Origin: a virus | Virus record (IMG/VR): IMGVR_UViG_3300028028_000001 | Coordinates: 32,739-96,738 of that record | Length of the DNA stretch: 64,000 nucleotides | Strand: one strand, 5' to 3' | Shown: in pieces, positions 1 through 64,000 of the stretch | How positions within the stretch are numbered: position 1 is the stretch's first letter | Layout of the letters: each line of letters starts with the position of its first letter | Translations under genes and position numbers: made by a program | Notes under the pieces: model-generated | What the model was told of the DNA's origin: nothing | The model's input: the letters and a program-made list of their open reading frames with translations, nothing else | Databases searched by the model: none

Positions 1-45
1 GAAGGGCACCGCTTCCTTTCGCGGGTCCATGCGGGCGGTGGGCAA

Positions 46-576
46 ATGGCCATCACCCAGGGCCATGCGGACGAGCCGCACGTCAAGAGGCTCCTTCGAG
101 AAAAGTTGATTCAACTCAAGAGGAACCCGGGTCACCACTGGAACGAGTACACGGCGCACCTCACGAAGGAGGGCACGAAGTACCATGAGGCCTATCGAGC
201 CGCGCACGAGCAGACAGGAAAGCAGGAGAGCCTGTTCAAGGGCGTGGTCTGCATCTACATGATCCGCAGTGACACGATGAGGAAAAGCATCCTTGAGAAG
301 GCGGTTATCCCGGCGCTCGACATGGTTCCGGAGGACTTGGAGGAAGACGCTACCCCGAACACCTGGACCGAGAACGGGTATACCGTCTCATGGCGACGGG
401 GCAAGCGCGGGCATGGGTCGGTTACCTTCGAAGGGAACGGGCTGGCTATGCCGTTCGTGATGACCGCTGCGGGCAAGAAGCACGCTCGGATCGTCGCAAG
501 GGACGCGTCGGCGCTGTTGGCGAAGGGCAAGATCCCGCTTCTTGACGGGGTATTCAGGATGCGGAGAAAGACATGA
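46..576 (+). CDS. hypothetical protein; carries QESLF pentapeptide (nt 223-237)
   Basis: 176-aa ATG ORF; stop overlaps next start (ATGA 573-576); no family recognised. Confidence 0.5.
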   Translation: MAITQGHADEPHVKRLLREKLIQLKRNPGHHWNEYTAHLTKEGTKYHEAYRAAHEQTGKQESLFKGVVCIYMIRSDTMRKSILEKAVIPALDMVPEDLEEDATPNTWTENGYTVSWRRGKRGHGSVTFEGNGLAMPFVMTAAGKKHARIVARDASALLAKGKIPLLDGVFRMRRKT

Positions 577-2384
577 ACCAGATCGCGAATCAGCCGGGCG
601 TTCATCTTGACCATTTGAAGCATAGGTGGGTTCGAGATGAGGACGTGAAACCAGGCACGCGGTTTTATGTGCCTCACCATGAGGAATTGGACGTTCGGTC
701 TGTCAAAGACGGGAAGGCAGAGGTGGGTTTGGTTGGCCACCCCATCACTGTGGACGTGCCTGAAAAGTCGGTGAAGTACTTTCATGCAGACATGCATGGG
801 CAGTTGAACCACAAGCCCGATAGTGGCAACGAGCATGTTGACGCCGTAATTAGAGGGGAGGGTGAACACCTCGGCAAGGGCAACGACGGGATCGTTTATC
901 GCCACGGGGAGAAAGTGGTCAAGGTCTCAACGACCGTCCCTTACCAGCCCTTCAACCGTGGGCAGCACAGGACTCCAGAGGAAGCCCTACGGCATCTTCA
1001 AAAGGAGCACGAGGCCCATACGGCACTCCAGGGGATTCCTGGCGTGCCCGAAGTGGATGGGCAAGAGCATGAGGGGCGATACTGGATGGTTAAGCCGCAT
1101 CTTTCGCCTACTGGCGTGGTCGATGAAAAAGAAGCACATCAGGTGCGCGATTCCGTCCGGGCCATGCACGCGAAGGGATGGGTTCTGGGCGATACCGTGC
1201 AGGTTGGCCGAGACAAGTCGGGCGGCATCCAGTTCATGGACCTCGGGTCTGCTCACAAGTCGGATAGCGACTACCAAAGAGAGCACGACGAAGAAAGGTT
1301 GGCCTCGTTCTTCCATCTTCATCGGTTGAAGTACACGGATCCCCCTGCTGAAGTACAGAAAAAGGAGCGGGTAGCACGCACTCTCCTGGACATGGCCATC
1401 AAACACCAGGATCCGGAAAAGGTCAGGGCGCATCGTATTGAGTGGAAACGACTGGCGAGCGAACACAGGATGAACCTCGTCAGAAAAGACGACTTCGACG
1501 GGATGATGGCGTTTGCGGACATTACCGATGCGATGGAGAAACGGCTTGAAAAGGCCATCTTCCTCAACGGCCAAAAGCGCAACCCCAAGGACTTCGACGA
1601 AGCCGCCCTATCTCAAGGCATCCGCGTGGAGATGGAGCACACCGACGATCCGAAGATCGCGATAGAGATCGCGATGGATCACCTTGCCGAGCGTCCGGAC
1701 TACTACGATCGGCTGGAAGAGATGGAAGCGAAGCCGATTCAAAAAGCCATCCTCTCCGGGATCCGCTTTATGTACCTACTACGCAAGTCTCAGCTCAACC
1801 TCTTCGACTGGCACGGCGAACCCGTCCAGCACGAGCACCGCGAGCCGATCCCCACCAGGCCACGCATGGGACCGGGCCCCCTGTTCGCCGAAGAGCGAGC
1901 GTCGGCGCCCGTGCATGCCCCGCTGCCCCCTATGCCTCCTCCGACCTCGCACACCTTCACCTCCAATATTCACGTCAAGAGCCACCTTCGGCGCCTGCCG
2001 TCGGGTGAAGTGGTGGAGGTAGCCGCGCACGAGAGAACAGCCGATCGGGTAACCCACGACGATCCGAAGCCCCGGCAGACGAAGATCACAGAGTACGCCG
2101 ACAAGCCGGCGCTCTTGAAGCCGCCTTCCATGGCACCGCAGCCCCGAGAGATGCCGAAGCCCTTCACGGAAGAGCAGTTAAAAGCGATTGGAGAGGCACG
2201 GGTGCGCCAAGAGGCGGCCGGCGGAACTCCGGGACAAGGAAGGCCCTGGGTACGATGGCCCAGCCAACCAGCGCCTCTCTGCTGCGAAAGCGGGGAGACT
2301 TGGGCCCGCGCACCGGGCAGCGGCAAAGAGCGCCCCGTGGACCTCGCAGGGCGTCCTGCTCCGATGGCAGCAACTGGCGATTGA
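573..2384 (+). CDS. large virion-module protein with protein-kinase-like domain, EHT..DHL..PDYY (DUF5661-like) segment, QLNLF motif and His/Arg module
   Basis: G-loop GKGNDGIV, VVKV lysine, HAKGWVLGD and FMDLG (DxG) at aa ~101-225; MEHTDDPKIAIEIAMDHLAERPDYY at aa 354-378; last 197 nt overlap next ORF in the +1 frame. Confidence 0.6.
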   Translation: MNQIANQPGVHLDHLKHRWVRDEDVKPGTRFYVPHHEELDVRSVKDGKAEVGLVGHPITVDVPEKSVKYFHADMHGQLNHKPDSGNEHVDAVIRGEGEHLGKGNDGIVYRHGEKVVKVSTTVPYQPFNRGQHRTPEEALRHLQKEHEAHTALQGIPGVPEVDGQEHEGRYWMVKPHLSPTGVVDEKEAHQVRDSVRAMHAKGWVLGDTVQVGRDKSGGIQFMDLGSAHKSDSDYQREHDEERLASFFHLHRLKYTDPPAEVQKKERVARTLLDMAIKHQDPEKVRAHRIEWKRLASEHRMNLVRKDDFDGMMAFADITDAMEKRLEKAIFLNGQKRNPKDFDEAALSQGIRVEMEHTDDPKIAIEIAMDHLAERPDYYDRLEEMEAKPIQKAILSGIRFMYLLRKSQLNLFDWHGEPVQHEHREPIPTRPRMGPGPLFAEERASAPVHAPLPPMPPPTSHTFTSNIHVKSHLRRLPSGEVVEVAAHERTADRVTHDDPKPRQTKITEYADKPALLKPPSMAPQPREMPKPFTEEQLKAIGEARVRQEAAGGTPGQGRPWVRWPSQPAPLCCESGETWARAPGSGKERPVDLAGRPAPMAATGD

Positions 2385-3081
2385 CCCTCGCCTGTTGGAT
2401 GATGAGTTCGCCGACGACTTCCCCGGATACAAGAGCCCGAAGCTCCAGGCGGTCATCCAGGCCACGAAGGACCACCTGACGAATCACCCCGAAACCGGCG
2501 CCGTGCTTTTCTGTGAGTACAACGGCGGGATTGAGGCGATGAAGTCGAGCCTGATCGAGGAAGGCTACCGCCCCGAGGACATCGGGGTCTATACGGGCAA
2601 GGTGTCAAGCCAGCGGAAACGGCGCGACCTTCAGAACGACCTGAACAGCGGCAAGATCAAGATCCTCCTTGGCAACACGGCGGCACTTGAGACGGGCGCG
2701 AACCTCCAGAAACGCGCTAACTTTGTCGCTCATCTCAACACGCCATGGGCCCCGGATCGGCTTGTCCAGTCAACCGGGCGAGTCCATCGGCAAGGGCAGG
2801 AACGGAAGGTTACCGTATTTCGCCCGACCGGATCCGAGGTAGAAGAACTCATCGAGCGCGTTGTCTCGCGCAAGCTCCTTCAATCCTCACAGGCGACCGG
2901 CGTAACGATGGCCGCTGACTCTCATGTAGCTGTCTCCATGCGCCGAAAGGGCCGCGAAAAGCTCGACTCCTCCACGATCGCGAAACTGCTGGGAATCGAC
3001 CCGTCGCTGTTGTCGCAGAAGGGCGATGAAGCAGAACGCGAGGCCGCAGAGATCAAGGAAATGAAGAAGAGGAAGAAATGA
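2188..3081 (+). CDS. SNF2/SF2 helicase C-terminal domain ORF, probably the 3' part of 573..2384 after a +1 frame change (stand-alone start would be TTG 2188 or TTG 2395)
   Basis: KILLGNTAALETGANLQ and HLNTPWAPDRLVQSTGRVHRQGQ (helicase motifs V-VI); LRWQQLAIDPRLL linker; hand-counted GC3 about 75 percent in this frame versus about 59 percent in the 573 frame over 2220-2384. Confidence 0.6.
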   Translation: MERHGCAKRRPAELRDKEGPGYDGPANQRLSAAKAGRLGPAHRAAAKSAPWTSQGVLLRWQQLAIDPRLLDDEFADDFPGYKSPKLQAVIQATKDHLTNHPETGAVLFCEYNGGIEAMKSSLIEEGYRPEDIGVYTGKVSSQRKRRDLQNDLNSGKIKILLGNTAALETGANLQKRANFVAHLNTPWAPDRLVQSTGRVHRQGQERKVTVFRPTGSEVEELIERVVSRKLLQSSQATGVTMAADSHVAVSMRRKGREKLDSSTIAKLLGIDPSLLSQKGDEAEREAAEIKEMKKRKK

Positions 3082-4799
3082 ACGACTCCGAAGCCACGAA
3101 TCTCCTGCGCGCCTTGGCCCCCGTCGGTGGGTCTCCTGGTGGGTTCGACCCCAAGAAGCGCCGCGTGCTCGTCATGCGGCTTCATCGGTATCTGGTGGAG
3201 GATGGCGGCTACATCCCAGCGTGGCTCAAGAACGAGGCGGCCGAGATGCGGAAGGGCGTGATCCTTTACGTCGAGTTGCACAAGGCCGCTCAACTTGGGC
3301 TCTTCGGTGGTCAGGGTCGGGAGTTTCGCCCGGAGGTGCCGAAGCCGCATGGTGGTGGTAAGCCTCGTGGGCCGCAGCAGACCGGGATGACCTCGGGCGG
3401 GCTCTTCGGCACGGTCTGGGTCAAGGACCATGATCGGGTGGTGAATGGGCACGTCGAGCACGTTGACGGTCATGAGAGGAAGGTGGTGGGGAATGTCCAC
3501 GCGCCCACGTTGACAGGAAAGGAGGAAGGTGGTAGGGTCGAGAGTGAACCTTCTCCGAAAGAGGAAAGCATGACCCGGCACCCTGACGCTCCGGAAGGAT
3601 TCGAACCGGTTGACATGTCCATTCATGGAGCCCATAAGGCACCATCGAACGAAAAGGGGCAACAGGGCTCTTTCAACTACTGGTATCCGACGCTGGAATC
3701 GGCTCGGGCAGGCCAGAAGCACCATGAAGAGCAGCAACGAGTAAAGGGGGATATGAAGCGGGCGCGGGAACATGAGAAGATCGCTCGCGGATCGGCAAAG
3801 TTCATTGAGGCTGAAACTCAACGAAGAGCAAAACTCGCGGCGGCAGAGATTCGGCGCACCGCTGTTCCTTTTGTTCACCCGAGTATCTATGAATATCGGG
3901 ACTACATCAGAGAGCAGGGTGGTTTCGTGGAAGATGGTGGGTGGAAGGTGCCAGCCGCAGCTCACGCCGCCATTACGGAGCACATCGAGGAGCGGAATCG
4001 GAAATTGGCCATCAAGCGCCAAACGAAGCCATCAGTAACCCCACCGGTTCCGGCCGCACTGAAATACATACCCATACAGCACTCGAACACCTACGACTAT
4101 CGGGAAGACATCAAGAAAGCCGGTGGTCGGTGGGACAATAACCAGCGGGTCTGGATGGTCCCGGAAAACAGGCATGCCGAACTAATCGCCAAGATGACGC
4201 CTGCGCCTGCGCCCCCTCCCGCAGCTCCTTTGCCGACGATCGCACCAGGAGAAAAGGAATACACCAGATTTGAGAATGGATCGCGTCGTATGAAGCCCGC
4301 TCATCCGTTGGCTGTCGGAGACGTGGTGTTTCGAGGGGATGGCGCAAACCGAACTTACCAGACGGTCACGAAAGTAAGGCCTTCGCTCTTCCGTTCCGAA
4401 AACGATCAGGAGGACTTTGGAGAAACCGGAAGAGGTGCAGGTTGGTATCATCCGTATACCGTTCGACCTGCTACTGAGGAGGAATCGGCCAACCTCCGCG
4501 GCAAGCACGCAGAAGCAGACGCAAAGGTCAAGGCTGCGACTGCCGCAAAAATGGCGCTACAGTCAGCCATCCAGACGGCGGAATATCCGAAGAAGGCTGA
4601 ACCATCAGGAGAGAGCATCAAGATTGGTCAAAATGAAACAATTCAGGTTGAGCCAGACCTTCAACACGCGTGGCACATCAAGTATAACGGTCGTGATGGC
4701 GACAACTGGGCCTACAACAACCTGGGCGGCCACTCGATCGCGCATCGGTTCCCAATGACTCCTGAACTATCAGGACACATCGAAGCGCTGAAAGTCTAA
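3078..4799 (+). CDS. large hypothetical protein with QLGLF motif, His/Arg module and two Y-x-Y-R-x-x-I-K-x-x-GG-x-W/F-D (DUF5710-like) repeats
   Basis: ATGA overlap with upstream ORF; repeats SIYEYRDYIREQGGFVEDGGWKVP (3873-3989) and NTYDYREDIKKAGGRWDNNQRVWMVP (4068-4196). Confidence 0.6.
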   Translation: MNDSEATNLLRALAPVGGSPGGFDPKKRRVLVMRLHRYLVEDGGYIPAWLKNEAAEMRKGVILYVELHKAAQLGLFGGQGREFRPEVPKPHGGGKPRGPQQTGMTSGGLFGTVWVKDHDRVVNGHVEHVDGHERKVVGNVHAPTLTGKEEGGRVESEPSPKEESMTRHPDAPEGFEPVDMSIHGAHKAPSNEKGQQGSFNYWYPTLESARAGQKHHEEQQRVKGDMKRAREHEKIARGSAKFIEAETQRRAKLAAAEIRRTAVPFVHPSIYEYRDYIREQGGFVEDGGWKVPAAAHAAITEHIEERNRKLAIKRQTKPSVTPPVPAALKYIPIQHSNTYDYREDIKKAGGRWDNNQRVWMVPENRHAELIAKMTPAPAPPPAAPLPTIAPGEKEYTRFENGSRRMKPAHPLAVGDVVFRGDGANRTYQTVTKVRPSLFRSENDQEDFGETGRGAGWYHPYTVRPATEEESANLRGKHAEADAKVKAATAAKMALQSAIQTAEYPKKAEPSGESIKIGQNETIQVEPDLQHAWHIKYNGRDGDNWAYNNLGGHSIAHRFPMTPELSGHIEALKV

Positions 4800-4801
4800 T
4801 C

Positions 4802-5080
4802 GTGCTGCTTCTTTTCGTTCTCCTCCTCTCCTGCGCCCCAGAACCGCCAGAAGTCTGCAATATGGTCTCCGTGCCCTGGGAGCGCTCGACGCTCAAGGCG
4901 ATCGAGGTTTACCTCGACTACCTGCCCTGTGAGGCCACGATCGGCTGCGAGTCGCTTAACGGGACCGTGACGATTTACGACCTGGAGCCCGTTTGCGGAG
5001 TCGCCTGCCGGGTATACGGATCCTGCCGCCCGGACGAAACGCCGCTGGAACTTCGATACTCCGCGTGCGACTGCTCATAG
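4802..5080 (+). CDS. small Cys-rich lipoprotein candidate
   Basis: GTG start; MLLLFVLLLSC signal with L-S-C lipobox-like end; 9 Cys in 92 aa; 3' end overlaps convergent methylase by 6 nt. Confidence 0.4.
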   Translation: MLLLFVLLLSCAPEPPEVCNMVSVPWERSTLKAIEVYLDYLPCEATIGCESLNGTVTIYDLEPVCGVACRVYGSCRPDETPLELRYSACDCS

Positions 5081-5887
5081 CAGCGTAGTTTGCTCCCGCT
5101 CCTCATCCTGGCCCATTGGCAGACCTATCTGAACGCCAGCGGCCTCGATGCTCTCCAACCTGCGCGCCGCGATGTCGAGATAAGCCGGCTCCGTCTCGAT
5201 CCCGATGTACTGGCGCCCAGAGAGTAATGCAGCCTCTCCGATGGCCCCAGAACCTGCGAAAGGGTCAAGGACCGTGCCGCCATGGGTCACGACGGAAACG
5301 AGCCACGCGCAGACCCTTGGGGGCTTTTCGGTGACGTGCTCGCGGTCCCTTGAAGACGCCTCGGTGACGTAACCGGGCAGGCAGCCGATCCCTGGTCTGT
5401 CGGTCGGCATCGGTCCAAGGGTTCCGACGGCGATGAATTCGCCCGGGTTCCAGAACCAGCCCATCCGAGGCCTTGACGATCCGGGAGGCTTCAACCACGG
5501 GTGGATCCCGCGAAGGATGAACCCGCCCACTTGGAGCGCATCACAGACCGCGCCAACCTGCCGCCAGTCGGAAAAGACGCATGCCGGACTGCCGGGGAGC
5601 ATGACCCGAGTCGCACGGGCCGCAATCTCCCCAAGCCAGATCGTGAAGGATCGCTGGTCTCGGTTGTCGCCTGCGAAGTTCGGAAGGTATTCGGCCTGCG
5701 CGGAATCGGAGCTGAGATACTTCTTGCGGGTGTCTAGCGTTCGATCACCACGGAAGGCACCCCCCGAAGAGTACGGGGGATCCGTGATCAGGGCGTCAAC
5801 GCGGACGCGTTCGCGTTCGAGATCCGCGAGTACGAACAGGGAGTCGCCGTTGTAGAGTTTCCAGGTCTTTCCTTGGGCGTGTAGCAT
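5075..5887 (-). CDS. DNA methyltransferase, beta-class N6-adenine/N4-cytosine type (DPPY)
   Basis: LITDPPYSSGG (motif IV) N-terminal to VLDPFAGSGAIGEAA (motif I), typical PF01555-like order. Confidence 0.85.
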   Translation of the reverse strand: MLHAQGKTWKLYNGDSLFVLADLERERVRVDALITDPPYSSGGAFRGDRTLDTRKKYLSSDSAQAEYLPNFAGDNRDQRSFTIWLGEIAARATRVMLPGSPACVFSDWRQVGAVCDALQVGGFILRGIHPWLKPPGSSRPRMGWFWNPGEFIAVGTLGPMPTDRPGIGCLPGYVTEASSRDREHVTEKPPRVCAWLVSVVTHGGTVLDPFAGSGAIGEAALLSGRQYIGIETEPAYLDIAARRLESIEAAGVQIGLPMGQDEEREQTTLL

Positions 5888-6052
5888 GGTGGAAGTGTAA
5901 CACGTTGCATGGAGAGGTCAAGGTGGCACGGTCTTTGCTACACCTTTCAGTGAAAGGAAAGACCATGGAAACCCTCATCGCGGCGGGATCGGCTCCGGCC
6001 ATCCTCATGTCGAGTTCTTCGTTCCCGTCTACCGAATCCACGCGAGCAAGCC

Positions 6053-6268
6053 ATGACCTGCCCCCGCTGCCACCAGCAATTCACCCCGACAGCAGAGGAG
6101 TCCAAGTGCCCCGACTGCGAGCGGGAGATCCTTCGTCGCAGGTACGAGATCGCCAGGATCCGCCGACATGGCGAGACCTGGCTTCTCGTCTCCCCGCGCC
6201 ATGTTCTCGCGGGTGGGTTCGCCTCGCGCGAGCAGGCCGAGAGGTTCCGTTCCGCCAGGGTGGGGTAG
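6053..6268 (+). CDS. small zinc-ribbon protein
   Basis: CPRC...CPDC pairs in 71 aa; no clear SD. Confidence 0.45.
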   Translation: MTCPRCHQQFTPTAEESKCPDCEREILRRRYEIARIRRHGETWLLVSPRHVLAGGFASREQAERFRSARVG

Positions 6269-6275
6269 ATCCGGA

Positions 6276-6773
6276 ATGGACCTCTTCAACCATCAAGGCG
6301 CCGTCTTCTCGGAGGATCGCGTCTACCGCTATCGGCTCTGGCGGCATCCTCCTGATACCCGGTTCGCCGCGTTCATCGGGCTCAACCCGAGCACCGCTGA
6401 CGAAACCCAGAACGACCCGACCGTGACCCGTTGTATCGGGTTCGCTCGGTCGTGGGGTCTTGCGGGCATGGAGATGTTGAACCTTTACGGGTTTCGCTCG
6501 ACGGATCCCGATCCGATGTTCAAGCACTCTGCTCCTATAGGACCGGGCAACGACGAGGCGATCCTGGCGGTCGCTCGTGAGGCGTCGATCGTGATCGGCT
6601 GCTGGGGCGCGTTTCCTCAAGCCCGCATCCGTGCTATCGAGGTTCATAGGATGCTTTCCTCTGCCGGTATCGTGCTTCATGCTCTGCAATTGACTTCGCA
6701 GGGTTGGCCTCGGCATCCTCTCTACCTCTGCCGAGACCGGGAGCCCTTTCCATGGAGGATCCCTGCGGGGTAA
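6276..6773 (+). CDS. DUF1643 family protein
   Basis: RVYRYRLWR, FIGLNPSTADETQNDPTVTRCIGFA, MLNLYGFRSTDP, GWPRHPLYL; ATG 6276 chosen because upstream part of ORF 6168.. overlaps 6053..6268. Confidence 0.75.
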   Translation: MDLFNHQGAVFSEDRVYRYRLWRHPPDTRFAAFIGLNPSTADETQNDPTVTRCIGFARSWGLAGMEMLNLYGFRSTDPDPMFKHSAPIGPGNDEAILAVAREASIVIGCWGAFPQARIRAIEVHRMLSSAGIVLHALQLTSQGWPRHPLYLCRDREPFPWRIPAG

Positions 6774-6799
6774 AGAGGTAACACCATTCGAGGGTTCCC

Positions 6800-9133
6800 A
6801 TGCACCTCTATCGCCCCGTTCGATCCGCTGACGGTTCTCTTTCGCTACGTGCCTCGGAACTGGTCTTCCGTCGCCCCGATGTGGCCCCCCGCGAGCTGCG
6901 CAAGGCCCTTCGTCTTCCGATCGGCATCGGCTGGCGTGACATCGACCAGGACGTGGACGGTGGCAAGGAGAAGAGGATCGTGGAGTGGGGAACGGTCTCC
7001 CGCTACTGGCCCTCACTCGAAGCCGCCATGGCCGCAGAACGGCGCTACCTGATCCTCGGGTCGCAGGATGACGGCTACGGGATTCCCCAGGTCGAGCGGC
7101 CCGGGTCGGTCCAGGCCTGGGAAGCACGGGAGCGCGCCCGTTCGGCTCATGAGATGGTGATCTACTACTCGCCCGACGGGTGGACGGCTCTTGCTGGTGA
7201 CGAGCACGGTGGGCAGGTCAAGGTGCTCGACGACTGCCGCGCGTACCGCTGGCCCTCGCTCATGGACGCGCTCTCTGCTGAGACGGCGTGGAGAGAGAAG
7301 GCGGACGCCGCGACCCTCAAACAGGTCCAGGCCGAAGCGCGCGGTGGAGAACCGAAGCCTTCGTTCTACGGTTACGGCGCGTTCATGGACGCGGCGCGGA
7401 AGTGTGCGGAGTTCATGGCGCTTGCGGATCCGGGTGTCGGGGCGCCTCTCGTTCGGTTCACGGTGGACCTTCGCAAGGCCGCTCAAATGGGGTTGTTCGG
7501 AGGGGAGACACGGATCCCGGAGCGGTCGCATCAAATGGGCCTCTTCGGTGGGACCGCGCACGTCAAGGCGCATACCCGGGTGGTCCATGGGCATGTGATC
7601 GAGGTGAAGGCCCATGATCGGGAGGTCGAGCATGGGGCGAACCATCCTCCCGAGGTGATGGGGCACTCGGCGCCGGGACATCGGGTGGATGTGGATGCGA
7701 AGGTGGCATGGCCAGAAGTCAAAGAAGGCAACCTGTACCGCATCCATTTCGACACCCGCGACGAAGGCCAGCCGCACGGCGACTATATCGCCAAACGAGC
7801 CTCGACGAATCATCACCAGTTCGAGAACCTTCTCAACGGCGCCCCCATGATGTTGAACCGGGATGCGGAAGGGCAGGGGAAGCACAGTCTGAGCGGCAAG
7901 GAAGGTGTCAGGATCCGAAGCGTTACAGGGTTTGAGGATGCTCTGGATGAGGCGAAAGCCAAGCATGAGATCATCCGAAAGGACGCGGAACGGGCGGCTT
8001 TGGCACCGAAGGTTGAGGAGAAGCCCTCCATTTCCGTCGATCCGGCCCAAATCGTCAAACCAGCGGACATTCAACCACCGGGCCCCATTCGTGACTACAC
8101 CGACATGAAGCCATCGGTCGGTATGAAGGTTCACGGGCACTACATGCGGTCACCCTTCACCGGCACGGTCCATAACATCGAATCCGACTCAAGCGGATAC
8201 CCTGGCACCCAGAACGATCGCAGGTTGTGGGTGAAACTTGATAGCCCCCTGGTGGTCCCGGAAGGTGATTCGTCATACCCCGCCGGTCACGTTCGGCGCG
8301 AGGCAGGGGAAAGCATCATTTTCCACGGGGAAAAACAGGCGTCAGGACATACACGGGTTCATCATGACACCCATCAAACCCTGGATTCGGTAGATAATCC
8401 GCTTCCTGGGTTGGTGCCCTTCGTAACAGACTACGATTCACGAAAGAAAACCCATACCCTGTCCGTGAACGGGAAGATGTCGAGCCATCCGACGCATGAA
8501 GCCGCGTTTGCTGCGGGGATGGAGGAGGTCAAGCCCACAACGCAACTTATCACCGAAGATGAGCTGAGAGAGCAGACCATCAAGCCCCCACCCAAGCCCA
8601 CCCTATCCGTCAAACCTGCGGAAATCGTTCAGGTTATACCGGGTATGGAGCACGAACATCCGGACTTTCCAGGCCACCGGTTGACCCGTGTGCAAACCCG
8701 GGAGAGGGACATCAGTTCCCGTGGTCGGGGACATGATTTATACACAATGATTGCCGGCCCAGAAGATGACACAATGCACTGGAGCGACAAGCATGTTGGC
8801 CATGAAGTAATTTCGGACGATTATCCAAGGTCAAGGTCCATACGATCAAGCGATAGACATGGTGAAACCTATGCGCATATGCCGCTCAAGCCCGGTAGTG
8901 TGATTATGCGTCTCAAAAAGAATACCGACGGGACAACCCAGAAGTCTGCGTTAGTTGTTCCGGAAAGTGGAGGAGACACATACCCAAGACACAAAGATCA
9001 ACCACTGGACGCCGATAGTTTGCCGTCTGCAACGGTAACCTCACGCAAAGCGGCTACTGGATGGGAAACTGTAGTAGATATCCCCGAAGGGATATCGGGT
9101 GTCAAGGCTGGTAAGCGAATTTACCGAGGATAG
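6800..9133 (+). CDS. large hypothetical virion-module protein with two QMGLF motifs and His/Arg module
   Basis: 777-aa ORF; KAAQMGLFGG (7484-7498) and HQMGLFGG (7532-7546) then AHVKAHTRVVHGHVIEVKAHDRE; internal duplication RYWPSLEAAM / YRWPSLMDAL; AT-richer 3' end. Confidence 0.6.
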   Translation: MHLYRPVRSADGSLSLRASELVFRRPDVAPRELRKALRLPIGIGWRDIDQDVDGGKEKRIVEWGTVSRYWPSLEAAMAAERRYLILGSQDDGYGIPQVERPGSVQAWEARERARSAHEMVIYYSPDGWTALAGDEHGGQVKVLDDCRAYRWPSLMDALSAETAWREKADAATLKQVQAEARGGEPKPSFYGYGAFMDAARKCAEFMALADPGVGAPLVRFTVDLRKAAQMGLFGGETRIPERSHQMGLFGGTAHVKAHTRVVHGHVIEVKAHDREVEHGANHPPEVMGHSAPGHRVDVDAKVAWPEVKEGNLYRIHFDTRDEGQPHGDYIAKRASTNHHQFENLLNGAPMMLNRDAEGQGKHSLSGKEGVRIRSVTGFEDALDEAKAKHEIIRKDAERAALAPKVEEKPSISVDPAQIVKPADIQPPGPIRDYTDMKPSVGMKVHGHYMRSPFTGTVHNIESDSSGYPGTQNDRRLWVKLDSPLVVPEGDSSYPAGHVRREAGESIIFHGEKQASGHTRVHHDTHQTLDSVDNPLPGLVPFVTDYDSRKKTHTLSVNGKMSSHPTHEAAFAAGMEEVKPTTQLITEDELREQTIKPPPKPTLSVKPAEIVQVIPGMEHEHPDFPGHRLTRVQTRERDISSRGRGHDLYTMIAGPEDDTMHWSDKHVGHEVISDDYPRSRSIRSSDRHGETYAHMPLKPGSVIMRLKKNTDGTTQKSALVVPESGGDTYPRHKDQPLDADSLPSATVTSRKAATGWETVVDIPEGISGVKAGKRIYRG

Positions 9134-9136
9134 CCC

Positions 9137-12100
9137 ATGTTCACCCCCTGCAAGTGCTCCAAAGGCTGCAAGGCCCACGCCATCATCACAGCGCTCGACA
9201 TGGACGGGACCACCTACCCTGTGCGAGTCCCCTATGAGCACCGCTACTCCTCGATCGGCTGGGGCGACCGTCCGCGCGTGCGGTTCGGTGATTCCGTAGC
9301 CGTCGAAGTGGCGCGCGGAGAGAAGGGCGTCCAGGCTCTTGACGAACTCGGCAACCTTCACCGGTTGAACCATGGCGCGTTCTCCACCTGGATTCCGGAA
9401 AGGAAGGGCAAGGCTCTCAAAAAGGCGGAAGTCAAAGCCGGTCAACGATGGATCACGGTCCACCCCGGCGGCGAAGGCTCAACGGGCGTCCCCATCCTGA
9501 TTCAGGAGGAGAAGGACGGAACCCACCGAGTCGTGGCAGGCGCGGGCGGGAAACTGACGCACCTCCGGCTTGAGAACGTCAAGAGCGCGGACGAATACGC
9601 CAAGTCCAAAGCCGACAAGAAGGCCGCAAAGAAAGAGAAGGACAAGACCGCTCCGAAGGAAGTCAAGGAGACCAAGAAGGAAGCCCACGAGAAGAAGCGC
9701 GAGGCCGAGCGCCAGTTCGTCAAAAAGGTGAGCACGAAACTCGGGGGAGTCTCCGAGGATCGCAAGCGTGACGAATCCGAATCTCCCGCCGTCGCACGTC
9801 GGCTTGACGCGCAGCATCATCGAAAGCAGGTCAACGAGGCCAAGAAGCGCGCCCACGGAGCCATGCAGGCGGTCGTTGCAGAGCGGACCGGGCAGGAGAG
9901 GGCAAAGGCGCTCACCTCCGAGGATACTCCCGAGGTCTCCGCTCACGTTCAGGAAACGATTCGCGCAGAACTCGACGACGAGGAAGCCGCTCAGAAGGCG
10001 CGCAAGGAAGCCCGCGCGCCAAAGATGATGGCCTCCCGGGCCGTGGACCCCGGAGCGCAAGAGAAAGCCGTCGTCCATGCCGTTGAAGCGGTCAAGCAGG
10101 CCCCTGAGCAGCTCGACAAGACACTTGAAGCGCTCGGCGGGCGTACTGACTCGGGCGAGGTTCTCCGGCTCTCTGTCGTGCCTGCCGTGGAGGCGAAACG
10201 CCGGTCCCTGCAAGCGCTCCAGGACGCCCAGATCATCCATGAAGCCCTATCGAACGGGCCCCCGAAAGACGAGAAGCAGCAGGCGATCGTGGAGCAGGCC
10301 CTGGGCGGCGCGAAACTCGGAACCGAGGAGGCCAAGGAAGCACTCCAGACCGCCATGGTCTCGAAGGTCAACGAAGCCGAGCGGCACGAAGTCCAGTCCA
10401 GGAAGCTCGACCAGATCGCACGGGACAAGGGCGAAGACGTGGCCGACCGTGCTCTCCGGGCGACCGACGCGGCAAGGGCCATCGCTCGCGAAACACAGGA
10501 AGCGCGGCGCCTGGGACTCGACAATCCCGAGAAGACGCCCCTTACTGTGCCTGAAACCGATGAACTCATGGACGTGGTGAAGGACCTCCAGGACCTGAAA
10601 GCGAAGACCCGAGCCCTGAAGAACGTCGTCAAGGACGCGGAAAAGGGCAACTTCGATCGGTCGCGCCGTGCGTTCAAGATGGACGTTCAAGCGGCCCCCA
10701 AAGACGTGGAGATGTCGATCGAGGAAGAGGTTCAGCGCTCACTCACGGAGCAGCTCCTCGGCGCGGTCAAGACCGATCGCCCGGAGTACATCCAGGGCGT
10801 CACCGCTGGGCACTATGACGCCCTCGCGGATGTCGGCTTGCAGATTGGCGGCCAGCGCTACCTGGACCGCCCCACGGTGGACGCTCTCGGCGCGAAGAAT
10901 GCCGCGATCCTACTCCGGTATGGGCTTGACCAGGACGGGCACGATATGGACGCCGTTCGCCAGGCCGTGGAAGAGTCGCACGTTGACGCGGTGAAAACCG
11001 AAGCCGCCAAAGCCATCGAGAAAGCGCGATCCTACGTCCCTGGGTTGGTCCACGAAGTCGATACAACCGAAGACGCCGAAGCAGCAATGGCGCACTTGGA
11101 CGCCCACGAATCCGAGATCGTCTCAGCGCAGAAGGCCCTTTCCTCGGCGATCGGGAGGCTCGAAGGTACGGCTACCCTTGGCCAGGCGCTGCGCGACAAG
11201 ATGCCCGATAGCCTTTCCGTTCGGGGCACCTCTCTTGAATCGTCTCAGCAGTGGGTTCATTCGCTCGGGCTTCACCCTGCCGATTACGAGGTGAACGCTG
11301 CACGGAACGAGATTACGATCCCCCGCCGATCGTGGGACAAACTGCTATCCCGAGACTCGCGCGAGGACATCGACAACCGGCGCGTGGTCAACGAGATCAA
11401 GGCAGGTCAGCACGACATCAAGGGTTGGCTTCCTCCCGGCATTGCCTATCGAGAGGCCTCCACGTTCACCGCGCCCGTTCCCAGCGCTCCTCGCATGTGG
11501 GAACCGCTTTCGTTCGATGGCGACCTCGACGAGGCCATCAAGACACACGTCGGCGCCCGGTTGGCATCCGGTGAGCATATCGGGGAGATTGCGTCTGACA
11601 TCTCCTCGGAAGGTGTTGCTTCGCAGGCCCCGAGCGCGAAGGAATACCGCGCGGCACTCGAGCGGCACTTCCCTCTCTACAAGGAAGGTGGAAAGGAACG
11701 GCTCACCGAAGCCCTGGCGGCTCTTGGACCTCGGCCGGAGAACGAGAACGAGGCGATCGAGTGGGACCGAAAAGCCATTAAGGCGGAGCAAGCGGAAAAG
11801 GTAGGCCTGACGCACTTCGCCGACAAGTGGGAGTCCTGGGCCCAGGACTACATGGAAAAGAAGCACGGTGGCGAGGGAGCCTATCACTCGCAGAACCTGC
11901 ATCCCGAGGACGTGGCGACCCGTGAGGCCATTTTCCGGACGCTGGCGGATCACCCGGAGGGCAAGATCGCCTTCAAGCCGTCGGGTCAACTGACACCGCA
12001 GGAAGAGGGGGTGATTCGGGACCGGTACTATCAGAGGATGGGGATCGACCCGAAGGTGAAGGTTGACGAGGCAAGGTTCCAAAGGGAGATGGCCCAGGCC

Positions 12101-14839
12101 AGTATGCCGGAAGGGCAGTGGGAGACCATGGTCAAGGAACACGAAGGAGAAGGCATAACTCCAGGGCAGGCCAAGGCCCGAGCCATGTCTCACCTTGGAG
12201 AGAAGGTCAAGAATGAGGCGTATTACCAAGAACTGACGAAACCATGGGACAAGACGGCTGGAACTGCATCTATAGACGAACCAAAGGATGTAAAACAACG
12301 TCGCCAATACCTGACGCGCGAACTCGCCGCACTCGGGAAAGAGCCCGACCGCCAAGACAAAGAGGCCAACCAGAAATGGCAAGAAGCGCGTAATGCTGTT
12401 TTTGAAAAGGCCGACACCGATTCTGGCAAGGAAGAACTTGATGAGACCAGTCCCGAATACCGGGCTTGGCAAAAACGACGTGATGCTGTTCTTGCCCGTC
12501 ATCCGCGAGCGGGTATGCAAAGCGCAATCGATAGTCTCGACAAAGCCGATCCGGAGTACGCAAGCAAAGTCGAAGCCATCAAACAGGACGCAGCGACCGC
12601 CCCCACCGCCTGGGGCAACTACGTTGAAGCGCACGGTTCGCGGCAACTGGCGATCGAGGCCCTGCAAGATGAGATGAGGGGCGAATTCGTCAAGACGTAC
12701 CAGGAGCACCACGGAAAGGTCACCGGGAACCCGCTACGGGTGGGCGTTCAGGACGTAACCAACAAGGCGCGCCATATCCGGGCAACAGGATCCCCCGAGG
12801 AAATCGCGCAAGCCAGGGCAGAGGAAAGGTCCAGGCTATCCAGTCTCCAGAAGAGGCAGGGCGGCGGATTTACCGAGATGGGCGGTGCAGGGTCGGCGAA
12901 AGCCCTGTTCACAAAAGCACTTGAACAAGACGAAATCGACAAGTCAAGTCAACTCGCTATGTTCGGATCGGCTACCTCCTCGGTGGCGGACCTCCCCGAA
13001 AAGAAGATCGAGCCGAAGACCGGCCAGCGGTGGAGTCTCGGAACCCGCGCGGAATCGCAACTTGAGAGCGTCATCAATGGCGGCCTGGGCCAGCAGTTTC
13101 AACCAGGAAGCCCGATCCGGCTTTTCGGTGGGCTCAACATGGATGGCGATCGAATCCACCAGCAGCGGGTTCTTCGCCAACTCGATCGGGTCAAAAGGAT
13201 GGCGGCGCTTCTCGGCACGGGCGCGGGGAAGTCGCTCACCTCGATCGCAGGGTTCACCCAGGCGCACGCGAAGGGTGAGGCATCCCACGGGCTCTATCTG
13301 GTCCCTGCCGCAGTCCAAGACCAGTTCGGCGGCGAGATGTTGCGCTACACGCAGCCCGGGAAATACAACTGGGCAACGGGTGGCGGAAAGAGCCACGCGG
13401 AACGGGTACGGATGCTCAAGGATCCGTCTATTCATATGCGGGTTATGACACACCAGTCCTTCCGGGATACTGCCCTAAAACTCATGGCAGACCACCATGG
13501 TCGGACTACCGAGAAGATGACAGAGGACTTCGGAAAGGCAGACCCAAAGACCCGCGCCCGGTGGATGCGTGAGGCCTTCGATGCCCACGGGATCCCCCGC
13601 CACTTCGTCTATTATGACGAGGCGCACACCGCGACCTCCGAGAACGAGAAGAGCGCCTCTCTGACTCATGACGTTGCGACGGCGGTAACGCATCCGTCGA
13701 ACGCTACCCATCTGCTTCTCGGGACCGCCACCCCCACGAAGAACAACACCGGAGAGATGCACTCATGGGCCTCGCTACTCGATCCGGACAAGTACGCCGA
13801 TCGGTGGAAGTTCATGCAGAACTTTGGGAGGGAAACCGCCTGGAACCCGAACGCGATCCGTCAAGAACTTGGGCACCGGGTTTACACCGCCAGAATCGAC
13901 CCCGAAGGAGTATCCCGAACAGACACCGACAACCCGACCGTGGAGGAAAAGGAAGTCCAGACTGGTGAGAATATGTGGGGTCCAACCTACGAAAAGCAGA
14001 AGGTGAAGTCTGCCGGCAAGCCGATCGAACTTCACCCTACCCAGAAGGCCCGGGTAGATGAGATCACGGCGGCTTATGAGCAGGCATCCACCTCGTTCAA
14101 GAAGGGCCATGTGGACGTGGAGAGCATCCGGAAAATCAACCCGGCACCGTTCGAGGGTAAGACCGATGAGCAGGCCCAAAGCATCGCGCGGAACATGATG
14201 AAGGGCCTTGGCTTCACCCGTGACGCGGCGCTGGAGCGGGCGATCAACCGCTCGCCTGTGGGCCAGAACGCGAAACTGGACGCCCTGGCCTCTGTCGTCC
14301 AGCATGACCTCGCGCAGAACTGGACCGATCGGAAAGGCAACGCGCGCAAGGGGAAGGCCTCGATCATCTTTTCGGACTCGGCGCAGGATGGAAAACTCAT
14401 CAACCAGCACCTTCGCTCTCTTGGCGTCCGCTCGGCTTTCTATCACGGTGGGCTTCCGAACGAGCAGAAAGAAGCCATCCGCACCGGGTTCCAACCCGAG
14501 CAAGGCGAGCCGAAGCACGACGTTATCGTCGCCACGTCGGCGGCCGAGGCGGGTCTGAACCTCCAACGGGCAAGCGTGCTGCACAATTACGACGTGCCCC
14601 AGACTGAGAAGAGCCACGCGCAGAGAGCCGGGCGAGCGTACCGGCAGGGGCAACTTGGCGACGTGGAGATTCACAACTGGCACACGAACACGGCGTTCGA
14701 GCGTCGGGCGCTTCAACTGCTCAAGGAGAAGCGGTATCTCGCTTCCGTGTTTCAGACTCCGATCGGCCATATGGACGACACAGGAACGGGCCTGCGTTAT
14801 ACTCGGATCATCTCACGCAAACATGAGGCTGCGGCATGA
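9137..14839 (+). CDS. giant (1900 aa) polyvalent-type protein with C-terminal SNF2-family helicase
   Basis: GTGAGKS (13214-13234), DEAH (13616-13627), LLLGTATPTKNN, helicase-C motifs VIVATSAAEAGLNLQ and HAQRAGRAYRQGQ; long helical N-terminal ~1300 aa; QLAMF at 12950-12964. Confidence 0.8.
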   Translation: MFTPCKCSKGCKAHAIITALDMDGTTYPVRVPYEHRYSSIGWGDRPRVRFGDSVAVEVARGEKGVQALDELGNLHRLNHGAFSTWIPERKGKALKKAEVKAGQRWITVHPGGEGSTGVPILIQEEKDGTHRVVAGAGGKLTHLRLENVKSADEYAKSKADKKAAKKEKDKTAPKEVKETKKEAHEKKREAERQFVKKVSTKLGGVSEDRKRDESESPAVARRLDAQHHRKQVNEAKKRAHGAMQAVVAERTGQERAKALTSEDTPEVSAHVQETIRAELDDEEAAQKARKEARAPKMMASRAVDPGAQEKAVVHAVEAVKQAPEQLDKTLEALGGRTDSGEVLRLSVVPAVEAKRRSLQALQDAQIIHEALSNGPPKDEKQQAIVEQALGGAKLGTEEAKEALQTAMVSKVNEAERHEVQSRKLDQIARDKGEDVADRALRATDAARAIARETQEARRLGLDNPEKTPLTVPETDELMDVVKDLQDLKAKTRALKNVVKDAEKGNFDRSRRAFKMDVQAAPKDVEMSIEEEVQRSLTEQLLGAVKTDRPEYIQGVTAGHYDALADVGLQIGGQRYLDRPTVDALGAKNAAILLRYGLDQDGHDMDAVRQAVEESHVDAVKTEAAKAIEKARSYVPGLVHEVDTTEDAEAAMAHLDAHESEIVSAQKALSSAIGRLEGTATLGQALRDKMPDSLSVRGTSLESSQQWVHSLGLHPADYEVNAARNEITIPRRSWDKLLSRDSREDIDNRRVVNEIKAGQHDIKGWLPPGIAYREASTFTAPVPSAPRMWEPLSFDGDLDEAIKTHVGARLASGEHIGEIASDISSEGVASQAPSAKEYRAALERHFPLYKEGGKERLTEALAALGPRPENENEAIEWDRKAIKAEQAEKVGLTHFADKWESWAQDYMEKKHGGEGAYHSQNLHPEDVATREAIFRTLADHPEGKIAFKPSGQLTPQEEGVIRDRYYQRMGIDPKVKVDEARFQREMAQASMPEGQWETMVKEHEGEGITPGQAKARAMSHLGEKVKNEAYYQELTKPWDKTAGTASIDEPKDVKQRRQYLTRELAALGKEPDRQDKEANQKWQEARNAVFEKADTDSGKEELDETSPEYRAWQKRRDAVLARHPRAGMQSAIDSLDKADPEYASKVEAIKQDAATAPTAWGNYVEAHGSRQLAIEALQDEMRGEFVKTYQEHHGKVTGNPLRVGVQDVTNKARHIRATGSPEEIAQARAEERSRLSSLQKRQGGGFTEMGGAGSAKALFTKALEQDEIDKSSQLAMFGSATSSVADLPEKKIEPKTGQRWSLGTRAESQLESVINGGLGQQFQPGSPIRLFGGLNMDGDRIHQQRVLRQLDRVKRMAALLGTGAGKSLTSIAGFTQAHAKGEASHGLYLVPAAVQDQFGGEMLRYTQPGKYNWATGGGKSHAERVRMLKDPSIHMRVMTHQSFRDTALKLMADHHGRTTEKMTEDFGKADPKTRARWMREAFDAHGIPRHFVYYDEAHTATSENEKSASLTHDVATAVTHPSNATHLLLGTATPTKNNTGEMHSWASLLDPDKYADRWKFMQNFGRETAWNPNAIRQELGHRVYTARIDPEGVSRTDTDNPTVEEKEVQTGENMWGPTYEKQKVKSAGKPIELHPTQKARVDEITAAYEQASTSFKKGHVDVESIRKINPAPFEGKTDEQAQSIARNMMKGLGFTRDAALERAINRSPVGQNAKLDALASVVQHDLAQNWTDRKGNARKGKASIIFSDSAQDGKLINQHLRSLGVRSAFYHGGLPNEQKEAIRTGFQPEQGEPKHDVIVATSAAEAGLNLQRASVLHNYDVPQTEKSHAQRAGRAYRQGQLGDVEIHNWHTNTAFERRALQLLKEKRYLASVFQTPIGHMDDTGTGLRYTRIISRKHEAAA

Positions 14840-15000
14840 AGATGAGAAAGAAAAAAGTAGACTTCTCAGCGGTAATCCGGCCAGTCAAAGAAGAAACTTC
14901 CTCGCACTTCGGATCGCGTGTCGTCGATATACGGTGTGTAGATTTCTCGGTTGACTCGATCCGTGCGTTTATCAAGCGGATGGAGCAGGAACCACTATGA
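14836..15000 (+). CDS. small ORF (54 aa) not in the ORF track
   Basis: MKMRKKKVDFSAVIRPVKEE...; ATGA overlaps at both ends (14836-14839 and 14997-15000); AT-richer than surroundings. Confidence 0.4.
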   Translation: MKMRKKKVDFSAVIRPVKEETSSHFGSRVVDIRCVDFSVDSIRAFIKRMEQEPL

Positions 15001-15239
15001 ACGACCGACAAGAGATGATCAAACTCCTCGCGTCTCTGGAGGCCAACAAGCAGGCAATCCAGGGCGCAAGAAAGGACCTGGCCCGGGAATGCTCCGAGCG
15101 TCAGGATGCCGTGTCTCCTGCCCTGGAAACGATCGGCGAGCACCCCGACATGGAAGACGCGGGGATCCTCGGGCACCGCTACCACAAGACGATTCTGGCC
15201 GATCACCATGCGCTTGGCGAACTGGCGCGCCGTGGCTGA
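14997..15239 (+). CDS. hypothetical protein
   Basis: 80-aa ATG ORF coupled to flanking ORFs. Confidence 0.5.
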   Translation: MNDRQEMIKLLASLEANKQAIQGARKDLARECSERQDAVSPALETIGEHPDMEDAGILGHRYHKTILADHHALGELARRG

Positions 15240-15468
15240 CCTGTCGGCGTTCAAGATCCGATGTCCTGCCTGCGGTTACGATATGTGGGCCGTGCGCGCG
15301 GGTCAGTGGACGCTCAAAACCGCTATTATCCGGGTGGACGACGGGGTCTTCATTGCACGATGCCCAGAAGGGCGGTGCAAAGGTGAAGCCGTGGTCCCGA
15401 TGGTTCTCCTGCACTCCGACGCTACCCGCCGAATTGTGAGAATTCGAAAAAACAGCGCTGAGGTATAG
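15232..15468 (+). CDS. small zinc-ribbon protein
   Basis: GTG 15232 overlaps upstream stop (GTGGCTGA); CPACGYDM...CPEGRC; alternative ATG 15208. Confidence 0.45.
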   Translation: MADLSAFKIRCPACGYDMWAVRAGQWTLKTAIIRVDDGVFIARCPEGRCKGEAVVPMVLLHSDATRRIVRIRKNSAEV

Positions 15469-15506
15469 CCGGGCAGTCTGGTCCGAACCTCTCACGGCCC
15501 ACCCAC

Positions 15507-15547
15507 GGCCCTACCCGGATCCCCTCCCGGGTAGGGCCTTCTTTTGT
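15507..15547 (+). terminator. rho-independent terminator
   Basis: perfect 12-bp stem ggccctacccgg / ccgggtagggcc (15507-15518 / 15527-15538), 8-nt loop, then ttcttttgtt. Confidence 0.6.
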
Positions 15548-15555
15548 TGGTACTC

Positions 15556-16341
15556 ATGTCGATCCCCTTCGAACTCTCCGGATCCCTCCTCGCTCGCCCG
15601 CTCCGAAAAGCGGTGAGCGCGCGGACTCGTCCGCTTGAAGGGTTCCTGACTACCTACGGCGTACTCAGCGAAAACGGCGGGATCATCCCGACCGCTGACC
15701 GAGACGGGCAGGTCATGGAAGCCGCCTCTGCTCTGGGGCTCATCGACTTTCAGGAGTACCTCCGAACCGGGCTCTGGAACGATACCCACGATGACACCGT
15801 GATTGTAGGGCGCTCCGATGGCCTGGAGTTTCACAACGGCTCGACGAAGTTGTCACAGGCTCACCGGAAGGTCGGCTACTTCACGGCCGGGCACTTGTTC
15901 GACCCTGCGAACCCGGCTTCTTTCGGGGACTACAAGCCCTCGCCAAAGGAACTGGAACGCTCGGACTACTTCTGGGACCTCGCCAGCAGTACCCTGGGCG
16001 AAACCGATCGCGGGTTGGCTTTTTCGGCTCATGGCCGGATGTGGACCGACCCGACAAATACCAGGATTTTGACGGCGAAGATTGATCAGGTGGCGGTCTG
16101 CGAAACCCCGGTCAATCCCTACTGTCCTGCCGAGATCCCCGAAGTGTCGGCTGAACTTGCGAAGGCGGTCAAGAAGCCGACTGCTTCCTCTTTGCTTGCT
16201 TCCCTCAAACCGGAGACGCGGGAAAAGCTGGTCGCCATCATCAAGAAGCGTTTCCCCCATCTGTCAGACGCGGAGATCGATACCGTTCTTCTGAAACTGG
16301 CAGAAAACCACCACTATGGAGTAAAATCCGATGCCCAATGA
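15556..16341 (+). CDS. prohead protease / head-maturation candidate
   Basis: position immediately upstream of scaffold and capsid genes; LWNDTHDD...GLAFSAHG pattern loosely like HK97-type proteases; weak. Confidence 0.45.
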   Translation: MSIPFELSGSLLARPLRKAVSARTRPLEGFLTTYGVLSENGGIIPTADRDGQVMEAASALGLIDFQEYLRTGLWNDTHDDTVIVGRSDGLEFHNGSTKLSQAHRKVGYFTAGHLFDPANPASFGDYKPSPKELERSDYFWDLASSTLGETDRGLAFSAHGRMWTDPTNTRILTAKIDQVAVCETPVNPYCPAEIPEVSAELAKAVKKPTASSLLASLKPETREKLVAIIKKRFPHLSDAEIDTVLLKLAENHHYGVKSDAQ

Positions 16342-17008
16342 AAAGAAGCCGCTCGATGACCTGATCGAGCAGATCGATGCCTCTGTCGTCACCTCGGCAA
16401 TGCAGCCGCTGGTGGACGGGTTCAAGGACCTTGCGAAAGCGGTCAAGGACTTCACCGACAAGGAAGACGACGAGAAGGAAGACAAGGAAGAGGAGTCCGA
16501 CCCCGACATCCACGAGGACAAGGAGGACGAATCCGATCCTGACATCCACGAGGACAAGGAAGAGCCCCCGCACAAGGCCAAGGAAGACGACTCCGACGCC
16601 ATGGAAAAGGCGATCGCGCTCGACGTGACCGAGTACCTTGACCGGTGGTCCAGGGATCTCCCGGCGCTCACCTCCGAAGTCAAGGCGCTCCGCAAGGACA
16701 ACGCGGACCTTCGGAAGGCGGTGGCCGCTTACGCGGACCATTCGGCAGCGCTCACCAAGGCCGTGCTCTCCCTCGCCGAAGTCCGCAAGCCTGCCGAGGC
16801 CTCCCCGGCTCCCGTGGTCGCCGAAGCCGCTGGAGAGCGCTTCGAGGCTCCGGTCGTTCTGTCCGTGATTCCCATGGAGAAACTCACCAAGGCCGTGATG
16901 TCCGGCGTCATCGACGGTCGCCACTTCGACAACTACACCTCCACCAAGCGTTTCGACCCCAACGACATCACGAACGATCGGCTTCACAAAGCCGTCTCCG
17001 CTCTCTGA
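16331..17008 (+). CDS. acidic scaffolding-protein candidate
   Basis: very acidic D/E/K-rich N-half with tandem ESDPDIHEDKE repeat, helical C-half, lies between protease candidate and capsid gene. Confidence 0.5.
   Translation: MPNEKKPLDDLIEQIDASVVTSAMQPLVDGFKDLAKAVKDFTDKEDDEKEDKEEESDPDIHEDKEDESDPDIHEDKEEPPHKAKEDDSDAMEKAIALDVTEYLDRWSRDLPALTSEVKALRKDNADLRKAVAAYADHSAALTKAVLSLAEVRKPAEASPAPVVAEAAGERFEAPVVLSVIPMEKLTKAVMSGVIDGRHFDNYTSTKRFDPNDITNDRLHKAVSAL
16496..16567 (+). repeat. 36-nt tandem duplication (2 copies) inside scaffold gene
   Basis: tccgaccccgacatccacgaggacaaggaggacgaa / tccgatcctgacatccacgaggacaaggaagagccc. Confidence 0.8.
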
Positions 17009-17039
17009 TCCCATCCCAACCCCACAAGGACAAAACACC

Positions 17040-18641
17040 ATGAACCCTCAGACTCTCCTCCTCGCCTTGACGATGGCCTATTCGTTCTCCGCTGACGGCT
17101 CCGTCTCGATGAACAAAGCCGTCACATCCAGCACGATCGCCAGCGCGGTCCCCGAGTCGCTGGAAATGCAGGCCGCCATCGCGACCTGGAGCGACCGAAC
17201 CCCGGGCGTCAACACCCTGCTCAAGCTCATCCCGCGCGCCGTCGCCACGAAGCAGGAGCACAAGTACGTCAGCCTCGACTCCTGGGGCGACGTGGCCCAC
17301 CAGACCGGCATGGGCACCGAGACCGGCACCCCCGCGAGCCTCCAGTTCTCCTCGACCACCCCGGTTGTGTGGCTCCAGATCTGCAACCAGGCGACCGACG
17401 TCTACTTCATGGCCGAGCTCCAGAAGATGGTCGGCATTGAAGGGACCGTGGATCCCGTCGTCGTCGCCACCAACGCCACCCTCAAGCGTGAAGCGTGGCT
17501 CACCAACCGCAACATGTACCTGCTCGACACCAGTAAGAGCCGCGCAGGCGTCGGCGCCGCCGGTCGCGTCTACAAGGGCGTCCTTCAGCAGGTTCGCGAG
17601 GGCACCGACGGCACCACGGGTTCCTCGACCTTCGGCTCGCACGAGATCGACCTTCGTGGCGCGGACATCACCTCCGATAACATCCGCACCCAGATCGCCC
17701 ACATCCTGGAGTACTACGGCATGGCCAACGTGCTCCTGATGCCGCCCACCCCGCGAGGCAACCTGGAAAGCTCCCTCGAAGGCGCCAACCGCATCACCAT
17801 GGGCGGCGTGGACATTCGAACCCACCTTCTGGGCAACTCGATCGCCGGCCTCCAGAGCCAGGGCAACGTCATGTGGTTCGCCACCGAGCTCGCGCTCAGC
17901 GCGAAGAACTCGAAGCCCCGATACACCGCGCCTCCCGCCGGCTGGGCAACCACCACGGTCCCGACCGTCGTGTCTGCCGTGGTCGCTGGTGGAACCTCGG
18001 GCAACGCCTCGCTGTGGGGCGCCTCGGACGATGGCAACATCTACCACGTCGTCACCGAGGTTGTCAACGAGCTCGAAGGCGCGGGAACCCGTGAGCCTGC
18101 CGGCGCCGCCTACAACGCGGTCGCAGTCGGGCAGGAAGTCCGCCTGACCCTCACCCCGGGTTCCGTGGATGCCGATCGCCTCCGCGTCTACCGTGGCCAC
18201 GATACCGACGTGAGCCCCGGCGGCACCGCTGGCGCCGTGACTGAGGCTTGGTTCCTCTTCGAGGTGGCCGCGAACGGCGCGGTTCCCGTCGTGACCTACG
18301 ACTACAACCAGAGCCTGCCCCGCACCGCCTGGGCCGTCGCGCTCGACATCCAGAGCCCGGTCGCCGACGCCATGTTCAACCCGAGAGGCAACTCCCTGGG
18401 CGCCAACTATGCCGACGCCAACGACGCCGCGATCTCGCAGATCGGCTACCGCGACAACGGTATGACCTCGAACGTGAGCTTCGCGCAGCTCGGGCCCGCT
18501 CCCATGCGCCTCCAGCTCGCCCCCGTGGCCCTGACCGCCCCGATGGGCCGCCCCGTGATCCTCCGCGTCGGCGCCCCCGTCGTGCGGATCCCGCAGCGCT
18601 GCTTCACCTTCAAGAACGTTCGTGACGTGGTTTACAACTAG
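17040..18641 (+). CDS. major capsid protein candidate
   Basis: 533-aa ORF after protease and scaffold candidates, followed by a terminator; call by synteny only. Confidence 0.65.
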   Translation: MNPQTLLLALTMAYSFSADGSVSMNKAVTSSTIASAVPESLEMQAAIATWSDRTPGVNTLLKLIPRAVATKQEHKYVSLDSWGDVAHQTGMGTETGTPASLQFSSTTPVVWLQICNQATDVYFMAELQKMVGIEGTVDPVVVATNATLKREAWLTNRNMYLLDTSKSRAGVGAAGRVYKGVLQQVREGTDGTTGSSTFGSHEIDLRGADITSDNIRTQIAHILEYYGMANVLLMPPTPRGNLESSLEGANRITMGGVDIRTHLLGNSIAGLQSQGNVMWFATELALSAKNSKPRYTAPPAGWATTTVPTVVSAVVAGGTSGNASLWGASDDGNIYHVVTEVVNELEGAGTREPAGAAYNAVAVGQEVRLTLTPGSVDADRLRVYRGHDTDVSPGGTAGAVTEAWFLFEVAANGAVPVVTYDYNQSLPRTAWAVALDIQSPVADAMFNPRGNSLGANYADANDAAISQIGYRDNGMTSNVSFAQLGPAPMRLQLAPVALTAPMGRPVILRVGAPVVRIPQRCFTFKNVRDVVYN

Positions 18642-18660
18642 TCGCGGCTTCGAGGTATAA

Positions 18661-18689
18661 GGGGATCGCTCTGCGGTCCCTTTTTTCTT
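18661..18689 (+). terminator. rho-independent terminator after capsid gene
   Basis: gggatcgc/gcggtccc stem (one G-U), 3-nt loop, then ttttttctt. Confidence 0.55.
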
Positions 18690-18698
18690 GGAGTTTGC

Positions 18699-19466
18699 AT
18701 GATTGCCATTGAGTACATTTCGCCGATTTCGATCCGGATCAATGGAATCACCGTCGATTTTCGCGCCCATGATTTCAGGGGCCGCTCCCGGTTTATGGCC
18801 TTTGTCGCCGAAGACATGCCGATCGGGTTCTTCAAATCGAAGGGCTACACGATCCACGGCATCGTCGCGGATCCTCCTGTTCCGACGCTCAAGGCCCCTC
18901 CGCTGGCGTCCGGCGCGATCTACTCCCTCCCGGAAACGCTGGCGCACGCCTTCCTCCGAGGATGGACCCTGGAAGACCTCTGGGGCGCTGGCAAGGGCGG
19001 CAAGTGGAATGACGAGGGCGGGCGCGGAACTTGCGGCCTGACGGTTGTGGAGTGCGCTCTGGCGTCCCCTCCGAAGGGTTGGGTTCCTGGTTGCGGCGCG
19101 AAGCCCTGGGAGATGGCTGGGTGGATCGCACCTGCGCAGACCTGGGCGCCGCCTGTCGTCGTCGAACCTGTTGTGGAGGCTGAGCCCGAAGTGGTGGCCG
19201 AGGAACCTGCCGAAGAGCCCCAGGCGGAACCAGAAGTGGAGCCAGAAGTGGAACCCGTGAAGGAGAAGATCCCCGAGTCCTGGACCGCTGATGAGTGGGA
19301 GCGGATGGCCTCGGCGATCCGCGAGGTCCACAAATCCGACGATCCCCCCAAGCGTGGGCGCCTGGAATGGCTCTGGAAGAACAAGGCCACCGATGACAAG
19401 CGGCGCAAGATGCCGGCGCTCTCGGACGATGACCTGAACCTGCTTCTCGGCCGGGCCTTCGCGTGA
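18699..19466 (+). CDS. hypothetical structural-module protein with P/E-rich linker
   Basis: 255-aa ORF; PVVVEPVVEAEPEVVAEEPAEEPQAEPEVEPEVEP linker. Confidence 0.5.
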   Translation: MIAIEYISPISIRINGITVDFRAHDFRGRSRFMAFVAEDMPIGFFKSKGYTIHGIVADPPVPTLKAPPLASGAIYSLPETLAHAFLRGWTLEDLWGAGKGGKWNDEGGRGTCGLTVVECALASPPKGWVPGCGAKPWEMAGWIAPAQTWAPPVVVEPVVEAEPEVVAEEPAEEPQAEPEVEPEVEPVKEKIPESWTADEWERMASAIREVHKSDDPPKRGRLEWLWKNKATDDKRRKMPALSDDDLNLLLGRAFA

Positions 19467-20368
19467 CACTTGAGCGCACCCTTGGCCTGACGTGCCCCAT
19501 CCCGGAGGCCATCGACGCTCAGCTTTGGTTGGACCGGTTCGCGTGGCCCCTCCTGGAATCGGTTGGCGCGTCTCGGTCCAAAAGTGTCTTCGAGAACACC
19601 GATCCCGTGGTCCGGGCGAAACTGCTGGACGCGGTACGCTGGCAACTTCGGGCCGTGCTGTCCGAGGCCGAGATCAAACTCGGCGTGCCCATGGGCATCC
19701 GCGTGGTCAAGTCCGATCCTGTGGACTCCGGTCTTCGGCAGGGCATCGACTATGACGAGCGGATCGGGAGAACCCCCTTCTATCCCGAGCAATGCCGGGA
19801 TGAGTACTACCCGCTCGAACTCCCGTCAGGCACGATATCGATCGAACGGGTCCGCCTGTACTACCTTCGGAACCTCGTCTATGAGTTTTCCCCTGCCATG
19901 GGCAACGAAGACGCGATCCGGCTGGCCAACATGCGGACGGGCGCGGCGAACCTGATCCCTCAAGGTGCGCCGTATCTGCTCACGTCCACCGCGTGGCTCC
20001 CGATGATGCTCCCTTCCTTCTCACTTGGGAGGACCACCCCGGACGCCTGGGCCATCGACTACACCCTGGGCCCGGTCACTGTCACCGGGGAGATCGGGCG
20101 GATTGAACTCGTGGTGGTGAACTGGTGCTATGCCGCTGCGGCTAAGATGATCTTCGCCCAGGCCGGCCTTGCCCGTAGCCAGGGGCTTACCAACGCCTCC
20201 CTTTCCTTTGACGGGTTCTCCAAGTCGATCGGTCTGTCGTCGGGCGCAAACACCGGGCTTTATTCGGCGATCGAGAAGTCCTGCCAGGACCTGATGGATC
20301 GGATCGATTGGCGCGCTTTGCGGTCCATGAAGCGAGGGGGCCCGAGGATTCTTCCTTATGGCTCGTGA
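19463..20368 (+). CDS. hypothetical head/neck-module protein
   Basis: GTG start overlapping upstream stop; 301 aa. Confidence 0.5.
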   Translation: MTLERTLGLTCPIPEAIDAQLWLDRFAWPLLESVGASRSKSVFENTDPVVRAKLLDAVRWQLRAVLSEAEIKLGVPMGIRVVKSDPVDSGLRQGIDYDERIGRTPFYPEQCRDEYYPLELPSGTISIERVRLYYLRNLVYEFSPAMGNEDAIRLANMRTGAANLIPQGAPYLLTSTAWLPMMLPSFSLGRTTPDAWAIDYTLGPVTVTGEIGRIELVVVNWCYAAAAKMIFAQAGLARSQGLTNASLSFDGFSKSIGLSSGANTGLYSAIEKSCQDLMDRIDWRALRSMKRGGPRILPYGS

Positions 20369-21131
20369 ACCGTTCTTCTTCGGCGTTCATGCCGACGACT
20401 TCCCGGCTCTGCACTTCGATTCGATCGAGTACGATCACGCGATTGAGGAGCACGGGCAGAACATCGAACTCCGGCGCGCGGTTCTGTGTCCTTGCGCCCG
20501 AATCGAGGATCACCGGCCACGGGGAACCTGCACGACGTGTAAGGGCCTCGGACTGGTCTACCCGGAAACGATGCGAGAAGAGACCCGGGTGCTTCTGTCA
20601 ACCCGTGCCCCTCGGAAGACTCCGGAGGGCGCCACGGTCTACGTCGTGGGCACCATTTGGGCTTCTTTTCGGCTCGGGTACGTCCCTGGTGACGGGGATC
20701 TGATTCTACCCGAGGAGGAAGAGCACGTCGTCCACCAGACCATCTTCCGTGAGTCGCTACAGGTCACCACGGGGGCGGCATGGGCCCGAGCTACCGCACA
20801 CGATCAGGTGCCGCCCGTCCTTCGACCCGCGCAGGATCGGCTTCTGTACCCAGATCCTACGACGATCGAAGCCGTGCTCTGGAAGAACGGCGATACCCTG
20901 ATCACTGCCGGCGCTCTCGATTACTCGATCGTCGGTGATCGTATCGTGTGGAGCGGCGCAAGGTCTCCGGCTCCGGGCGTGGCCTACACGATCCGATATC
21001 GGGCGAAAGCGGCCTATCAGTTGCAGCCGTCAGAACCTCTCTACCGGATGGAGGCAGATTCCGGGCTCCCCTACCGCTGCCAGGCCGTGCGCCTCGACCG
21101 CGTTGGATGGCCTGATGTTCGGGATGTTTGA
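20358..21131 (+). CDS. hypothetical structural protein with CxC...CxxCxGxG zinc-finger-like motif
   Basis: CPCARIEDHRPRGTCTTCKGLG near N-terminus. Confidence 0.5.
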   Translation: MAREPFFFGVHADDFPALHFDSIEYDHAIEEHGQNIELRRAVLCPCARIEDHRPRGTCTTCKGLGLVYPETMREETRVLLSTRAPRKTPEGATVYVVGTIWASFRLGYVPGDGDLILPEEEEHVVHQTIFRESLQVTTGAAWARATAHDQVPPVLRPAQDRLLYPDPTTIEAVLWKNGDTLITAGALDYSIVGDRIVWSGARSPAPGVAYTIRYRAKAAYQLQPSEPLYRMEADSGLPYRCQAVRLDRVGWPDVRDV

Positions 21132-22039
21132 TGAAACTGGAGATCCCCCGGCTGACGTTCAACGTGGAGTTGTCCTCGTTCCAGGGCCTTGAGCGGATCG
21201 GTCTGGAGCAGGTAGGCGCGGCTCTTGAGTCGGCGACGTGGCGCACCGCTCAATGGATGAGGAACCAGTGGGCAGACCAGGCGCAGCGGATGGGCGTTCA
21301 TGACACGGGCGCCTATCTCCGAGGAATACGAGAAGATGGCATGATCGTGCCGGTTTCGTCGAACCTAGCGGATCCGTCGGCCGCTATGTTTGCCGTCGTG
21401 CTCGACGTGGTGAACACCGCGAAGCACGCGCAGGCGGTGGAGGAGGGGTCCATGGCCTTCCATATGCCCGATCGCGTGGATTGGGCCCGATCGGGTCGGG
21501 TCAAGGTCTCCAAAAAGGGCGTTCCTTACATCCATGTCCCGTTTCGGCACTACACGCACGCGGCGAGCGGGTCAACGGCTACCGCCCTGCGCTCGATGAT
21601 GACGAAGGAGATCACAGCGGAGGCCAAGACGCTCGACCGTCGGTTGGCCCTTGGCGCTGGGTTCCAGCATACGCCAGAGGGCCAGTTCGTAGCCGTTGAC
21701 AAGTACCGCTGGGCGGGCCTGTCGGACAAGAAGAGGATCACGAGGCCCGGGGCAAGTGTCGGCGATCCGGAGTGGCGTGGAGCGAAGCACGTCGCGTTCG
21801 GGATGGTCAACCCCGCGTGGAAGTCGTCGAAGTACGAAGGGCTCATGAAGACGGACCCGGAAAAGCATACCAACTACATGACGATCCGCACGATGACTCG
21901 GGACTCTCCAGGGTGGAACATCCCGGCAAAGGCCGGCAAGTGGGTTGCCCGGACTACTGCGCAGATCACAGAGTCCTCCGATGAGGTAAAGAAGACCTTT
22001 GAAACGGCTTTCGCAAAGGCGATATTGAAGGTGCTATGA
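21128..22039 (+). CDS. hypothetical structural-module protein
   Basis: ATGA-coupled 303-aa ORF. Confidence 0.5.
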   Translation: MMKLEIPRLTFNVELSSFQGLERIGLEQVGAALESATWRTAQWMRNQWADQAQRMGVHDTGAYLRGIREDGMIVPVSSNLADPSAAMFAVVLDVVNTAKHAQAVEEGSMAFHMPDRVDWARSGRVKVSKKGVPYIHVPFRHYTHAASGSTATALRSMMTKEITAEAKTLDRRLALGAGFQHTPEGQFVAVDKYRWAGLSDKKRITRPGASVGDPEWRGAKHVAFGMVNPAWKSSKYEGLMKTDPEKHTNYMTIRTMTRDSPGWNIPAKAGKWVARTTAQITESSDEVKKTFETAFAKAILKVL

Positions 22040-22746
22040 CGGTTCCCGTTCTTCCCAACAGCGCCAACTTCACGGAACTCCGGATCCGCGAGATCCTTCT
22101 TCGAGGCATCGTTGACCTGGCCTCCGATGAAGAGCGGCTCAACCTCCTTTTCCGCAGGGTGGACGGTCTGCCGCAGGGCACCCAAGAGACCTGGGCCGAA
22201 GACCTGAAAACGCTCTTGAAACTTTCGGTTACGGACCCTGCCGCCAGGATCCGGGTCATCATTGGCTACCCCTGGGATGTCAACTCCCTACCATGCTGGT
22301 CGATCGTGAAAGAAGGGGGCTCGGAGAACGATTCCGAGGCCACCATGGGCGATGAAGCCGGCCTCGTGAACGTCCAGACCGGGCATATCCACGATTCAGA
22401 CGGCGTTGAATGGCCCCGGATCGTCGGGTATACGGCTTACGGGATCCCGTGGACATCGAACTTCCAGATCGGGACCTGGGCCACGACTCCGGATGTTTCG
22501 ATCCTTCTGCACGAAGCCGCGATCGAGATTCTGGACATCGCCCGGGGGGAGCTCGATACCTCTGGCGTCCAGTCCATCTCCCTCTCCGAGCCGGGTGGGA
22601 TGATCCCGAACCCGGAACAGCATCCCTCCCTTGGCGTGGGGTATATCCCGCTCGTTCGCGTCTCCTGTAAGTGGACTCGCCTCCGGTTGCAGAAGCGCTC
22701 CCCTCGTCCAACACACGTCACACGCCGCACCACGACCCTCCTGTAA
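22036..22746 (+). CDS. hypothetical structural-module protein
   Basis: ATGA-coupled 236-aa ORF upstream of sheath gene. Confidence 0.5.
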   Translation: MTVPVLPNSANFTELRIREILLRGIVDLASDEERLNLLFRRVDGLPQGTQETWAEDLKTLLKLSVTDPAARIRVIIGYPWDVNSLPCWSIVKEGGSENDSEATMGDEAGLVNVQTGHIHDSDGVEWPRIVGYTAYGIPWTSNFQIGTWATTPDVSILLHEAAIEILDIARGELDTSGVQSISLSEPGGMIPNPEQHPSLGVGYIPLVRVSCKWTRLRLQKRSPRPTHVTRRTTTLL

Positions 22747-22758
22747 GGAGCGCTCTCC

Positions 22759-24552
22759 ATGTTCATCACGTTCAACGGCGAAAAAGTCTACATTCCTGGA
22801 GCGTACTCCTCGACCGAGATCGTTTCGACGCTCGAAGGCCCCACGGCTTCGTTCCAGGTCCCCATGCTCATGGGCGCGGCGGACTACGGGATCCCCTACC
22901 ATTTCCCGGAGATCAAGTTCTCCGACGAGCCCGCGCAGAACCCCTGGATCATGTGCGGCGATTTGACCACGCTCAAGCGGTTCTTCAACCGAGATTCCGA
23001 GATTGCGACGGCATACGAGACGGCGGCACTTCACGGGCTCCCCTACTCCTACGTCGCCTGCATGTCGAAACTCACGCGCGAAACCGTGGTCGCCACCTCC
23101 GGCGCTGGTCCCGTGGTCAACGAGCAGACGATCTACTCTCGCCTTGCTGGTGCTCCGGGTGGGTTCCATAAGATCAGTTACACCGCTGCGCACGTCTTCA
23201 CAGTCATCCCGGTCAAGGACTTCTCGATGCTCACCGCCAACGCGGCGGGCGCTGCGACCAGGGTCTACGTCAAGAGCAACTCCTGGGTCACAGATGGCAT
23301 GACTCTCACGATCGGCGGAAACGCCATCGTCGCGGAAACGAAGGTGGTAGCCACGCCCGGAACAGGTGAGGAACTCTCTTCGACCGGTCAGAAACTCTAC
23401 TGGATCGAGTTCACCACGGGGCTCGCGAACCCGATGACCACGGCGGCTTACAGCCTCGTGTGCTCCCATGACGCTCCGATCGTCGGCTCCGCACTCACCA
23501 CGGGTCAGAAACTCTACGATTGGCTCAACACCGATCCGGCCGCGAAGCTCGTCCTGGGCTCCAAAAAAGAGTCCACCTACACGGGCACCCGGCCCACCAC
23601 GATCGCGGCGGCTACCTTGATGAAGGAGATCGCGACCTGGGGCGCCAACACCGCTGGGACCTCGCCGAAGCCCGCACTCACGGACTTCACCGACTTCATC
23701 ACGGACATGGACGCCTCGGCCTGGGATGACTTCATTCAGGTCTATGACGACGTGCCCCGGCTTTTCTACGTCGTGGACCCCACGAACACGGTTCATGAGG
23801 CCATGCGCAACTGGGCGATTGCCAAGCGGTCCTCGACGACTCCGGGCGACTATTCGATCAAGGTCCTTACCGGGTGCGCCTGGGGCGATGTCGTTGTCGC
23901 CTCGGGGACCACGACTTCGCCGACCTTTCGAGCGCAGGCCATCGACAATCAGGATGTTGTCCTGGTTGCCAACGGCTTCAACTGGCAGGCCGCATACCTT
24001 TCCCACGCGGCGGCCGTTTTCGGGATGATCGTCGCGGGCGGCGTGAACCACAACCTGACCCAGGACCGATATGTCGGCATCATGGCGTGGGAAGCGAAGT
24101 GGAACGAGCGGGCGCTCGGCGAACTCACCACGCTGCACAAGTACGGGGTTCTCACGAACCGGCTCGCGGTAGACAACTCTGGATCCTACTGGGTCGTTTC
24201 GCAGGGGCTTTCGACGCTCCAGGCGAACTCGGTCTCCTGGAACCCTGACGCGACGACTCCGCTGATTCAGCAGCGCGACCTCCAGGACTTCGTGAAGCGG
24301 GATCTCGACTTTGTTCTCGTGCGGTCGCAACTCGGCCAGGACGAAACCGATCGCAACTCGATCACCTCGGCGCTGGTCGCTCGGGCAACCGGCTACCACT
24401 ACGACAACGGGTTCATCGAGGATGGCACCTACAAGATCACTTCTACCGCGCTTGACCCCTCCGGCGCTGGCTGGGTTGTCGGCGACACCTATCGCCTGCC
24501 CACCACGGTAGACTGGATCACGACTGTTCACCGCGTCCTCGTGGGCGAGTAA
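22759..24552 (+). CDS. contractile tail sheath protein candidate
   Basis: 597 aa; N-terminal KVYIPGAYSS resembles sheath PGVY start; order sheath-tube-G/GT-tape measure. Confidence 0.65.
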   Translation: MFITFNGEKVYIPGAYSSTEIVSTLEGPTASFQVPMLMGAADYGIPYHFPEIKFSDEPAQNPWIMCGDLTTLKRFFNRDSEIATAYETAALHGLPYSYVACMSKLTRETVVATSGAGPVVNEQTIYSRLAGAPGGFHKISYTAAHVFTVIPVKDFSMLTANAAGAATRVYVKSNSWVTDGMTLTIGGNAIVAETKVVATPGTGEELSSTGQKLYWIEFTTGLANPMTTAAYSLVCSHDAPIVGSALTTGQKLYDWLNTDPAAKLVLGSKKESTYTGTRPTTIAAATLMKEIATWGANTAGTSPKPALTDFTDFITDMDASAWDDFIQVYDDVPRLFYVVDPTNTVHEAMRNWAIAKRSSTTPGDYSIKVLTGCAWGDVVVASGTTTSPTFRAQAIDNQDVVLVANGFNWQAAYLSHAAAVFGMIVAGGVNHNLTQDRYVGIMAWEAKWNERALGELTTLHKYGVLTNRLAVDNSGSYWVVSQGLSTLQANSVSWNPDATTPLIQQRDLQDFVKRDLDFVLVRSQLGQDETDRNSITSALVARATGYHYDNGFIEDGTYKITSTALDPSGAGWVVGDTYRLPTTVDWITTVHRVLVGE

Positions 24553-24561
24553 GGAGCTTCG

Positions 24562-25050
24562 ATGGGTTACGCTGACTATCAGACTTCGGGCGCGTATGCG
24601 GCAAAGCAGGCCGGCGCCTTCCATTCCGTCGTGCTCCAGAACGAGGCGGACGCCACCGACAAGTTGGTCGGCGCCACCACGGGGATCTCCTGGAACGAGG
24701 ACTATGAAGGGATCCCGGTGGAAGAGATGGGCAACGATGGCGTCGACGAGCATGTTGACGGTCGCATGACCGTCTCAGGCTCCTTCACCATGAACGCCTC
24801 CTCACAGCGCCTCGACGCCATGCCGACGCGCCAGGACTTCATCGGCAAGCGCTACACGATCACGCAGCAAGTCGCAAAGTCGGCGGACTCGACGGCGATC
24901 GGGACCGTGGTCTGGGTCTGTACCAAGTGCAAGATCACCGGGATTTCCGGGCAGAACGCGGCGCGCGGGATTCAGACGCTTTCGGTGAACTTCGTCGGTT
25001 CGCGGCGCTACTCCGGCGCGGAATGGGCCGACCTGACTGGGGCGATGTAG
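24562..25050 (+). CDS. tail tube protein candidate
   Basis: 162 aa directly after sheath candidate. Confidence 0.6.
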   Translation: MGYADYQTSGAYAAKQAGAFHSVVLQNEADATDKLVGATTGISWNEDYEGIPVEEMGNDGVDEHVDGRMTVSGSFTMNASSQRLDAMPTRQDFIGKRYTITQQVAKSADSTAIGTVVWVCTKCKITGISGQNAARGIQTLSVNFVGSRRYSGAEWADLTGAM

Positions 25051-25560
25051 ATGAAGCGCGCCACCGTTTCGTTCCAGGCGCAAGTCCGGGATCTCTGGGT
25101 TCTCCCCGATGGGTCCCTTGGCCCCAAGGAGCAGGCGGCTACCTTCACCATGCACCGGTCCCCTACCGGCCTGGAACGGCTCAAGATCACCCGTCGAACC
25201 CACTCCATCCTCGGCGAGGGCAACGAAGCCGCTGGGCATTTGGAACTCGCGGCGCTCAAGATGGCGATTCAAGAGCAGGCTCGGATCGTGCGCGAGGAGA
25301 TCGGCGAAGTTGAAGACGTTGAGAAGGCCTGGGAAACCCACGAAAGCGAAGCCGCGATCATGTATGCGGACCTATCTGAGCAGGCGGGCGACCTTTACGC
25401 AATGGCCCGGTGGGAACTCCTGGCCGTGGACGTACCCGAGCGATTCCGGAACCTCGCAGAATCCGACATCGAAGAGCGGGTCGTGATGGCGCTCCGGGTC
25501 GCCTGGTGGAAAGCCGAGGATCCGACTCGCGCGGGAAAAGAGCAGCCCTCCGAGTCCTGA
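25051..25560 (+). CDS. tail assembly chaperone (G-like)
   Basis: 169 aa immediately upstream of tape measure; contains in-frame slippery heptamer near 3' end. Confidence 0.7.
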   Translation: MKRATVSFQAQVRDLWVLPDGSLGPKEQAATFTMHRSPTGLERLKITRRTHSILGEGNEAAGHLELAALKMAIQEQARIVREEIGEVEDVEKAWETHESEAAIMYADLSEQAGDLYAMARWELLAVDVPERFRNLAESDIEERVVMALRVAWWKAEDPTRAGKEQPSES

Positions 25561-25904
25561 ACGGGGAGCCCGGAGGGCAGACCGCAGGACACCCGACCGT
25601 AACGGACGCGGAGATCGAGGCTGATTCCATCTGGACCCTTTGGCGGCTCGCCTATGGAATGCCTCCGAACGACCCACGGTTTCAGGATATCACGGAAGAG
25701 GAGGTTCTAACGGATCTCCTCGTTCGCCATTTCCACAGGAAGAACGGCGCATCCGAGGAAGAGCGGCTTATCGAGCACCTTCGAGACAACCTATCGGAGT
25801 TCGATGCTCTTGAGAAGTTGGCCGAGAAGATACCGCAAGTGAGGCCTTCGAAGCCAAAAGCGCCGCCCACGATCGCCCGTCGGGGTAAAAAGGTGATGCC
25901 ATGA
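25051..25904 (+). CDS. tail assembly chaperone -1 frameshift product (GT-like), join 25051..25539,25539..25904
   Basis: -1 frame open from the slip site to 25904; its stop overlaps the tape-measure ATG (ATGA 25901-25904). Confidence 0.6.
25533..25539 (+). promoter_or_regulatory. -1 programmed ribosomal frameshift slippery heptamer G_GGA_AAA
   Basis: zero-frame codons GCG GGA AAA GAG (25531-25542); X_XXY_YYZ pattern in the correct phase. Confidence 0.65.
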
Positions 25905-27580
25905 CCGACGCCAAGATCAGAATCACCGGTGAAGCCGACGTTACCCGTATGCGGGCGATGACGGATGAACTGCGCAAGTTGACGGATGGCGTCCGGAACT
26001 TCAATCGCGAATCGAAGACCAGCGGAGGCGGCGCGCCTGCTGGTGGCGATTGGGGCGCCTGGCAGGCGTATCACAAGGCGAATCCGATCCCCTGGGCGCC
26101 TGTGTCGGGGATGGCTGACGAGGAGGCCAGGGACCGCAGGACGGAGCGAGATGAAGAGCGGCGGGTTGCTCGCGAGGAGCGTCAACGATCGTCGAAGGAG
26201 AGCCGAGTCGGCGCTAAGGCGATGGCTGGCGCTCGGGCTGGCTACGGCTACGGTATGGCAGGCCTGGGGCTCCTGGGCCTCGGTGGTGGCGTTGGCGGCG
26301 TGATGTCCTGGCTCTTCCAGTCGGGCGAGGAGCACCTTCAGCAGAGCACGGCCATCAAGGTTCTTGAGCAGAGGTTTGGCTCACTGGCGACCGCAGGCGA
26401 CCGGGTGAAGTCCTCGTTCTGGGGCGCCGGGCACTCTCTCGGGTTCGTGAATTCTCAAATGGCCGGGCTTATGGAAGCCCTTGGCGCGCAGACGAACACG
26501 GTATCGAAAGAGGATTGGCAGCAGTTCGGCGGGTTTGCAAAGCACACTGGGATGGACCCAGGCGCGGCAATGGGATTACTTGGGCATTTGGAACGGTTGA
26601 CCCCAGGTGGTGTTACTGTGGTTGAGTTGGCCGGGCTCAAGCAGCAGGCCAACAAGCAGGGCATGGGTAGGGGGAGGCTCCCGGAGTTTCTTCAAAACTT
26701 CATGACCCTTGCTCAGGAGCAGTTCCAGGACACCGGAAAGTTCGACTTCTCGCCCGCTATGAACGTCTCGGCGATGCCTTCCTCGATGTTTTCGGGTGAG
26801 GCAGGGCGCGGCGAGATGGGTTTGAGTTTTGTCCAGAACATGAACCAGGCCATGACCGGATCGGACGCGGCGAAAACGTTTCTTCTTCGGTCGATGGGCT
26901 ACGGTCGCGAAGGTGGCCCCGACTACATGTCTGCGAAGGAGCGGCTTGAAGCCGGTATCCATGGGGAAGCCGGCGCTCAGAACCTGCTTGCGATGTCCGA
27001 GGGTATGCGCGGATGGGGCAAAGACCGAATCGCGCAGTCCATGGAAAAACTCAACCCGAACATGAAGATGTGGCAGATTCGGGGATTCGTCGAAACTATT
27101 TCGGACGACAAGAAATATGCGGAGTTCAAGAGGGCGCTTTCCGGGGATCGTACCTTTTCCGATTATGAGGAATACGTAGGCACCTTGAGTGAGGATCAGA
27201 GAAAAGCCTTTGAGGAAGAGGGCTATTTCGGTCTTGGCAAAAAGGCGCTTTCCGAAGGTGAATCGATGGCGGTTACCAAGGAAGCGCAGAAAGCCGAGCA
27301 AGGCGACACGATGGCCGATGTTCTCCGATCGCTGAATCGAACGCTGGAAAACCTGCGCGATTGGATGCAGAGCGCCACCGGGCAGACTTTGGCGAAGTCG
27401 GTGGAGAAGATGACTGATGCTATCGAGGGTTGGTCAGAGAAGTTTGAGAAGTACGCAAAGGGTGGGGAAATAAAGGATGCGCTCAAATACTACCTGGAAC
27501 CTGATGAAAAACCGCCACTGAAACCGGGTGAAAGGGGTTACGAGCGGCAGCAAGCAGAACGGGAACGGTACGGCCTATGA
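25901..27580 (+). CDS. tape measure protein
   Basis: 559 aa after G/GT pair; Gly-rich hydrophobic stretch GYGYGMAGLGLLGLGGGVGGV and helical remainder. Confidence 0.7.
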   Translation: MTDAKIRITGEADVTRMRAMTDELRKLTDGVRNFNRESKTSGGGAPAGGDWGAWQAYHKANPIPWAPVSGMADEEARDRRTERDEERRVAREERQRSSKESRVGAKAMAGARAGYGYGMAGLGLLGLGGGVGGVMSWLFQSGEEHLQQSTAIKVLEQRFGSLATAGDRVKSSFWGAGHSLGFVNSQMAGLMEALGAQTNTVSKEDWQQFGGFAKHTGMDPGAAMGLLGHLERLTPGGVTVVELAGLKQQANKQGMGRGRLPEFLQNFMTLAQEQFQDTGKFDFSPAMNVSAMPSSMFSGEAGRGEMGLSFVQNMNQAMTGSDAAKTFLLRSMGYGREGGPDYMSAKERLEAGIHGEAGAQNLLAMSEGMRGWGKDRIAQSMEKLNPNMKMWQIRGFVETISDDKKYAEFKRALSGDRTFSDYEEYVGTLSEDQRKAFEEEGYFGLGKKALSEGESMAVTKEAQKAEQGDTMADVLRSLNRTLENLRDWMQSATGQTLAKSVEKMTDAIEGWSEKFEKYAKGGEIKDALKYYLEPDEKPPLKPGERGYERQQAERERYGL

Positions 27581-29139
27581 CCACCATAATCCAGCAGCCC
27601 CAAAGAGGGCAACCAAGGGTCTATATCTGGGCAGGTGACACCGAAGCCGACAAGGTGGACGTTTCCGCCGACGTGATCGGGTTCGAGACATCCAAGAAAC
27701 TCGGCTCCCCTACAGGCTCCTTCACGCTAACGCTCATGCCGAGCGTTGGATCCGCACAGACTCCCGCCGACATGCGGAGAATCACGAAACTCTATAGGGC
27801 GAACCTGACGAATCGCGTTGTTTCCATCGGCTGGAAGTACGACGGCGGAATCATGCTCGGGCTGGTTTCCAACGTCGCGGAAAGCCACAACTTCGGCGGG
27901 TCCTACACGCGCACGCTGACTATCACCGGGCAGGACTTTGGTAAGGTGCTTGTGAACGACAACGTGGTTTCTGCGCTCATGAACCAACACGACGCGGGCT
28001 CTATCAAGTTCCTCGACAACGTGAAGGCGGCGCTCGGTCCAAGTACCTACGTTGGAGAGATGTACCTGAATGACCCACTTTCAAACGAACTCATCCCGAC
28101 TCTGGCATACGGGCTGAGCGAGGTTATCGACTGGATTCTTGCAATATCGCCGTCCATGACGATTCCGATCATGGGTAAAGTGTTCGGCGGGTCGGGCAAG
28201 GTGTCCGAGTACATTAACACCGCGAGTTACAGCTCCTTGGCCTGGAACGATGGCAAGATCTGGTCCACCGACGCGGCTACCTATTCGGGCAATATCTGGG
28301 GCTATATCCAGTCCATGATCGATCCAGACTTTTACGAAGTGGTGATCGATAGTTACCCACTTGCGACCAACCATACCGCGCTGAATGGACTTGCGCAGGT
28401 TTACCTCATGGTTCGCCCCAAACCCTTCGACGAGAAGATTCTTGAGTGGGCCTCGGTAGACGAGCAGACCGGGATGACGTGGGAAGACCTCAAGACCAAA
28501 ACGAACGAGAGCAACCACGATATCGACCTTTCCGAGATGATCTCAGCGCAGTTCTCCTATGGGGATTCGGGCGCGATTTCGTCCTATGTGGTGACCTCGC
28601 CCTATACCGTGTTCGGCGCCTCCGACGGCTCGCTTCTTGGGATGCAATTCCCACTTCTGGACACCTATATCGCGAAAAGGTACGGTATCAAGTCCATGAA
28701 GTCCCGGCTTACCATGCTCGGACTCGACCCAAACGTGAAGTCCGATCCTGCGGCGATAACGGACTTTATCCACCGCCTGTTCAACTGGTATCGGTATGCC
28801 CCGTTCTTTGAGAACGCCACGATAACGATCGCGGGTGGAACGCCGCTTGAGGGGGCGACTCCGACAAGCCGCGAGCTGATCCGGGTCGGCGATCCTGTTC
28901 GGCTTCCGTGGCGAAAGGCTCCCTATTCGGTCCCCTACATGTCGGAGGATGGCATGCGCTACTACTGCACAGGCGTCTCGCAATCCTGGCGATCCTCACC
29001 TGGGCGCACGGGCATCCTGACGACTCGCCTGGACCTTACCCGAGGGCACAACGCTTCGATGATCGCGGCTCTTGACGAGATGGTCCGCAAGGATGCGCCC
29101 GTCTCAAATCCCGCCCACTTCGCCGATTCCCTGGGGTAA
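27577..29139 (+). CDS. baseplate hub-like / distal tail protein candidate
   Basis: ATGA-coupled to tape measure; IMLGLVSNV...TLTITGQDFGKVL loosely like gpD/gp44/XkdQ-type hub proteins; weak. Confidence 0.4.
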   Translation: MTTIIQQPQRGQPRVYIWAGDTEADKVDVSADVIGFETSKKLGSPTGSFTLTLMPSVGSAQTPADMRRITKLYRANLTNRVVSIGWKYDGGIMLGLVSNVAESHNFGGSYTRTLTITGQDFGKVLVNDNVVSALMNQHDAGSIKFLDNVKAALGPSTYVGEMYLNDPLSNELIPTLAYGLSEVIDWILAISPSMTIPIMGKVFGGSGKVSEYINTASYSSLAWNDGKIWSTDAATYSGNIWGYIQSMIDPDFYEVVIDSYPLATNHTALNGLAQVYLMVRPKPFDEKILEWASVDEQTGMTWEDLKTKTNESNHDIDLSEMISAQFSYGDSGAISSYVVTSPYTVFGASDGSLLGMQFPLLDTYIAKRYGIKSMKSRLTMLGLDPNVKSDPAAITDFIHRLFNWYRYAPFFENATITIAGGTPLEGATPTSRELIRVGDPVRLPWRKAPYSVPYMSEDGMRYYCTGVSQSWRSSPGRTGILTTRLDLTRGHNASMIAALDEMVRKDAPVSNPAHFADSLG

Positions 29140-29141
29140 CC

Positions 29142-29930
29142 GTGGAACCTGACCGACACAGTACTTATCCGGTTGGGCCTCGCCTTGCGTGGTTCGTCAA
29201 GCAGGATGGGAAATACTTCCTCCAGGACGAGCACGGGAACAAGTTCAGGAACCTGGACCGTATCCTGATCGTTCAGGGCTCGTTTGGCTTCGACTTTGAG
29301 GGCCAGGAGAAACTCCCCCGGCCGCAGATTCGGGATCCCCTTGGGAAGGTCCTTGTCCAGGGTGACGCGCTCATCCTCGACTTTCGGAACGGGGACGATC
29401 GTTGTCCGATCGTTCGCGGTGGCGTCCGCTCCTATGATACCGGCGACGGGCAGTTGGCGCGCAACTTTGAGAACATGGCGCGGGGATATAACCGCTACAA
29501 GTTCCGGCTCTATCCGCAGGACGAGACCGGGCTGAAACTCGGAGAGGTCCGGTTCTACTGCTGCGACAATTACAAGAACGAGGCGGATTGGGGCCTTGTT
29601 GATTTCTACGTCTCGAACAGCGTGGACGGGGTGATCGAAACGGCGCTGAATGTCCAGGTCGGGCCGGTTCTTGGGTCTCATAACCTGTTCTTCATGAGTC
29701 CGTCGCAGGCTGGTTTTACGGTTTCGGGTGGGTCGGATCCGGTTATCAAGCAGCCCTTTGAAGACGACTTGAAGACGTGGCTTAACGGACTCACGACGTT
29801 TCTGGCGTCCATTGCTGCGGCGCCGCCCCCGATCGCTGCTGCCGTCGCTGCCTTCCAGCCGATCCATGCGGCGTTTCTGGCAACCGTCAACGCGGGAACC
29901 CACCTCACCACGGTCTTCAAAACGGAGTAG
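29142..29930 (+). CDS. baseplate spike / gpV-like OB-fold candidate
   Basis: GTG start; VQGDALILDFRNGDDRCPIVRGG resembles gpV/gp45 N-terminal OB pattern; weak. Confidence 0.35.
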   Translation: MEPDRHSTYPVGPRLAWFVKQDGKYFLQDEHGNKFRNLDRILIVQGSFGFDFEGQEKLPRPQIRDPLGKVLVQGDALILDFRNGDDRCPIVRGGVRSYDTGDGQLARNFENMARGYNRYKFRLYPQDETGLKLGEVRFYCCDNYKNEADWGLVDFYVSNSVDGVIETALNVQVGPVLGSHNLFFMSPSQAGFTVSGGSDPVIKQPFEDDLKTWLNGLTTFLASIAAAPPPIAAAVAAFQPIHAAFLATVNAGTHLTTVFKTE

Positions 29931-29933
29931 CCC

Positions 29934-31586
29934 ATGATCGGCGTTAACGGCGGGCATCAACTGAACATCCTGATCTTCGAGGTCGGCATGATTCAGACGA
30001 TTCAGGCGCTCGGGATTGACCTCAAGGTGGTCTCGACCGTTTCTGTTCATCCGCTCCTTGTGGCTCCAACCTCGATCCGCTACACGGATGCAACCCGATC
30101 CTCGTTCAACCAGACTGCCGGTGGGACCGTGCTCACGCCCGGCGGGCGGGCTCTCCGAAACGTCACGCTTGAGGGCACGTTCGGGTCAGAATCGCGGGGG
30201 CTTGGCCCCTACATCGGCAACGGAGCGATCCGCTTTACCCGGTTTTACAAGGAAGTCGTCCGTATGGGTGAGGCGCTAACCCAAGACGAAGTGGACGATA
30301 ACGTGGATTGGCTCAATGGAACGCCGTTTATCAAGCTGTTCCTGACGACCTACGATGATGCGAATACAAACTTCTTCATCAACTTCTATGACTTCTGGCA
30401 CGATCGCGCTTTCCAGTGTTTGGTCCAGCGCTTTGACCACGATCGCGCGTTCATGAAGGGCGGCGCGGTCGGTCTGACGCACTACACGATGTCGCTTCAA
30501 GAAATCGGGCCTATTGTGGAAGGTGGGCTTGGGGAGTCCATCATTTCGCTTCTGATGGACGGGTTGACGCTCTGGAACGATATCAACAACGTGATCGATA
30601 GTTACGACCTCGCTACGATCATCGAGGCCTTCACCGGACCCGTTGCCATCGCTCTTTCGATGGCCGAGGGCACCCTGGAGGCCATCCGGAGCAACCTGGA
30701 CGCGGCGACGGCTCTCTTCGGATCCTCCCTGCCGCCCGAGTCGGCACTTCCGTCGGCGCTTTCCTCGTTCGGTGCGGAGTGTGAATCGTTGGCATCCTCC
30801 ATGGAGGCAATCTCTGGAACAGTGGAGGCCTCGGCGCCTGCTCCTGCAGCGCCTGCTACCACGATGTCCTGGGATGACCCGCGAGCGCTCGACCTGGACG
30901 CCTGGGATACCGTGGCGTCCATGCGCGACCTGGCCGACGCTGCACGTTTCCAACTCTGCGCTGGCCTGTTCTTCGGGATGTCGCTCACCGACTATCAGAA
31001 CTTCCTGGCTTCGTCCGGAGACGCATCCTGGCGGGGTCCGGAGTTTGGGGGCTCCATCGACTACATTGTGGGCGAGTACGACACCGCAGGAGCCATCGAG
31101 GCGCGCTTCGGGGTAGACTGGCAACGCGTGCTTGCCTTCAATGGCCTGACGCCTCTGGAGGCCCTTACCGAGGGCACCAGGATCCGGATCCCGGTGCGCC
31201 GCTACTACGGAACCCAGGGACGGAATGCGATCCCCGTGCTCGACTCGCACGCTGGGGAAGCCGCCTGGGGTCGTGACGTGGCGATGGAGATCGGCGTTGA
31301 TGCACTTGGGGATCTCCTGCTCGTCGAAGGGGAGGATTGCCTCACCCAGGGCGTGCAAGTCCTTTCCGAAGAACTGGCCACCAGTCTGATCAAGCCGCTA
31401 CAGTCGATCCCCGAAAGCGTGCGGGGTTCCTGGCTTACCAAGAAGATTAGCGCCGCCATGAAGTCCGATCCCCGCATCTCCTCTGTGGTGTCGGTGACCA
31501 CGGAAGAAAGTGATCGAGGTATAGCCCTCCGCGTGGTGGCCCAGGCCATCAACGGTTCTACGATCCGCACCGGAGTCCGTGTCTAA
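29934..31586 (+). CDS. baseplate protein with LysM domain
   Basis: YIVGEYDTAGAIEARFGVDWQRVLAFNGLTPLEALTEGTRIRIP (nt ~31059-31196) fits the LysM pattern. Confidence 0.55.
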   Translation: MIGVNGGHQLNILIFEVGMIQTIQALGIDLKVVSTVSVHPLLVAPTSIRYTDATRSSFNQTAGGTVLTPGGRALRNVTLEGTFGSESRGLGPYIGNGAIRFTRFYKEVVRMGEALTQDEVDDNVDWLNGTPFIKLFLTTYDDANTNFFINFYDFWHDRAFQCLVQRFDHDRAFMKGGAVGLTHYTMSLQEIGPIVEGGLGESIISLLMDGLTLWNDINNVIDSYDLATIIEAFTGPVAIALSMAEGTLEAIRSNLDAATALFGSSLPPESALPSALSSFGAECESLASSMEAISGTVEASAPAPAAPATTMSWDDPRALDLDAWDTVASMRDLADAARFQLCAGLFFGMSLTDYQNFLASSGDASWRGPEFGGSIDYIVGEYDTAGAIEARFGVDWQRVLAFNGLTPLEALTEGTRIRIPVRRYYGTQGRNAIPVLDSHAGEAAWGRDVAMEIGVDALGDLLLVEGEDCLTQGVQVLSEELATSLIKPLQSIPESVRGSWLTKKISAAMKSDPRISSVVSVTTEESDRGIALRVVAQAINGSTIRTGVRV

Positions 31587-32932
31587 TGGCCACCCCCCGC
31601 TCACGAACAGACCTTGCCCGAGAATGGATCCGCCGACTCGTCGGCTATTCCCCCTCGGTCTCCTGGTTCGGGTCGGGTGGCGTGGCTCTGGCATTCTCGA
31701 AGGCCACCGGGGACCTTGCCGAGATCGCCCAGGACCTCTTCGTCTCGATGCGCAGGCGCTTGACGCTCCTGGCATCTTCGGAATCGGACCTGGATGATAT
31801 CGCCCAGGAACTCGGCACGGCGCGACTCACGGACGCACGGGCGCACGTTTACGCCGTGGTGGTTCCCTGGTCCGCTTCCGTTGTCGCGGTCGTGAGCGCG
31901 GGGAATGACTTCCTTCAAGTGGATGACGCCAGCAGGTTCCTCGCTCTTGACTCCCTTCGGATCCGGGGATCCTCGGGAACGTCCGAGGCGCTTGTCGTGA
32001 TCGCCATCGTCGGAAACGTGATCGAGTGCTTGCCTCTTACTGGTACCTACAACCCGCTGACGGAAGGTGTCTCGGTCCTGCTGCGGACTACGATCCCGGT
32101 TGGATCCACGATCGTCTCGCAGGCCGGTGTTTCATTTCAGACTCTGGCGACCGTGATTGCTGGTGACGCAAACCCACTTTTTGACGGTGAAGCCGCGTTC
32201 GTAGCGCTCGCCGACAAGGTGGATTGTGAATGCTCGGTCGCTGGTGCGGCGGGCAACATCGAGCCGGACTCCCTGGATTCCATCACCGGAGCCCCACGAA
32301 TCGCCCGGGTCTACAACCCTGAAGGCGGCTATGGCGGCGACTCTGAACAGGACGCTCAACTCAAATACCGGGCCTCCCATCGTGCGACACTGGCGAATCA
32401 GGAGACCTCGGCGTGGTTGTTCGCCCTTGCCCGCGAGGGCAACCCGAACACTCTCCGGGCCATCAAGGACACGACAACGGCGCTTTCCACATTGAAGTTT
32501 CGGCTTCTGAAAAGAACGGGAGCATCCTTTTCGGCTGCTGAACTCACCGAGTTGAAAGCCTACATGGAGGCCCGCTTTCGGTCGCAGTATCAAGCCGATA
32601 TTGGCAATGTGACCCTGACGGCCATCACAGTTGAGGCGCGGGTGAAGATGTCCTCGGGCGCCAGTTTCCAGACCTCCTGGCGCGCTGCTGCTTCGGGAAT
32701 GGCGGCCTATCTCGACTATCGGGTCTGGGCCTTTGGGGGGACCGTTGACAACTCCGAGCTTCTTCAAATCCTCCAGAACACGGCGGGCATTGCGAGCGTT
32801 GAAACAGCATCTTTTCTTCCTGCTGTTCCGGTTCCAGTTTCCGCGCTGTCCCTCCCGGTACTGGTCTACTTCGCGATCGAGGATCAAGACACGGGTGAGA
32901 CGTTCGGCGGGAATCTTGCGGTGAGTTTCTGA
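31586..32932 (+). CDS. baseplate J-like protein
   Basis: GNIEPDSLDSI...NPEGGYGGDSEQDAQLKYR resembles gpJ/gp47 family signature. Confidence 0.6.
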   Translation: MATPRSRTDLAREWIRRLVGYSPSVSWFGSGGVALAFSKATGDLAEIAQDLFVSMRRRLTLLASSESDLDDIAQELGTARLTDARAHVYAVVVPWSASVVAVVSAGNDFLQVDDASRFLALDSLRIRGSSGTSEALVVIAIVGNVIECLPLTGTYNPLTEGVSVLLRTTIPVGSTIVSQAGVSFQTLATVIAGDANPLFDGEAAFVALADKVDCECSVAGAAGNIEPDSLDSITGAPRIARVYNPEGGYGGDSEQDAQLKYRASHRATLANQETSAWLFALAREGNPNTLRAIKDTTTALSTLKFRLLKRTGASFSAAELTELKAYMEARFRSQYQADIGNVTLTAITVEARVKMSSGASFQTSWRAAASGMAAYLDYRVWAFGGTVDNSELLQILQNTAGIASVETASFLPAVPVPVSALSLPVLVYFAIEDQDTGETFGGNLAVSF

Positions 32933-34920
32933 TGGATAAGCGCCTGATCTGGTGGCACTCCGATAGCGGGGTTCTTCCGACGGCGTGGACCGTGGTGGGC
33001 GGTGGCGCGCTTCAACTCCCGGAGTCCGGCGGGCTGCTGGTGGAAGACGTTTCCGCGGTTGATCCGCTCTACTGCATGATCCAGGTGTTTGAATCTGACA
33101 CGGGCGCCGGACCTGTGCGCGACCAGGACACGATCGAGGTTCAGATCCGCTGTCAGGGGCAGGCCAACACCGCTGGATGGGCATCCGGGGCCTCTGGTAT
33201 CGGCGTGGCCATCTCCGACGGGTCAAGGGTATGCCTGTTCTCGTTCGGCGATCGCCTGCGCTTCGTGAACCCTGCAACGGGCGCAATCTACTACACCGAT
33301 CCGCGACCGTTTCCCTGGCTCGGGTGGAACACGATCAAGATTACGAAACGCGCCTCCGAGGCCTGGGTGGTCGAAATGAACGGGCACCTCCATATCGTGA
33401 TCCCCTACCTGCTCGCTACGGCTCTGGTGACACCTCCTGCATACGTCGCCTTCGGGTGCTTCGACCCTACTGGAACGGCTACGGCTACGTTCGAGCAGCC
33501 CGAGGTTGGCCTGAACATGGCGCTGCCCTCTCAGGGGCTTGTGGAGCGGCTTCATTCGCTCTTCCCTGTCGCAGTCCGGGAAAGGTGGACCGACGTAGGC
33601 CGAGGCCTCCTGCGCGCTTCTGTGGGCGTTTTCCAGCAAGGGTATGAGGCGATTCAAGGCGCGTGGAGAGACATGACCTCCGCTGCTGAGACCGCTGGGC
33701 TACCCTACTCCTTCACCGGAAAGGTTCTCCCGAATCGCGAGGCTCCGGCGTGGACCCTGACGAATCCGGGGCAGATATCGATCGTGCGAGAGCGGGTCAG
33801 AATCCAGGGGGTTGGCGCGGCGGCCAGCGCTACGGCGTTCTGGGACGCCACCATGCCGACGGTTTCAGACTACGAGCACATTCTCGGCGCTCGGGTAGAT
33901 TCCTGGGAAGCGCTGCCTCCGACGGTGGACGCATGGGGCCGGGTTGGTCCCTACCTCCAGATTGACGACATGAATCGTTCAATAACGGCGCACTTGATCG
34001 AAGACTCCGGCGCGTGGTTCTGGGTTCTGACCGACGACACGATCGGCGGCGGTGCCTTCACAGAGATCGGGCGAAGGTGGCAAGTCGGCAGGTTTGTCTC
34101 CCATACCGTCGATGTCCGAATGTTCGGGCGCGACGTGGTGGTGCTCATGGTCAACGGGCAGATCGTTGACCGGGTGAGTTATTCCTCGTTCCCGCTTTCA
34201 ATGGGACCTTTCCCGTTCGGTGTGATCGGGGTTACCTCGGCGCTCGGGTACTTCGACTTTTCGCACGCTACGGCTGTTCGCCGGTTGTGCGATTTGACCC
34301 AGCGGATCGGGTTGATCTCCAGGTGTCAAGAGCGCCTGATTGCTCCAGGCGGCTGTGAGCGAAACGACGAGTTGGAAGTCTGGAAACGCGCCCAGCCGTG
34401 CGTGAACGAGCTCCGGGGAACGACTCGCGGAATGGAGATCGAGATCGCGCGGTTGGCGTGCTGTGGGACGGACGTGGTGGTCGAGCAGACCCGCGTTGAA
34501 TGGTTCCTCGATGTGACATGGCCCGACATTACGCCAATATACTTGGATGCAGCGGGGTTATTCTCCGATGTATTTACCGAGGTATGCGACGGGCCCTCCG
34601 CTTGGGATCCGAACGAGCTTGCGAGGTATGCAGCAACGTACCTTGTTCCTCTTTCCATTCTCGAACTGACTTACTCGATCTGCCTCTCTACGGCGCTGAC
34701 AGGCCCAAACGTGACCATCCCGACCGAAACGCTGCTTCCTGTAACCTCTGTCTCCGGCTTCGGTGTCGGCGATGTGGTTCAGGTACGAACGGCGACCGGG
34801 ACAAGCCACGAAGACGCCTCGATAACTTCGATCGTTGGCCTGAATGTCATCGTTCAACCTCCTCTTGTCGGGGCTTACGTCGCAGGATCCTTGCTTCGTA
34901 AAGTCCTAACCACGACGTGA
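32932..34920 (+). CDS. baseplate/tail-fibre-module protein
   Basis: 662-aa ORF, TGATG junction with baseplate J. Confidence 0.5.
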   Translation: MDKRLIWWHSDSGVLPTAWTVVGGGALQLPESGGLLVEDVSAVDPLYCMIQVFESDTGAGPVRDQDTIEVQIRCQGQANTAGWASGASGIGVAISDGSRVCLFSFGDRLRFVNPATGAIYYTDPRPFPWLGWNTIKITKRASEAWVVEMNGHLHIVIPYLLATALVTPPAYVAFGCFDPTGTATATFEQPEVGLNMALPSQGLVERLHSLFPVAVRERWTDVGRGLLRASVGVFQQGYEAIQGAWRDMTSAAETAGLPYSFTGKVLPNREAPAWTLTNPGQISIVRERVRIQGVGAAASATAFWDATMPTVSDYEHILGARVDSWEALPPTVDAWGRVGPYLQIDDMNRSITAHLIEDSGAWFWVLTDDTIGGGAFTEIGRRWQVGRFVSHTVDVRMFGRDVVVLMVNGQIVDRVSYSSFPLSMGPFPFGVIGVTSALGYFDFSHATAVRRLCDLTQRIGLISRCQERLIAPGGCERNDELEVWKRAQPCVNELRGTTRGMEIEIARLACCGTDVVVEQTRVEWFLDVTWPDITPIYLDAAGLFSDVFTEVCDGPSAWDPNELARYAATYLVPLSILELTYSICLSTALTGPNVTIPTETLLPVTSVSGFGVGDVVQVRTATGTSHEDASITSIVGLNVIVQPPLVGAYVAGSLLRKVLTTT

Positions 34921-34924
34921 GCCC

Positions 34925-36826
34925 ATGCCAGGAATCCCGACTTCTCAAGGCCTGCGCTACCTGCTGAACCTTCGGATCGGCGTGGACGAGTTGCAGTGGT
35001 GGCAGAAGGAAGAGGTCGAGCAGCGCCGGCTGGCCGTTCGCGCGATGACTCGCAACTTCGGCCTTGTCGTGTCGAACAAGTGCGACGGCTCGGCGGATTC
35101 GCAGTGGCTCGTTGATGACGCTCCGGCAGGCACCGACGGCGTTCTCTACCTGACGACTTCGACCGATAGCGCGCTCCCCGGGCAGGGTCCCGAGTCCGCG
35201 ATCCTCGTCACAGATGACGGGGACGCGGTGGAGTTTGAAGGGCCTGACGGTGGGGCGATTCCCAACGTGATCGTGCCTGGCGATGCAACGTGGTACACGC
35301 TCGTCGCCCGGGCGTCGAGCACTTACGAGGGGCCCGGCACGATTCAACTCTTTGCAGGCGCTGGAAACGTTGTAGGTATCGACACGGTTTTTACGCGGTA
35401 TATCGGCGCAACGGATGGCGGTACGGGACGTGGAACCCTCCTGCGCGTTTCTGGCTCGGCGTTAGGAAACGATGGCGACTACACGATCGAGACGATCGTG
35501 GATGGCTTGACCGCCACGGTTTCCCCTGTGGCTATTGCAAACGAATCCGGGCTTACCTACACTCCGATCGGCACGTTTCTGGGCGCGACTCCTGCAAACC
35601 CGGAACTGCACGAACGCAAGCGTATTGTGTTTGCCTTGGTGGCCAGGACTCGGGAACCTGCCGCAGGGGATTACGTTGTCGCCGACGTGATGCGTGGGAT
35701 TGGCGTTCACCCGATCACCGTCATCGACCGACGCGAGCGCAACATCTGGCGACCTTCGTTGGGTGGGGAGCATCACTGCTGCACCGCTTTTCCGATGTTG
35801 GGTTATGACACCGGAGCGGCTACGTGGGGCCCTGTTGTCGAGACAATTATGGCAAATGCTGGGCTCACGTCGTTGACAACCTCAAGCGGGATCGGATTGC
35901 TTGCCGCAGTTCAGGACATCGTGGCGGGCGATATTGTAGCGATGGAGTACGACGCCGCAACATCAACTTGGCAGAACCCAGGCGGGGGCGCTGCGGTTAC
36001 CATTGCAGCAGGAGCGGACGACCCAGCGATCATCGAAGTACCGGCCTCGTGTGGATTCACCCATATCTGCTTCTACGTTGATGGCGGCGCTCTTTATATG
36101 GCGAGGTCCACGGACAAGGGTCTGACCTTCGCTGCTGGTGGGTTGATCTGGAACCCCCCAGCGGTTGATGCTGCTGACTACATCGAGAGACCCGCTGCGA
36201 TCTTGTTGAAGAACCATCGGATCATCGTTCTTTGCTCGTATTACGACGACTCCGTGTCCCATAAACTGATCAAGTACGTGTATTCAGATACCTACTCAGC
36301 GACCTGGGTTACCAACGCAAACGTCGGTTATACCTGGGTCAACTCGTTTACCTTGGCCCCTCCTGCCACGTATGACACAACGGACCCCGCCATTTGGCAG
36401 TCGGACAGCGGACGGATTGAGACCTGCTGGCAGGAGACCGGTCCAGGAGGGGCTATTCGGATCCGTCATGCCGAGTCTCTTCGCGCTGGAGAACTTTACA
36501 GTGCGTCCATGATCAACCGTGGGTATGCAATAGCTGATCATTCTCAGGACCAGTACAGCCCTTGTTGTTTTGCAGACGACGATGGTAGTACGATTGTCGT
36601 TTACGAGCAAGATGCAGGGTTAAACGCAGATTTGCAAGTGTCAACTGTAGGCGGCACCTCAGTAATAGATGACAGCATTATTGTTCGTGGCGTGCTTTCG
36701 GTCAAACCATACGCATTACAACCCATTGGCTCCAGTCTTATCACGCTTTACCGTGTTGTGAATACCATTTATTCAATCCGTCTTCAACTCAACCGCGCCC
36801 AAAGAAACAAACTCACGAGGTTCTAA
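34925..36826 (+). CDS. tail fibre / receptor-binding candidate with BNR (Asp-box) repeats
   Basis: STDKGLTF (S-x-D-x-G-x-T-F, ~36105-36128), SDTYSATW, QSDSGRIETCW; AT-richer 3' end. Confidence 0.5.
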   Translation: MPGIPTSQGLRYLLNLRIGVDELQWWQKEEVEQRRLAVRAMTRNFGLVVSNKCDGSADSQWLVDDAPAGTDGVLYLTTSTDSALPGQGPESAILVTDDGDAVEFEGPDGGAIPNVIVPGDATWYTLVARASSTYEGPGTIQLFAGAGNVVGIDTVFTRYIGATDGGTGRGTLLRVSGSALGNDGDYTIETIVDGLTATVSPVAIANESGLTYTPIGTFLGATPANPELHERKRIVFALVARTREPAAGDYVVADVMRGIGVHPITVIDRRERNIWRPSLGGEHHCCTAFPMLGYDTGAATWGPVVETIMANAGLTSLTTSSGIGLLAAVQDIVAGDIVAMEYDAATSTWQNPGGGAAVTIAAGADDPAIIEVPASCGFTHICFYVDGGALYMARSTDKGLTFAAGGLIWNPPAVDAADYIERPAAILLKNHRIIVLCSYYDDSVSHKLIKYVYSDTYSATWVTNANVGYTWVNSFTLAPPATYDTTDPAIWQSDSGRIETCWQETGPGGAIRIRHAESLRAGELYSASMINRGYAIADHSQDQYSPCCFADDDGSTIVVYEQDAGLNADLQVSTVGGTSVIDDSIIVRGVLSVKPYALQPIGSSLITLYRVVNTIYSIRLQLNRAQRNKLTRF

Positions 36827-37690
36827 ATGGACTTTTCACGAATCTATAGCACTTTGGAGCGGATACGGGCCGCGATTGCTTCTCCTGCGATTCCTGCTGG
36901 TGCGGCGACATCATCCAACCAAACGACCGGAGCCCAGAAGACCCAACTCTGCGGCGCTGGCCCTGGATACGCCGCGCTTGATGTTGCGACCGCCACGAAG
37001 CAGAGCGACGGCTCCCAGAAGACCATGATCATGGGCGTCGAGGGTGCCAACCAGCGTCAGGTCAAGGTCAACCCGCTGGGAGCCGTGAACATCGACGCTC
37101 CGCAGCTTCCCGCAGCCCTCGATGGAGTCTCGCTCAAGGTCAAGGAGCAGAGCCCCCTGACCGGGTTCGCCCTTGAGGCCGGTGGAAACCTCGCGAGCAT
37201 CAAAGGCGACATGACCACACTCGCGGGCATTGACTACGCGACTGACACGAATCTCGCCGACGTGCTCACGTCGCTCTCTGCCGGTGGCGACGCCCTGAAC
37301 GCGATTAACGCGCCGGCAAGAGGCACCAGGATCCCGCTGGCGACGATCGTGCTGGCGGCCGAAACCGGAGTCACCGAGTACGCCCTTGCGACCGGCCTCC
37401 CCGCAGGTACGGAGATCGACATCGTTGGAGTCAAGGGCGGGCTCTCTGCTGCTCCTGGCGCTGCGACCTGGAGGATCCACGCGAGCGACGTGACCGGCTG
37501 GACCCCGCTCGACTACGAAGAGGAGTGTTACACGTCGGCGGCTACTGCGGTGGCCTCGCCCATCGGCGACAGCATCCCGAACAATCCCGCCATGCTCACC
37601 GTCCCCGTGAGTGGAAACATCTTCGTTCGAATCATCCCCAACGCTGGAACCATCACGGGCAGCGTCAAGATCCGCATTGTAAGGCGGTAA
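36827..37690 (+). CDS. tail fibre-module protein
   Basis: 287-aa ORF, A/G/T-rich. Confidence 0.5.
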   Translation: MDFSRIYSTLERIRAAIASPAIPAGAATSSNQTTGAQKTQLCGAGPGYAALDVATATKQSDGSQKTMIMGVEGANQRQVKVNPLGAVNIDAPQLPAALDGVSLKVKEQSPLTGFALEAGGNLASIKGDMTTLAGIDYATDTNLADVLTSLSAGGDALNAINAPARGTRIPLATIVLAAETGVTEYALATGLPAGTEIDIVGVKGGLSAAPGAATWRIHASDVTGWTPLDYEEECYTSAATAVASPIGDSIPNNPAMLTVPVSGNIFVRIIPNAGTITGSVKIRIVRR

Positions 37691-37691
37691 C

Positions 37692-38849
37692 ATGTCATTC
37701 CCCAGCCAGCCCCAGCTTCCCGCCGGCTCGATTGTACCGACTCTGCCGGTTGTTCCTGTGGCCTTGCCAGCCCCGAGCCTCCCCACAATCACCCCAAGCG
37801 GAACCTTCGTTTGGGGCAACTGCGAAACCTACGTAGAGGAAACCCTTACCCTGACCTGTGCTGCGGGTGTGTCCCCGGGATCGTGCCTCCTCACGTTCAC
37901 GGGTGACGCAGACGCGTTCGAGATGGTCGAGCGTGATGGGGTGATCATCGACCCCCCGCAGGACTGCTCGACGATATCCGACCAACAGAGCCGATTTTCC
38001 GTGGCTCCAGGCGGCTCCACGACCGCGAAGTTCCGATTCATACCGACCGATGGCGCGGCAAAGTCTGCAACTCTGACCGTCACAAACGAGCTTGGAGCCA
38101 GTCTTGGCACGTTCACGATGTCAGGAACGTGGACGGACACATTCGTTATCGCCAATATTTCCGCGGGAATGTCGCTCTATTGCGCGCGGGACATTTCAGT
38201 AGGAGCGCTATCCCTGGGTACACGATTCAGGGATATGTCCGGCGTTCTACCAGATCACATCGCAATAGTGCCCGCGGGGGAGTGGGCCATTAAAAGCGAC
38301 GCACCGATCGGGGCTTGTGCATCGCTCGCTAAATGCGTCGAGTCAGATACTCAGACGGATTGGGTTGCCGGTGCTACTCGACGGCAAATCACAATCGAAA
38401 GCAATCTTTCCACGGGGGCGATAGCGGGCTTCGTCGTCTTCAAAGTACCAAGTTATTACTACTACGTCACCCTTTGGATGAACAAGGGAAACTGTCTGGT
38501 GGAAGGCGGTTTGAACCCGTCGTTTGGGATATATACAAGTGCAACACAGATTGCGCTTTACGTCAACGATGGAGGTGGGTTTGCACAAGTCAATCACGCA
38601 TCAACGGCCGGTGTTCTTTTTGCGGCTTGGCGCCGATCGGGCGGAACGACCTATCACTATCTTTCCGCTGTCGGCGGTGCGTGGAAGGGGCTGGGGTCGG
38701 CCTCCTCTGCAACGTTTCAGGTCGTAAAGGGCTCCATGATCTACCCCGATTGCACCCCGACAAGAGTGGATAATCTCATGTACGCTTGGGGGATCAGCGA
38801 ATTTGACACATCAGAGGCGGACCTCCAGGCCATCTTCGAGGCGATGTGA
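37692..38849 (+). CDS. tail fibre-module protein
   Basis: 385-aa ORF; AT-richer C-terminal half. Confidence 0.5.
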   Translation: MSFPSQPQLPAGSIVPTLPVVPVALPAPSLPTITPSGTFVWGNCETYVEETLTLTCAAGVSPGSCLLTFTGDADAFEMVERDGVIIDPPQDCSTISDQQSRFSVAPGGSTTAKFRFIPTDGAAKSATLTVTNELGASLGTFTMSGTWTDTFVIANISAGMSLYCARDISVGALSLGTRFRDMSGVLPDHIAIVPAGEWAIKSDAPIGACASLAKCVESDTQTDWVAGATRRQITIESNLSTGAIAGFVVFKVPSYYYYVTLWMNKGNCLVEGGLNPSFGIYTSATQIALYVNDGGGFAQVNHASTAGVLFAAWRRSGGTTYHYLSAVGGAWKGLGSASSATFQVVKGSMIYPDCTPTRVDNLMYAWGISEFDTSEADLQAIFEAM

Positions 38850-39436
38850 TGAAACCCTACCTCATCACCGCGCACACGCCCCACCCAGGAGCGGACCCTG
38901 ATGGCCCGGGAGGAATCCCCTCGGAGTCCGAACTCTCCCCCGTGGTCTGCCGCGAGGTCTGCCGCCTTGTCCAGGGCGCTCGACTCGCGGAGGGTGCTAC
39001 GTCAGGAGACCGGCGCGCGTTCGTGGCGGCTCAAAGTGGCGAGCGCCTGGCCATCGAGGTGCATGCCAACATGGGTAGGGGCAGAGCCGGGATCGTCTTC
39101 TACATGCCCGGGTCGAAGCGTGGTGAAAGGGCCGCTCGTCTCATCGCCGCAGAGCTCCAGCGCGAGATCCGGATCATCGCGCCCGATTACTACTGCATCG
39201 TCCAGCCGGCCCAAGACAAGTGGGATGACGGATCCGAAGCGTGGCCGAACACGCAGGACGCGCTTCATTGGACATGGCCGGACGATCCCAAGAAGTTCAA
39301 GAAAATGGTGGAATGCTCCGGTGTGCTGGTCGAGCTCGGGTTCCTGGACCAACCCAAGCACGCGGCGCTGTGGAAGGAAGACGGACTCAAGATTTGTGCC
39401 CGAGGCATTGCTTCCGGGTTATGGATGATGTCATGA
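38846..39436 (+). CDS. endolysin, N-acetylmuramoyl-L-alanine amidase (Amidase_3-like)
   Basis: LAIEVHANMG, GIVFYMPGS, AARLIAAELQ, GVLVELGFLDQPKHAALW. Confidence 0.7.
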   Translation: MMKPYLITAHTPHPGADPDGPGGIPSESELSPVVCREVCRLVQGARLAEGATSGDRRAFVAAQSGERLAIEVHANMGRGRAGIVFYMPGSKRGERAARLIAAELQREIRIIAPDYYCIVQPAQDKWDDGSEAWPNTQDALHWTWPDDPKKFKKMVECSGVLVELGFLDQPKHAALWKEDGLKICARGIASGLWMMS

Positions 39437-39657
39437 ACCAGCGCCTCACCATGATCCTCCTCGCGCTCGGAGTCATGGCCTCCTGCCTGCTCATGGGGCG
39501 ATGTTCGGCGCCACCTTGCCGGGAGTGCCCACCTCCCCCAATATGCCCCAGCGTTGACGTGGAAGCCCGCGACGTGCAGATCAGAGCGCTCCGGGATATG
39601 GAGCCGGACCTTCGGACCGAGGAGATCGCTACCCTTCTTGAGGAGTGCCTCCGATGA
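39433..39657 (+). CDS. small membrane/lipoprotein candidate of lysis cassette
   Basis: ATGA coupling; MILLALGVMASC signal, Cys/Pro-rich. Confidence 0.45.
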   Translation: MNQRLTMILLALGVMASCLLMGRCSAPPCRECPPPPICPSVDVEARDVQIRALRDMEPDLRTEEIATLLEECLR

Positions 39658-39827
39658 ACGATGAGCACGATATGCCCGCATTCTCCGGCTCCAACGACAG
39701 TTGGATCGAGAAGAGGCGGATCCGAGAGCAGATCGCGGGTTCCTGTACCTACTGCCGCCCCCATTCGGGCGAAAACCGGCGCAAGGGAAACCGTCCGCCC
39801 CAGAAAAAACGGAAGGACTGGCGATGA
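39654..39827 (+). CDS. small basic protein (57 aa)
   Basis: ATGA coupling both ends, GAGGAG 9 nt upstream. Confidence 0.35.
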   Translation: MNDEHDMPAFSGSNDSWIEKRRIREQIAGSCTYCRPHSGENRRKGNRPPQKKRKDWR

Positions 39828-40228
39828 TCTGGCTCCTCCTAACCGGTTGCATCCACACGATCGAGCCGCTCTATCCGGACGTGCCGCCCGTTGCGCCGGC
39901 TCGCGAAGAAGTGCCGGCTTCGTTGGATGACGTGCCGGGCGTGGGGTTCTACATCCCCGGAAAGCCAGCGCCGTTCGTTGACGCGCAATGCCGGGCGACT
40001 GGACGCGGGCAGGTCCTTCCTCAATCGGATTCGGTACTTGTGATTCAACAATCCCGAGACCTTGACTTCTGGCGCCAGTACGGCATGGACCGATACCAGG
40101 AGCGGCAGGGCTACGAGAATTCGAGGCAGTTTCTTTACTCCGAGGCGGTGGTCGCCCGGAGAAAAATGATCTGGGGGACCGCTTCCGATGTCGGAGTTGG
40201 GATCCTGGTTGAATTCATTATCCTGTGA
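39824..40228 (+). CDS. lipoprotein with C-terminal hydrophobic segment; unimolecular-spanin-like architecture
   Basis: MIWLLLTGC lipobox, C-terminal WGTASDVGVGILVEFIIL. Confidence 0.4.
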   Translation: MIWLLLTGCIHTIEPLYPDVPPVAPAREEVPASLDDVPGVGFYIPGKPAPFVDAQCRATGRGQVLPQSDSVLVIQQSRDLDFWRQYGMDRYQERQGYENSRQFLYSEAVVARRKMIWGTASDVGVGILVEFIIL

Positions 40229-40241
40229 TGCGGAGATGAAC

Positions 40242-40781
40242 ATGGCAGAACCGAAAGTCAAACCGGACCAGGACCACGAGACAACGCAGGAGTGTTTCAG
40301 GTCTACGGTTGCCAGACTGGATGAATCATCGAAGGCTATGGCCGGGCTTCCTCCTGCTATGGCCGTGCTTGGTGAAAAGATAGACCGAGCAGTTGACGAG
40401 ATCAACAGCACTGCCGCAGCGGCTATGGCACTTGTGCATGGTAGTATTGCCCAAGTTGCGGCCGTGGTAGCCGTTGCCACATCGCACGCTGAAATGGTTG
40501 CAAGGCGAGAGGCTATTGAAGCCAAAAAAGAGGCGGACAAAATCGCAGTAGCGAAAGAAAAGGAAGCTCAGTGGTGGGGTAGAATCGACCGGGTCGGCGG
40601 GAAACTGACCATTCCCGCGCTTATTGTGCTGACATCTCTCGCGAATTGTCTGGCATCGAGAATGAGTTATCAGCCTGCTGCCGTTGCACAAACCGCATCG
40701 GTGGCGGCTGTGGCGACGACTGCGACGGTGGCTCCAACGGCGGCTGTTGCCCCTACGGCTGCGGTGGCTACATCGCCGTGA
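40242..40781 (+). CDS. hypothetical membrane-associated protein (holin/lysis accessory?)
   Basis: GGAG 6 nt before ATG 40242; TM-like LTIPALIVLTSLANCLA; VAPTAA repeats at C-terminus. Confidence 0.4.
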   Translation: MAEPKVKPDQDHETTQECFRSTVARLDESSKAMAGLPPAMAVLGEKIDRAVDEINSTAAAAMALVHGSIAQVAAVVAVATSHAEMVARREAIEAKKEADKIAVAKEKEAQWWGRIDRVGGKLTIPALIVLTSLANCLASRMSYQPAAVAQTASVAAVATTATVAPTAAVAPTAAVATSP

Positions 40782-40963
40782 AGTGGGCGATCCTGTTTCT
40801 TTTGGCGATCGATGAGTGCCCCGGCTCGAACATCGAGGAGGCGCTTATAGATTATGAGGATCGGTGCGGGGAGAGTCTTGCTGTGGCGGGCTACCCTACG
40901 CCGGAATGCGTTGCTGCTATCGAGGTTTCTGATTGTGGGGTTGTGCCGGGGGAGTGTAAATAG
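40778..40963 (+). CDS. small secreted Cys-rich protein candidate
   Basis: GTGA coupling; VKWAILFLLAIDEC hydrophobic N-terminus. Confidence 0.35.
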   Translation: MKWAILFLLAIDECPGSNIEEALIDYEDRCGESLAVAGYPTPECVAAIEVSDCGVVPGECK

Positions 40964-40965
40964 CA

Positions 40966-40994
40966 GCGACCGCATAGGATCGCTATACGGTCGC
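40966..40994. terminator. hairpin at convergence point of the two gene blocks
   Basis: gcgaccg-c-atag gatcg ctat-a-cggtcgc; no strong U-tract on either strand. Confidence 0.3.
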
Positions 40995-41064
40995 GGTACT
41001 CCTTGTGCGACTTGGCACATGAGCTGAAATCAGTTTAGCATGGGTTAGGGTGGGGCAAGGGCCT

Positions 41065-41325
41065 TCACAGGTCATACTCCGATGTCTTGTTCATGCCGCG
41101 CCGCTCATCTCGGAGAGCGCGACGAAGAACCTTCTTGGCGATTCCTGGCGGTAATAGGGGAACGTCTCGAAAGAACGGCGTACCGGAGCAGTTTGGGCAA
41201 TCGCCATAGCGACATGAGTTTATGACGGGATCCATGAACCAAAGGAGCGGCTTTTTACCTCGCCTGACCCGTCGCGTCTCGAATCCGCACATCCAACAGC
41301 GGACTTTGTAGCGGTGATGGCGCAT
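41065..41325 (-). CDS. small Cys-rich (zinc-finger-like) protein
   Basis: CWMCG...CRYGDCPNC. Confidence 0.45.
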   Translation of the reverse strand: MRHHRYKVRCWMCGFETRRVRRGKKPLLWFMDPVINSCRYGDCPNCSGTPFFRDVPLLPPGIAKKVLRRALRDERRGMNKTSEYDL

Positions 41326-41327
41326 CG

Positions 41328-41636
41328 CTACTCCGGCAAAGGCACGTCAACAAGCCGATAGTTGATCATTTCAACGTGCCCATGGTGGTCCATTCTGGCC
41401 ACAAGGTCCTCATCTCCATCCGCCTCCGCTTGCTCACGGGTCACTCGGTCGCACTCCTCGGTCATGCCATGGACCACGCCCCAACAGATTCCGGTTACGG
41501 CATCGTCCCAGCCGTCTTCGGCGTGCTCTCTCATGTCGTCTATGGCCTCCTGACAGCGCTTGCGGGCTTCGTCGGCCGTCGCGTGAAAGTCGGTCCCGTC
41601 GTCGGGGACGTAGCTGAAATAGTTGCGTTCGGTCAT
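41328..41636 (-). CDS. acidic hypothetical protein
   Basis: 102-aa D/E-rich ORF, ATGA-coupled upstream. Confidence 0.5.
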   Translation of the reverse strand: MTERNYFSYVPDDGTDFHATADEARKRCQEAIDDMREHAEDGWDDAVTGICWGVVHGMTEECDRVTREQAEADGDEDLVARMDHHGHVEMINYRLVDVPLPE

Positions 41637-42061
41637 TTCTTCAATCCTTTCGCTAACAGTTCCATAAATGTAGGGGGAATGGGTTCCTCAAAAAAGAGAT
41701 ATCCCTCTGTACCTTTATACGCCCAATATAAATCCTGGTAGTATCCAAGTTGTTCATCGTCCACAACACACGCTTTTTTCTCCGGAGCCCACGACCAGGT
41801 GCAAAGTTTGCCATCGACTATCTTCGTACCTTGAAAGGCGTAAAGCAATGAAATACGCTGGCCATGTGCATCCATGAAGGGCTTGCTATCGACACCGCGA
41901 CGATGATGATCCTCGTAGTATTCTCCGCAATGTGGGCACGGAATATGTGGAAAGAAAAGACGCGCCATGAACGGATGAAAGGCACCGGCCCGAAGATAAA
42001 ACAGGATCCCTCCGTTTTGGGATAGGTCTATGATTTTCTCAGTCATCAGGTCGTCAAACAT
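41633..42061 (-). CDS. hypothetical protein in AT-rich patch
   Basis: 142-aa ORF; two 60-nt lines (41641-41760) hand-counted at 40 percent GC versus about 58 percent in a capsid-gene line. Confidence 0.55.
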   Translation of the reverse strand: MFDDLMTEKIIDLSQNGGILFYLRAGAFHPFMARLFFPHIPCPHCGEYYEDHHRRGVDSKPFMDAHGQRISLLYAFQGTKIVDGKLCTWSWAPEKKACVVDDEQLGYYQDLYWAYKGTEGYLFFEEPIPPTFMELLAKGLKK

Positions 42062-42091
42062 TATTTCACCTGTTTCCTTTTTGGAAAAGAA

Positions 42092-42319
42092 TCATCTCCT
42101 CCACCATTCCCGCGCAGGAGGCGGGCGCTTTTCGTGTTTCTTTTTCGGAGGGTCGGCAGGTATGGGTTGGTGCCAACACAAGTAGTACGCCGTTTCCGTG
42201 GCATTTGAGACCGGATATTCACCCGTCCCGAGGCACGTCGGGCAGTCCGATTGAGTGCTTGTGATGTCTCGGTTGTTTATCCAACCGAGACCTTTGCACG
42301 TTGGGCAAGGCGTGGGCAT
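42092..42319 (-). CDS. DnaJ-type zinc-finger mini-protein
   Basis: CPTCKGLG and CPTCLGTG (CxxCxGxG x2); ATG 42319 shares a base with upstream stop (TGATG). Confidence 0.5.
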   Translation of the reverse strand: MPTPCPTCKGLGWINNRDITSTQSDCPTCLGTGEYPVSNATETAYYLCWHQPIPADPPKKKHEKRPPPAREWWRR

Positions 42320-42663
42320 CACCACTCCGTAGAGTAAAGGAACCCGGAAGGCTGCAACGCCCACCAGGAGGCCTTCGCGTGAATCCCGTACCGGAAAGGA
42401 CCATCCGGGTACGTGTTGCCCATGGCCTTCGTGATGACGATGCACTTGGACAAGTCCGCGCCCGCGTGCTCGGCATGGATGAGTTCTTCTTTTACGGTGA
42501 AGTCGTCTTCAAAGCCGACATCTACCGATTCGTCATCGGACAGTTGATCCCACTCTTCATCGTAGGTGTACGGTTCGCCCGTGTGCTCCTCGTAAACCGT
42601 GAGCACGTCTGATGCTGTTTCGGCTATGAACGTGTCCGTGCCGTTTGTGAAAAGGTGGCGCAT
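42319..42663 (-). CDS. hypothetical acidic protein
   Basis: ATG 42663 preceded by AAGGA; a GTG at 42708 is an alternative start. Confidence 0.45.
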   Translation of the reverse strand: MRHLFTNGTDTFIAETASDVLTVYEEHTGEPYTYDEEWDQLSDDESVDVGFEDDFTVKEELIHAEHAGADLSKCIVITKAMGNTYPDGPFRYGIHAKASWWALQPSGFLYSTEW

Positions 42664-42695
42664 TTTCTTGTCCTTGGGATGAAAGGTGTACCGGG

Positions 42696-43445
42696 TCACT
42701 CCTCGCACCCCTCGAAAATGATGGATTCAAGGTGCCCTTCCAGCAGAGGGAAACTCATCCACTTGTCCGGATCCTGTCGCAACAGCCGGAGGTCAAGCCA
42801 GCAGTTGAAGCGCTCTTCCAAGTTGGCCCGGGTCAACCCCGCGCGTACTTCGGGTTCGATGAACCCCTCCGAATCGCTGGTGTCCACGGGTTCGACCACC
42901 GGCACGGGCTCCACGGTCGTCTTCTTCTTCGCGACAACGACTCTCCGTCTGACTTCGGGCGCCCGCGCGAGCTCTTCCAGCCGTCCGGCTTTCTCCGCCG
43001 CTCGATAGTGCTTGTGGCACAACCCGCCCTTGTGATCCGGAGTCGAGCAACCCTCGATCCGGCAAACTCCGGGCGTCGTGGAGTTGCCGATTTTCATCTC
43101 GACAACCGGAGCCACGGGCGCGAACTCATCAAGTCGGTTTTCCGCGAGCGCGCGCTGGTAGTGGCGCTCACAGAGGCCCTTGCGCTTTGCCCCGAATCGG
43201 CACCCTTCGACGTTGCACCGGCCATAGACCGGATTGGAAGCCCGGTGCATTTCATCGGGGATCTTACGCATCGTGCTCTCCGGGGGTTCGCAGAGACCCG
43301 CCTTGATGACCTGCTCTCGGTGTTCTCGGCAAAGGTGGCGCGTTTCAGGGGACCGTAGAGGACCCGTGGCGTTGCGATAGATCGTGACGCGCTCGGTTCC
43401 GCCGAAAGAGGCGGTGCATCCTGTCACGTCGCAGGGGTGGGTCAT
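42696..43445 (-). CDS. protein with three C-x3-GC-x7-9-GLC-x2-H(Y/R) zinc-ribbon repeats (putative DNA binding)
   Basis: CDVTGC...HLCREHR, CNVEGCRFGAKRKGLCERHYQR, CRIEGCSTPDHKGGLCHKHYR; start set at MTHPC because upstream codons are the tRNA. Confidence 0.6.
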   Translation of the reverse strand: MTHPCDVTGCTASFGGTERVTIYRNATGPLRSPETRHLCREHREQVIKAGLCEPPESTMRKIPDEMHRASNPVYGRCNVEGCRFGAKRKGLCERHYQRALAENRLDEFAPVAPVVEMKIGNSTTPGVCRIEGCSTPDHKGGLCHKHYRAAEKAGRLEELARAPEVRRRVVVAKKKTTVEPVPVVEPVDTSDSEGFIEPEVRAGLTRANLEERFNCWLDLRLLRQDPDKWMSFPLLEGHLESIIFEGCEE

Positions 43446-43464
43446 GTTGGCTCCTTGAAAAGAA

Positions 43465-43536
43465 TGGACCCGGTGGGAGTCGAACCCACGACATCCTGCT
43501 TGCAAGGCAGGCGCTCTCCCGCTGAGCTACGGGCCC
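43465..43536 (-). tRNA. tRNA-Ala (anticodon UGC), no encoded CCA
   Basis: GGGCCCGTAGCTCAGCGGGAGAGCGCCTGCCTTGCAAGCAGGATGTCGTGGGTTCGACTCCCACCGGGTCCA folds as a cloverleaf; G3:U70 pair; TTCGACT T-loop. Confidence 0.9.
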
Positions 43537-43544
43537 GGTGGTGG

Positions 43545-43808
43545 TCAGATCCCCGGGTGGGGACCCGTGCGCCAGTCGAAGCCGCCGAGCACGGAGTCGA
43601 ACCACTCGCCCGGGTCGGCTCCCCAGCCGTCTTCATCGTCTTCGTCGCCCGTGTCGTCGCCGTCGCCCGTGTCCTCGGTTTCGCCGGTGTCAGGATCGGG
43701 TTCGATCGGGGAATCCCATCCCGGCGGGTGGAATTCGTCCGGGATGACGCGGATCGTGGGGCCGTCGAGCGGACTGGCGGCGAGAAGGGCGAGAAGTAGG
43801 AATCTCAT
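43545..43808 (-). CDS. secreted highly acidic protein candidate
   Basis: MRFLLLALLAASP signal; DTGETEDTGDGDDTGDEDDEDG. Confidence 0.5.
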   Translation of the reverse strand: MRFLLLALLAASPLDGPTIRVIPDEFHPPGWDSPIEPDPDTGETEDTGDGDDTGDEDDEDGWGADPGEWFDSVLGGFDWRTGPHPGI

Positions 43809-43966
43809 GGTTTCTCCTGTTTTGGTGGTTCAGTCTTGTGGGTAGTAACATGTTGAGCAGAAAGGGCAAGGCCTCGCGCGATTCGGGCGCGGCGGTAGAA
43901 GAATCGGAAGAGGTCAGCGAAAAGCCAGCCGAGAAGGAAACCGGCGATGAGAAGGGCGTAGTTCAT
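43805..43966 (-). CDS. small single-pass membrane protein
   Basis: MNYALLIAGFLLGWLFADLF; ATGA coupling with radical-SAM gene. Confidence 0.45.
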   Translation of the reverse strand: MNYALLIAGFLLGWLFADLFRFFYRRARIARGLALSAQHVTTHKTEPPKQEKP

Positions 43967-44808
43967 CTCTCGATCTCCTGATTGGGTTCGCCGTCCAGAG
44001 GGCCGGCCAGTTTCGCGATCAATGCCGGTCGGAACCATCGCCGTTGAAAAGCGCGCCATTCTGGTTTGAATTGCCCGCCGTCATCTCGCCAGAGCATCGC
44101 GGCGGGAAAGATCCCAGTCTCCAGGACCGCTCGAAGCCGCGTTTCTGCTTTCTCGAAGGTGTCGCTCGGAAACCCGATCAGGACGTAGCAGCGGACCCGA
44201 TGGCCCGCAAAGTGCTGTCCGGCTTCCTTGAGCACCTCCGCTGCCCGCTTGACGTGATCCCAATCGTCAGGGGTGTCGTAGGCCAAGAAGATGCTTTCTG
44301 GGTGTAGTTTGACGAGAGCAGCGGCAACGTCGCGCGTTATCCGTTTCGGTTCGAGCCCGCCTGTGAATTGCGGACGTTTCGGTTGCCGAGCGAGCATGGC
44401 GAATACGTCGGTAATGTGCCCATCGGAGCAAGCTAATAGGTTGTCGTCGAGCACGTTCCAACCATCATGAATCGAGAGTTCTCGGATTGTGCCTTCGCGC
44501 TTCGGTACAGAGCAGAACCAGCAGCGATTTGGGCACCCGCGAGACGTGATCGTGTAGCCGTGTCGGAGGTACTGGCCGGACTCGAAGTCACCTCCGGGCA
44601 GGCCAAGAGCAGGGCCGCCTACCTGGACAGGCGCAATCCTGGCCCACGAATCCGCAAGCATCCGAGCGACCGGGAGATCCCAGGTAAACGCCACCGATAC
44701 CCTAACCTCTGTGATTCCGTCTGGAATGAACAGCGGGGGATCTCCGATGAACGTCAGCGGATCGGTTGGCGTTGCTTGGGTTCGCCGTGGGAAAACGCGC
44801 GCAATCAT
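43963..44808 (-). CDS. radical SAM domain protein
   Basis: TSRGCPNRCWFCSV (CxxxCxxC); ATG 44808 in ATGA overlap with upstream stop. Confidence 0.7.
   Translation of the reverse strand: MIARVFPRRTQATPTDPLTFIGDPPLFIPDGITEVRVSVAFTWDLPVARMLADSWARIAPVQVGGPALGLPGGDFESGQYLRHGYTITSRGCPNRCWFCSVPKREGTIRELSIHDGWNVLDDNLLACSDGHITDVFAMLARQPKRPQFTGGLEPKRITRDVAAALVKLHPESIFLAYDTPDDWDHVKRAAEVLKEAGQHFAGHRVRCYVLIGFPSDTFEKAETRLRAVLETGIFPAAMLWRDDGGQFKPEWRAFQRRWFRPALIAKLAGPLDGEPNQEIER
43973..43995 (-). repeat. 23-nt direct repeat, copy 1 (3' end of radical-SAM gene plus SD of next gene)
   Basis: minus-strand GACGGCGAACCCAATCAGGAGAT, identical to 44815-44837. Confidence 0.9.
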
Positions 44809-45767
44809 GGAGCTATCTCCTGATTGGGTTCGCCGTCGCCAGGAAACTCCCGCCATTCCCGACCGTCGATAATTGCCCCGGTGTTGTGCTTTCCGAGGCG
44901 AGAAAGAATAGTCACCGGGAAAGCGTCTTCATCGCGGGCCCGCATGAAGTCGATACCCATGTTCAGAACGCGCCCCTTCTTGTCCATGCAGGCATCCGTC
45001 CTGGAAATATGGGTACTGGCCTTGCTGACCCAACGCTGATAGTTCCACATTTCATCGAATACCGGCATCCCGTTACACATATCCACCATTCCGGGCCCGT
45101 ATTCCCCCCACTGTTTAAAAAAATACGGAACCCCAGCGGCCAAACACTGATCGCGCAACCCACGAACCCAATCCGGATGGGTAGGCCGCGCGTTCGGGCC
45201 CGACTCACCGCCAGCGATAACCCAATGGATCCCGTCCAGATTCAACTGGATAGGCCCAAGAAGAGGCTCGCAGGACAGGAAGCGAACGGGCGCTTTGACC
45301 TGTCGAAGGAACGGATACCGCTCATCGAAGCGCTGTTGATTCTCGGCAGTGACCCCGGCCCAGGCGTTGATCGGCCACCAGTAGGACCGATTCCAGGCCA
45401 GCATCGCCTCGGGTCGCTTCGTCAGGAGTTGCCAGATCAGCCCGCGCTTGGTTTCCTCGATGAGTTCCCAGAGTCGTCGCCGGGCCATGACGAGTTCGGG
45501 AAGTTCCTCGAACACGTCGCACGTCGAGCCGCAAAAGACCTTGACCCGCGTGCCTTCCTTCTCGGCCTTTCGACTCCAGGCGATCGGCTGCTTCCAGTAG
45601 GAGTCGCTGGCCATCACCCGAGGATGATCGCCCCATTCCGCGTGGCGTCTCATGCCGGGCGGTAGGGTTTCGGCGTAGCAGTTTTTGCAGGCCTCGGAGA
45701 CCTTTCGGCATCCTGACCATGGATTGAAGGTATTTCCGGTCCACGCTATGTTGGAGTTTTCGCTCAT
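44805..45767 (-). CDS. phage Gp37/Gp68 family protein (DUF5131)
   Basis: IAWTGNTFNPWSGCRKVSEACKNCYAE, LLTKRP, FLSCEPLLGPI, VIAGGESGPNARP, FFFKQWG. Confidence 0.8.
   Translation of the reverse strand: MSENSNIAWTGNTFNPWSGCRKVSEACKNCYAETLPPGMRRHAEWGDHPRVMASDSYWKQPIAWSRKAEKEGTRVKVFCGSTCDVFEELPELVMARRRLWELIEETKRGLIWQLLTKRPEAMLAWNRSYWWPINAWAGVTAENQQRFDERYPFLRQVKAPVRFLSCEPLLGPIQLNLDGIHWVIAGGESGPNARPTHPDWVRGLRDQCLAAGVPYFFKQWGEYGPGMVDMCNGMPVFDEMWNYQRWVSKASTHISRTDACMDKKGRVLNMGIDFMRARDEDAFPVTILSRLGKHNTGAIIDGREWREFPGDGEPNQEIAP
44815..44837 (-). repeat. 23-nt direct repeat, copy 2 (3' end of Gp37/Gp68 gene plus SD of radical-SAM gene)
   Basis: identical 23-mer; both host proteins therefore end in DGEPNQEI; 13-nt partial copy at 44778-44790. 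Confidence 0.9.
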
Positions 45768-45784
45768 TTTCTGCTCCCGTCCGA

Positions 45785-45813
45785 AGTGTAAAATCGTGAG
45801 AGTTCAAACTCAA
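45785..45813 (-). promoter_or_regulatory. sigma70-like promoter candidate upstream of Gp37/Gp68 gene
   Basis: minus-strand TTGAGT, 17 nt, TACACT in the 127-nt gap; host promoter rules unknown. Confidence 0.25.
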
Positions 45814-45894
45814 TCAGCCGGGCCAGAAGGGCGCGCGCAACAGCCGAGAGATGGATACACGTTGCGGCCTTTCTTTCGGCATAGATACGGCGAG

Positions 45895-46266
45895 TCATCC
45901 CTTCACCTCAATAATCGCCTTGGCAATGGCGATCCCTTCGGAATCATGCCAGCCGGTGATACGTTCCGAAAAGTCCGCGACTGCCCAGCCGTTCAAGGGG
46001 TCGTAGCGGGTGGAAAGGAACGGGCGGTTTGTGAGTTCTCGGAGGCCTTGTAGTAGGGCGCCACGCGTGGCTCCATCGGAAAGGGCAGGATACCAACCGA
46101 GGGTGCTTCTGTTGAACATGGTAGCACCTGCGCCGTCACCGTATGGGTGTGGTAGTGTGCCGGTGACTCGGACTTGGTTTCGCCCAAAGACCGCGAGCAT
46201 CCCCTCCCGCCAGCACTCCGGCCAGGCCCTAACGAGTTCTTGGGCTACTTCGGTTTCGTGGGTCAT
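45895..46266 (-). CDS. hypothetical protein
   Basis: ATG 46266 in ATGA overlap; 123 aa. Confidence 0.5.
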   Translation of the reverse strand: MTHETEVAQELVRAWPECWREGMLAVFGRNQVRVTGTLPHPYGDGAGATMFNRSTLGWYPALSDGATRGALLQGLRELTNRPFLSTRYDPLNGWAVADFSERITGWHDSEGIAIAKAIIEVKG

Positions 46267-46532
46267 GATTCCTCCTTGAATTCGAAATACCAAACCGTCT
46301 CGCAATGCGGGCATTTCCACGCGGGGCAACCTGCATAAACAATGTCCGTAAGCCACTCGGGGAGCACGTCCAGGCCGCAGGATGGACAGTGGAAAAGCGG
46401 AGTCATGGCCTCATCACTCCGAAAAGCAAACCAAAGAGGCAGGAGCAAACCCAGAAGAGCCAAGCAGGTTCCTGGCCAAGGTGAATGTCGTACCCGCCGA
46501 CGAGCCCGGCAAGAAGGCCAAGAAGAGGCCAC
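46263..46532 (-). CDS. membrane-anchored zinc-ribbon protein
   Basis: GTG start; LALLGLLLPLWFAF then CPSCG...CPHC. Confidence 0.45.
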   Translation of the reverse strand: MASSWPSCRARRRVRHSPWPGTCLALLGLLLPLWFAFRSDEAMTPLFHCPSCGLDVLPEWLTDIVYAGCPAWKCPHCETVWYFEFKEES

Positions 46533-46572
46533 CTTTTCCCGTAGGCGTATAGGGCGAGGGGGATTGCGAGGA

Positions 46573-46770
46573 TCACGGAGTTACCTCCACAACGACATCA
46601 GCAAATTCCACCCGGTCAATCGACTGCCGGATGATGTTGGCCTGTTTCTCGGCTTCGGACGGGTCGAACCAGAGCGCTTGCCTCTTCGTCTTGGTCAGGA
46701 GAAAAGCCGGCTTTGTTGAGCGGACGAATCTCCGGAAACCGTTGGAGGAGCGGAGGAGGATGGTGGTCAT
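46573..46770 (-). CDS. hypothetical small protein
   Basis: ATG 46770 in ATGA overlap. Confidence 0.45.
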   Translation of the reverse strand: MTTILLRSSNGFRRFVRSTKPAFLLTKTKRQALWFDPSEAEKQANIIRQSIDRVEFADVVVEVTP

Positions 46771-47171
46771 CTCTTCCTCGCTTCCCAAGCCGCAAGAGTC
46801 GCGGGAACGTCGAATCGCGCGCCATACGGGTACCGGTAGCCCGTCGCGCGTTGCCATGGCTGCTCATCGGAATTCCCGACTTCGCGCAGGTAGACCCGAG
46901 CCGGCGTTACCCGTGTGATAACATACTCATCCTTTGGCGCATGAATCCAGACCGGACGGGGAAGAGCCTGATCTTTCTCGGTTTGCTCCAGGCGCGCAAG
47001 TTTCGCTTGAGCCTGCGGAATCAAGCCGTCCCGGGACCATCCCATCAGGATGGAGTCGCGCCGTTCCAGGGCCTCGATGCTCATTTGATGCGCAGCGATG
47101 TTTGCCGCAATGTCAACCCGCTCCTGTTGGAGTCGGGCTATGGTGGCACGGGCCTCTTCGATCGGGGTCAT
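46767..47171 (-). CDS. hypothetical protein
   Basis: 134-aa ORF coupled to the XRE gene. Confidence 0.5.
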   Translation of the reverse strand: MTPIEEARATIARLQQERVDIAANIAAHQMSIEALERRDSILMGWSRDGLIPQAQAKLARLEQTEKDQALPRPVWIHAPKDEYVITRVTPARVYLREVGNSDEQPWQRATGYRYPYGARFDVPATLAAWEARKR

Positions 47172-47467
47172 TTGCCCACCTCCTGAACCCGCCAGACTTC
47201 GGCGGACGGGGTCATCTCCGCGATCTCGGTCCCCGGAAAGTTGACGCAGGCGATCCGGGTGTAGGAAACGCCGTACAAGGCCGCCAGCGCGTCCCTACGG
47301 CTCTTTGAGTTCGGGGAGCGCGTACCACGCTCCCACTCGCTGACGGTGTGAGGCGGGAGGGAGAGGGCCGTCTCTACGGCCTTCTGGGTCAGACCTGCTT
47401 CCCTGCGCAGTTGCCGCAGTCCGTAGCCGTGGCATTTTTGGAGCCAGCGATCGATGGGGTCGGTCAT
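47168..47467 (-). CDS. XRE-family helix-turn-helix regulator
   Basis: LRQLRREAGLTQKAVETALSLPPHTVSEWERG. Confidence 0.7.
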   Translation of the reverse strand: MTDPIDRWLQKCHGYGLRQLRREAGLTQKAVETALSLPPHTVSEWERGTRSPNSKSRRDALAALYGVSYTRIACVNFPGTEIAEMTPSAEVWRVQEVGK

Positions 47468-47811
47468 GGCTTCCTCACTGCCAGTCTCAACTCATCCCGC
47501 TGGATGGTCAAGGACAGGATTTTCTCGCGGAGTCGGCCCTGCTCGACAAGGAACGACTCCACCACGCGAGCCCAGCTCTCGGAGTACGGATAGACGGAGT
47601 AGTTCACGCCGGGTTGGACTCGTTCTATAAGCGAGTGTTTCCGATCCGTTAAGCCGATGATATCGGCCTCCACTTCAATGTAGTTCGGATGCCGTTCCAT
47701 CCGGGTGATTTCCCCGATCCACCATCCTTCTGGATGGTTGACCGAGTCCACTTCGATGATGCACTTCTGCCCTACCTTGGGCGTTTCTTCGGATTTCCAT
47801 TGACCGGACAT
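47464..47811 (-). CDS. hypothetical protein
   Basis: start set at MSGQWK (47811); the upstream part of ORF 47464..48198 overlaps the bL12-like gene in another frame. Confidence 0.5.
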   Translation of the reverse strand: MSGQWKSEETPKVGQKCIIEVDSVNHPEGWWIGEITRMERHPNYIEVEADIIGLTDRKHSLIERVQPGVNYSVYPYSESWARVVESFLVEQGRLREKILSLTIQRDELRLAVRKP

Positions 47812-47813
47812 TT

Positions 47814-48191
47814 CTACTCCTTCACGATCGCACCGGATTCCCGGAGCATCCGGGCGGCGGCGGCGAGGGTGACCGTGGAACCGCTCCGATCGCATCGCAG
47901 TTCCGACTGCCCGATGGTGGTTGGCGCGGCTTCGACGAGGTTCTTGGCCTCCATGAGACCGATGCCGGTCAACTCGCGGATCGCCTTGATGACGTTGATC
48001 TTGTTCTCGCCCCATGAGACGAGGAGGATCGCGTCGCCGGGAATGGGCACGTCCATCTTGGAGAGAGTCGCGGTCTTCTCTGCGATGGCGCCGCGGAGTA
48101 TCTCCGCTCGCGTCAACGCATCGCGGCCGATCCGCTCCAGTTCCTCCGCTCTCGCGCGGAGTACTTCGATTTCCTGTTTCAATCGTTCCAT
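47814..48191 (-). CDS. ribosomal protein bL12 (L7/L12) C-terminal-domain homologue with unrelated coiled-coil N-terminus
   Basis: ILLVSWGENKINVIKAIRELTGIGLMEAKNLVEAAP...LRESGAIVKE aligns by eye with bL12 CTD ([27 protein letters not shown]...LEEAGAEVEVK). Confidence 0.75.
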   Translation of the reverse strand: MERLKQEIEVLRARAEELERIGRDALTRAEILRGAIAEKTATLSKMDVPIPGDAILLVSWGENKINVIKAIRELTGIGLMEAKNLVEAAPTTIGQSELRCDRSGSTVTLAAAARMLRESGAIVKE

Positions 48192-48262
48192 GTTTCACTT
48201 CCTTTCCTCTCTGTCATACCCGGTTAGCGAGAGTCTGTCAACGCGATTCCGTGGAATACTTC

Positions 48263-48511
48263 TCACCAGGGGATAGAACCACGATACCAAGCCACTTTCC
48301 CGCGAGTCGGCACGCCGAGGATCAAGGTGAGAGGATCGCCACGGGACCATGGCCAGGCCACGACGCAAGCGGCGGATCCCTTCGGCAAGGTCCCGAGATA
48401 CCGGCTTACATCGGGTAGAATCATCTCCCCGGAGTAGAGGAGGATCGCCACGTCTTCGGCTCGGCAAGGCGATAACTGCGCCTCGCCGACTTTGGCGCGG
48501 TCGCTAATCAC
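48263..48511 (-). CDS. hypothetical protein
   Basis: GTGA coupling with helicase stop. Confidence 0.45.
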   Translation of the reverse strand: MISDRAKVGEAQLSPCRAEDVAILLYSGEMILPDVSRYLGTLPKGSAACVVAWPWSRGDPLTLILGVPTRGKVAWYRGSIPW

Positions 48512-50490
48512 CGACGAAACCCCACAATCTGCGAAATAGTTGTTTCTCGCCGTTCTATGGCTCGGCAGTCCACCGCGCGGAGACCAGGATGGCTCGTTAG
48601 CCCTGTCGGCTTCCCTTCCCTAAAGGTTTTCGTCCATACCTTCGGCTTTTTCCAGGCGTCGGGAGCGCTCTTTCGGCACGTCTGACAGAACCAGAATAGC
48701 CGATCGGAGAGGACGTAAGGCGAGCCGCAAGAGCAGGTATCGTGCCGCCAGTCCTGCACGCGGGCACGGGATGAGGCGGCCTCGATCAAGATGTCCACCT
48801 CGCCCTTCGTCATAGCCGAGAAGTCACGTTTCAACCCGAGACCGGAAAGGCGCTTGATATCCGCCGGAGTAGCCGGTTTCCCCTTCCAGTCTTCGGCCGT
48901 CGCACCGCGCACTTTCCTATCCAAAAGCCACTTCTGCCCGAATCGGATAGCCTCGCCCTTGTCGGTGAACGTGCCGATCTTTGTAGGATCCTCCTTGTTC
49001 AGGATGGACCAGACTTCAAACCGATCGCATATATGCACGGTCCATCGGTCCTTTTCCGAGGAACCGTATGGAGTACCAGCAAAGAGACCGGACGGGGCGG
49101 CCCGATCCGACAAGCCGGAAGCCGTCCATGTCTTCTGGTACTCGTAAAAGCCGATATCTTCCGTCGCTTTCTGGCCACCGAGGAGGAAGATTTCGTAAGA
49201 CTTGACGCCTGATATCCGGGGCTCGATCGTCAGAAGTTCTGGCGTATCAAGCAGGGTTTGCTTCGGGCGGTCAAGTTCGGAAAGGGGGTGTTTTGAACGG
49301 GCGGTCTTCCACTGGACGCTCGCGATCCGCTCTTCGATGGCCTCGATACATCCGATACCCTGGTCTTCATGGTGGCGACGAACACATAGATCGCCGGGTT
49401 TCCACTCCCTTTTCTCGGTTGGCGAGGTGCGGGAGAGGTCAACCAGATCGGAGAGGTCAAGAGGGCAGCCGTTGTCCACGAGGTCAATGAAAAGGGCGTC
49501 GGGCTTACCTTTCCGCAATGAACGTCCGAGCATCTGGACGAAGACGATCCGGGATTGAGTCGGCCTGGCCTTGAGGATCGCCGCGCAGTTCGGGGCGTCG
49601 AATCCCTCCCGGATGAGGTCCACGGAAACGACCACGGGGATAGCGCCAACCTTGAAGCCATCTACTACCGCGCGACGGTCTTTCATCGCTCCCCAGGCCG
49701 CCCGGGCCGGAATACCGGCCTCCTGGAAGGCCTCGGTAAGGTGCTGCGCGTGCTCGACCGTGACCGCAAAGACGAGGGTCGGGCGAGCTCCGCAACGGGA
49801 AAGGTACTGCTCGACCACCAGCCGGTTACGGTCTGGCGTGTCGATGGCCTTGGCGAGGTCCACCGCCTGCCAGTCGTCGCCGATCGTGCGAACCGAGGAG
49901 AGATCGATGGAGGTCTTGACCCGGAAGGATTGGAGTTGGCAGAGGTCGCCGTTCTCGATCGCTTCACGGATCCCGTACTCGTAGACTACCGCCTGGAACA
50001 CGTCGCCCAGGCCAGACGTTCCGCCTTTCGGGGCGCTGCGGAAGGGGGTCGCGGTCATGCCCACCGTCTTACATGCGAAGTGGTCAATAATCCTTTTTCG
50101 GGACGGCGCTGTGTAGTGGTGCACCTCGTCCGGCAAGAGAAGATCGATTTTCGGCGCGGTCGCCAGTCGCTTGGGGGTCAGGGATTGCGCGGACGCCACA
50201 ATGATCGGGCCGGTCCAATCGTCCAGTTTCGCCATTACAATGGAGCATTTTCCGATCCGGGCGATCCGGTTGGCAAGGTCGGTTACCAGTTCCTCCCGCT
50301 CCGTCGTGATTAGGACGCGCTTTCCTTTGTCGGCGGCGGCTTGGGCGATGCCGGAGATTAGATTCCCTTTTCCCGTTCCAGTTGCGGCGCTGATAATGAT
50401 CCGGTCCCAGGTTTTGAGTCCGGATCGGGCGGCTTGGAAGGCCTCTTCCTGCCACTTTCTTGGGGGTTGGTTCGGGGGGTGGGGGAACAT
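48508..50490 (-). CDS. SF2 DNA helicase (DEAD/DEAH, ResIII-like) with C-terminal zinc ribbon
   Basis: AATGTGKGN, LLLPDEVHHY, GMTATPFR, VQMLGRSLR; C-terminal CSCG...CQTC. Confidence 0.8.
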   Translation of the reverse strand: MFPHPPNQPPRKWQEEAFQAARSGLKTWDRIIISAATGTGKGNLISGIAQAAADKGKRVLITTEREELVTDLANRIARIGKCSIVMAKLDDWTGPIIVASAQSLTPKRLATAPKIDLLLPDEVHHYTAPSRKRIIDHFACKTVGMTATPFRSAPKGGTSGLGDVFQAVVYEYGIREAIENGDLCQLQSFRVKTSIDLSSVRTIGDDWQAVDLAKAIDTPDRNRLVVEQYLSRCGARPTLVFAVTVEHAQHLTEAFQEAGIPARAAWGAMKDRRAVVDGFKVGAIPVVVSVDLIREGFDAPNCAAILKARPTQSRIVFVQMLGRSLRKGKPDALFIDLVDNGCPLDLSDLVDLSRTSPTEKREWKPGDLCVRRHHEDQGIGCIEAIEERIASVQWKTARSKHPLSELDRPKQTLLDTPELLTIEPRISGVKSYEIFLLGGQKATEDIGFYEYQKTWTASGLSDRAAPSGLFAGTPYGSSEKDRWTVHICDRFEVWSILNKEDPTKIGTFTDKGEAIRFGQKWLLDRKVRGATAEDWKGKPATPADIKRLSGLGLKRDFSAMTKGEVDILIEAASSRARVQDWRHDTCSCGSPYVLSDRLFWFCQTCRKSAPDAWKKPKVWTKTFREGKPTGLTSHPGLRAVDCRAIERRETTISQIVGFRR

Positions 50491-50501
50491 GTAAGCAATC
50501 C

Positions 50502-50954
50502 TTACAGGTTCACGCGCCGGATCATCTCGGCTTCAATGCGCTTGATAAGTTGCCACTTCGTTCCAACGTGGTCCACTCCGATCGATTGGGCCGCCTTGAC
50601 GACTTCGGCCTTCGGGTCGTTGTAGGTGACTTTCCGCCCGTACAACGCGCCAAACTTGAGCCACGCCCGTTCCTTGATTTCGTACTGGCGATCCTGTTCT
50701 TCCTTCCTCTCCTGCTCTTCCTTGGCTCTTTGTGAGGCCAACTTTTCCCGGATCGCCGTCTCGTCTATCTCCAGGGGCCGGCGCCATGCCCAGACCGGAT
50801 CGGGTTCGAGCCGGATGACCGCCACGGGTTCCCACGCGCTTAACGCTGCCATGCCTTCGGGGAGCGGTGGGAGATCCTCTTCTGCTGACGCCGTTCCTAT
50901 TTGCCACTTGTCGATTTGCATATGAAGTTCCAGGGAGAGTTTGGGGGTTGGCAT
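50502..50954 (-). CDS. hypothetical protein with SAP/HeH-like C-terminus
   Basis: start at MPTPK; C-terminal AEVVKAAQSIGVDHVGTKWQLIKRIEAEM. Confidence 0.45.
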   Translation of the reverse strand: MPTPKLSLELHMQIDKWQIGTASAEEDLPPLPEGMAALSAWEPVAVIRLEPDPVWAWRRPLEIDETAIREKLASQRAKEEQERKEEQDRQYEIKERAWLKFGALYGRKVTYNDPKAEVVKAAQSIGVDHVGTKWQLIKRIEAEMIRRVNL

Positions 50955-50958
50955 GGGT

Positions 50959-51339
50959 TCACGGTTTGGGAATGAAGAAAGGATCATCCCATGGCGGATA
51001 GGAAACGACAGGAATCCCCTTCGCCCGCGCAAACGCGACTTCCGTTTCCAACCCGGCGGATACCTCCATCGGCGCGCATCTCCAAACGGCATCGCAGACT
51101 GCCACAAGCGCAAGGTCCCGAGAGATGTAAAAGCCCTGTGGATCCTTGGGATTCGTGAGTCCCGCTTCGTGCATCAGGTGATGGTGGATCCATGAGACCA
51201 CCACGAACCCGCTATTTGTTGCGAGCGCGCAGAAGGCCAGGTATCGGCGGATATTGCGCTCCTTGTTGCCCCATTCCGGGGAGCCGTCGCCTTGTAGGGG
51301 GTGGGCTATGTAGATTAGGGGGCCGGGGTGGGGGTTCAT
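50959..51339 (-). CDS. nucleoside 2-deoxyribosyltransferase-like protein (DUF4406/DUF1937-like)
   Basis: PLIYIAHPLQGD...DLALVAVCDAVW...SAGLETEVAFARAKGIPVV; ATG 51339 in ATGA overlap. Confidence 0.55.
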   Translation of the reverse strand: MNPHPGPLIYIAHPLQGDGSPEWGNKERNIRRYLAFCALATNSGFVVVSWIHHHLMHEAGLTNPKDPQGFYISRDLALVAVCDAVWRCAPMEVSAGLETEVAFARAKGIPVVSYPPWDDPFFIPKP

Positions 51340-52364
51340 CTTGCGTGCTCCCATTCAATCCATTGTTTCAGCACGAGCCCGACAGCATGAGCGACGGGAG
51401 GCACTACGGCGTTCCCGAGCGCACAGATTTTCGCCGCGTGGACTCTGGCGGGGGTCCATCCGGACGGCTTGACGCTTCCGTCCATCCAATCGGGAATCCC
51501 ATGAACGCCTCGCACCAGGGGATCGAAAGGCGATGCCCCGGACCACGGAGCCGCCTCATCTCCCGCCCGACACTCGCGGTCCCCTGCTCCGTCCCCGCTT
51601 TCCAGTCTGCCGACATGAGCGTCGGTAGCAGTTCGGATCGCGGAGTCGAGCCAATCCGCAAAGCGGGGAGCAGGCTCATGTGATGCAGATCCCCTCCCGC
51701 CCCGCATCGTTCCCCATCGCTCGCTCGAAGCGTCGGCAGCAGCCCGCGCTGCGCCTTCGTGGTTCGCCCTTCCTTGGGGCGTCGGGATCCGCCCATCTCC
51801 GATGCCGTCAGGGTCGGTAGCAGTTCCGTCCGCAGGTCGCGCCCACGTTGCGGCGCAGCGGGCCTGATTCCCCCGGTCCCCATCGCTGAGCACAGAGTCG
51901 GCAAGAGCGAGAACAAACCCTCTTGACCGCTCGTGTCTGGCTCCCACGTCACAGGCCCGCACGCGCAGGACAGGACTGGTCCGATAGCCGAGATCTGCAA
52001 GTCCGCCCCGCACCACGGGCACCCACGTCTTCTTGGCATTCCAGACGTTCTCGACGACGACAGCGCGAGGTCTGGCTTCTCGGATGACTCGAAGCATCTC
52101 GAACCAGAGACCCGATCGGGCTCCGTCGAAGCCGGCTTTTCGGCCAGCGGTGGACAAGTCCTGGCAAGGGAATCCGCCGCAAATAACATCTGCTGAGACA
52201 TCTCGAAGCTCCTTGATGTCCGGGTAAATCGGACAGTTCCAATGCGCTCGAAGGACCGAGCGACAAAATGCATCGGCCTCGCATTGCCAGGCGACGGGGC
52301 CGAATCCCGCGAGTTCAAGGCCCATTTCGAGCCCGCCTATGCCGCTGAACAGGGAGCCGATCAT
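51336..52364 (-). CDS. DNA (cytosine-5) methyltransferase; target-recognition region appears out of frame (possible pseudogene or indel artefact)
   Basis: this frame: FSGIGGLE (I), GGFPCQDLS (IV), VVVENV (VI), ARHERSRGFVLA (VIII), LGNAVVPPVA (X); the +1 frame (ORF 51404..52318) holds five LLP(T/A)L repeats and FMGFPIGWTE. Confidence 0.8.
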   Translation of the reverse strand: MIGSLFSGIGGLEMGLELAGFGPVAWQCEADAFCRSVLRAHWNCPIYPDIKELRDVSADVICGGFPCQDLSTAGRKAGFDGARSGLWFEMLRVIREARPRAVVVENVWNAKKTWVPVVRGGLADLGYRTSPVLRVRACDVGARHERSRGFVLALADSVLSDGDRGNQARCAATWARPADGTATDPDGIGDGRIPTPQGRANHEGAARAAADASSERWGTMRGGRGSASHEPAPRFADWLDSAIRTATDAHVGRLESGDGAGDRECRAGDEAAPWSGASPFDPLVRGVHGIPDWMDGSVKPSGWTPARVHAAKICALGNAVVPPVAHAVGLVLKQWIEWEHAR

Positions 52365-52663
52365 CCCGTCATCCTCCCCAAAACCAAACCCGCCAGCACA
52401 AGAGCCTCACGCGAAACCTCGTCCAATCCGTCCCGACGTGCATAGACGGCCAAGTCAAGCGCCTCCTGGAGTCCGTCCTTGAGCCCGCGACCGTCGCCGT
52501 AGGGAAGCGGCTTACCGTGCTTCTCGATGCCCATGAGCCGGCGTTCGATGCAGACATCTCGAAGCAAACCTTGGGGCATTTCGTCGATGATGTCCTGCCA
52601 AACGTCGCCTTCCCCTTGGTTGGAGCCTACGGGGAGGGTGGTTACGAGGTCACGCACGTTCAT
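52361..52663 (-). CDS. hypothetical protein (weak all-alpha NTP-pyrophosphohydrolase-like pattern)
   Basis: GIEKHGKPLPYGDGRGLKDGLQEALDLAVYA; weak. Confidence 0.4.
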   Translation of the reverse strand: MNVRDLVTTLPVGSNQGEGDVWQDIIDEMPQGLLRDVCIERRLMGIEKHGKPLPYGDGRGLKDGLQEALDLAVYARRDGLDEVSREALVLAGLVLGRMTG

Positions 52664-53231
52664 TGAACACCTCCGGACAAGCCTTGACCAGTTCAGCGCG
52701 AACGAGAACCATCAAGGCGCGCATCTGCGGGTGAGTCGCCGGGGCCTCGCGGAGGGACAGGACATGGAGCCATTCCCGGAAGTTGCACGTCATCACGATC
52801 TCGGTCTTGAGACCGTTTGGCAGGAAGTACCGGGCTTGCTGGGGAGTCCTACCGCGCGCGAGGCACCTGGAATAGTGGCGTTCGATGGCTGCGAGGAGAA
52901 TCCGATCGGCGTCATCAAGGTCGAAGTCCACGGGGGCGATAAAACGGATCGAGTCGCGGTAGTTGCAGTATCGCGTTGACTCCTGCGAGTAGGCCGCGAT
53001 CCTGTGCCTCACCAGTTCATGCGTCACGCCCCGATCGGTAACGATCCGGATCGTGGCGCTTGCGTGCTCCAACACGGACAGGTGCCCGCGCCGCATGAGC
53101 ATGGCGATGAAAGGGGCGGTTGACTCCGGGTTTCCGGTACTTTGGTAGCAGGTGCGCCCGGCGGACTCGATGAGCCGAGCCGATTCGGGAGTCACGGAAA
53201 GAAGTTCGGCAGACTGATTGACTACTTGCAT
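52650..53231 (-). CDS. thyX: flavin-dependent thymidylate synthase ThyX
   Basis: RHRIAAYSQESTRY (RHRxxSxxxxSxR ThyX signature), LEHASATIRI. Confidence 0.85.
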   Translation of the reverse strand: MQVVNQSAELLSVTPESARLIESAGRTCYQSTGNPESTAPFIAMLMRRGHLSVLEHASATIRIVTDRGVTHELVRHRIAAYSQESTRYCNYRDSIRFIAPVDFDLDDADRILLAAIERHYSRCLARGRTPQQARYFLPNGLKTEIVMTCNFREWLHVLSLREAPATHPQMRALMVLVRAELVKACPEVFNERA

Positions 53232-53473
53232 GGGCGCTCCAGAAAAAACATAGCCGCGTCCTGGACATCGGGAGGCATGGCCTGGTTGATGAAGTACCGT
53301 GCGATGGTCTGCCCGTTCACCATCGGATCGGTGGAACGGACGGGCTTATGCGCGCGCACGGCGTCAATGATTTCGCGCCAGGGCCGCATCCACTCCGCGC
53401 ACCCAAGGCAAAGACCGCCGGGGGAGGTCAGGCAGTCTGGGCAGAGTTGGCTTGGGGGTTGGAGTTCGGTCAT
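53222..53473 (-). CDS. small Cys-containing hypothetical protein
   Basis: ATG 53473 in ATGA overlap; CPDC...CLGC. Confidence 0.45.
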   Translation of the reverse strand: MTELQPPSQLCPDCLTSPGGLCLGCAEWMRPWREIIDAVRAHKPVRSTDPMVNGQTIARYFINQAMPPDVQDAAMFFLERPCK

Positions 53474-53925
53474 GGGTTCACCGCGAGCCATTCAGAGACG
53501 AGGGCTTCGGGGTTGTCACGAAGGGCGAGCCAGTAACTGCGTTTCGCATCGGGCAAGAAATGTTCGATATCTTGCTCGTACCATCCCTCACCCATCCACT
53601 TTTCTTGCCCATCAGGAAAGCGCACATAGATAGCTGTGTTGCTAAAGTGATCCGGCCCTTTGTACCGGTGGCTCCATCGTTTGTCCCACTCCATCCCACT
53701 CCTCACCAGCCAATCGCGGGTCTCGGGGCGGGTTGGGTCGGAGAGGAGGCGGGTGGAGGCGTCTATCCAGTTTTTCCGAATATCCTCCTCTACATCTTCC
53801 CATTCCCGGGCGTACTTTCGAGCCACATCGCAAGTATCGATCAAAGCTTGAAAGAACTCGACGGCTCGTCTTTCCGCCTCTTCGCGGACCTTGGGGTGAT
53901 TCAGGAGTCGGGGGTCGGGGGTCAT
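53470..53925 (-). CDS. hypothetical protein
   Basis: 151-aa coupled ORF. Confidence 0.5.
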   Translation of the reverse strand: MTPDPRLLNHPKVREEAERRAVEFFQALIDTCDVARKYAREWEDVEEDIRKNWIDASTRLLSDPTRPETRDWLVRSGMEWDKRWSHRYKGPDHFSNTAIYVRFPDGQEKWMGEGWYEQDIEHFLPDAKRSYWLALRDNPEALVSEWLAVNP

Positions 53926-54392
53926 TTTCCAATCTCCTCATCCGGGTCCATGCCATGTTCTCGGCAAAGTTCTTGCGCCGTCGTCGAACCGGTTCCAAGG
54001 GCGTTCCGGACGTGCGCCCACCTTGGCCCCCTCTTTGTCTTTCGGCCGGCGTTATGGACCGCTCCCCATAGAAGTTTCCTATCCACTTCCTCGATCTTCC
54101 GGAGCCTCCTCACCTCCTCAATGAGCGCTCGGAGGTCTTCGGGGGCGTGGGCGATGAGCGAGGCGTTTGCATAGCTTTCCGATTTTGACCGGTCAACCGA
54201 ACCGTTCGGAATGATCGCCCAATGTTGCGGCGGGTTCGGATCAAGTAGATAGGTTCCAAGGATGCACTTGGTTGGTACTTCGGCGATTTCGTACCCGTCG
54301 GATCCGATAACCGAGTCGCATTCGCCGGTCCACGGCCCCCGAGTCGCGGCCTTGAGCCGGTCTTCGATGGCCTGGAGTTGTTCGGGGGTCAT
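53922..54392 (-). CDS. GPW...IAHAPEDL family protein, paralogue A
   Basis: ATRGPWTGECDSVIGSDGYEIAEV...NASLIAHAPEDLRALIEEVRRLRKIEEV; paralogue of 57912..58316. Confidence 0.6.
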   Translation of the reverse strand: MTPEQLQAIEDRLKAATRGPWTGECDSVIGSDGYEIAEVPTKCILGTYLLDPNPPQHWAIIPNGSVDRSKSESYANASLIAHAPEDLRALIEEVRRLRKIEEVDRKLLWGAVHNAGRKTKRGPRWAHVRNALGTGSTTAQELCREHGMDPDEEIGK

Positions 54393-54745
54393 GGGTTCTT
54401 CTCCATCGCTAAAAGGGCGCAGTCGATGGGGTTACTTGAAAATGTGGTGTCCATCAACGACCGAGAACGTGCGTCTATAACGCATGTTGGCCCTATCATC
54501 CACCCCAACCCTTCCGACGCCGCTTTCATCCACGCGGCCGAATCACAAGGAGCCCAGGCCCACCCGCCGTCGATGGCGTCAAGGGTGCATCGGTCGGTCG
54601 GGCGATTGAACGGACGATCGTCGCTCATCTCCATGGGTTCGCCGTGTATCATGGCAAACCATCGGCCAGGGGCTTCCTGTTCCGCCAGTTTCTTGCGCCA
54701 CTTCACAGGGAGCGCCAGGAGCCGCTTGATTTGTTCTGGGGTCAT
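54389..54745 (-). CDS. hypothetical protein
   Basis: 118-aa coupled ORF; C-terminal ALLAME also seen in 57214..57915. Confidence 0.5.
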   Translation of the reverse strand: MTPEQIKRLLALPVKWRKKLAEQEAPGRWFAMIHGEPMEMSDDRPFNRPTDRCTLDAIDGGWAWAPCDSAAWMKAASEGLGWMIGPTCVIDARSRSLMDTTFSSNPIDCALLAMEKNP

Positions 54746-54981
54746 CTCTTCGCCTCCTCAATAGCGGCCTTGAGGCTATCAAGGAGCGCTTCGGCAACCG
54801 GGATACTCATGCTGTAGCACATTCCATGATCGGCAAAGGCCGCATCAGACCACGGTGGATCAATGCCCTTGACACGAATCCTGACATCTCGGACCTTGGA
54901 GCCATCATTGCGGACCCATTCCTCCGATTCCGCGCTTATCCAGGGTCGCGCCTTCCACTCGGCTTTTTCTTCGGGGGTCAT
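54742..54981 (-). CDS. hypothetical protein
   Basis: start at MTPEEK (54981), just after dnaN stop. Confidence 0.45.
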   Translation of the reverse strand: MTPEEKAEWKARPWISAESEEWVRNDGSKVRDVRIRVKGIDPPWSDAAFADHGMCYSMSIPVAEALLDSLKAAIEEAKR

Positions 54982-54985
54982 CTCG

Positions 54986-56053
54986 TTACTCCAACCGAAT
55001 CGGCATGACAACGAACAAAGCAGACTCGTCGCCAACCGGGTAAATCAGGCAAGGGGAAAGCGCCTCGTCGAGTCCAATCCGCACCTGCTCGGTCGCAATC
55101 ACCGCGAGCGCTTCGATCAAATAGACCACGTTGAATCCCATGGTGATAGCCTCGCCAGTCATATCCACCGGGACGGGATGAGAGGCCTCGCCGTGTTCGA
55201 TGGACCTGGCGCTGATGGTCAGTTCCTCGCGATCGAACACGATCCGGACCGTGGAGGCCTTGTCCTGCGCTTCCAGAGAGACCCGCTTGAGGGCTTCGAC
55301 AAGTCGGATCCGGTCAACCAGGATCGTTCTCTTGGACGTGCCGGTCGGAAGAACGCGGCGGTAGGGAGGAAACTCGCCATCGATGAGATGGGCGTGAAGC
55401 GTGACGTTGGCGCTCCGGATGACGAGCGAGCGCGACAGGAAACCGAGGGTCAACGGCGCGGGCATCTTGCGGATCTCTTGGAGGGTTCGCCTGGAGATGA
55501 GCATTTTCCCGGGGACTTTGAGCGTCCCGGAGAACGGCCCTTCCGCGTACTGGAGGCGACTCCCGTCCGTGGAGACGAGCCGGAGCATGTCTTCGGAGTT
55601 CTCGAAGTGGGCGCCGTTCAGGCCATACCGGTTGTCTAAGGCGGGGATCCCGAACGCCACCTGTTCGATGAGCCGGTGAAGGTTGGCCGGGGTGAAGGTC
55701 TCGTGGGTTTCCAGGCTCGGCATTTCCTGCGCGTTGGCCGGATCTTCGCCGTGAATCTTGAATGAAGCCGGGGCGCAGTCGATGGAGAGTTTGAACTTGT
55801 CATCCGTCGCGAGCGTGACCGTGCCTGTTGGCAGGGACTTGGCGATCTGGAAGAGATGGCGACCGTCAACCAGGATCGCTGACGGGCTGGTGACGTCGGC
55901 GGGCACCAGGATCGAGAGCGTGTTTTCGTCGTCGGAGGCGATGAGTTCCAGACTGACGCCCGCGCGGAGTAGGGCATTGTTGGTTTTCCTGAGGCAACCC
56001 TGGATTGCTGATAGGGCGTCGAGTAGGGTTCTAGAGGGGATGGTTAGGTTCAT
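54986..56053 (-). CDS. dnaN: DNA polymerase III beta sliding clamp
   Basis: 355 aa; MNLTIPSRTLLDALSAIQG..., MGFNVVYLIEAL; ATG 56053 in ATGA overlap. Confidence 0.75.
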   Translation of the reverse strand: MNLTIPSRTLLDALSAIQGCLRKTNNALLRAGVSLELIASDDENTLSILVPADVTSPSAILVDGRHLFQIAKSLPTGTVTLATDDKFKLSIDCAPASFKIHGEDPANAQEMPSLETHETFTPANLHRLIEQVAFGIPALDNRYGLNGAHFENSEDMLRLVSTDGSRLQYAEGPFSGTLKVPGKMLISRRTLQEIRKMPAPLTLGFLSRSLVIRSANVTLHAHLIDGEFPPYRRVLPTGTSKRTILVDRIRLVEALKRVSLEAQDKASTVRIVFDREELTISARSIEHGEASHPVPVDMTGEAITMGFNVVYLIEALAVIATEQVRIGLDEALSPCLIYPVGDESALFVVMPIRLE

Positions 56054-56769
56054 TTGGGGGCCTTTTCGGGGGTTGGGGGCACAAGACTGAGACGGGTGGC
56101 GTCGTCGTCCCAGAGCCGTCCGCTCATGGTGATTCGGTCTATCTGATCGTCCGAATCCCACTTCACGGATAGGTGCTTCCCGTCCATGATGACGGTCGCG
56201 GTGTCATCCGGTGCGCCCGTCCAGAATACGCGGTCGCCAGGGTGGAAACGGGCAAGTTGTAGGTTGGGAGTAGCGTTCTCGTTGGGTTCCTTTATTTGGG
56301 GGGGGCTTGCGCGGAGTTCTTCGATTTCCGCCTGCATCCTTGACATCGCCGCGGAGTGTTCGTGCTCCTCTTTGATGTTCTTGCGGTAGGACTCAAGCAG
56401 GCGATCTTCGAGGCGGGCGATCGTGGCCTGCATTGTCTTGACATATTCGACCCAGCCGACATCTTCGGGGCAGTGGGCTGCCTCTTCATTCTCCAGTCGG
56501 GTGAGCTCTGCGACGGCGTTTCGAAGGTCGGCGTTGGCGATCCGAAGTTCTGCGGTCGTCTTGGCGTACTGGCTTTCCAGTTTGGAGACACCTTCCGCCA
56601 ACCTTTCGGGCGGAATCTCGCCACCTGACAGGGCCTCGTTCACGTCGCGGATGATGGCCTCCATCTCATCGAAAGCCCGCAACACGAGCCAAGGAAAGGA
56701 CCGTTCGACCAGTTTATCCCCTGGCCACGTTCGGTTGATGAATTCTCGGAGTTGATCGGCGGTGGTCAT
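56050..56769 (-). CDS. coiled-coil hypothetical protein
   Basis: 239-aa helical ORF. Confidence 0.5.
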   Translation of the reverse strand: MTTADQLREFINRTWPGDKLVERSFPWLVLRAFDEMEAIIRDVNEALSGGEIPPERLAEGVSKLESQYAKTTAELRIANADLRNAVAELTRLENEEAAHCPEDVGWVEYVKTMQATIARLEDRLLESYRKNIKEEHEHSAAMSRMQAEIEELRASPPQIKEPNENATPNLQLARFHPGDRVFWTGAPDDTATVIMDGKHLSVKWDSDDQIDRITMSGRLWDDDATRLSLVPPTPEKAPK

Positions 56770-56981
56770 GCTCTTGCCGCTTTTCTGACTATGGTCAAGG
56801 AATGAGACCGGAACTTTTTGAGCGCCTCACACCAGCCAAGCGGAGAACATGTTCCGTCTTCATGGCAGTGTTGGCAATGGATGGTGAACCCGCGACCACG
56901 GCGAACGATCATTGACACGATGAAACATCGGCCATCATCGTTGGATCTGTAGATGTCGCCGACATGGACAGTTTCGGTCAT
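56766..56981 (-). CDS. hypothetical small protein
   Basis: ATGA-coupled 71-aa ORF. Confidence 0.45.
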   Translation of the reverse strand: MTETVHVGDIYRSNDDGRCFIVSMIVRRGRGFTIHCQHCHEDGTCSPLGWCEALKKFRSHSLTIVRKAARA

Positions 56982-57217
56982 TCCCCCTTCCTCCCAATCT
57001 CGATAATCCGAAGGGCAAGGGGGACAGAGATCATCTCGGTCCAGGTTTTGCCATCTTGACGCACCGTAAAAATGAAGTCCGGATTGTAACCGAAGACCTT
57101 TACCGTCAAGTCATCGGTTGACATGACTCTTTCGAAGTCATGTGTAATAGTGGTCCATGCGTCAAGATATTCCTTGTCTCTTTTCGTTGTTGTTCCGTCG
57201 GGGAGTCTTCGGGTCAT
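56978..57217 (-). CDS. hypothetical small protein
   Basis: ATGA-coupled 79-aa ORF. Confidence 0.45.
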   Translation of the reverse strand: MTRRLPDGTTTKRDKEYLDAWTTITHDFERVMSTDDLTVKVFGYNPDFIFTVRQDGKTWTEMISVPLALRIIEIGRKGE

Positions 57218-57915
57218 TTGTATTTCTTCACTGCTTCCATAGCAAGAAGGGCGTATTCAAACGGTCCGTATTTCTCGGGCTTGTAGTACCAACCATCGTC
57301 ACGCCTGTATACCGTGTGGGCGCGGCCATCGGACCAAACCCAATCGGAATAGGTCCACCCCTCCAGCCCCTTCCTTCCGGTTTCTGCGTCAAGGATGGCC
57401 TGGAGGCGGGCGATTTTATCGAGGTCCTCCTGATTGGATATTCGGTACCCGGAAGGCCCTGCCGAGCACGGATATAGGGCGTTTACTGCCCTTCTCACCT
57501 CATACTCCTGTGCCATGGCGCGTTCATAATTCTGTGCAACCACCCTCAGTTCGACTGATTCTATCCCGGTGACAAAAAGCTTGTGTTCATAAGCCCATCG
57601 GACGACACCTTCCCCGGAAATGTCAACGCGGGGATCCGATTTTCCCTCACAGTCGGCCGCAGTCGTGGAGTCGAGAGTCAATTCCTCGGAAATGGGGATA
57701 TAACTATGGAGATTCAAGGCTTCGGTGACCATGGCGTATAGCGCAGGATCACGGGAGACAATGCGCCGCATGTTGAGGCTCACTACCCAACTGACCGTTT
57801 TCGCCATGGCCATTATCGGAGGTAGCAGAATATTCAGTATCCGTTGGTTGTACGTACACTCTACGTCATCCCGTTCGTTTTCGATCGCTCGAATGGTGTC
57901 AAGATCGAAGGTCAT
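57214..57915 (-). CDS. hypothetical protein
   Basis: 233-aa ORF in AT-richer patch. Confidence 0.5.
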   Translation of the reverse strand: MTFDLDTIRAIENERDDVECTYNQRILNILLPPIMAMAKTVSWVVSLNMRRIVSRDPALYAMVTEALNLHSYIPISEELTLDSTTAADCEGKSDPRVDISGEGVVRWAYEHKLFVTGIESVELRVVAQNYERAMAQEYEVRRAVNALYPCSAGPSGYRISNQEDLDKIARLQAILDAETGRKGLEGWTYSDWVWSDGRAHTVYRRDDGWYYKPEKYGPFEYALLAMEAVKKYK

Positions 57916-58316
57916 TTTTCACTCTCCAGTTCATCCAATCTATCTCGAAGTTCTCGGAAGCAATAGCAATCCAGCGTTGCATTATCGTTGTCCACAATCC
58001 ATTGACGGGCAACCTCCTCAACTTTCCGAAGCCTCTTGATTTCCTCGATGCACGCCCGGAGGTCTTCGGGGGCGTGGGCGATGAGTTGTGTATTCGCATC
58101 GCTCTCCGATTCGGGCCTTTCAATCCAACCGTTTGGCGTGTTAGCCCAATGGTGCGGAGGGTTCGGATCGGATAGATAGGAACCGGAAATACACTTTCCT
58201 TCTATCACATCTGCGATTTCGTACCCGTCTGAGCCTATTACGTAGTCACGATCTCCAGCCCACGGTCCCGGAGTAGCCTCTGCAAGCCGTTTTTCGATGG
58301 GTTCAAGGTCGAACAT
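57912..58316 (-). CDS. GPW...IAHAPEDL family protein, paralogue B
   Basis: ATPGPWAGDRDYVIGSDGYEIADV...NTQLIAHAPEDLRACIEEIKRLRKVEEV; start at MFDLEP. Confidence 0.6.
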   Translation of the reverse strand: MFDLEPIEKRLAEATPGPWAGDRDYVIGSDGYEIADVIEGKCISGSYLSDPNPPHHWANTPNGWIERPESESDANTQLIAHAPEDLRACIEEIKRLRKVEEVARQWIVDNDNATLDCYCFRELRDRLDELESEK

Positions 58317-58327
58317 TGGGGCTCCTA

Positions 58328-58780
58328 TCAAAATGGCACGTCTTCCGTTTCGAACGGGCATGGATTGGCTTCGGCGTTCGAACGGATTGCGTAGCAGGAT
58401 GGTGCGGTGCAATACCGAACATGCTCTGTGAAGGTATGGCCGTTGATGGTGGCCTCTGGTTCCTCTTTTTCGCCGAATATTGATCTTGTTTCGGCGTCCG
58501 TTGTGAGTCGTTCTACGGTCGCGATACTGTCCGCGTGTTTATTGCGCGATGAGCAGGGGTGATCGACGGCGGCCTGCCGGCAAATGCAGCACCCTGGGTT
58601 GTCGCAGACCAGGTATCCCGATTTGAAGACGTGCCCGTTGAAGTGCCACTCTGGAGCGGCGGGCGCCACACTCATGGGCTCCAACACCCTTGCCGTCCAG
58701 AAGACCCGAGCCCCCTGAACACGATCCATGTCGATCCGCTCCCGCCGGCACCACTCAATAGCGGCATCTTCCATGGTCAT
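58328..58780 (-). CDS. Cys-rich hypothetical protein ending in SSB-tail-like EDVPF
   Basis: start moved to ATG 58780 (ATGA overlap with small upstream ORF); C-terminus ...CPFETEDVPF. Confidence 0.5.
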   Translation of the reverse strand: MTMEDAAIEWCRRERIDMDRVQGARVFWTARVLEPMSVAPAAPEWHFNGHVFKSGYLVCDNPGCCICRQAAVDHPCSSRNKHADSIATVERLTTDAETRSIFGEKEEPEATINGHTFTEHVRYCTAPSCYAIRSNAEANPCPFETEDVPF

Positions 58781-58944
58781 CTCGTCCACCGAGAAGATGG
58801 AGCCGGGTCCGTAGTGGCTCGGAAGGGGCTTGACATGCCGTCCTTGAAGAACGGATGGACCTCTATGAGACCAGAAAACCGGGTAGACTGGCGGACCTCG
58901 CCGATTACCGTCGTGTGGCCCATTAGGGAGATTTTGGCGAACAT
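58777..58944 (-). CDS. small ORF (55 aa) not in the ORF track
   Basis: MFAKISLMGHTTVIGEVRQSTRFSGLIEVHPFFKDG...; AAGGAG 7 nt upstream; stop in ATGA overlap; hand-counted GC3 about 69 percent. Confidence 0.5.
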   Translation of the reverse strand: MFAKISLMGHTTVIGEVRQSTRFSGLIEVHPFFKDGMSSPFRATTDPAPSSRWTR

Positions 58945-58956
58945 GGGAGACTCCTT

Positions 58957-59373
58957 TTAGAATGGCACCGGATCGTCATCGGCAGGCGGCACATACGCTC
59001 CATCGTTGCCCGAAGACTGCGGCTGGTACTCGCCCCGTTCCTCTCGATTGGCGTTGGACCCGAGAAACCGGACGATCTCGGCGACGATCTCCGTCGTGTA
59101 GCGGTCGTTTCCGTCCTTGTCTTTCCACTTGGAGGTCTGGAGCCGGCCCTCGATGTAGACCTGCCGGCCCTTCTTGAGGTACTTGCCCGCGTTTTCGGCG
59201 GTCTTTCCGAAACAGGTCACCTTGTGCCACTCGGTATGATCCTGCCATTCCGAGCCCACTTTTCTCCGGTCGGTTGTGGCGACTCGGAGCGAGGCGACTT
59301 GCGAGCCGCTGTTGGTGTTGCGGACTTCTGGGTCGGCTCCGAGATTGCCGACGAGGATTACTTTGTTGATCAT
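58957..59373 (-). CDS. ssb: single-stranded DNA-binding protein
   Basis: [18 protein letters not shown]...[12 protein letters not shown]...[13 protein letters not shown]; acidic tip DDDPVPF. Confidence 0.9.
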
Positions 59374-59615
59374 TTGGGGTCTCCGGGAAGGTCGCAGCGT
59401 TTGTGTTTGGGCCATGCGTCCATGCGATCGGCGTGCTCGCGGGCAAGTCGAGAGGCCTCCGGGGACCCGCCTTCTTGCTCGTTGACTTTCGCCCAAAGTC
59501 GCACAAGGGTTGCGGCCACGATGTCCTGACCACGAAGAAGGAACACGGGTTCATCTTCGGGGATCAGGTTCTCGGGGTCCTGGATTCGGTTGTAGTCTTC
59601 TCTTGCGTGTTTCAC
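59370..59615 (-). CDS. hypothetical phage protein
   Basis: 81-aa ATGA-coupled ORF; [14 protein letters not shown] pattern. Confidence 0.5.
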
Positions 59616-59905
59616 TTGATTTCTCCATGTTTTGGGAATGTCCAGTACCGACGATCCGATCCGATCCCGAACAGCGCATAGAGCATCTCTCCGTCGTCAA
59701 TGGTGTATCGACCCTTCCGGATCGCCTTGATGACGCCCTTTCGCGTCCAGCCAGAGCGGAGGAAAACCGGGGCGTAGGGGTAGGGAAGGCGCTTTCCTCT
59801 CGGGAATGGTCTGCTTTCTTGGATGGTGTCGGGAAAGGACTCGATCCTTTCTTTGCGCTTGTTTCGGCAGAGGATGCTGACGAGGTGGATCCGGACGGTC
59901 TGCAT
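59612..59905 (-). CDS. hypothetical protein
   Basis: start at MQTVRIH (59905) next to upstream stop. Confidence 0.45.
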   Translation of the reverse strand: MQTVRIHLVSILCRNKRKERIESFPDTIQESRPFPRGKRLPYPYAPVFLRSGWTRKGVIKAIRKGRYTIDDGEMLYALFGIGSDRRYWTFPKHGEIK

Positions 59906-59906
59906 A

Positions 59907-60404
59907 TCAACTTCCTTTCGTGGACATCGTAACACGTCGCCTCAAAAGTTCAAGCCAGCCGTCTTCCGAATCCATGCGAATTGTGGTCAGGGAAGGGCGA
60001 AACGTGGAGAGTGCCTGAACGTCTCGCCATGGCAGGATGTACCGATCCTCTCCGAGGAGTACGGCCAGGATTCCGATCCCGCCTTGCTGGTCGTAGGAGT
60101 CGAGGAAGGCCCTCTGGTGAGGCTCGACAACGGACAGCGATAGAGTCTCTTCCTTTGTCGCCTTGCACTCCGCACCGATGGCCAGGCCTCGGGATAGGAG
60201 GATGAAGTCCGAGGGGCCTATCCCTTCCGTATGACACAGCCAAAGATTTCCAACCTGGCGGATCTTCTTCATCTCTTCGGGCGTCCTGGCCACCACAAGG
60301 AGACCCGATTGAGCGAGCGCTCGGCATCGGGTCTCGAAGTCGTCTTGCCAGGCCTCGCCTAACTTCTGGGCTTCGTAGCCGGCGATTTTCTGGAGAGGAT
60401 TCAT
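59907..60404 (-). CDS. PD-(D/E)xK nuclease, RecU-like Holliday-junction resolvase candidate
   Basis: GPSDFILL...AIGAECKAT (D...ExK). Confidence 0.5.
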   Translation of the reverse strand: MNPLQKIAGYEAQKLGEAWQDDFETRCRALAQSGLLVVARTPEEMKKIRQVGNLWLCHTEGIGPSDFILLSRGLAIGAECKATKEETLSLSVVEPHQRAFLDSYDQQGGIGILAVLLGEDRYILPWRDVQALSTFRPSLTTIRMDSEDGWLELLRRRVTMSTKGS

Positions 60405-60643
60405 TTTGCCTTTTCGTCTTCGGTTGGCATGGCAGGGACATCGAAAAAGGGACCGTCCGGGTTGTCGCCGCATCGCCCTTGTCTGTTCATCCTCCGATAC
60501 CAGAGAGCGCACCGGGATCCGATGCAGTCGATTCCGGGGGCCTTGGAAGGGTCGGGGAAAACAGGGACCGCGTAGGGAATTCCGCTATTCGGTACAATCT
60601 CAAGAAGGATCGCCCTCGCCTGCATGAGTCGGTGACAGATCAT
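60401..60643 (-). CDS. small Cys-containing hypothetical protein
   Basis: ATGA-coupled 80-aa ORF. Confidence 0.45.
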   Translation of the reverse strand: MICHRLMQARAILLEIVPNSGIPYAVPVFPDPSKAPGIDCIGSRCALWYRRMNRQGRCGDNPDGPFFDVPAMPTEDEKAK

Positions 60644-61002
60644 GATTCGACCCCTGCAAACCGCGCCCTTACCTCCTCGCTCATCGGCTCGGAGTTGTCA
60701 ACGCACTTGAAGCAACCCCCAGCGCCACGGAATACCGACTTGTCGATCTCCATGAAAATGCCGTAGTGCTCTTTATCGGTCACAAGCCGGAACCGGAGCA
60801 CCTTGGACCCTACCCGACGAAGGATCGCCATGATGTCCGACGCTCGCCCGGAGTAGACCGCGACGTATCCGTCCGCTGATTCCGTTCCGCTGTTTCTGAC
60901 GGTCGTTTCGTCATCTCTGGAGGAACCCTTGCCCTTGAACAGGTCCATAAGTTCCGCGATAAGCGCCGGGGTGGACTCGTGTTGGATGTTGGTTTCGATC
61001 AT
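60640..61002 (-). CDS. hypothetical protein
   Basis: start at MIETN (61002). Confidence 0.45.
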   Translation of the reverse strand: MIETNIQHESTPALIAELMDLFKGKGSSRDDETTVRNSGTESADGYVAVYSGRASDIMAILRRVGSKVLRFRLVTDKEHYGIFMEIDKSVFRGAGGCFKCVDNSEPMSEEVRARFAGVES

Positions 61003-61003
61003 G

Positions 61004-62671
61004 TCAGTCCCACCGATCGATGCGGTAGGAGGTTGCGATACCGTTCGCCGTGACGCGGAAAGTACCGGTTGCGCCATTGTCGATCAATACTCCGCAAGCA
61101 CTGCCTTCCGGAAGTCCTTGCATGAGTGCGCCCCGTGAATACGCCTCGATGACCGCTCGGATGCCGTGGAATTCCGACTTGAGCGTTTCGGGGAAAAGCG
61201 CATTTCCGCCTTGCTTCGATTCCCGAGCGCCATCGAGGATGAAGACGACTCCATGGCCTTGATGCTCGTTCCCGCCATGCCACATCGATGGCTTCAAACT
61301 GATGGCGTTGACCTTGGTCCATCCGCGTGAGAGTCCCCACTGTGACGGCGCGGATCCGCCGTGCCAGAGATACCACGCGAACGGGTTTCGCTGTTCCTCC
61401 GAGTCCCATTGCAGGATCGGGGGCGCTTCGGGGTTGACCGCTGTCGTGATGGCTGTGAAGGACGAAGAGCCTTCAACAAGGTATTCGATGGCGTCGGCGG
61501 TCGAAAGCACCGTGCGTTGGAATTTATCCCAAGTGATCGCCATGGAGGGAGCGGTCATCGTCGGTGTTTCCGCCTTGCCCTTCGCTTTGAGGTGCCCGAA
61601 AACACCGGACGGCTCTTCCGCTTTGGGCGCTTTCGGAGTCCAGACGGTCTGGAGTTCTTCAACGCGGGCGATCCTTCGGTCCAGGGAGCCCGCAGCTTTC
61701 AGCGTTGCAATCACCTTTTCCGCCTGTGCGATCGTGCCTTCTGACGGCGCTGCTTGCGGGCGCTGGTACTGGAGGGGGTGCATCTTTTCGGCGAAGCGCT
61801 TGGACGCGACTTCGAAGCTCATCCCGGATGCGATGTCTTCCAGGAGTGTCCCGATCATCGAGGATCGAGGATGGCAGAAACCAGCGGGAGCGGTCGCGAC
61901 GGCACGCCATACAATGTTGGCCTTGTTGGCTTTCGACGCATCGCGGACAACATGGAGATTTCGGAGCCATTCGGCGGGGCCAAGCACCTTCTCGGAGCGA
62001 TAGAGCGCGTCGGACTTGAGAAGCGCGACGGCCTGTTCGAGACTCGACAAGGGGAACTCTCCGAGCGCTCGGGACACGTTCTTGAAGTCTTCGGCTTTCT
62101 CCGCCATCGCTTGACCGTCGGTGTGGATCGGGTGGCGAAAGACGTTCTTCGGACGGATGGCGAGATGATGCCAGACGCCTGTAACAGGCTGGCCCCATAC
62201 CTTTTCCGAGGAGAGGAATACGCCGTTCACCTTGGCCTTGCGGACGATTCGAGCGAGCGACGCGATAGATGCTTTGCACTCTTCGGGGGCGTCGTCTTCG
62301 TGCCACATGACAGGCGATGTCCGCCCGTTCTCGTCGATCGTCACGAGTCCACCGAAGCGCTCGATGAAGTGGCGGCAGGCGTGGCAGTTGTGGTACTGAC
62401 GGAGATGATCCGGAAAGGACGCAAGGTACGCGTCGAAAAGTCCGGTCGCGTCAGTCGTGAAACGTGGCAGGCCTCCGAGTGCTTCGAATCTGGCCTGAAA
62501 CCTCGCCAGAAACGCGTCGTACTCGTGATCTTCGTGATTGCCGGTATGGGCTGTTCCGATGCTGGTTGAGATGGTTTCCACTGTGCTTCCTTTGTTTTTG
62601 GGGCTTTGTTTTTTGTAGAAGTGTCCGAAGGGAAGACTATTCCCCCCTCCATTCCATAGCCAATTCGCCAT
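61004..62671 (-). CDS. large conserved-looking hypothetical protein (HNCHACRHF motif)
   Basis: 555-aa ORF; 5' 35 nt overlap upstream gene, an internal GTG after AAGGAAG is an alternative start. Confidence 0.5.
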   Translation of the reverse strand: MANWLWNGGGNSLPFGHFYKKQSPKNKGSTVETISTSIGTAHTGNHEDHEYDAFLARFQARFEALGGLPRFTTDATGLFDAYLASFPDHLRQYHNCHACRHFIERFGGLVTIDENGRTSPVMWHEDDAPEECKASIASLARIVRKAKVNGVFLSSEKVWGQPVTGVWHHLAIRPKNVFRHPIHTDGQAMAEKAEDFKNVSRALGEFPLSSLEQAVALLKSDALYRSEKVLGPAEWLRNLHVVRDASKANKANIVWRAVATAPAGFCHPRSSMIGTLLEDIASGMSFEVASKRFAEKMHPLQYQRPQAAPSEGTIAQAEKVIATLKAAGSLDRRIARVEELQTVWTPKAPKAEEPSGVFGHLKAKGKAETPTMTAPSMAITWDKFQRTVLSTADAIEYLVEGSSSFTAITTAVNPEAPPILQWDSEEQRNPFAWYLWHGGSAPSQWGLSRGWTKVNAISLKPSMWHGGNEHQGHGVVFILDGARESKQGGNALFPETLKSEFHGIRAVIEAYSRGALMQGLPEGSACGVLIDNGATGTFRVTANGIATSYRIDRWD

Positions 62672-64000
62672 CAGAGGGCCGGGCGGACAGGATGATCACG
62701 CCCTTCTCGACCGCGAGCCGGGCGAGTTCGGCGACACTGGAGGGCTGCAACTCCGCGAGCCACTTTCCATCGATCGGGATGATTCGGCCGGGGAACGCGG
62801 CCAACCCAAGATGGAGCATGACGCTCATCCGCTGCCCGTCCGACAAGCCGCGAGGATCGGCGAAGAGTTTGACCTTGCCATCAACGCTGGCATAGAGCCG
62901 ACCGTCCACGATGGTCAAGCCAGCCGGGATCCCCTTCGCGGCGAGAATGGCCCCGATTTTCGACGAAACGGCCGCCGCCTGGACTCGGAGCCGTTTTCCG
63001 TCCGCCTGCGCGTTTTCGGAGGCTTCCTTGGCCAACCCTTGCGCCTCCTTGAGGGTCCGGAGCGTTTCGGCGTGCTCCTTTCGCTTGGTCTGGATGTCCT
63101 TGGCCCGCTTGACCTGCTCGTAGTGGGCCAGGGCGTCCGCGAGCACCTGTTCCGCCTTGTCGGCGTCGGCGATCGTGGGGAGGTCGGGGATCCCTGCGTA
63201 GCTCTTCTGGGCTTCGTCCCATCGGGCGGCTTCGGTGACTCGATCGGATCGCTGCTTGCGGAGCTCTTTGGCGCGAGCGTCGTAGCCCCTTCGCTCGGTC
63301 TGGTAGCCTTCGAGTATCGCTTTGAGCCGATCGATCTCGGCTTGGGTTTCCTCGATCTTGGCCAGGACTTGGGTAGAGGACGTGTCGAGCGCGGAGATGT
63401 CACTGTCGAGTTCTTCCGGCTTCGGGCGGGGGGTCTGGCTATCCCGGGCCCGCTCCAAGTCGGCGCGACGGTTGGCTCTTTCGCGGGTCACGCTGGCGGT
63501 GGATCGGAGATTGGAGCCGGATTCTTTGAGCGCCGCGAGATCCTCTTCCGTGAGCGGCGCCAGTTCGAGAGGCATCTCGGGAGGGTTGACCAGCCGGGCG
63601 ATGTCCTGGCTCTTGGCGGTGGCGATGCCCGCGTTCTCGGCGGCAGTCCTCTCGCTCTGGAGGGCGCTGGCGTTCAGGGCCTCGCGGATGGCCTTCTCGG
63701 CTTCCAGGAGGCCTTTCCCGACCAGGGACATATCATCGGAGCCCAGCGCCTTGATGTCGCTCTCCGTGGCTTGCAGGGCGCCCGGGAGCAGTTCGGGCAG
63801 GGCCCGGATCCGGCGGGCGTCTGCCTTGACCGGATCGTCGATGCCGTCGCCGGTCAGGAAGGTGTGAAGGGCGCTCATGGGGGCGGACGGAAGGGAGGAT
63901 GCGAAGAGGGGCGCACGGTCCCGGCTCGTCTTGGCGAGTACCTTGTCCCCCTCACTCACGAGGGCCGGGTAGACTTGGGGGGTGCCGTCGGGGAGGAGAG
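62637..64000 (-). CDS. SbcC/Rad50-like coiled-coil ATPase, N-terminus beyond window
   Basis: LSDGQRMSVMLHLGL signature-like motif then RIIPIDG; long coiled coil; frame stays open to position 64000. Confidence 0.55.
   Translation of the reverse strand, partial: LLPDGTPQVYPALVSEGDKVLAKTSRDRAPLFASSLPSAPMSALHTFLTGDGIDDPVKADARRIRALPELLPGALQATESDIKALGSDDMSLVGKGLLEAEKAIREALNASALQSERTAAENAGIATAKSQDIARLVNPPEMPLELAPLTEEDLAALKESGSNLRSTASVTRERANRRADLERARDSQTPRPKPEELDSDISALDTSSTQVLAKIEETQAEIDRLKAILEGYQTERRGYDARAKELRKQRSDRVTEAARWDEAQKSYAGIPDLPTIADADKAEQVLADALAHYEQVKRAKDIQTKRKEHAETLRTLKEAQGLAKEASENAQADGKRLRVQAAAVSSKIGAILAAKGIPAGLTIVDGRLYASVDGKVKLFADPRGLSDGQRMSVMLHLGLAAFPGRIIPIDGKWLAELQPSSVAELARLAVEKGVIILSARPSDGELAMEWRGE

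Follow-up and report, generated by a model that had tools for sequence, protein, structure and literature searches.

Clamp-type pentapeptides near the head genes

The window analysed here, a stretch of 64,000 nucleotides of viral DNA, had been read from its sequence as carrying six pentapeptides of the sliding-clamp-binding type, and all six translate as that sequence-only reading gave them, in frame with long ORFs. These pentapeptides, the genes around them and the clamp gene of the same window are listed below.

223-237, plus strand: QESLF, in an ORF ending at 576 (456 aa, N-terminus upstream of the window)
1791-1805, plus strand: QLNLF, in ORF 573-2384 (603 aa)
2395-3081: Helicase_C-only ORF, between motif ORFs
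3291-3305, plus strand: QLGLF, in ORF 3078-4799 (573 aa)
5075-5887, minus strand: N6_N4 methyltransferase, between motif ORFs
6168-6773: DUF1643 gene, between motif ORFs
7484-7498 and 7532-7546, plus strand: QMGLF, twice, in ORF 6800-9133 (777 aa)
12950-12964, plus strand: QLAMF, in the linker N-terminal of the SNF2 helicase domain, ORF 9137-14839 (1900 aa)
13157-14755, plus strand: SNF2/DEAD-type helicase domain of ORF 9137-14839 (Pfam Helicase_C and SNF2-rel_dom; PHROG 62)
54986-56161, minus strand: beta sliding clamp (DnaN), candidate receptor of the tag

The motif ORFs had been described as giant and consecutive, but at the lengths listed not all of them are giant, and they do not strictly follow one another, as the three genes listed between them and one further small ORF intervene. 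The flanking pattern K-[AS]-[AS]-Q, which had been ascribed to several copies, holds for four of them and is not found in the copy at 7532 (R-S-H-Q) or in that at 223. The pattern Q-[LM]-x-[LM]-F fits five of the six pentapeptides. When 4619 residues from eight ORFs were shuffled 2000 times, Q..[LM]F was expected 0.37 times against six observed, in line with the earlier estimate of fewer than one chance occurrence, and Q[LM].[LM]F was expected 0.03 times against five observed; the observed count was reached in none of the shuffles. A chance origin of the motif is excluded by shuffling, here and in the helicase homologues below. Outside the cargo ORFs, the strict motif occurs in the rest of the 64 kb in non-coding frames only, and the tag, as we call the pentapeptide, was not found in the replication genes of the window.

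The copy at 223 is the weakest and unsupported, and it probably lies outside the system. It stands in the context TGKQESLFKG with no adjoining strand or hairpin, and its second position is Glu and not aliphatic. Its letters are the same as those of the clamp motif of M. smegmatis DinB1, which is suggestive only.

The strand-tag-hairpin module and the helicase copy

The tag is part of a module that recurs in three ORFs of the window, at about 45-100 residues each. The module runs from a hydrophobic strand ending in K-A, through QLxLF-G and a Gly/Pro linker, to a basic "VxVKAHxR...VxxHxR" beta-hairpin, of which the fuller, two-strand form reads VxVKAHxRR(T/S)K(T/S)G..VxxHxR.

1758-1811, plus strand: GIRFMYLLRKS-QLNLF-DW, module part 1 of ORF 573-2384, directly after its DUF5661 domain
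1965-2042, plus strand: HxR beta-hairpin NIHVKSHLRRLPSGEVVEVAAHERTA, module part 2 of ORF 573-2384
3258-3311, plus strand: VILYVELHKAA-QLGLF-GG, module part 1 of ORF 3078-4799 (repeat family D1)
3390-3488, plus strand: second GGLFG, then HxR hairpin VWVKDHDRVVNGHVEHVDGHERKVV, ORF 3078-4799 (repeat family D2)
7448-7552, plus strand: LVRFTVDLRKAA-QMGLF-GG, module part 1 of ORF 6800-9133
7553-7639, plus strand: HxR hairpin or beta-meander TAHVKAHTRVVHGHVIEVKAHDREVEHG, ORF 6800-9133

The copies of the module are alike at the amino-acid level; their DNA shows about 76% identity over 41 nt only, and no long repeats. In ORF 573-2384, a Pro-rich linker with a second, Q-less GPLF precedes the hairpin. 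In ORF 6800-9133, the second QMGLF-GG follows 16 residues after the first, pLDDT in the AlphaFold model is below 50 at both QMGLF stretches, and the hairpin is predicted as four short strands with a pLDDT of about 75. Between 0 and about 60 residues separate strand, tag and hairpin from one another, and the order of the pieces is permuted in the module of gp49 of Bordetella phage PHB04. Second copies of the tag often lack the Q (GGLFG, PGLFG, GPLF), some copies are spaced 7-16 residues apart, and QMGFF and Qxx[L]W are found as variants. We infer that the hairpin is a putative beta-ribbon binding nucleic acid or a partner.

The QLAMF segment precedes a helicase cargo domain that AlphaFold models with confidence, and has itself a pLDDT below 50. 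In the alignment of 28 chosen helicase homologues, Q1272 and F1276 are invariant, and QLAMF stands out, like Walker A, DEAH and motif VI, as an invariant island, here in a linker that otherwise varies. The relaxed motif Q..[LMF][FLW] is kept at the same spot by 60 of 71 helicase homologues, against 4.7 by shuffle, and the strict motif by 37 of the 71, against 1.2. In the profile of this family, Q is found in 60 of 60, position +3 is L, M or F, and position +4 is F in 53, L in 6 and W in 1; position +2 is mostly small (G in 30, S in 12 and A in 6 of 60) and not fixed. The strict Qxx[LM]F-COOH makes up the last five residues of nine homologues among the 71. The pre-helicase and C-terminal copies come without strand and without hairpin. 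On these alignments, QLAMF at 12950-12964 is the copy best supported by evolution. The sequence-only reading had named loss of the motif in homologues and burial in folded domains as findings that would speak against it; everything of this kind that could be computed was checked, and what was found is a motif conserved in homologues and lying in low-confidence or disordered linkers of the AlphaFold models.

Relatives and their gene neighbourhood

The tag is conserved on large effector proteins whose genes adjoin the head genes, in the phage of the window and in dozens of its relatives. The same module stands at the N-termini or between the domains of polyvalent, DarB-like proteins of relatives, among them PHB04, phages of Thermus and metagenomic contigs whose bins span many phyla. 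Contigs that keep the tag have been binned to Pseudomonadota, Myxococcota, Cyanobacteriota, Chloroflexota, Spirochaetota and Acidobacteriota, and the Thermus phages have it too. Across the window and its relatives the tag takes the forms QLGLF, QLSLF, QLALF, QLDLF, QLNLF, QLAMF, QMGLF and QIGLF, and it is placed in disordered N-termini, internal linkers and extreme C-termini (QDGLF, QPGLF, QGGLF, QNSLF, QANLF, QESMF and QHSLF-COOH). Example peptides are RKAAQMGLFGGE, KAQLALFDTP and a C-terminal ...QDGLF. N-terminal tags are carried by PHB04 gp27, the DarB-like protein of Lalka27b, and L008, L010, L011, L017, L084, L097 and L121. The tag is present in the first 35 residues of 18 of the 69 longest ORFs versus 1 of 851 downstream ORFs, and no enrichment was seen in the approximately 850 downstream structural ORFs. 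The tagged cargo is unrelated in predicted function (DUF5661, InPase, ART-PolyVal, HATPase-like, LPD1).

In the window, PHB04, Cumys and metagenomic relatives, the tagged genes lie between the portal gene and the prohead protease and major capsid protein (MCP) genes. The earlier proposal that such ORFs sit where packaged proteins are typically encoded is borne out by PHB04, with its order of portal, cargo, protease and MCP, plus a Ulx-like gene. With E values of 1e-52 and 2e-42, PHB04 gp27 ranks as a genuine homologue of DarB; it has this Ulx-like neighbour, and its extra N-terminal region opens with the module. The synteny and the DarB homology suggest that the tagged proteins are packaged. 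The module is also found away from head genes, in PHB04 gp49, in the DarB-like gene of Lalka27b, which adjoins an SSB and a LexA-like gene, and in the helicase of a Rhodovastum phage-plasmid; the stand-alone methyltransferase gp50 of PHB04 ends in QAELFGSVA.

In their multi-domain effectors (InPase, ART-PolyVal, LPD1, DUF5661, N6 methylase, SNF2 helicase), their virion-gene neighbourhood, the Ulx-like neighbour and the DarB homology in relatives, these genes resemble polyvalent proteins (PMC5512222) and the Dar system of phage P1. Unlike polyvalent proteins, however, the units of the window are mostly separate mid-sized ORFs and not one giant protein, and the Dar proteins of P1 itself do not carry the tag. 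Neither the clamp nor a linker module is mentioned by Iyer et al. (2017) in their study of polyvalent proteins (PMC5512222), and we found no paper in which polyvalent or packaged proteins of phages are connected with the clamp.

Candidate partners of the tag

Bacterial clamp-binding motifs (CBMs) follow the QL[SD]LF consensus of Dalrymple, as in Pol II (QLGLF), UmuC (QLNLF), Pol III alpha (QADMF) and Hda. Among mobile elements, phage Mu uses the clamp with MuC, and Tn7 TnsE and IS transposases also use it. We consider the pocket of the beta sliding clamp to be the most likely docking partner of the tag, a tentative reading of the sequences that we place somewhat short of an even chance. The CBM is defined as Q-phi-x-[LM]-[FL], with QLxLF binding most strongly and no constraint on position 3 (PMC11139829), and the tags match this definition in fixed and free positions alike. 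They are also placed as CBMs are, in disordered N-termini, loops or linkers and extreme C-termini, with several copies per protein, and the conservation and low pLDDT of the helicase copy agree with such docking. The retention of the tag across phyla fits a universally conserved receptor, and the copies on genes that do not adjoin head genes, with the C-terminal end of gp50, are on the same side.

A candidate receptor is encoded in the window itself. As had been claimed, its DnaN is a genuine beta clamp, with all three Pfam beta-clamp domains present, and in the PDB it matches bacterial beta clamps best (E 4e-38). In the pocket segments compared (TDGSRL, FPPYRRVLP, NVVY and the C-terminal MPIRL), most residues are kept, with two substitutions relative to the PDB clamp (H to S and M to I). 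However, the link between the tag and the DnaN of this phage is weak: PHB04, a cultured relative, carries the module and has no dnaN annotated in the approximately 92 kb listed of its 94-kb genome.

On this reading, the pentapeptides represent a short linear docking motif that has been conserved, Q-[LMIV]-x-[LM]-F, mostly with a Gly after it. It is displayed on flexible leaders and linkers of Dar-like 'polyvalent' effectors, whose genes lie between that of the portal and those of the prohead protease and major capsid protein, and in its full form it is set within the three-piece module of strand, tag with Gly/Pro-rich spacer, and basic hairpin. The partner would be the host clamp in most relatives and, in the window, perhaps the DnaN of the phage itself, and effector units such as the helicase and the methyltransferase would, once synthesised or ejected, be held on DNA loaded with clamps. 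On the other hand, the tagged cargo shows no evident need for a clamp. CBMs belong to replication and repair enzymes, whereas the tag is confined to a head-proximal cluster of DarB-like and polyvalent effectors, being absent from the replication genes of the window and not enriched in the downstream structural ORFs. The strand and hairpin around the tag are unknown for CBMs and not required by the clamp idea, and Q-less repeats and closely spaced ones are also unlike CBMs, the spacing of 7-16 residues being judged too close for both pockets of one clamp. Among the variants, QMGFF and Qxx[L]W speak against clamp docking, a terminal Trp weakening binding in E. coli (PMC11139829), and the clamp idea gives no account of how a clamp would come to be loaded on duplex DNA that has just been ejected.

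Because the tag marks functionally diverse head-module cargo, often as an N-terminal leader, capsid targeting is a serious rival, possible although on balance unlikely. Here, the module would be an address label docking effectors inside the assembling prohead, with the scaffold, the inner face of the capsid or an adaptor of the Dar/Ulx kind as possible receptor, and the likeness to clamp motifs would be coincidental. A packaging signal, which the sequence-only reading had also offered as an alternative, fits the diverse cargo, the N-terminal leaders, and the strand and hairpin about as well as clamp docking does. The position of the tagged genes between portal and protease, the module at the start of gp27 next to a Ulx-like gene, and the heterogeneous cargo are as expected of such a label, and the multi-copy, Q-less GLFG repeats would suit multivalent binding to a lattice. 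In P1, the N-terminal 30 residues of DarB direct the protein to the capsid, and residues 6-10 are needed for packaging (PMC9024508); residues 3-9, KLSMGVF, are loosely like K-A-Q-L-A-L-F. However, this likeness is lost in the DarB of phage D6 (53% identical), which has HSISE versus MGVFR, and the tag was not found in the other P1 Dar proteins. Coincidence would also have to explain the position-by-position obedience to the clamp-motif pattern. The presence of the module on genes outside the head region and the tag copies without strand or hairpin speak against capsid targeting as well. Like the capsid-targeting signals of T4 internal proteins and P1 DarB, the tag is a short, often N-terminal leader on proteins encoded among head genes, is borne by DarB homologues (PHB04 gp27, Lalka27b) and puts one label on different cargo. 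Unlike them, it shows no significant sequence similarity to those signals, is also internal and C-terminal, and is conserved across contigs binned to many phyla, on proteins whose packaging is putative. Encapsulin cargo-loading peptides anchor cargo within a shell of the HK97 fold. They are short stretches of hydrophobic and small residues that sit, in some cases in several copies, on a Gly/Pro-rich tether at one end of the protein; they have a GSL-type consensus and are not from phages, and serve as an analogy only.

It is improbable that the tag binds some other shared partner, such as a non-clamp host protein, a phage chaperone or adaptor, or a portal or tail-channel component recognising an ejection or translocation leader, with the basic hairpin holding the proteins on DNA. 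The tag does behave as a conserved SLiM, the clamp model leaves strand and hairpin unexplained, and the C-terminal tails with LF-COOH at their end, acidic and rich in Pro, are reminiscent of other C-terminal tails that recruit proteins; however, the data offer no specific candidate, and the clamp motif is a better match than any other motif that we can name. The plain maturation-protease site that the sequence-only reading gave as another alternative is disfavoured and very improbable. The module does lie between domains of polyvalent proteins and at the N-termini of stand-alone ones, as polyprotein cuts or leader removal by a prohead protease would have it, relatives have a protease gene after the cluster, and, speculatively, a cut after F would yield the natural ...QxxLF-COOH ends of some helicases. 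However, the tag cannot be only a cleavage site, because nine homologues end exactly in Qxx[LM]F-COOH, with nothing left to cleave off; the tag is also on genes outside the head module, and the known prohead-protease sites considered differ, the P1 MCP being cut at E|S (PMC9024508). That the residues merely hold together a small beta domain, or arise from chance or composition and bind nothing, is scarcely credible. Strand, tag and hairpin do co-occur, about 10 residues apart in short-linker versions, but with variable spacers and a permuted order in gp49; the tag occurs by itself in the linker before the helicase and at C-terminal ends, it has low AlphaFold confidence, and chance is excluded by the shuffles.

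The pentapeptides and the module that carries them

We confirmed by translation that all six QLxLF-type pentapeptides (tags) noticed earlier in the window, QESLF, QLNLF, QLGLF, QMGLF (twice) and QLAMF, are present and in frame at the coordinates given for them. The sequence-only reading had also estimated that fewer than one Q..[LM]F would occur by chance, and this held: shuffling the 4619 residues of eight ORFs gives an expectation of 0.37 against six observed, and for Q[LM].[LM]F the expectation is 0.03 against five; in 2000 shuffles, the observed count was reached in none. Elsewhere in the window, the pattern was seen only in non-gene frames. On the other hand, the description as five consecutive giant ORFs needs correcting: not all carriers are giant, and other genes lie between them, namely a Helicase_C-only ORF, a small ORF, a minus-strand N6_N4 methyltransferase and a DUF1643 gene.

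Carrier ORFs and reference genes of the window
46/-794..576, plus strand: carrier ORF1 (456 aa in full)
573-2384, plus strand: carrier ORF
3078-4799, plus strand: carrier ORF
6800-9133, plus strand: carrier ORF
9137-14839, plus strand: carrier ORF, 1900-aa helicase
16899-18641, plus strand: major head protein (MCP), followed by tail and baseplate genes
54986-56161, minus strand: beta sliding clamp (DnaN)

Five of the six copies fit Q-phi-x-[LM]-[FL], the exception being QESLF with Glu at position 2. The set of six stands as an observation, but QESLF at 223 should leave it unless homologues back this copy. Two further candidates were rejected: MSQQMLF at 52195 (minus strand), which could pass for a clamp motif at the N-terminus of a replication-side protein, is out of frame with the DNA methyltransferase gene that it falls in (51336-52364), and QGDLF at 59224 (minus strand) sits in the lower-GC3 frame of two overlapping ones.

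The window is a phage genome segment with 60% GC and with baseplate and tail genes, and its source is a MAG contig of ~96.7 kb labelled Thermoleophilia. Over the first ~35 kb, the late genes lie on the plus strand. Replication and nucleotide genes form a module on the minus strand, with an SF2 helicase, ThyX, DnaN, a DNA methyltransferase and a Holliday-junction resolvase. Megablast of window positions 1-20000 against cultured phages gave no match, and hence no near DNA-level relative there. Upstream of the MCP, an SNF2 helicase, DUF5661 and a weak DUF5710 match represent polyvalent-type effector domains beside virion genes. The similarity to P1 DarB in the window is at the helicase level only (PHROG 62; PHROG 10089 for ORF 2188-3081), and no Ulx-like gene was identified in the window.

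The tags of ORFs 573, 3078 and 6800 are parts of a larger, recurrent module, in which a hydrophobic strand ending in K-A is followed by the tag, a Gly/Pro linker and a basic HxR hairpin. The copies in the window are all internal (aa 61, 217, 396 and 1272).

Elements of the module, and tag-bearing peptides
Hydrophobic strands ending in [RH]K[AS][AS]: GIRFMYLLRKS, VILYVELHKAA, LVRFTVDLRKAA
Residues after the tag: GG or DW
Spacer: Gly/Pro-rich, often with a second GLF(G), sometimes Q-less
Basic hairpins of two VxVKxHxR strands: IHVKSHLRRLPSGEVVEVAAHER, VWVKDHDRVVNGHVEHVDGHER, AHVKAHTRVVHGHVIEVKAHDR
Tag-bearing peptides: RKAAQMGLFGGETR; KSQLNLFDWHGE; DKSSQLAMFGSAT; from Bordetella phage vB_BbrM_PHB04 (PHB04), MIILLTKAQLALFDTPV; C-terminal, ...EEQHSLF

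The DNA of the module copies differs at synonymous positions, with about 76% identity over 41 nt, and therefore the similarity is kept at the protein level and does not reflect a recent duplication. When the ORF6800 module was modelled with AlphaFold on a shallow alignment, the hairpin formed beta strands (pLDDT ~75) and both QMGLF stretches were unstructured (pLDDT <50); the motif flanks are rich in Gly, Pro and Ala. A His/Arg-rich hairpin of the form VxVKAHxR..(G)..VxxHxR is found at 1965-2042, 3414-3488 and 7553-7639, and at aa ~52-72 of ORF 2407-3777 in the locus spanning the window start (L001). In relatives, it reads VHVKAHVRRTKTGAVAHVRQHQR. The hairpin repeatedly adjoins the tag and also occurs alone, for example after the ChaB-like N-terminus of the 456-aa ORF1. 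Its RRTKTG turn recalls the DNA-binding arm of HU/IHF, and the hairpin matches no Pfam family.

ORFs 573, 3078 and 6800 are without whole-protein homologues, and the module itself recurs in relatives. No match to ORF6800 or ORF3078 was obtained by tblastn against cultured phages, nothing was found for ORF6800 peptide patterns in IMG/VR, and the sole match of ORF6800 among 5.8 billion proteins was ORF6800 itself. For the module sequences, no Pfam family was matched at E up to 10, and an 8-sequence profile returned nothing from the 5.8-billion-protein set, where the query was too short for the word index. The module peptides found PHB04 only (tblastn against cultured phages). A profile built from the three window modules found mainly low-complexity and zinc-finger noise among 1.84 billion representatives, together with two real further carriers (P0083 and P0087). 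The observation extends from pentapeptides to a conserved and apparently undescribed module.

Conservation in the helicase family and in related loci

For the 1900-aa helicase, 76 homologues were found, of which 71 were comparable when anchored by BLAST on the helicase domain. In the 70 residues ahead of this domain, 37 of the 71 carry the strict motif (1.2 by shuffle) and 60 carry Q..[LMF][FLW] (4.7 by shuffle). An alignment of 28 sequences has 37 invariant columns, among them the Q and F of QLAMF, Walker A, DEAH and motif VI. Because these sequences were mostly chosen as motif-bearing, the count over 71 homologues is the unbiased figure. The family profile is Q-x-Q-[MGLI]-[GSA]-[LMF]-F-[GSA]. 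In nine homologues, the strict motif is at the C-terminus (QDGLF, QPGLF, QGGLF, QNSLF, QANLF, QESMF), and a relaxed form is there in 15. The AlphaFold model of aa 1151-1900 with the 28-sequence alignment has a mean pLDDT of 83, and the motif lies at the end of a low-confidence helix, in a segment with pLDDT <50 between two confident domains. Two expectations raised earlier were borne out: the motif is conserved in homologues, as an island in a variable region, and QLAMF, like both copies of QMGLF, falls in a predicted disordered linker.

The N-terminus of the helicase (window 9137-~9700, aa ~100-150) contains an element strongly conserved in the family, with the consensus LxKA..AGQRWITVHPNG..KGVPVLI..DGTHRVIGGAGGKLNHLRL. 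In a Rhodovastum protein, it is preceded by the strand PIVLFLKA, and the element may be an expanded, tag-less strand-hairpin unit.

Cultured relatives of the helicase are found in PHB04, in the Thermus phages Lalka, Cumys and phiMa, and in Morganella phage Mecenats66. The gene order in PHB04 is portal, small ORFs, gp27 (2097 aa), the Ulx-like gp26, the helicase gp25, protease and MCP. Here, gp27 is a true homologue of P1 DarB and starts with the module as a leader, MIILLTKAQLALFDTPVHVGAHVRKDGTVVKPHIRIQKV...QGSLFAEPP. In Cumys, the order is helicase, small ORF, protease, scaffold-like gene and MCP, and the helicase has RQKQMALFGGEPGQG ahead of its helicase domain. The DarB-like protein of Thermus phage Lalka27b (L095 5029-11289) adjoins a Ulx-like gene and starts with MDLVRLYQELLAKAEQPALF; its disordered N-terminal region contains QPALF and two QPTLW about 23 residues apart. 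The module is also present outside the head module, in PHB04 gp49, the Lalka27b DarB-like gene and the helicase of a Rhodovastum phage-plasmid. PHB04 gp49 (L009 5564-6319, minus strand) is a hypothetical protein encoded at a distance from the head genes, in which strand and hairpin precede QLALF, so that the module order is permuted. The adjoining gp50 (L009 6470-7486), a stand-alone DNA methyltransferase, ends in QAELFGSVA (SPSPQAELFGSVA).

In metagenomic loci around other homologues, the module recurs, often as the extreme N-terminus of stand-alone ORFs, with leaders such as MGLVRLIVDLTKARK..PGPGQLSLFGGG; VTRRLVLRKAQLDLFGPRETTVHQHQRRSAHGAVETVTQHQR; MLRVMILAKAAEQLGLFGAPAPVHVKAHVRRTKTGAVAHVRQHQR; and MPVRIFVRMLLSAEQLAMFGG... 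It also lies between domains of polyvalent proteins (InPase, DUF5661, ART-PolyVal, LPD1, DNA methylase), and the effector domains in these loci include InPase, ART-PolyVal, LPD1, DNA methylase and Zeta_toxin. The same leaders were found in GTDB genomes, in contigs binned to many phyla. In a contig binned to Myxococcota (L121 603-3245), three identical QLGLF copies lie 30-50 residues apart in a disordered N-terminal region. Over 80 IMG/VR loci, the tag is concentrated in the longest (helicase or DarB-like) ORFs and in upstream ORFs, with no enrichment in downstream structural ORFs. Within the first 35 residues, it occurs in 18 of 69 longest ORFs vs 1 of 851 downstream ORFs.

Tag counts in 80 IMG/VR loci, observed against expected
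Longest ORFs: 83 against 17.0; flanked strict pattern, 28 against 1.3
Upstream ORFs: 27 against 8.8; flanked strict pattern, 11 against 0.4
Downstream structural ORFs: 39 against 31.7; flanked strict pattern, 6 against 2.7

Proposed sliding-clamp docking and possible capsid addressing

QLGLF is the clamp motif of Pol II, and QESLF is identical to the motif of M. smegmatis DinB1. As the sequence-only reading had noted, QLNLF is the motif of Pol V (UmuC) (PMC11139829). Clamp-binding motifs are defined as Q-phi-x-[LM]-[FL], with QLxLF as the strongest form and position 3 free, and they occur in loops, at disordered N-termini or in C-terminal tails (PMC11139829). Position by position, the module copies agree with this definition, and their placements match as well. 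The element does encode its own DnaN, a normal beta clamp. Most of the compared pocket residues are kept (segments TDGSRL, FPPYRRVLP, NVVY and C-terminal MPIRL), and the substitutions relative to the PDB clamp 4tr8 are H to S (TDGSRL vs TDGHRL) and M to I in the C-terminal MPxRL. If a GTG start is used, this DnaN has a N-terminal extension of ~35 residues.

We consider clamp docking plausible, and it survived every computational test run. That contigs binned to phyla far apart have kept the tag would fit a universal receptor. The SNF2 helicase and the DarB-like methyltransferase among the carriers suit action at or behind replication forks, whereas DUF5661, InPase, ART-PolyVal, HATPase-like and other carriers of no assigned function have no obvious fork fit. 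Tagged proteins, delivered with the phage genome or made alongside it, would latch onto the host or phage sliding clamp; antirestriction and other effectors could then ride the phage DNA in cis, or the host clamp could be titrated at infection. That a widespread group of phages of ~50-100 kb, several of them annotated as myoviruses, arm head-associated DarB-like effectors with near-optimal clamp peptides and a basic hairpin for this purpose is a proposal we hold tentatively, at somewhat less than even confidence. The polyvalent-protein paper makes no mention of a clamp or linker module, and full-text searches combining clamp motifs with packaged, polyvalent or antirestriction proteins returned nothing relevant.

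The main alternative is that the module is a capsid-address signal for packaging. The tag is on cargo (head-proximal DarB-like and polyvalent effector proteins) of unrelated function and is restricted to cargo genes, with none in the replication genes of the window. Strand and hairpin accompany it, although clamp-binding motifs need neither; second copies without Q occur as close as 7-16 residues, and variants with a terminal W or with F at position 4 exist. PHB04 has the module, and the annotation of the ~92 kb listed from its genome includes no dnaN. The capsid-targeting sequence of T4 is not known to be related to the tag, and no sequence relationship to a known capsid-targeting sequence was found. 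In P1, the N-terminal 30 residues direct DarB into the capsid (PMC9024508), and it is exactly this end that bears the module in the DarB homologues described above. N-terminal placement is seen in many relatives, whereas the window copies are internal and some family members have C-terminal ones. The carriers may be incorporated into virions, as gene order (portal, cargo, protease, MCP) and homology to DarB suggest; no virion proteomics on tagged proteins was found.

Two apparent sequence links were set aside. The resemblance of KLSMGVF, in the capsid-targeting part of P1 DarB, to KAQLALF is loose and is not counted as homology because it is not kept in the DarB of phage D6 and the other Dar proteins are tag-less. 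The C-terminus QLKFLGLE of the Cumys scaffold-like protein, considered as a shared coat-binding motif, is absent from its counterparts in six other relatives.

Several observations speak against a purely structural role of the tag: spacing varies, the order can be permuted, some copies stand alone and the models have low confidence there. A pure prohead-protease cleavage site, which the sequence-only reading named as an alternative beside a packaging site, is likewise disfavoured, since in homologues with C-terminal copies the motif is the protein end and cannot be cut there.

If clamp docking is correct, antidefence effectors delivered by phages would use the most conserved protein-docking site of bacteria, as polymerases, repair enzymes and transposases do; Dar-type DNA protection in cis could be explained, and nature would already have supplied a class of ligands for the clamp pocket. 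Should the module instead address proteins to the capsid, no packaging signal conserved among phages from many bacterial phyla would have been known before it, and it would be a practical handle for putting foreign proteins into phage heads. In either case, the strand-QLxLF-hairpin module, which has no Pfam family and is unmentioned in the polyvalent-protein literature searched, offers an easy way to recognise cargo units by sequence in phage genomes that are still uncharacterised. Cultured pairs (B. bronchiseptica with PHB04; Thermus with Lalka or Cumys) make the question directly testable.

Other features of the cargo region

The tail of ORF 573-2384 is rich in Pro, Gly and Trp and seemingly out of frame, and it overlaps an ORF in another frame (2188/2395-3081) that encodes a Helicase_C domain alone (228-297 aa) without the N-terminal RecA-like lobe. 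This overlap could reflect a frameshift in, or the decay of, a DarB-like helicase; an assembly error is the other possibility. The cargo cluster is interrupted by two tag-less genes that look like morons, the N6_N4 DNA methyltransferase (5075-5887, minus strand) and the DUF1643 gene (6168-6773, plus strand). From its upstream GTG start, the small ORF at 4802-5080 (plus strand) begins with VLLLFVLLLSCAPEPP, a stretch similar to lipoprotein signal peptides that carry a lipobox, and the product may be a superinfection-exclusion lipoprotein; the metagenome gene caller chose a later start at 4862.

ORF 3078-4799 contains two YxYRxxIKxxGGxWD-type elements (aa ~270-375), one of which gives the weak DUF5710 match (23.6 bits, cut-off 26.5 bits), and the ORF outside these elements matched nothing anywhere. 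The ORF directly upstream of the window start (L001 1-2340) encodes at least 780 aa, is rich in Thr, Ala, Gly and Val and is repeat-like. The product resembles fibre or decoration proteins more than a portal, and therefore the genes ahead of the cargo cluster appear to be ordered differently from those of PHB04.

Follow-up and report, generated by a model that had tools for sequence, protein, structure and literature searches.

The window analysed here (64,000 nt of the IMG/VR record IMGVR_UViG_3300028028_000001, record positions 32,739 to 96,738) belongs to a phage or prophage whose early operon very probably carries a recombination footprint, in which a radical-SAM ORF has been inserted behind a DUF5131 gene and the tail of the latter has been duplicated. 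The breakpoints are resolved to the base on both sides by two independent relatives, one per gene (contig L237 for DUF5131 and locus L039 for the radical-SAM gene), and the arrangement DUF5131-repeat-radical-SAM-repeat is reproduced in a second assembly, a 51-kb contig of Logan SRR8449812. Such a footprint would be a clean but ordinary trace of single-gene swapping by phages that reveals no new kind of system, and a textbook-quality natural case of one gene added to a tightly coupled phage operon with its expression unbroken.

The DUF5131 gene of the phage Gp37/Gp68 family (44805..45767, minus strand, 320 aa; phrog_2045) matches PF07505 with an E-value of 9e-76 and covers profile positions 1-243 of 243, with the three cysteines of the triad C20-x6-C27-x2-C30 invariant in the alignment of homologues. 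Its conserved domain ends in ...REFP (residue 309) and is followed by a non-conserved tail, GDGEPNQEIAP, which is predicted to be disordered; in the AF2 model (pLDDT 89.5), residues 312-320 fall below 50. The radical-SAM gene (43963..44808, minus strand; phrog_9298, E 7e-24) encodes 281 aa from the ATG at 44808, and not from the upstream ATG 44856, and its product, laid out as a small N-terminal alpha/beta domain followed by the CxxxCxxC core (CPNRCWFC, with Cys92/96/99 invariant in 61 homologues), barely reaches PF04055 (29.9 bits, gathering cut-off 29.5). As judged from the motifs and the predicted folds, both proteins appear to belong to, or to be classed with, the radical-SAM superfamily, and the PF07505/DUF5131 family is listed by RadicalSAM.org as a radical-SAM subgroup (PMC9477430). 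The stop codon of the radical-SAM gene is ATGA-coupled to an independently called 53-aa ORF (43805..43966, minus strand) with no family match and with one hydrophobic N-terminal helix (MNYALLIAGFLLGWLFADLF...), the reading of which as a membrane helix was made by eye only; we infer that this ORF was the original downstream partner of DUF5131. An HNH-like gene is located two genes downstream of the radical-SAM gene. The gene content given in the preliminary description, DUF5131 and a radical-SAM protein in translational coupling, is thus borne out, both junctions (DUF5131/radical-SAM and radical-SAM/53-aa ORF) being ATGA stop/start overlaps, although such coupling is nothing special here, since 12 of the 19 junctions of the window operon are of the ATGA/GTGA type.

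The 23-mer GACGGCGAACCCAATCAGGAGAT occurs exactly twice in the 64-kb window, at 44815-44837 (copy 1) and 43973-43995 (copy 2), both on the minus strand and as had been described, with no further copy at up to 3 mismatches and 0 copies expected by chance (100 shuffles). It encodes DGEPNQEI, and the AGGAG within it is placed at the optimal spacing from both start codons: copy 1 corresponds to DUF5131 codons -10 to -3 and provides the Shine-Dalgarno sequence of the radical-SAM gene, while copy 2 provides the Shine-Dalgarno sequence, together with the ATGA, for the 53-aa ORF. The preliminary description, in which the repeat was the last 8 codons of one gene and the Shine-Dalgarno sequence of the next, was right about the latter and about the peptide; however, as the repeat is followed by two differing codons (AP after copy 1, ER after copy 2) and only then by the stop, the wording 'last 8 codons' is not strictly accurate. 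Likewise, the copies had been said to flank the radical-SAM gene exactly, but copy 2 is contained in the 3' end of that ORF. The bases after the repeat are mutually unrelated (AGCTCC in copy 1, CGAGAG in copy 2 and GGACAA in L237), the two window spacers being followed by ATGA; the inserted segment starts, on its left, with the six-base spacer AGCTCC (44809..44814, minus strand), ahead of the ATGA overlap at 44805-44808. A third, partial copy of the 5' half of the repeat, ACGGCGAACCCAAGCA (15/16; 44773..44788, minus strand), falls on radical-SAM codons 7-12 in the conserved FPRRTQATP and is possibly due to chance or microhomology. Two degenerate copies of the repeat core, in addition to the two identical ones, are found nearby. 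The search for the 23-mer in IMG/VR, the JGI metagenomes and the GTDB genomes, with synonymous changes allowed, returned chance matches in unrelated proteins only; being present in no other contig of these collections, the repeat is lineage-private and not a widely shared linker.

The origin of the repeat is indicated by L237, an independent metagenome contig of only 1.5 kb, whose DUF5131 homologue P0241 has 94% aa identity to the window protein and is the relative lacking the radical-SAM insert for which the preliminary description had proposed a search. The contig contains the 23-mer once, at the DUF5131 3' end (26/26 including the preceding CTG), and no radical-SAM gene. By blastn, the window and L237 are homologous at 91.85% nt identity from the DUF5131 start codon (45767) to 44815, the last base of copy 1, with no homology past either end of this block; apart from it, 37 nt at 89% connect the DUF5131 3' end of L237 (1316-1352) with the radical-SAM tail of the window (43998-43962), the P0241 tail LDGEPNQEMDK being aligned with LDGEPNQEIER, each followed by a stop. 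Since L237 has the single 23-mer at the DUF5131 3' end, this tail match and no radical-SAM gene, the repeat is most probably native to DUF5131, from which it follows that the radical-SAM ORF was inserted, the junction duplicated and the old tail inherited. The present radical-SAM C-terminus LDGEPNQEIER with its stop (43963..43998, minus strand), which contains copy 2, would be the transplanted ancestral DUF5131 tail; the radical-SAM homologues have variable ends soon past the conserved W(A/F)RPAxI, and a tail of the LDGEPNQEIER type was seen in none of those examined. The tails of both proteins, disordered in the two AF2 models, are predicted to be dispensable. The CTG precedes copy 2 and the L237 repeat and is absent before copy 1, so that one additional 3-nt change has to be assumed.

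The limits of the inserted gene are given by L039, the nearest radical-SAM relative (84% aa and about 83% nt identity), which has no DUF5131 and whose homology to the window extends from the ATG to +795 of the radical-SAM ORF only, the flanks being unrelated by sliding identity; the ORF would accordingly be an independent module. The earlier reading of the repeats as a cassette boundary is upheld by these two relatives together. Among close relatives, none was found to combine the two genes, and the exact empty site, in which the 53-aa ORF would come immediately after DUF5131, was not observed, the gene downstream in L237 being Zn-finger-like and unrelated to the 53-aa ORF; blastn against INPHARED gave short DUF5131 matches only, at about 72% identity. 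Foreign composition of the radical-SAM gene was considered and rejected, its GC3 being unremarkable and not deviant.

In the event proposed here, DUF5131 would originally have ended in ...FPG-LDGEPNQEIER and a stop, in ATGA overlap with the start of the 53-aa ORF. A segment of ~0.82 kb, comprising only the radical-SAM ORF and its 6-base leader, would have entered through two crossovers, illegitimate or based on microhomology, or through template switches, with the right-hand joint on the recipient 23-26 nt upstream of the left-hand joint, so that the DUF5131 tail and the Shine-Dalgarno sequence embedded in it would be duplicated. As the outcome, DUF5131 would have kept one repeat copy with the new ending ...EIAP, and the radical-SAM protein would have acquired the old DUF5131 tail. 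The radical-SAM gene and the 53-aa ORF would each retain a ribosome-binding site and an ATGA overlap, making the insertion expression-neutral for the operon, which would explain its survival. Simple consensus scans around 43963-44808 gave no promoter or terminator beyond shuffle expectation, and the insert therefore depends on the operon; a classical moron, with a promoter and terminator of its own on its flanks, was rejected on the same scans. Microhomology at the joints could not be established. Through homologous recombination or slippage, the two identical 23-mers would now allow the radical-SAM gene to be lost precisely: when one 842-nt repeat unit was deleted in a simulation, an intact 320-aa DUF5131 ending in ...EIER remained, in ATGA overlap with the small ORF, and the earlier statement that recombination between the copies would preserve the coupling is hence correct. 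The predicted deletion product is absent from a collection of 15 billion proteins.

The same data may be read in the reverse polarity, with the two-copy state as the older one and the L237 lineage as having lost the radical-SAM gene between the repeats and later swapped its downstream gene. Deletion across 23-nt repeats is mechanistically easy, its simulated product is clean, L237 has a single repeat copy, and DUF5131 directly ahead of the radical-SAM family recurs in other phages. However, this order of events is unlikely, because it leaves the origin of the DUF5131-type tail on the radical-SAM protein unexplained, so that an insertion with duplication is still required; the unrelated downstream gene of L237 and the non-DUF5131 context of the closest radical-SAM relative also speak against it. 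Very improbable is the 23-mer as a functional cis element (a module for coupling or ribosome binding, or a site bound by protein or RNA), held identical by selection or gene conversion and representing no recombination scar: there are merely two copies in 64 kb, the remaining coupled junctions of the operon have unrelated sequences, the RNA fold at the repeats is neither significant nor shared (z -0.76 and +1.34), the identity runs through the wobble positions of a disordered, non-conserved peptide, and the L237 homology breaks exactly at the repeat end. These observations are set against the optimal spacing of AGGAG from both starts, the two degenerate core copies nearby, and the single 15-18-nt ribosome-binding module that stands ahead of three consecutive genes in locus L027.

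The insertion of the radical-SAM ORF with duplication of the target is in line with the other loci of its family, in which repeats of at least 15 nt flank the radical-SAM gene at 5/76 independent loci, as compared with 0/78 DUF5131 control loci and 8/467 other ORFs (p 0.014-0.027 in this larger, de-duplicated sample; 5/36 and p 0.001 in a smaller one). The 15-nt repeat of L001 encodes WLAKV, a C-terminal motif native to the family of the upstream gene, and thus shows the polarity, with the repeat derived from the upstream gene, in an analogous case. The upstream ORF of L037 is a chimeric remnant; the repeats of L037 and L025 and the reconstructed 'intact gene' of L037, used as empty-site queries, returned self-matches only. 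A dedicated mobile element carrying the radical-SAM gene (an integron cassette, a transposon with target-site duplication, or mobility driven by a homing endonuclease) might be suggested by the direct repeats and by the HNH-like genes, two genes downstream in the window and directly downstream of the radical-SAM gene in L025, but is extremely improbable, as the segment is one ORF with a 6-nt leader and so includes no transposase, the flanking repeats are target-derived and vary between loci in sequence and length (15-56 nt), and HNH genes make up only 1/126 neighbouring ORFs. An integron gene cassette was rejected for lack of an attC-like hairpin, or imperfect inverted repeat, and for the differing repeat sequences, and a transposable element for lack of a transposase and of inverted repeats at the ends of the segment, with duplications ranging from 15 to 56 nt.

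The enzyme pair of the preliminary description is retained in part. Of about 78 independent phage loci of the radical-SAM family, about 8 have a DUF5131-like gene directly upstream, a tblastn result of 'no pair at all' having been softened by profile searches, which gave divergent upstream DUF5131 in more loci. The two genes are ATGA-coupled in L122, as in the window, and adjacent in L014, L074, L129 and L138, with co-divergence of the proteins in one clade (L074/L129/L138). These facts, and the existence of a 'radical SAM mobile pair' definition in NCBIfam, would favour an obligate two-enzyme system moving and working as a unit, which is nevertheless improbable: L237 and L039 each have one gene without the other, about 90% of the radical-SAM loci have no nearby DUF5131, a radical-SAM gene lies within 1.5 kb in 0/80 DUF5131-centred loci, the intact radical-SAM genes of L080 and L095 have truncated fragments of DUF5131 ahead of them, and DUF5131 scores far below the model of the mobile pair. 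Within a variable DNA-modification region, the two genes are facultative neighbours and do not form an obligate pair. The contexts of the radical-SAM family are diverse across the 76 independent loci, and clustering of neighbours revealed no conserved partner. The usual partner of DUF5131 is TcmP, which was not found among the 13 window proteins scanned with NCBIfam.

The radical-SAM family is large, with >6000 homologues and 438 IMG/VR matches, and is flagged here as a phage family lying among DNA methylases, and behind DUF5131 in about a tenth of lineages; its neighbourhoods also include PAPS-reductase-like genes. The AF2 model of the window protein (pLDDT 84) has its best PDB fold match by Foldseek in RimO (4jc0, E 4e-5), followed by AprD4 and lysine 2,3-aminomutase at TM-scores of about 0.5 or lower, while DUF5131 gives weak matches only (TigE, SPL and BioB, E about 3e-3 or weaker); no specific functional assignment for either protein was obtained from the fold searches in BFVD and PDB. 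The radical-SAM protein has no match in PADLOC and reaches no NCBIfam model, and among the defence-system models DUF5131 matches the candidate systems PDC-M41B and PDC-M30B. The gene neighbourhoods and the weak fold similarity suggest that both enzymes may act in nucleic-acid modification. It is conceivable, though doubtful, that the family is an unusually mobile accessory gene that is time and again re-inserted at translationally coupled junctions with a preference for DUF5131 3' ends, and that the joined pair forms a facultative two-radical-SAM module making or removing an undescribed nucleic-acid modification, e.g. in counter-defence. For enzymologists, a defined DUF5131/radical-SAM pair becomes available for co-expression.

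Among the known systems, the NCBIfam 'radical SAM mobile pair' (TIGR04471, protein A) is alike in two radical-SAM-type proteins side by side in mobile DNA; however, the similarity of DUF5131 to TIGR04471 is weak and far from equivalog level (E 6e-10, 38.9 bits vs the 355-bit cut-off), its partner matches no pair-B model and the adjacency is facultative. With the RimO/MiaB methylthiotransferases and the B12-binding-like radical-SAM enzymes, the window protein shares the small N-terminal alpha/beta domain, the CxxxCxxC core and a GFPxxT-type motif, but the TM-score to RimO is only 0.47, and both the TRAM domain and the N-terminal Cys triad for a second cluster are missing. Footprints equivalent to the present one have already been published for mycobacteriophages (LRRHood/Cali and Island3 gp68). 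LRRHood differs from Cali by 1.35 kb with four extra genes (43-46) between 29-bp direct repeats, and in relatives without the insert the upstream gene has a single copy of the repeat at its very 3' end (Pope et al. 2011, PMC3029335). The window has the same features, with 23-bp direct repeats, one of which duplicates the 3' end of the upstream gene, a close single-copy relative without the insert (L237), and an inserted gene that is independently distributed, with homology limited to its ORF (L039); in contrast to LRRHood, a single 0.82-kb ORF is involved and L237 differs also downstream of the repeat, so that the exact empty site is not seen. The anatomy of Island3 gene 68 (PMC3029335) is the same as that of LDGEPNQEI on both window proteins, with a longer duplication (about 50 bp and 18 residues vs 23-26 bp and 8-9 residues). 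The family of the radical-SAM gene has thousands of members, in contrast to Island3 gp68, which is without homologues. The mosaic junctions of lambdoid phages also have short conserved boundary (linker) sequences, a model cited in PMC3029335. The window repeat differs from these linkers in being lineage-private and resembles them in adjoining three different downstream genes, namely the radical-SAM gene, the 53-aa ORF and the Zn-finger-like gene of L237.

The 23-mer GACGGCGAACCCAATCAGGAGAT occurs in the window in exactly two copies on the minus strand, at 44815-44837 (copy 1) and 43973-43995 (copy 2), where chance predicts none, and no more copies were found with up to 3 mismatches allowed. 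Its reported position at the 3' end of each gene is confirmed: copy 1 lies in the DUF5131 gene (44805-45767, minus) and copy 2 in the radical-SAM gene (43963-44808, minus; start ATG at 44808), which is followed by a 53-aa hydrophobic ORF (43805-43966, minus). The stop/start overlap ATGA is present at both joints, DUF5131/radical-SAM and radical-SAM/53-aa ORF, in agreement with the translational coupling put forward in the preliminary description; most junctions of this operon (12 of 19) are coupled by ATGA or GTGA, and the other coupled junctions have sequences unrelated to the 23-mer. The repeat is translated as DGEPNQEI in the same frame of both genes; however, it does not supply their last eight codons, as had been described, since two differing codons and the stop still follow. 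The six bases between repeat and ATGA are unrelated between the copies. The repeat is located outside the conserved domain of both proteins: in the DUF5131 homologues the conserved part stops at ...EFP, followed by variable tails of 0-16 residues, and the radical-SAM homologues terminate at variable points shortly past W(A/F)RPAxI, in a tail that often holds a ribosome-binding site for the next gene, which overlaps it. Both C-terminal tails are disordered in the AlphaFold models. Degenerate repeat cores were also found inverted within the conserved HPDWVR motif of DUF5131 (CGAACCCAATCCGGA, 45163-45177, plus, 14/15) and inside radical-SAM codons 7-12 (44773-44788, minus, 15/16); these, and the abundance of ACGGCGAACCC, the commonest 11-mer of the window with 5 occurrences, may reflect chance, microhomology or something else.

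The cassette boundary proposed at the repeat is supported by base-resolution comparison with relatives. The DUF5131 relative P0241 (94% aa), found by exact-cluster look-up, is encoded on the ENA contig L237, which carries a DUF5131 gene, a single 23-mer and no radical-SAM gene. By blastn, this contig matches the window at 91.85% from the DUF5131 start codon (45767) to the final base of copy 1 (44815), with no homology on either side. Its 23-mer is preceded by CTG, like copy 2 of the window; on the other side, GGACAA leads into GTGA, where an unrelated Zn-finger-like gene begins. The C-terminus of P0241 (LDGEPNQEMDK, stop) corresponds to that of the radical-SAM protein of the window (LDGEPNQEIER, stop), with 89% identity over 37 nt. 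The closest radical-SAM relative, P0002 (84% aa) on the ENA contig L039, has neither a DUF5131 gene upstream nor the DGEPNQEI tail, and its nucleotide identity to the window gene (about 83%) begins at the ATG and stops at +795. By these two comparisons, the repeat belongs originally to the 3' end of DUF5131; the tail that the radical-SAM protein now bears is the ancestral one of DUF5131, and the 23-mer is the point of attachment of three different downstream genes. In L039, an imperfect direct repeat of 22 nt (20/22; 78-99 and 961-983) brackets the radical-SAM gene and provides the opening 7 codons of a small hydrophobic ORF on either side of it.

The claim that the two genes make an enzyme pair holds only in part. 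In profile searches covering about 125 radical-SAM loci (about 78 independent), the gene immediately preceding radical-SAM was DUF5131-like in the window, L014, L074, L122 (ATGA-coupled), L129 and L138, and five more loci had a DUF5131-like gene within 5 kb; in L074, L129 and L138 both proteins are relatively close among these loci, which suggests their co-inheritance. However, DUF5131 was absent near the radical-SAM gene in most of the loci searched, a radical-SAM gene lay within 1.5 kb in 0 of 80 DUF5131-centred loci, and the nearest relative of each gene is without the other. The radical-SAM neighbourhoods are varied, and no one partner is conserved in them; DNA methyltransferases, which make up 9 of the 126 neighbouring ORFs, and PAPS-reductase-like genes are the commonest. 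The adjacency of the DUF5131 and radical-SAM genes is facultative, and it occurs in a variable DNA-modification region. The DUF5131 subfamily next to the radical-SAM gene in L074 (2241-2984), L129 and L138 has the canonical CxxxCxxC (GCLHGCEYC), whereas the DUF5131 protein of the window has Cx6CxxC. Truncated N-terminal DUF5131 fragments with the Cys motif kept stand directly upstream of intact radical-SAM genes in L080 (1191-1481, 97 aa) and L095 (1157-1495, 113 aa) and could have been left behind by insertions into or beside DUF5131.

The two proteins may plausibly have a nucleic-acid-directed role. In the radical-SAM protein, which matches no curated family at cut-off, a small N-terminal alpha/beta domain precedes a core closest to methylthiotransferases (RimO, E 4e-5, TM 0.47) and AprD4. 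DUF5131, listed by RadicalSAM.org as a radical-SAM subgroup, gives weak fold matches to TigE, UV damage endonuclease, spore photoproduct lyase and biotin synthase, and matches the candidate defence components PDC-M41B and PDC-M30B. The window reads as phage-like, with plus-strand structural genes (about 1-41 kb), including a 1900-aa ORF (9137-14839), the major head protein (17040-18641) and a tail protein, and minus-strand early genes (about 42-64 kb) for a helicase, a sliding-clamp-like protein, a RecU/RusA-like resolvase and an HTH regulator. The DNA methyltransferase (51336-52364, minus) and thymidylate-synthase-like gene (phrog_85; 52650-53231, minus) share this early region with the radical-SAM gene and would matter if the phage modifies its DNA. 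The early operon also contains a gene (47814-48191, minus) whose 125-aa product has the C-terminal domain of ribosomal protein L7/L12 (PF00542; TIGR00855, E 1.5e-12, under cut-off), unusual for a phage, and, three genes 3' of the radical-SAM gene, tRNA-Ala(TGC) (43465-43536, minus). Directly after the tRNA comes a gene (42696-43445, minus) whose 249-aa product is rich in Cys and His and has HNH-endonuclease-like PHROG matches. Entries identical to the DUF5131 and radical-SAM proteins exist at NCBI, on a 96.7-kb contig belonging to a 'Thermoleophilia bacterium' MAG, and the arrangement of the two genes was also found in an independent Logan assembly.

Direct repeats of at least 15 nt (15-56 nt) flank the radical-SAM gene in 5 of 76 independent, de-duplicated family loci, compared with 0 of 78 DUF5131-centred control loci and 8 of 467 other ORFs (p 0.014-0.027), a modest enrichment that shrank with the larger sample. 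All five differ in sequence, and most stand in the tail-plus-Shine-Dalgarno register, as in the window. In the locus L001 the duplicated piece encodes a C-terminal motif native to the family of the upstream gene, so the polarity is the same as in the window. In L027 three genes in a row (4658, 4981, 5819), the radical-SAM gene among them, are each preceded by the same 15-18-nt ribosome-binding module, GAAAGGATAGGGAAA[TGA], which suggests serial insertions at one junction. Unrelated genes on other phage contigs, at L019 1291-2016 and L012 3841-4095, lie between exact direct repeats of 52 nt and 30 nt, respectively; thus, junction duplication is general in these accessory regions. The 63.6-kb viral contig IMGVR_UViG_3300048599_000861 (L003/L089 and L084) carries two radical-SAM family copies about 14 kb apart.

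The blocks common to the window and its relatives are the single ORFs, with breakpoints at the repeat, and the inserted segment consists of one ORF with a 6-nt leader, in which no promoter, terminator, inverted repeats or recombinase of its own were found. Its entry would have required two joints of illegitimate or template-switch type, the right one falling, on the recipient, 23-26 nt upstream of the left one, by which the tail and the Shine-Dalgarno sequence would be duplicated; selection may then have kept the product providing a ribosome-binding site and ATGA overlap for both the radical-SAM newcomer and the downstream ORF. As copy 1 is without CTG, one extra small change would be needed. 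In silico removal of one 842-nt unit gives a clean DUF5131(...EIER, stop)/ATGA/53-aa ORF junction, which bears out the expectation that gene loss between the repeats would preserve coupling; the predicted product is absent from a collection of 15 billion proteins, and hence the empty site itself is not observed. The DUF5131/radical-SAM junction is a very clean case of an already known kind of phage mosaic footprint.
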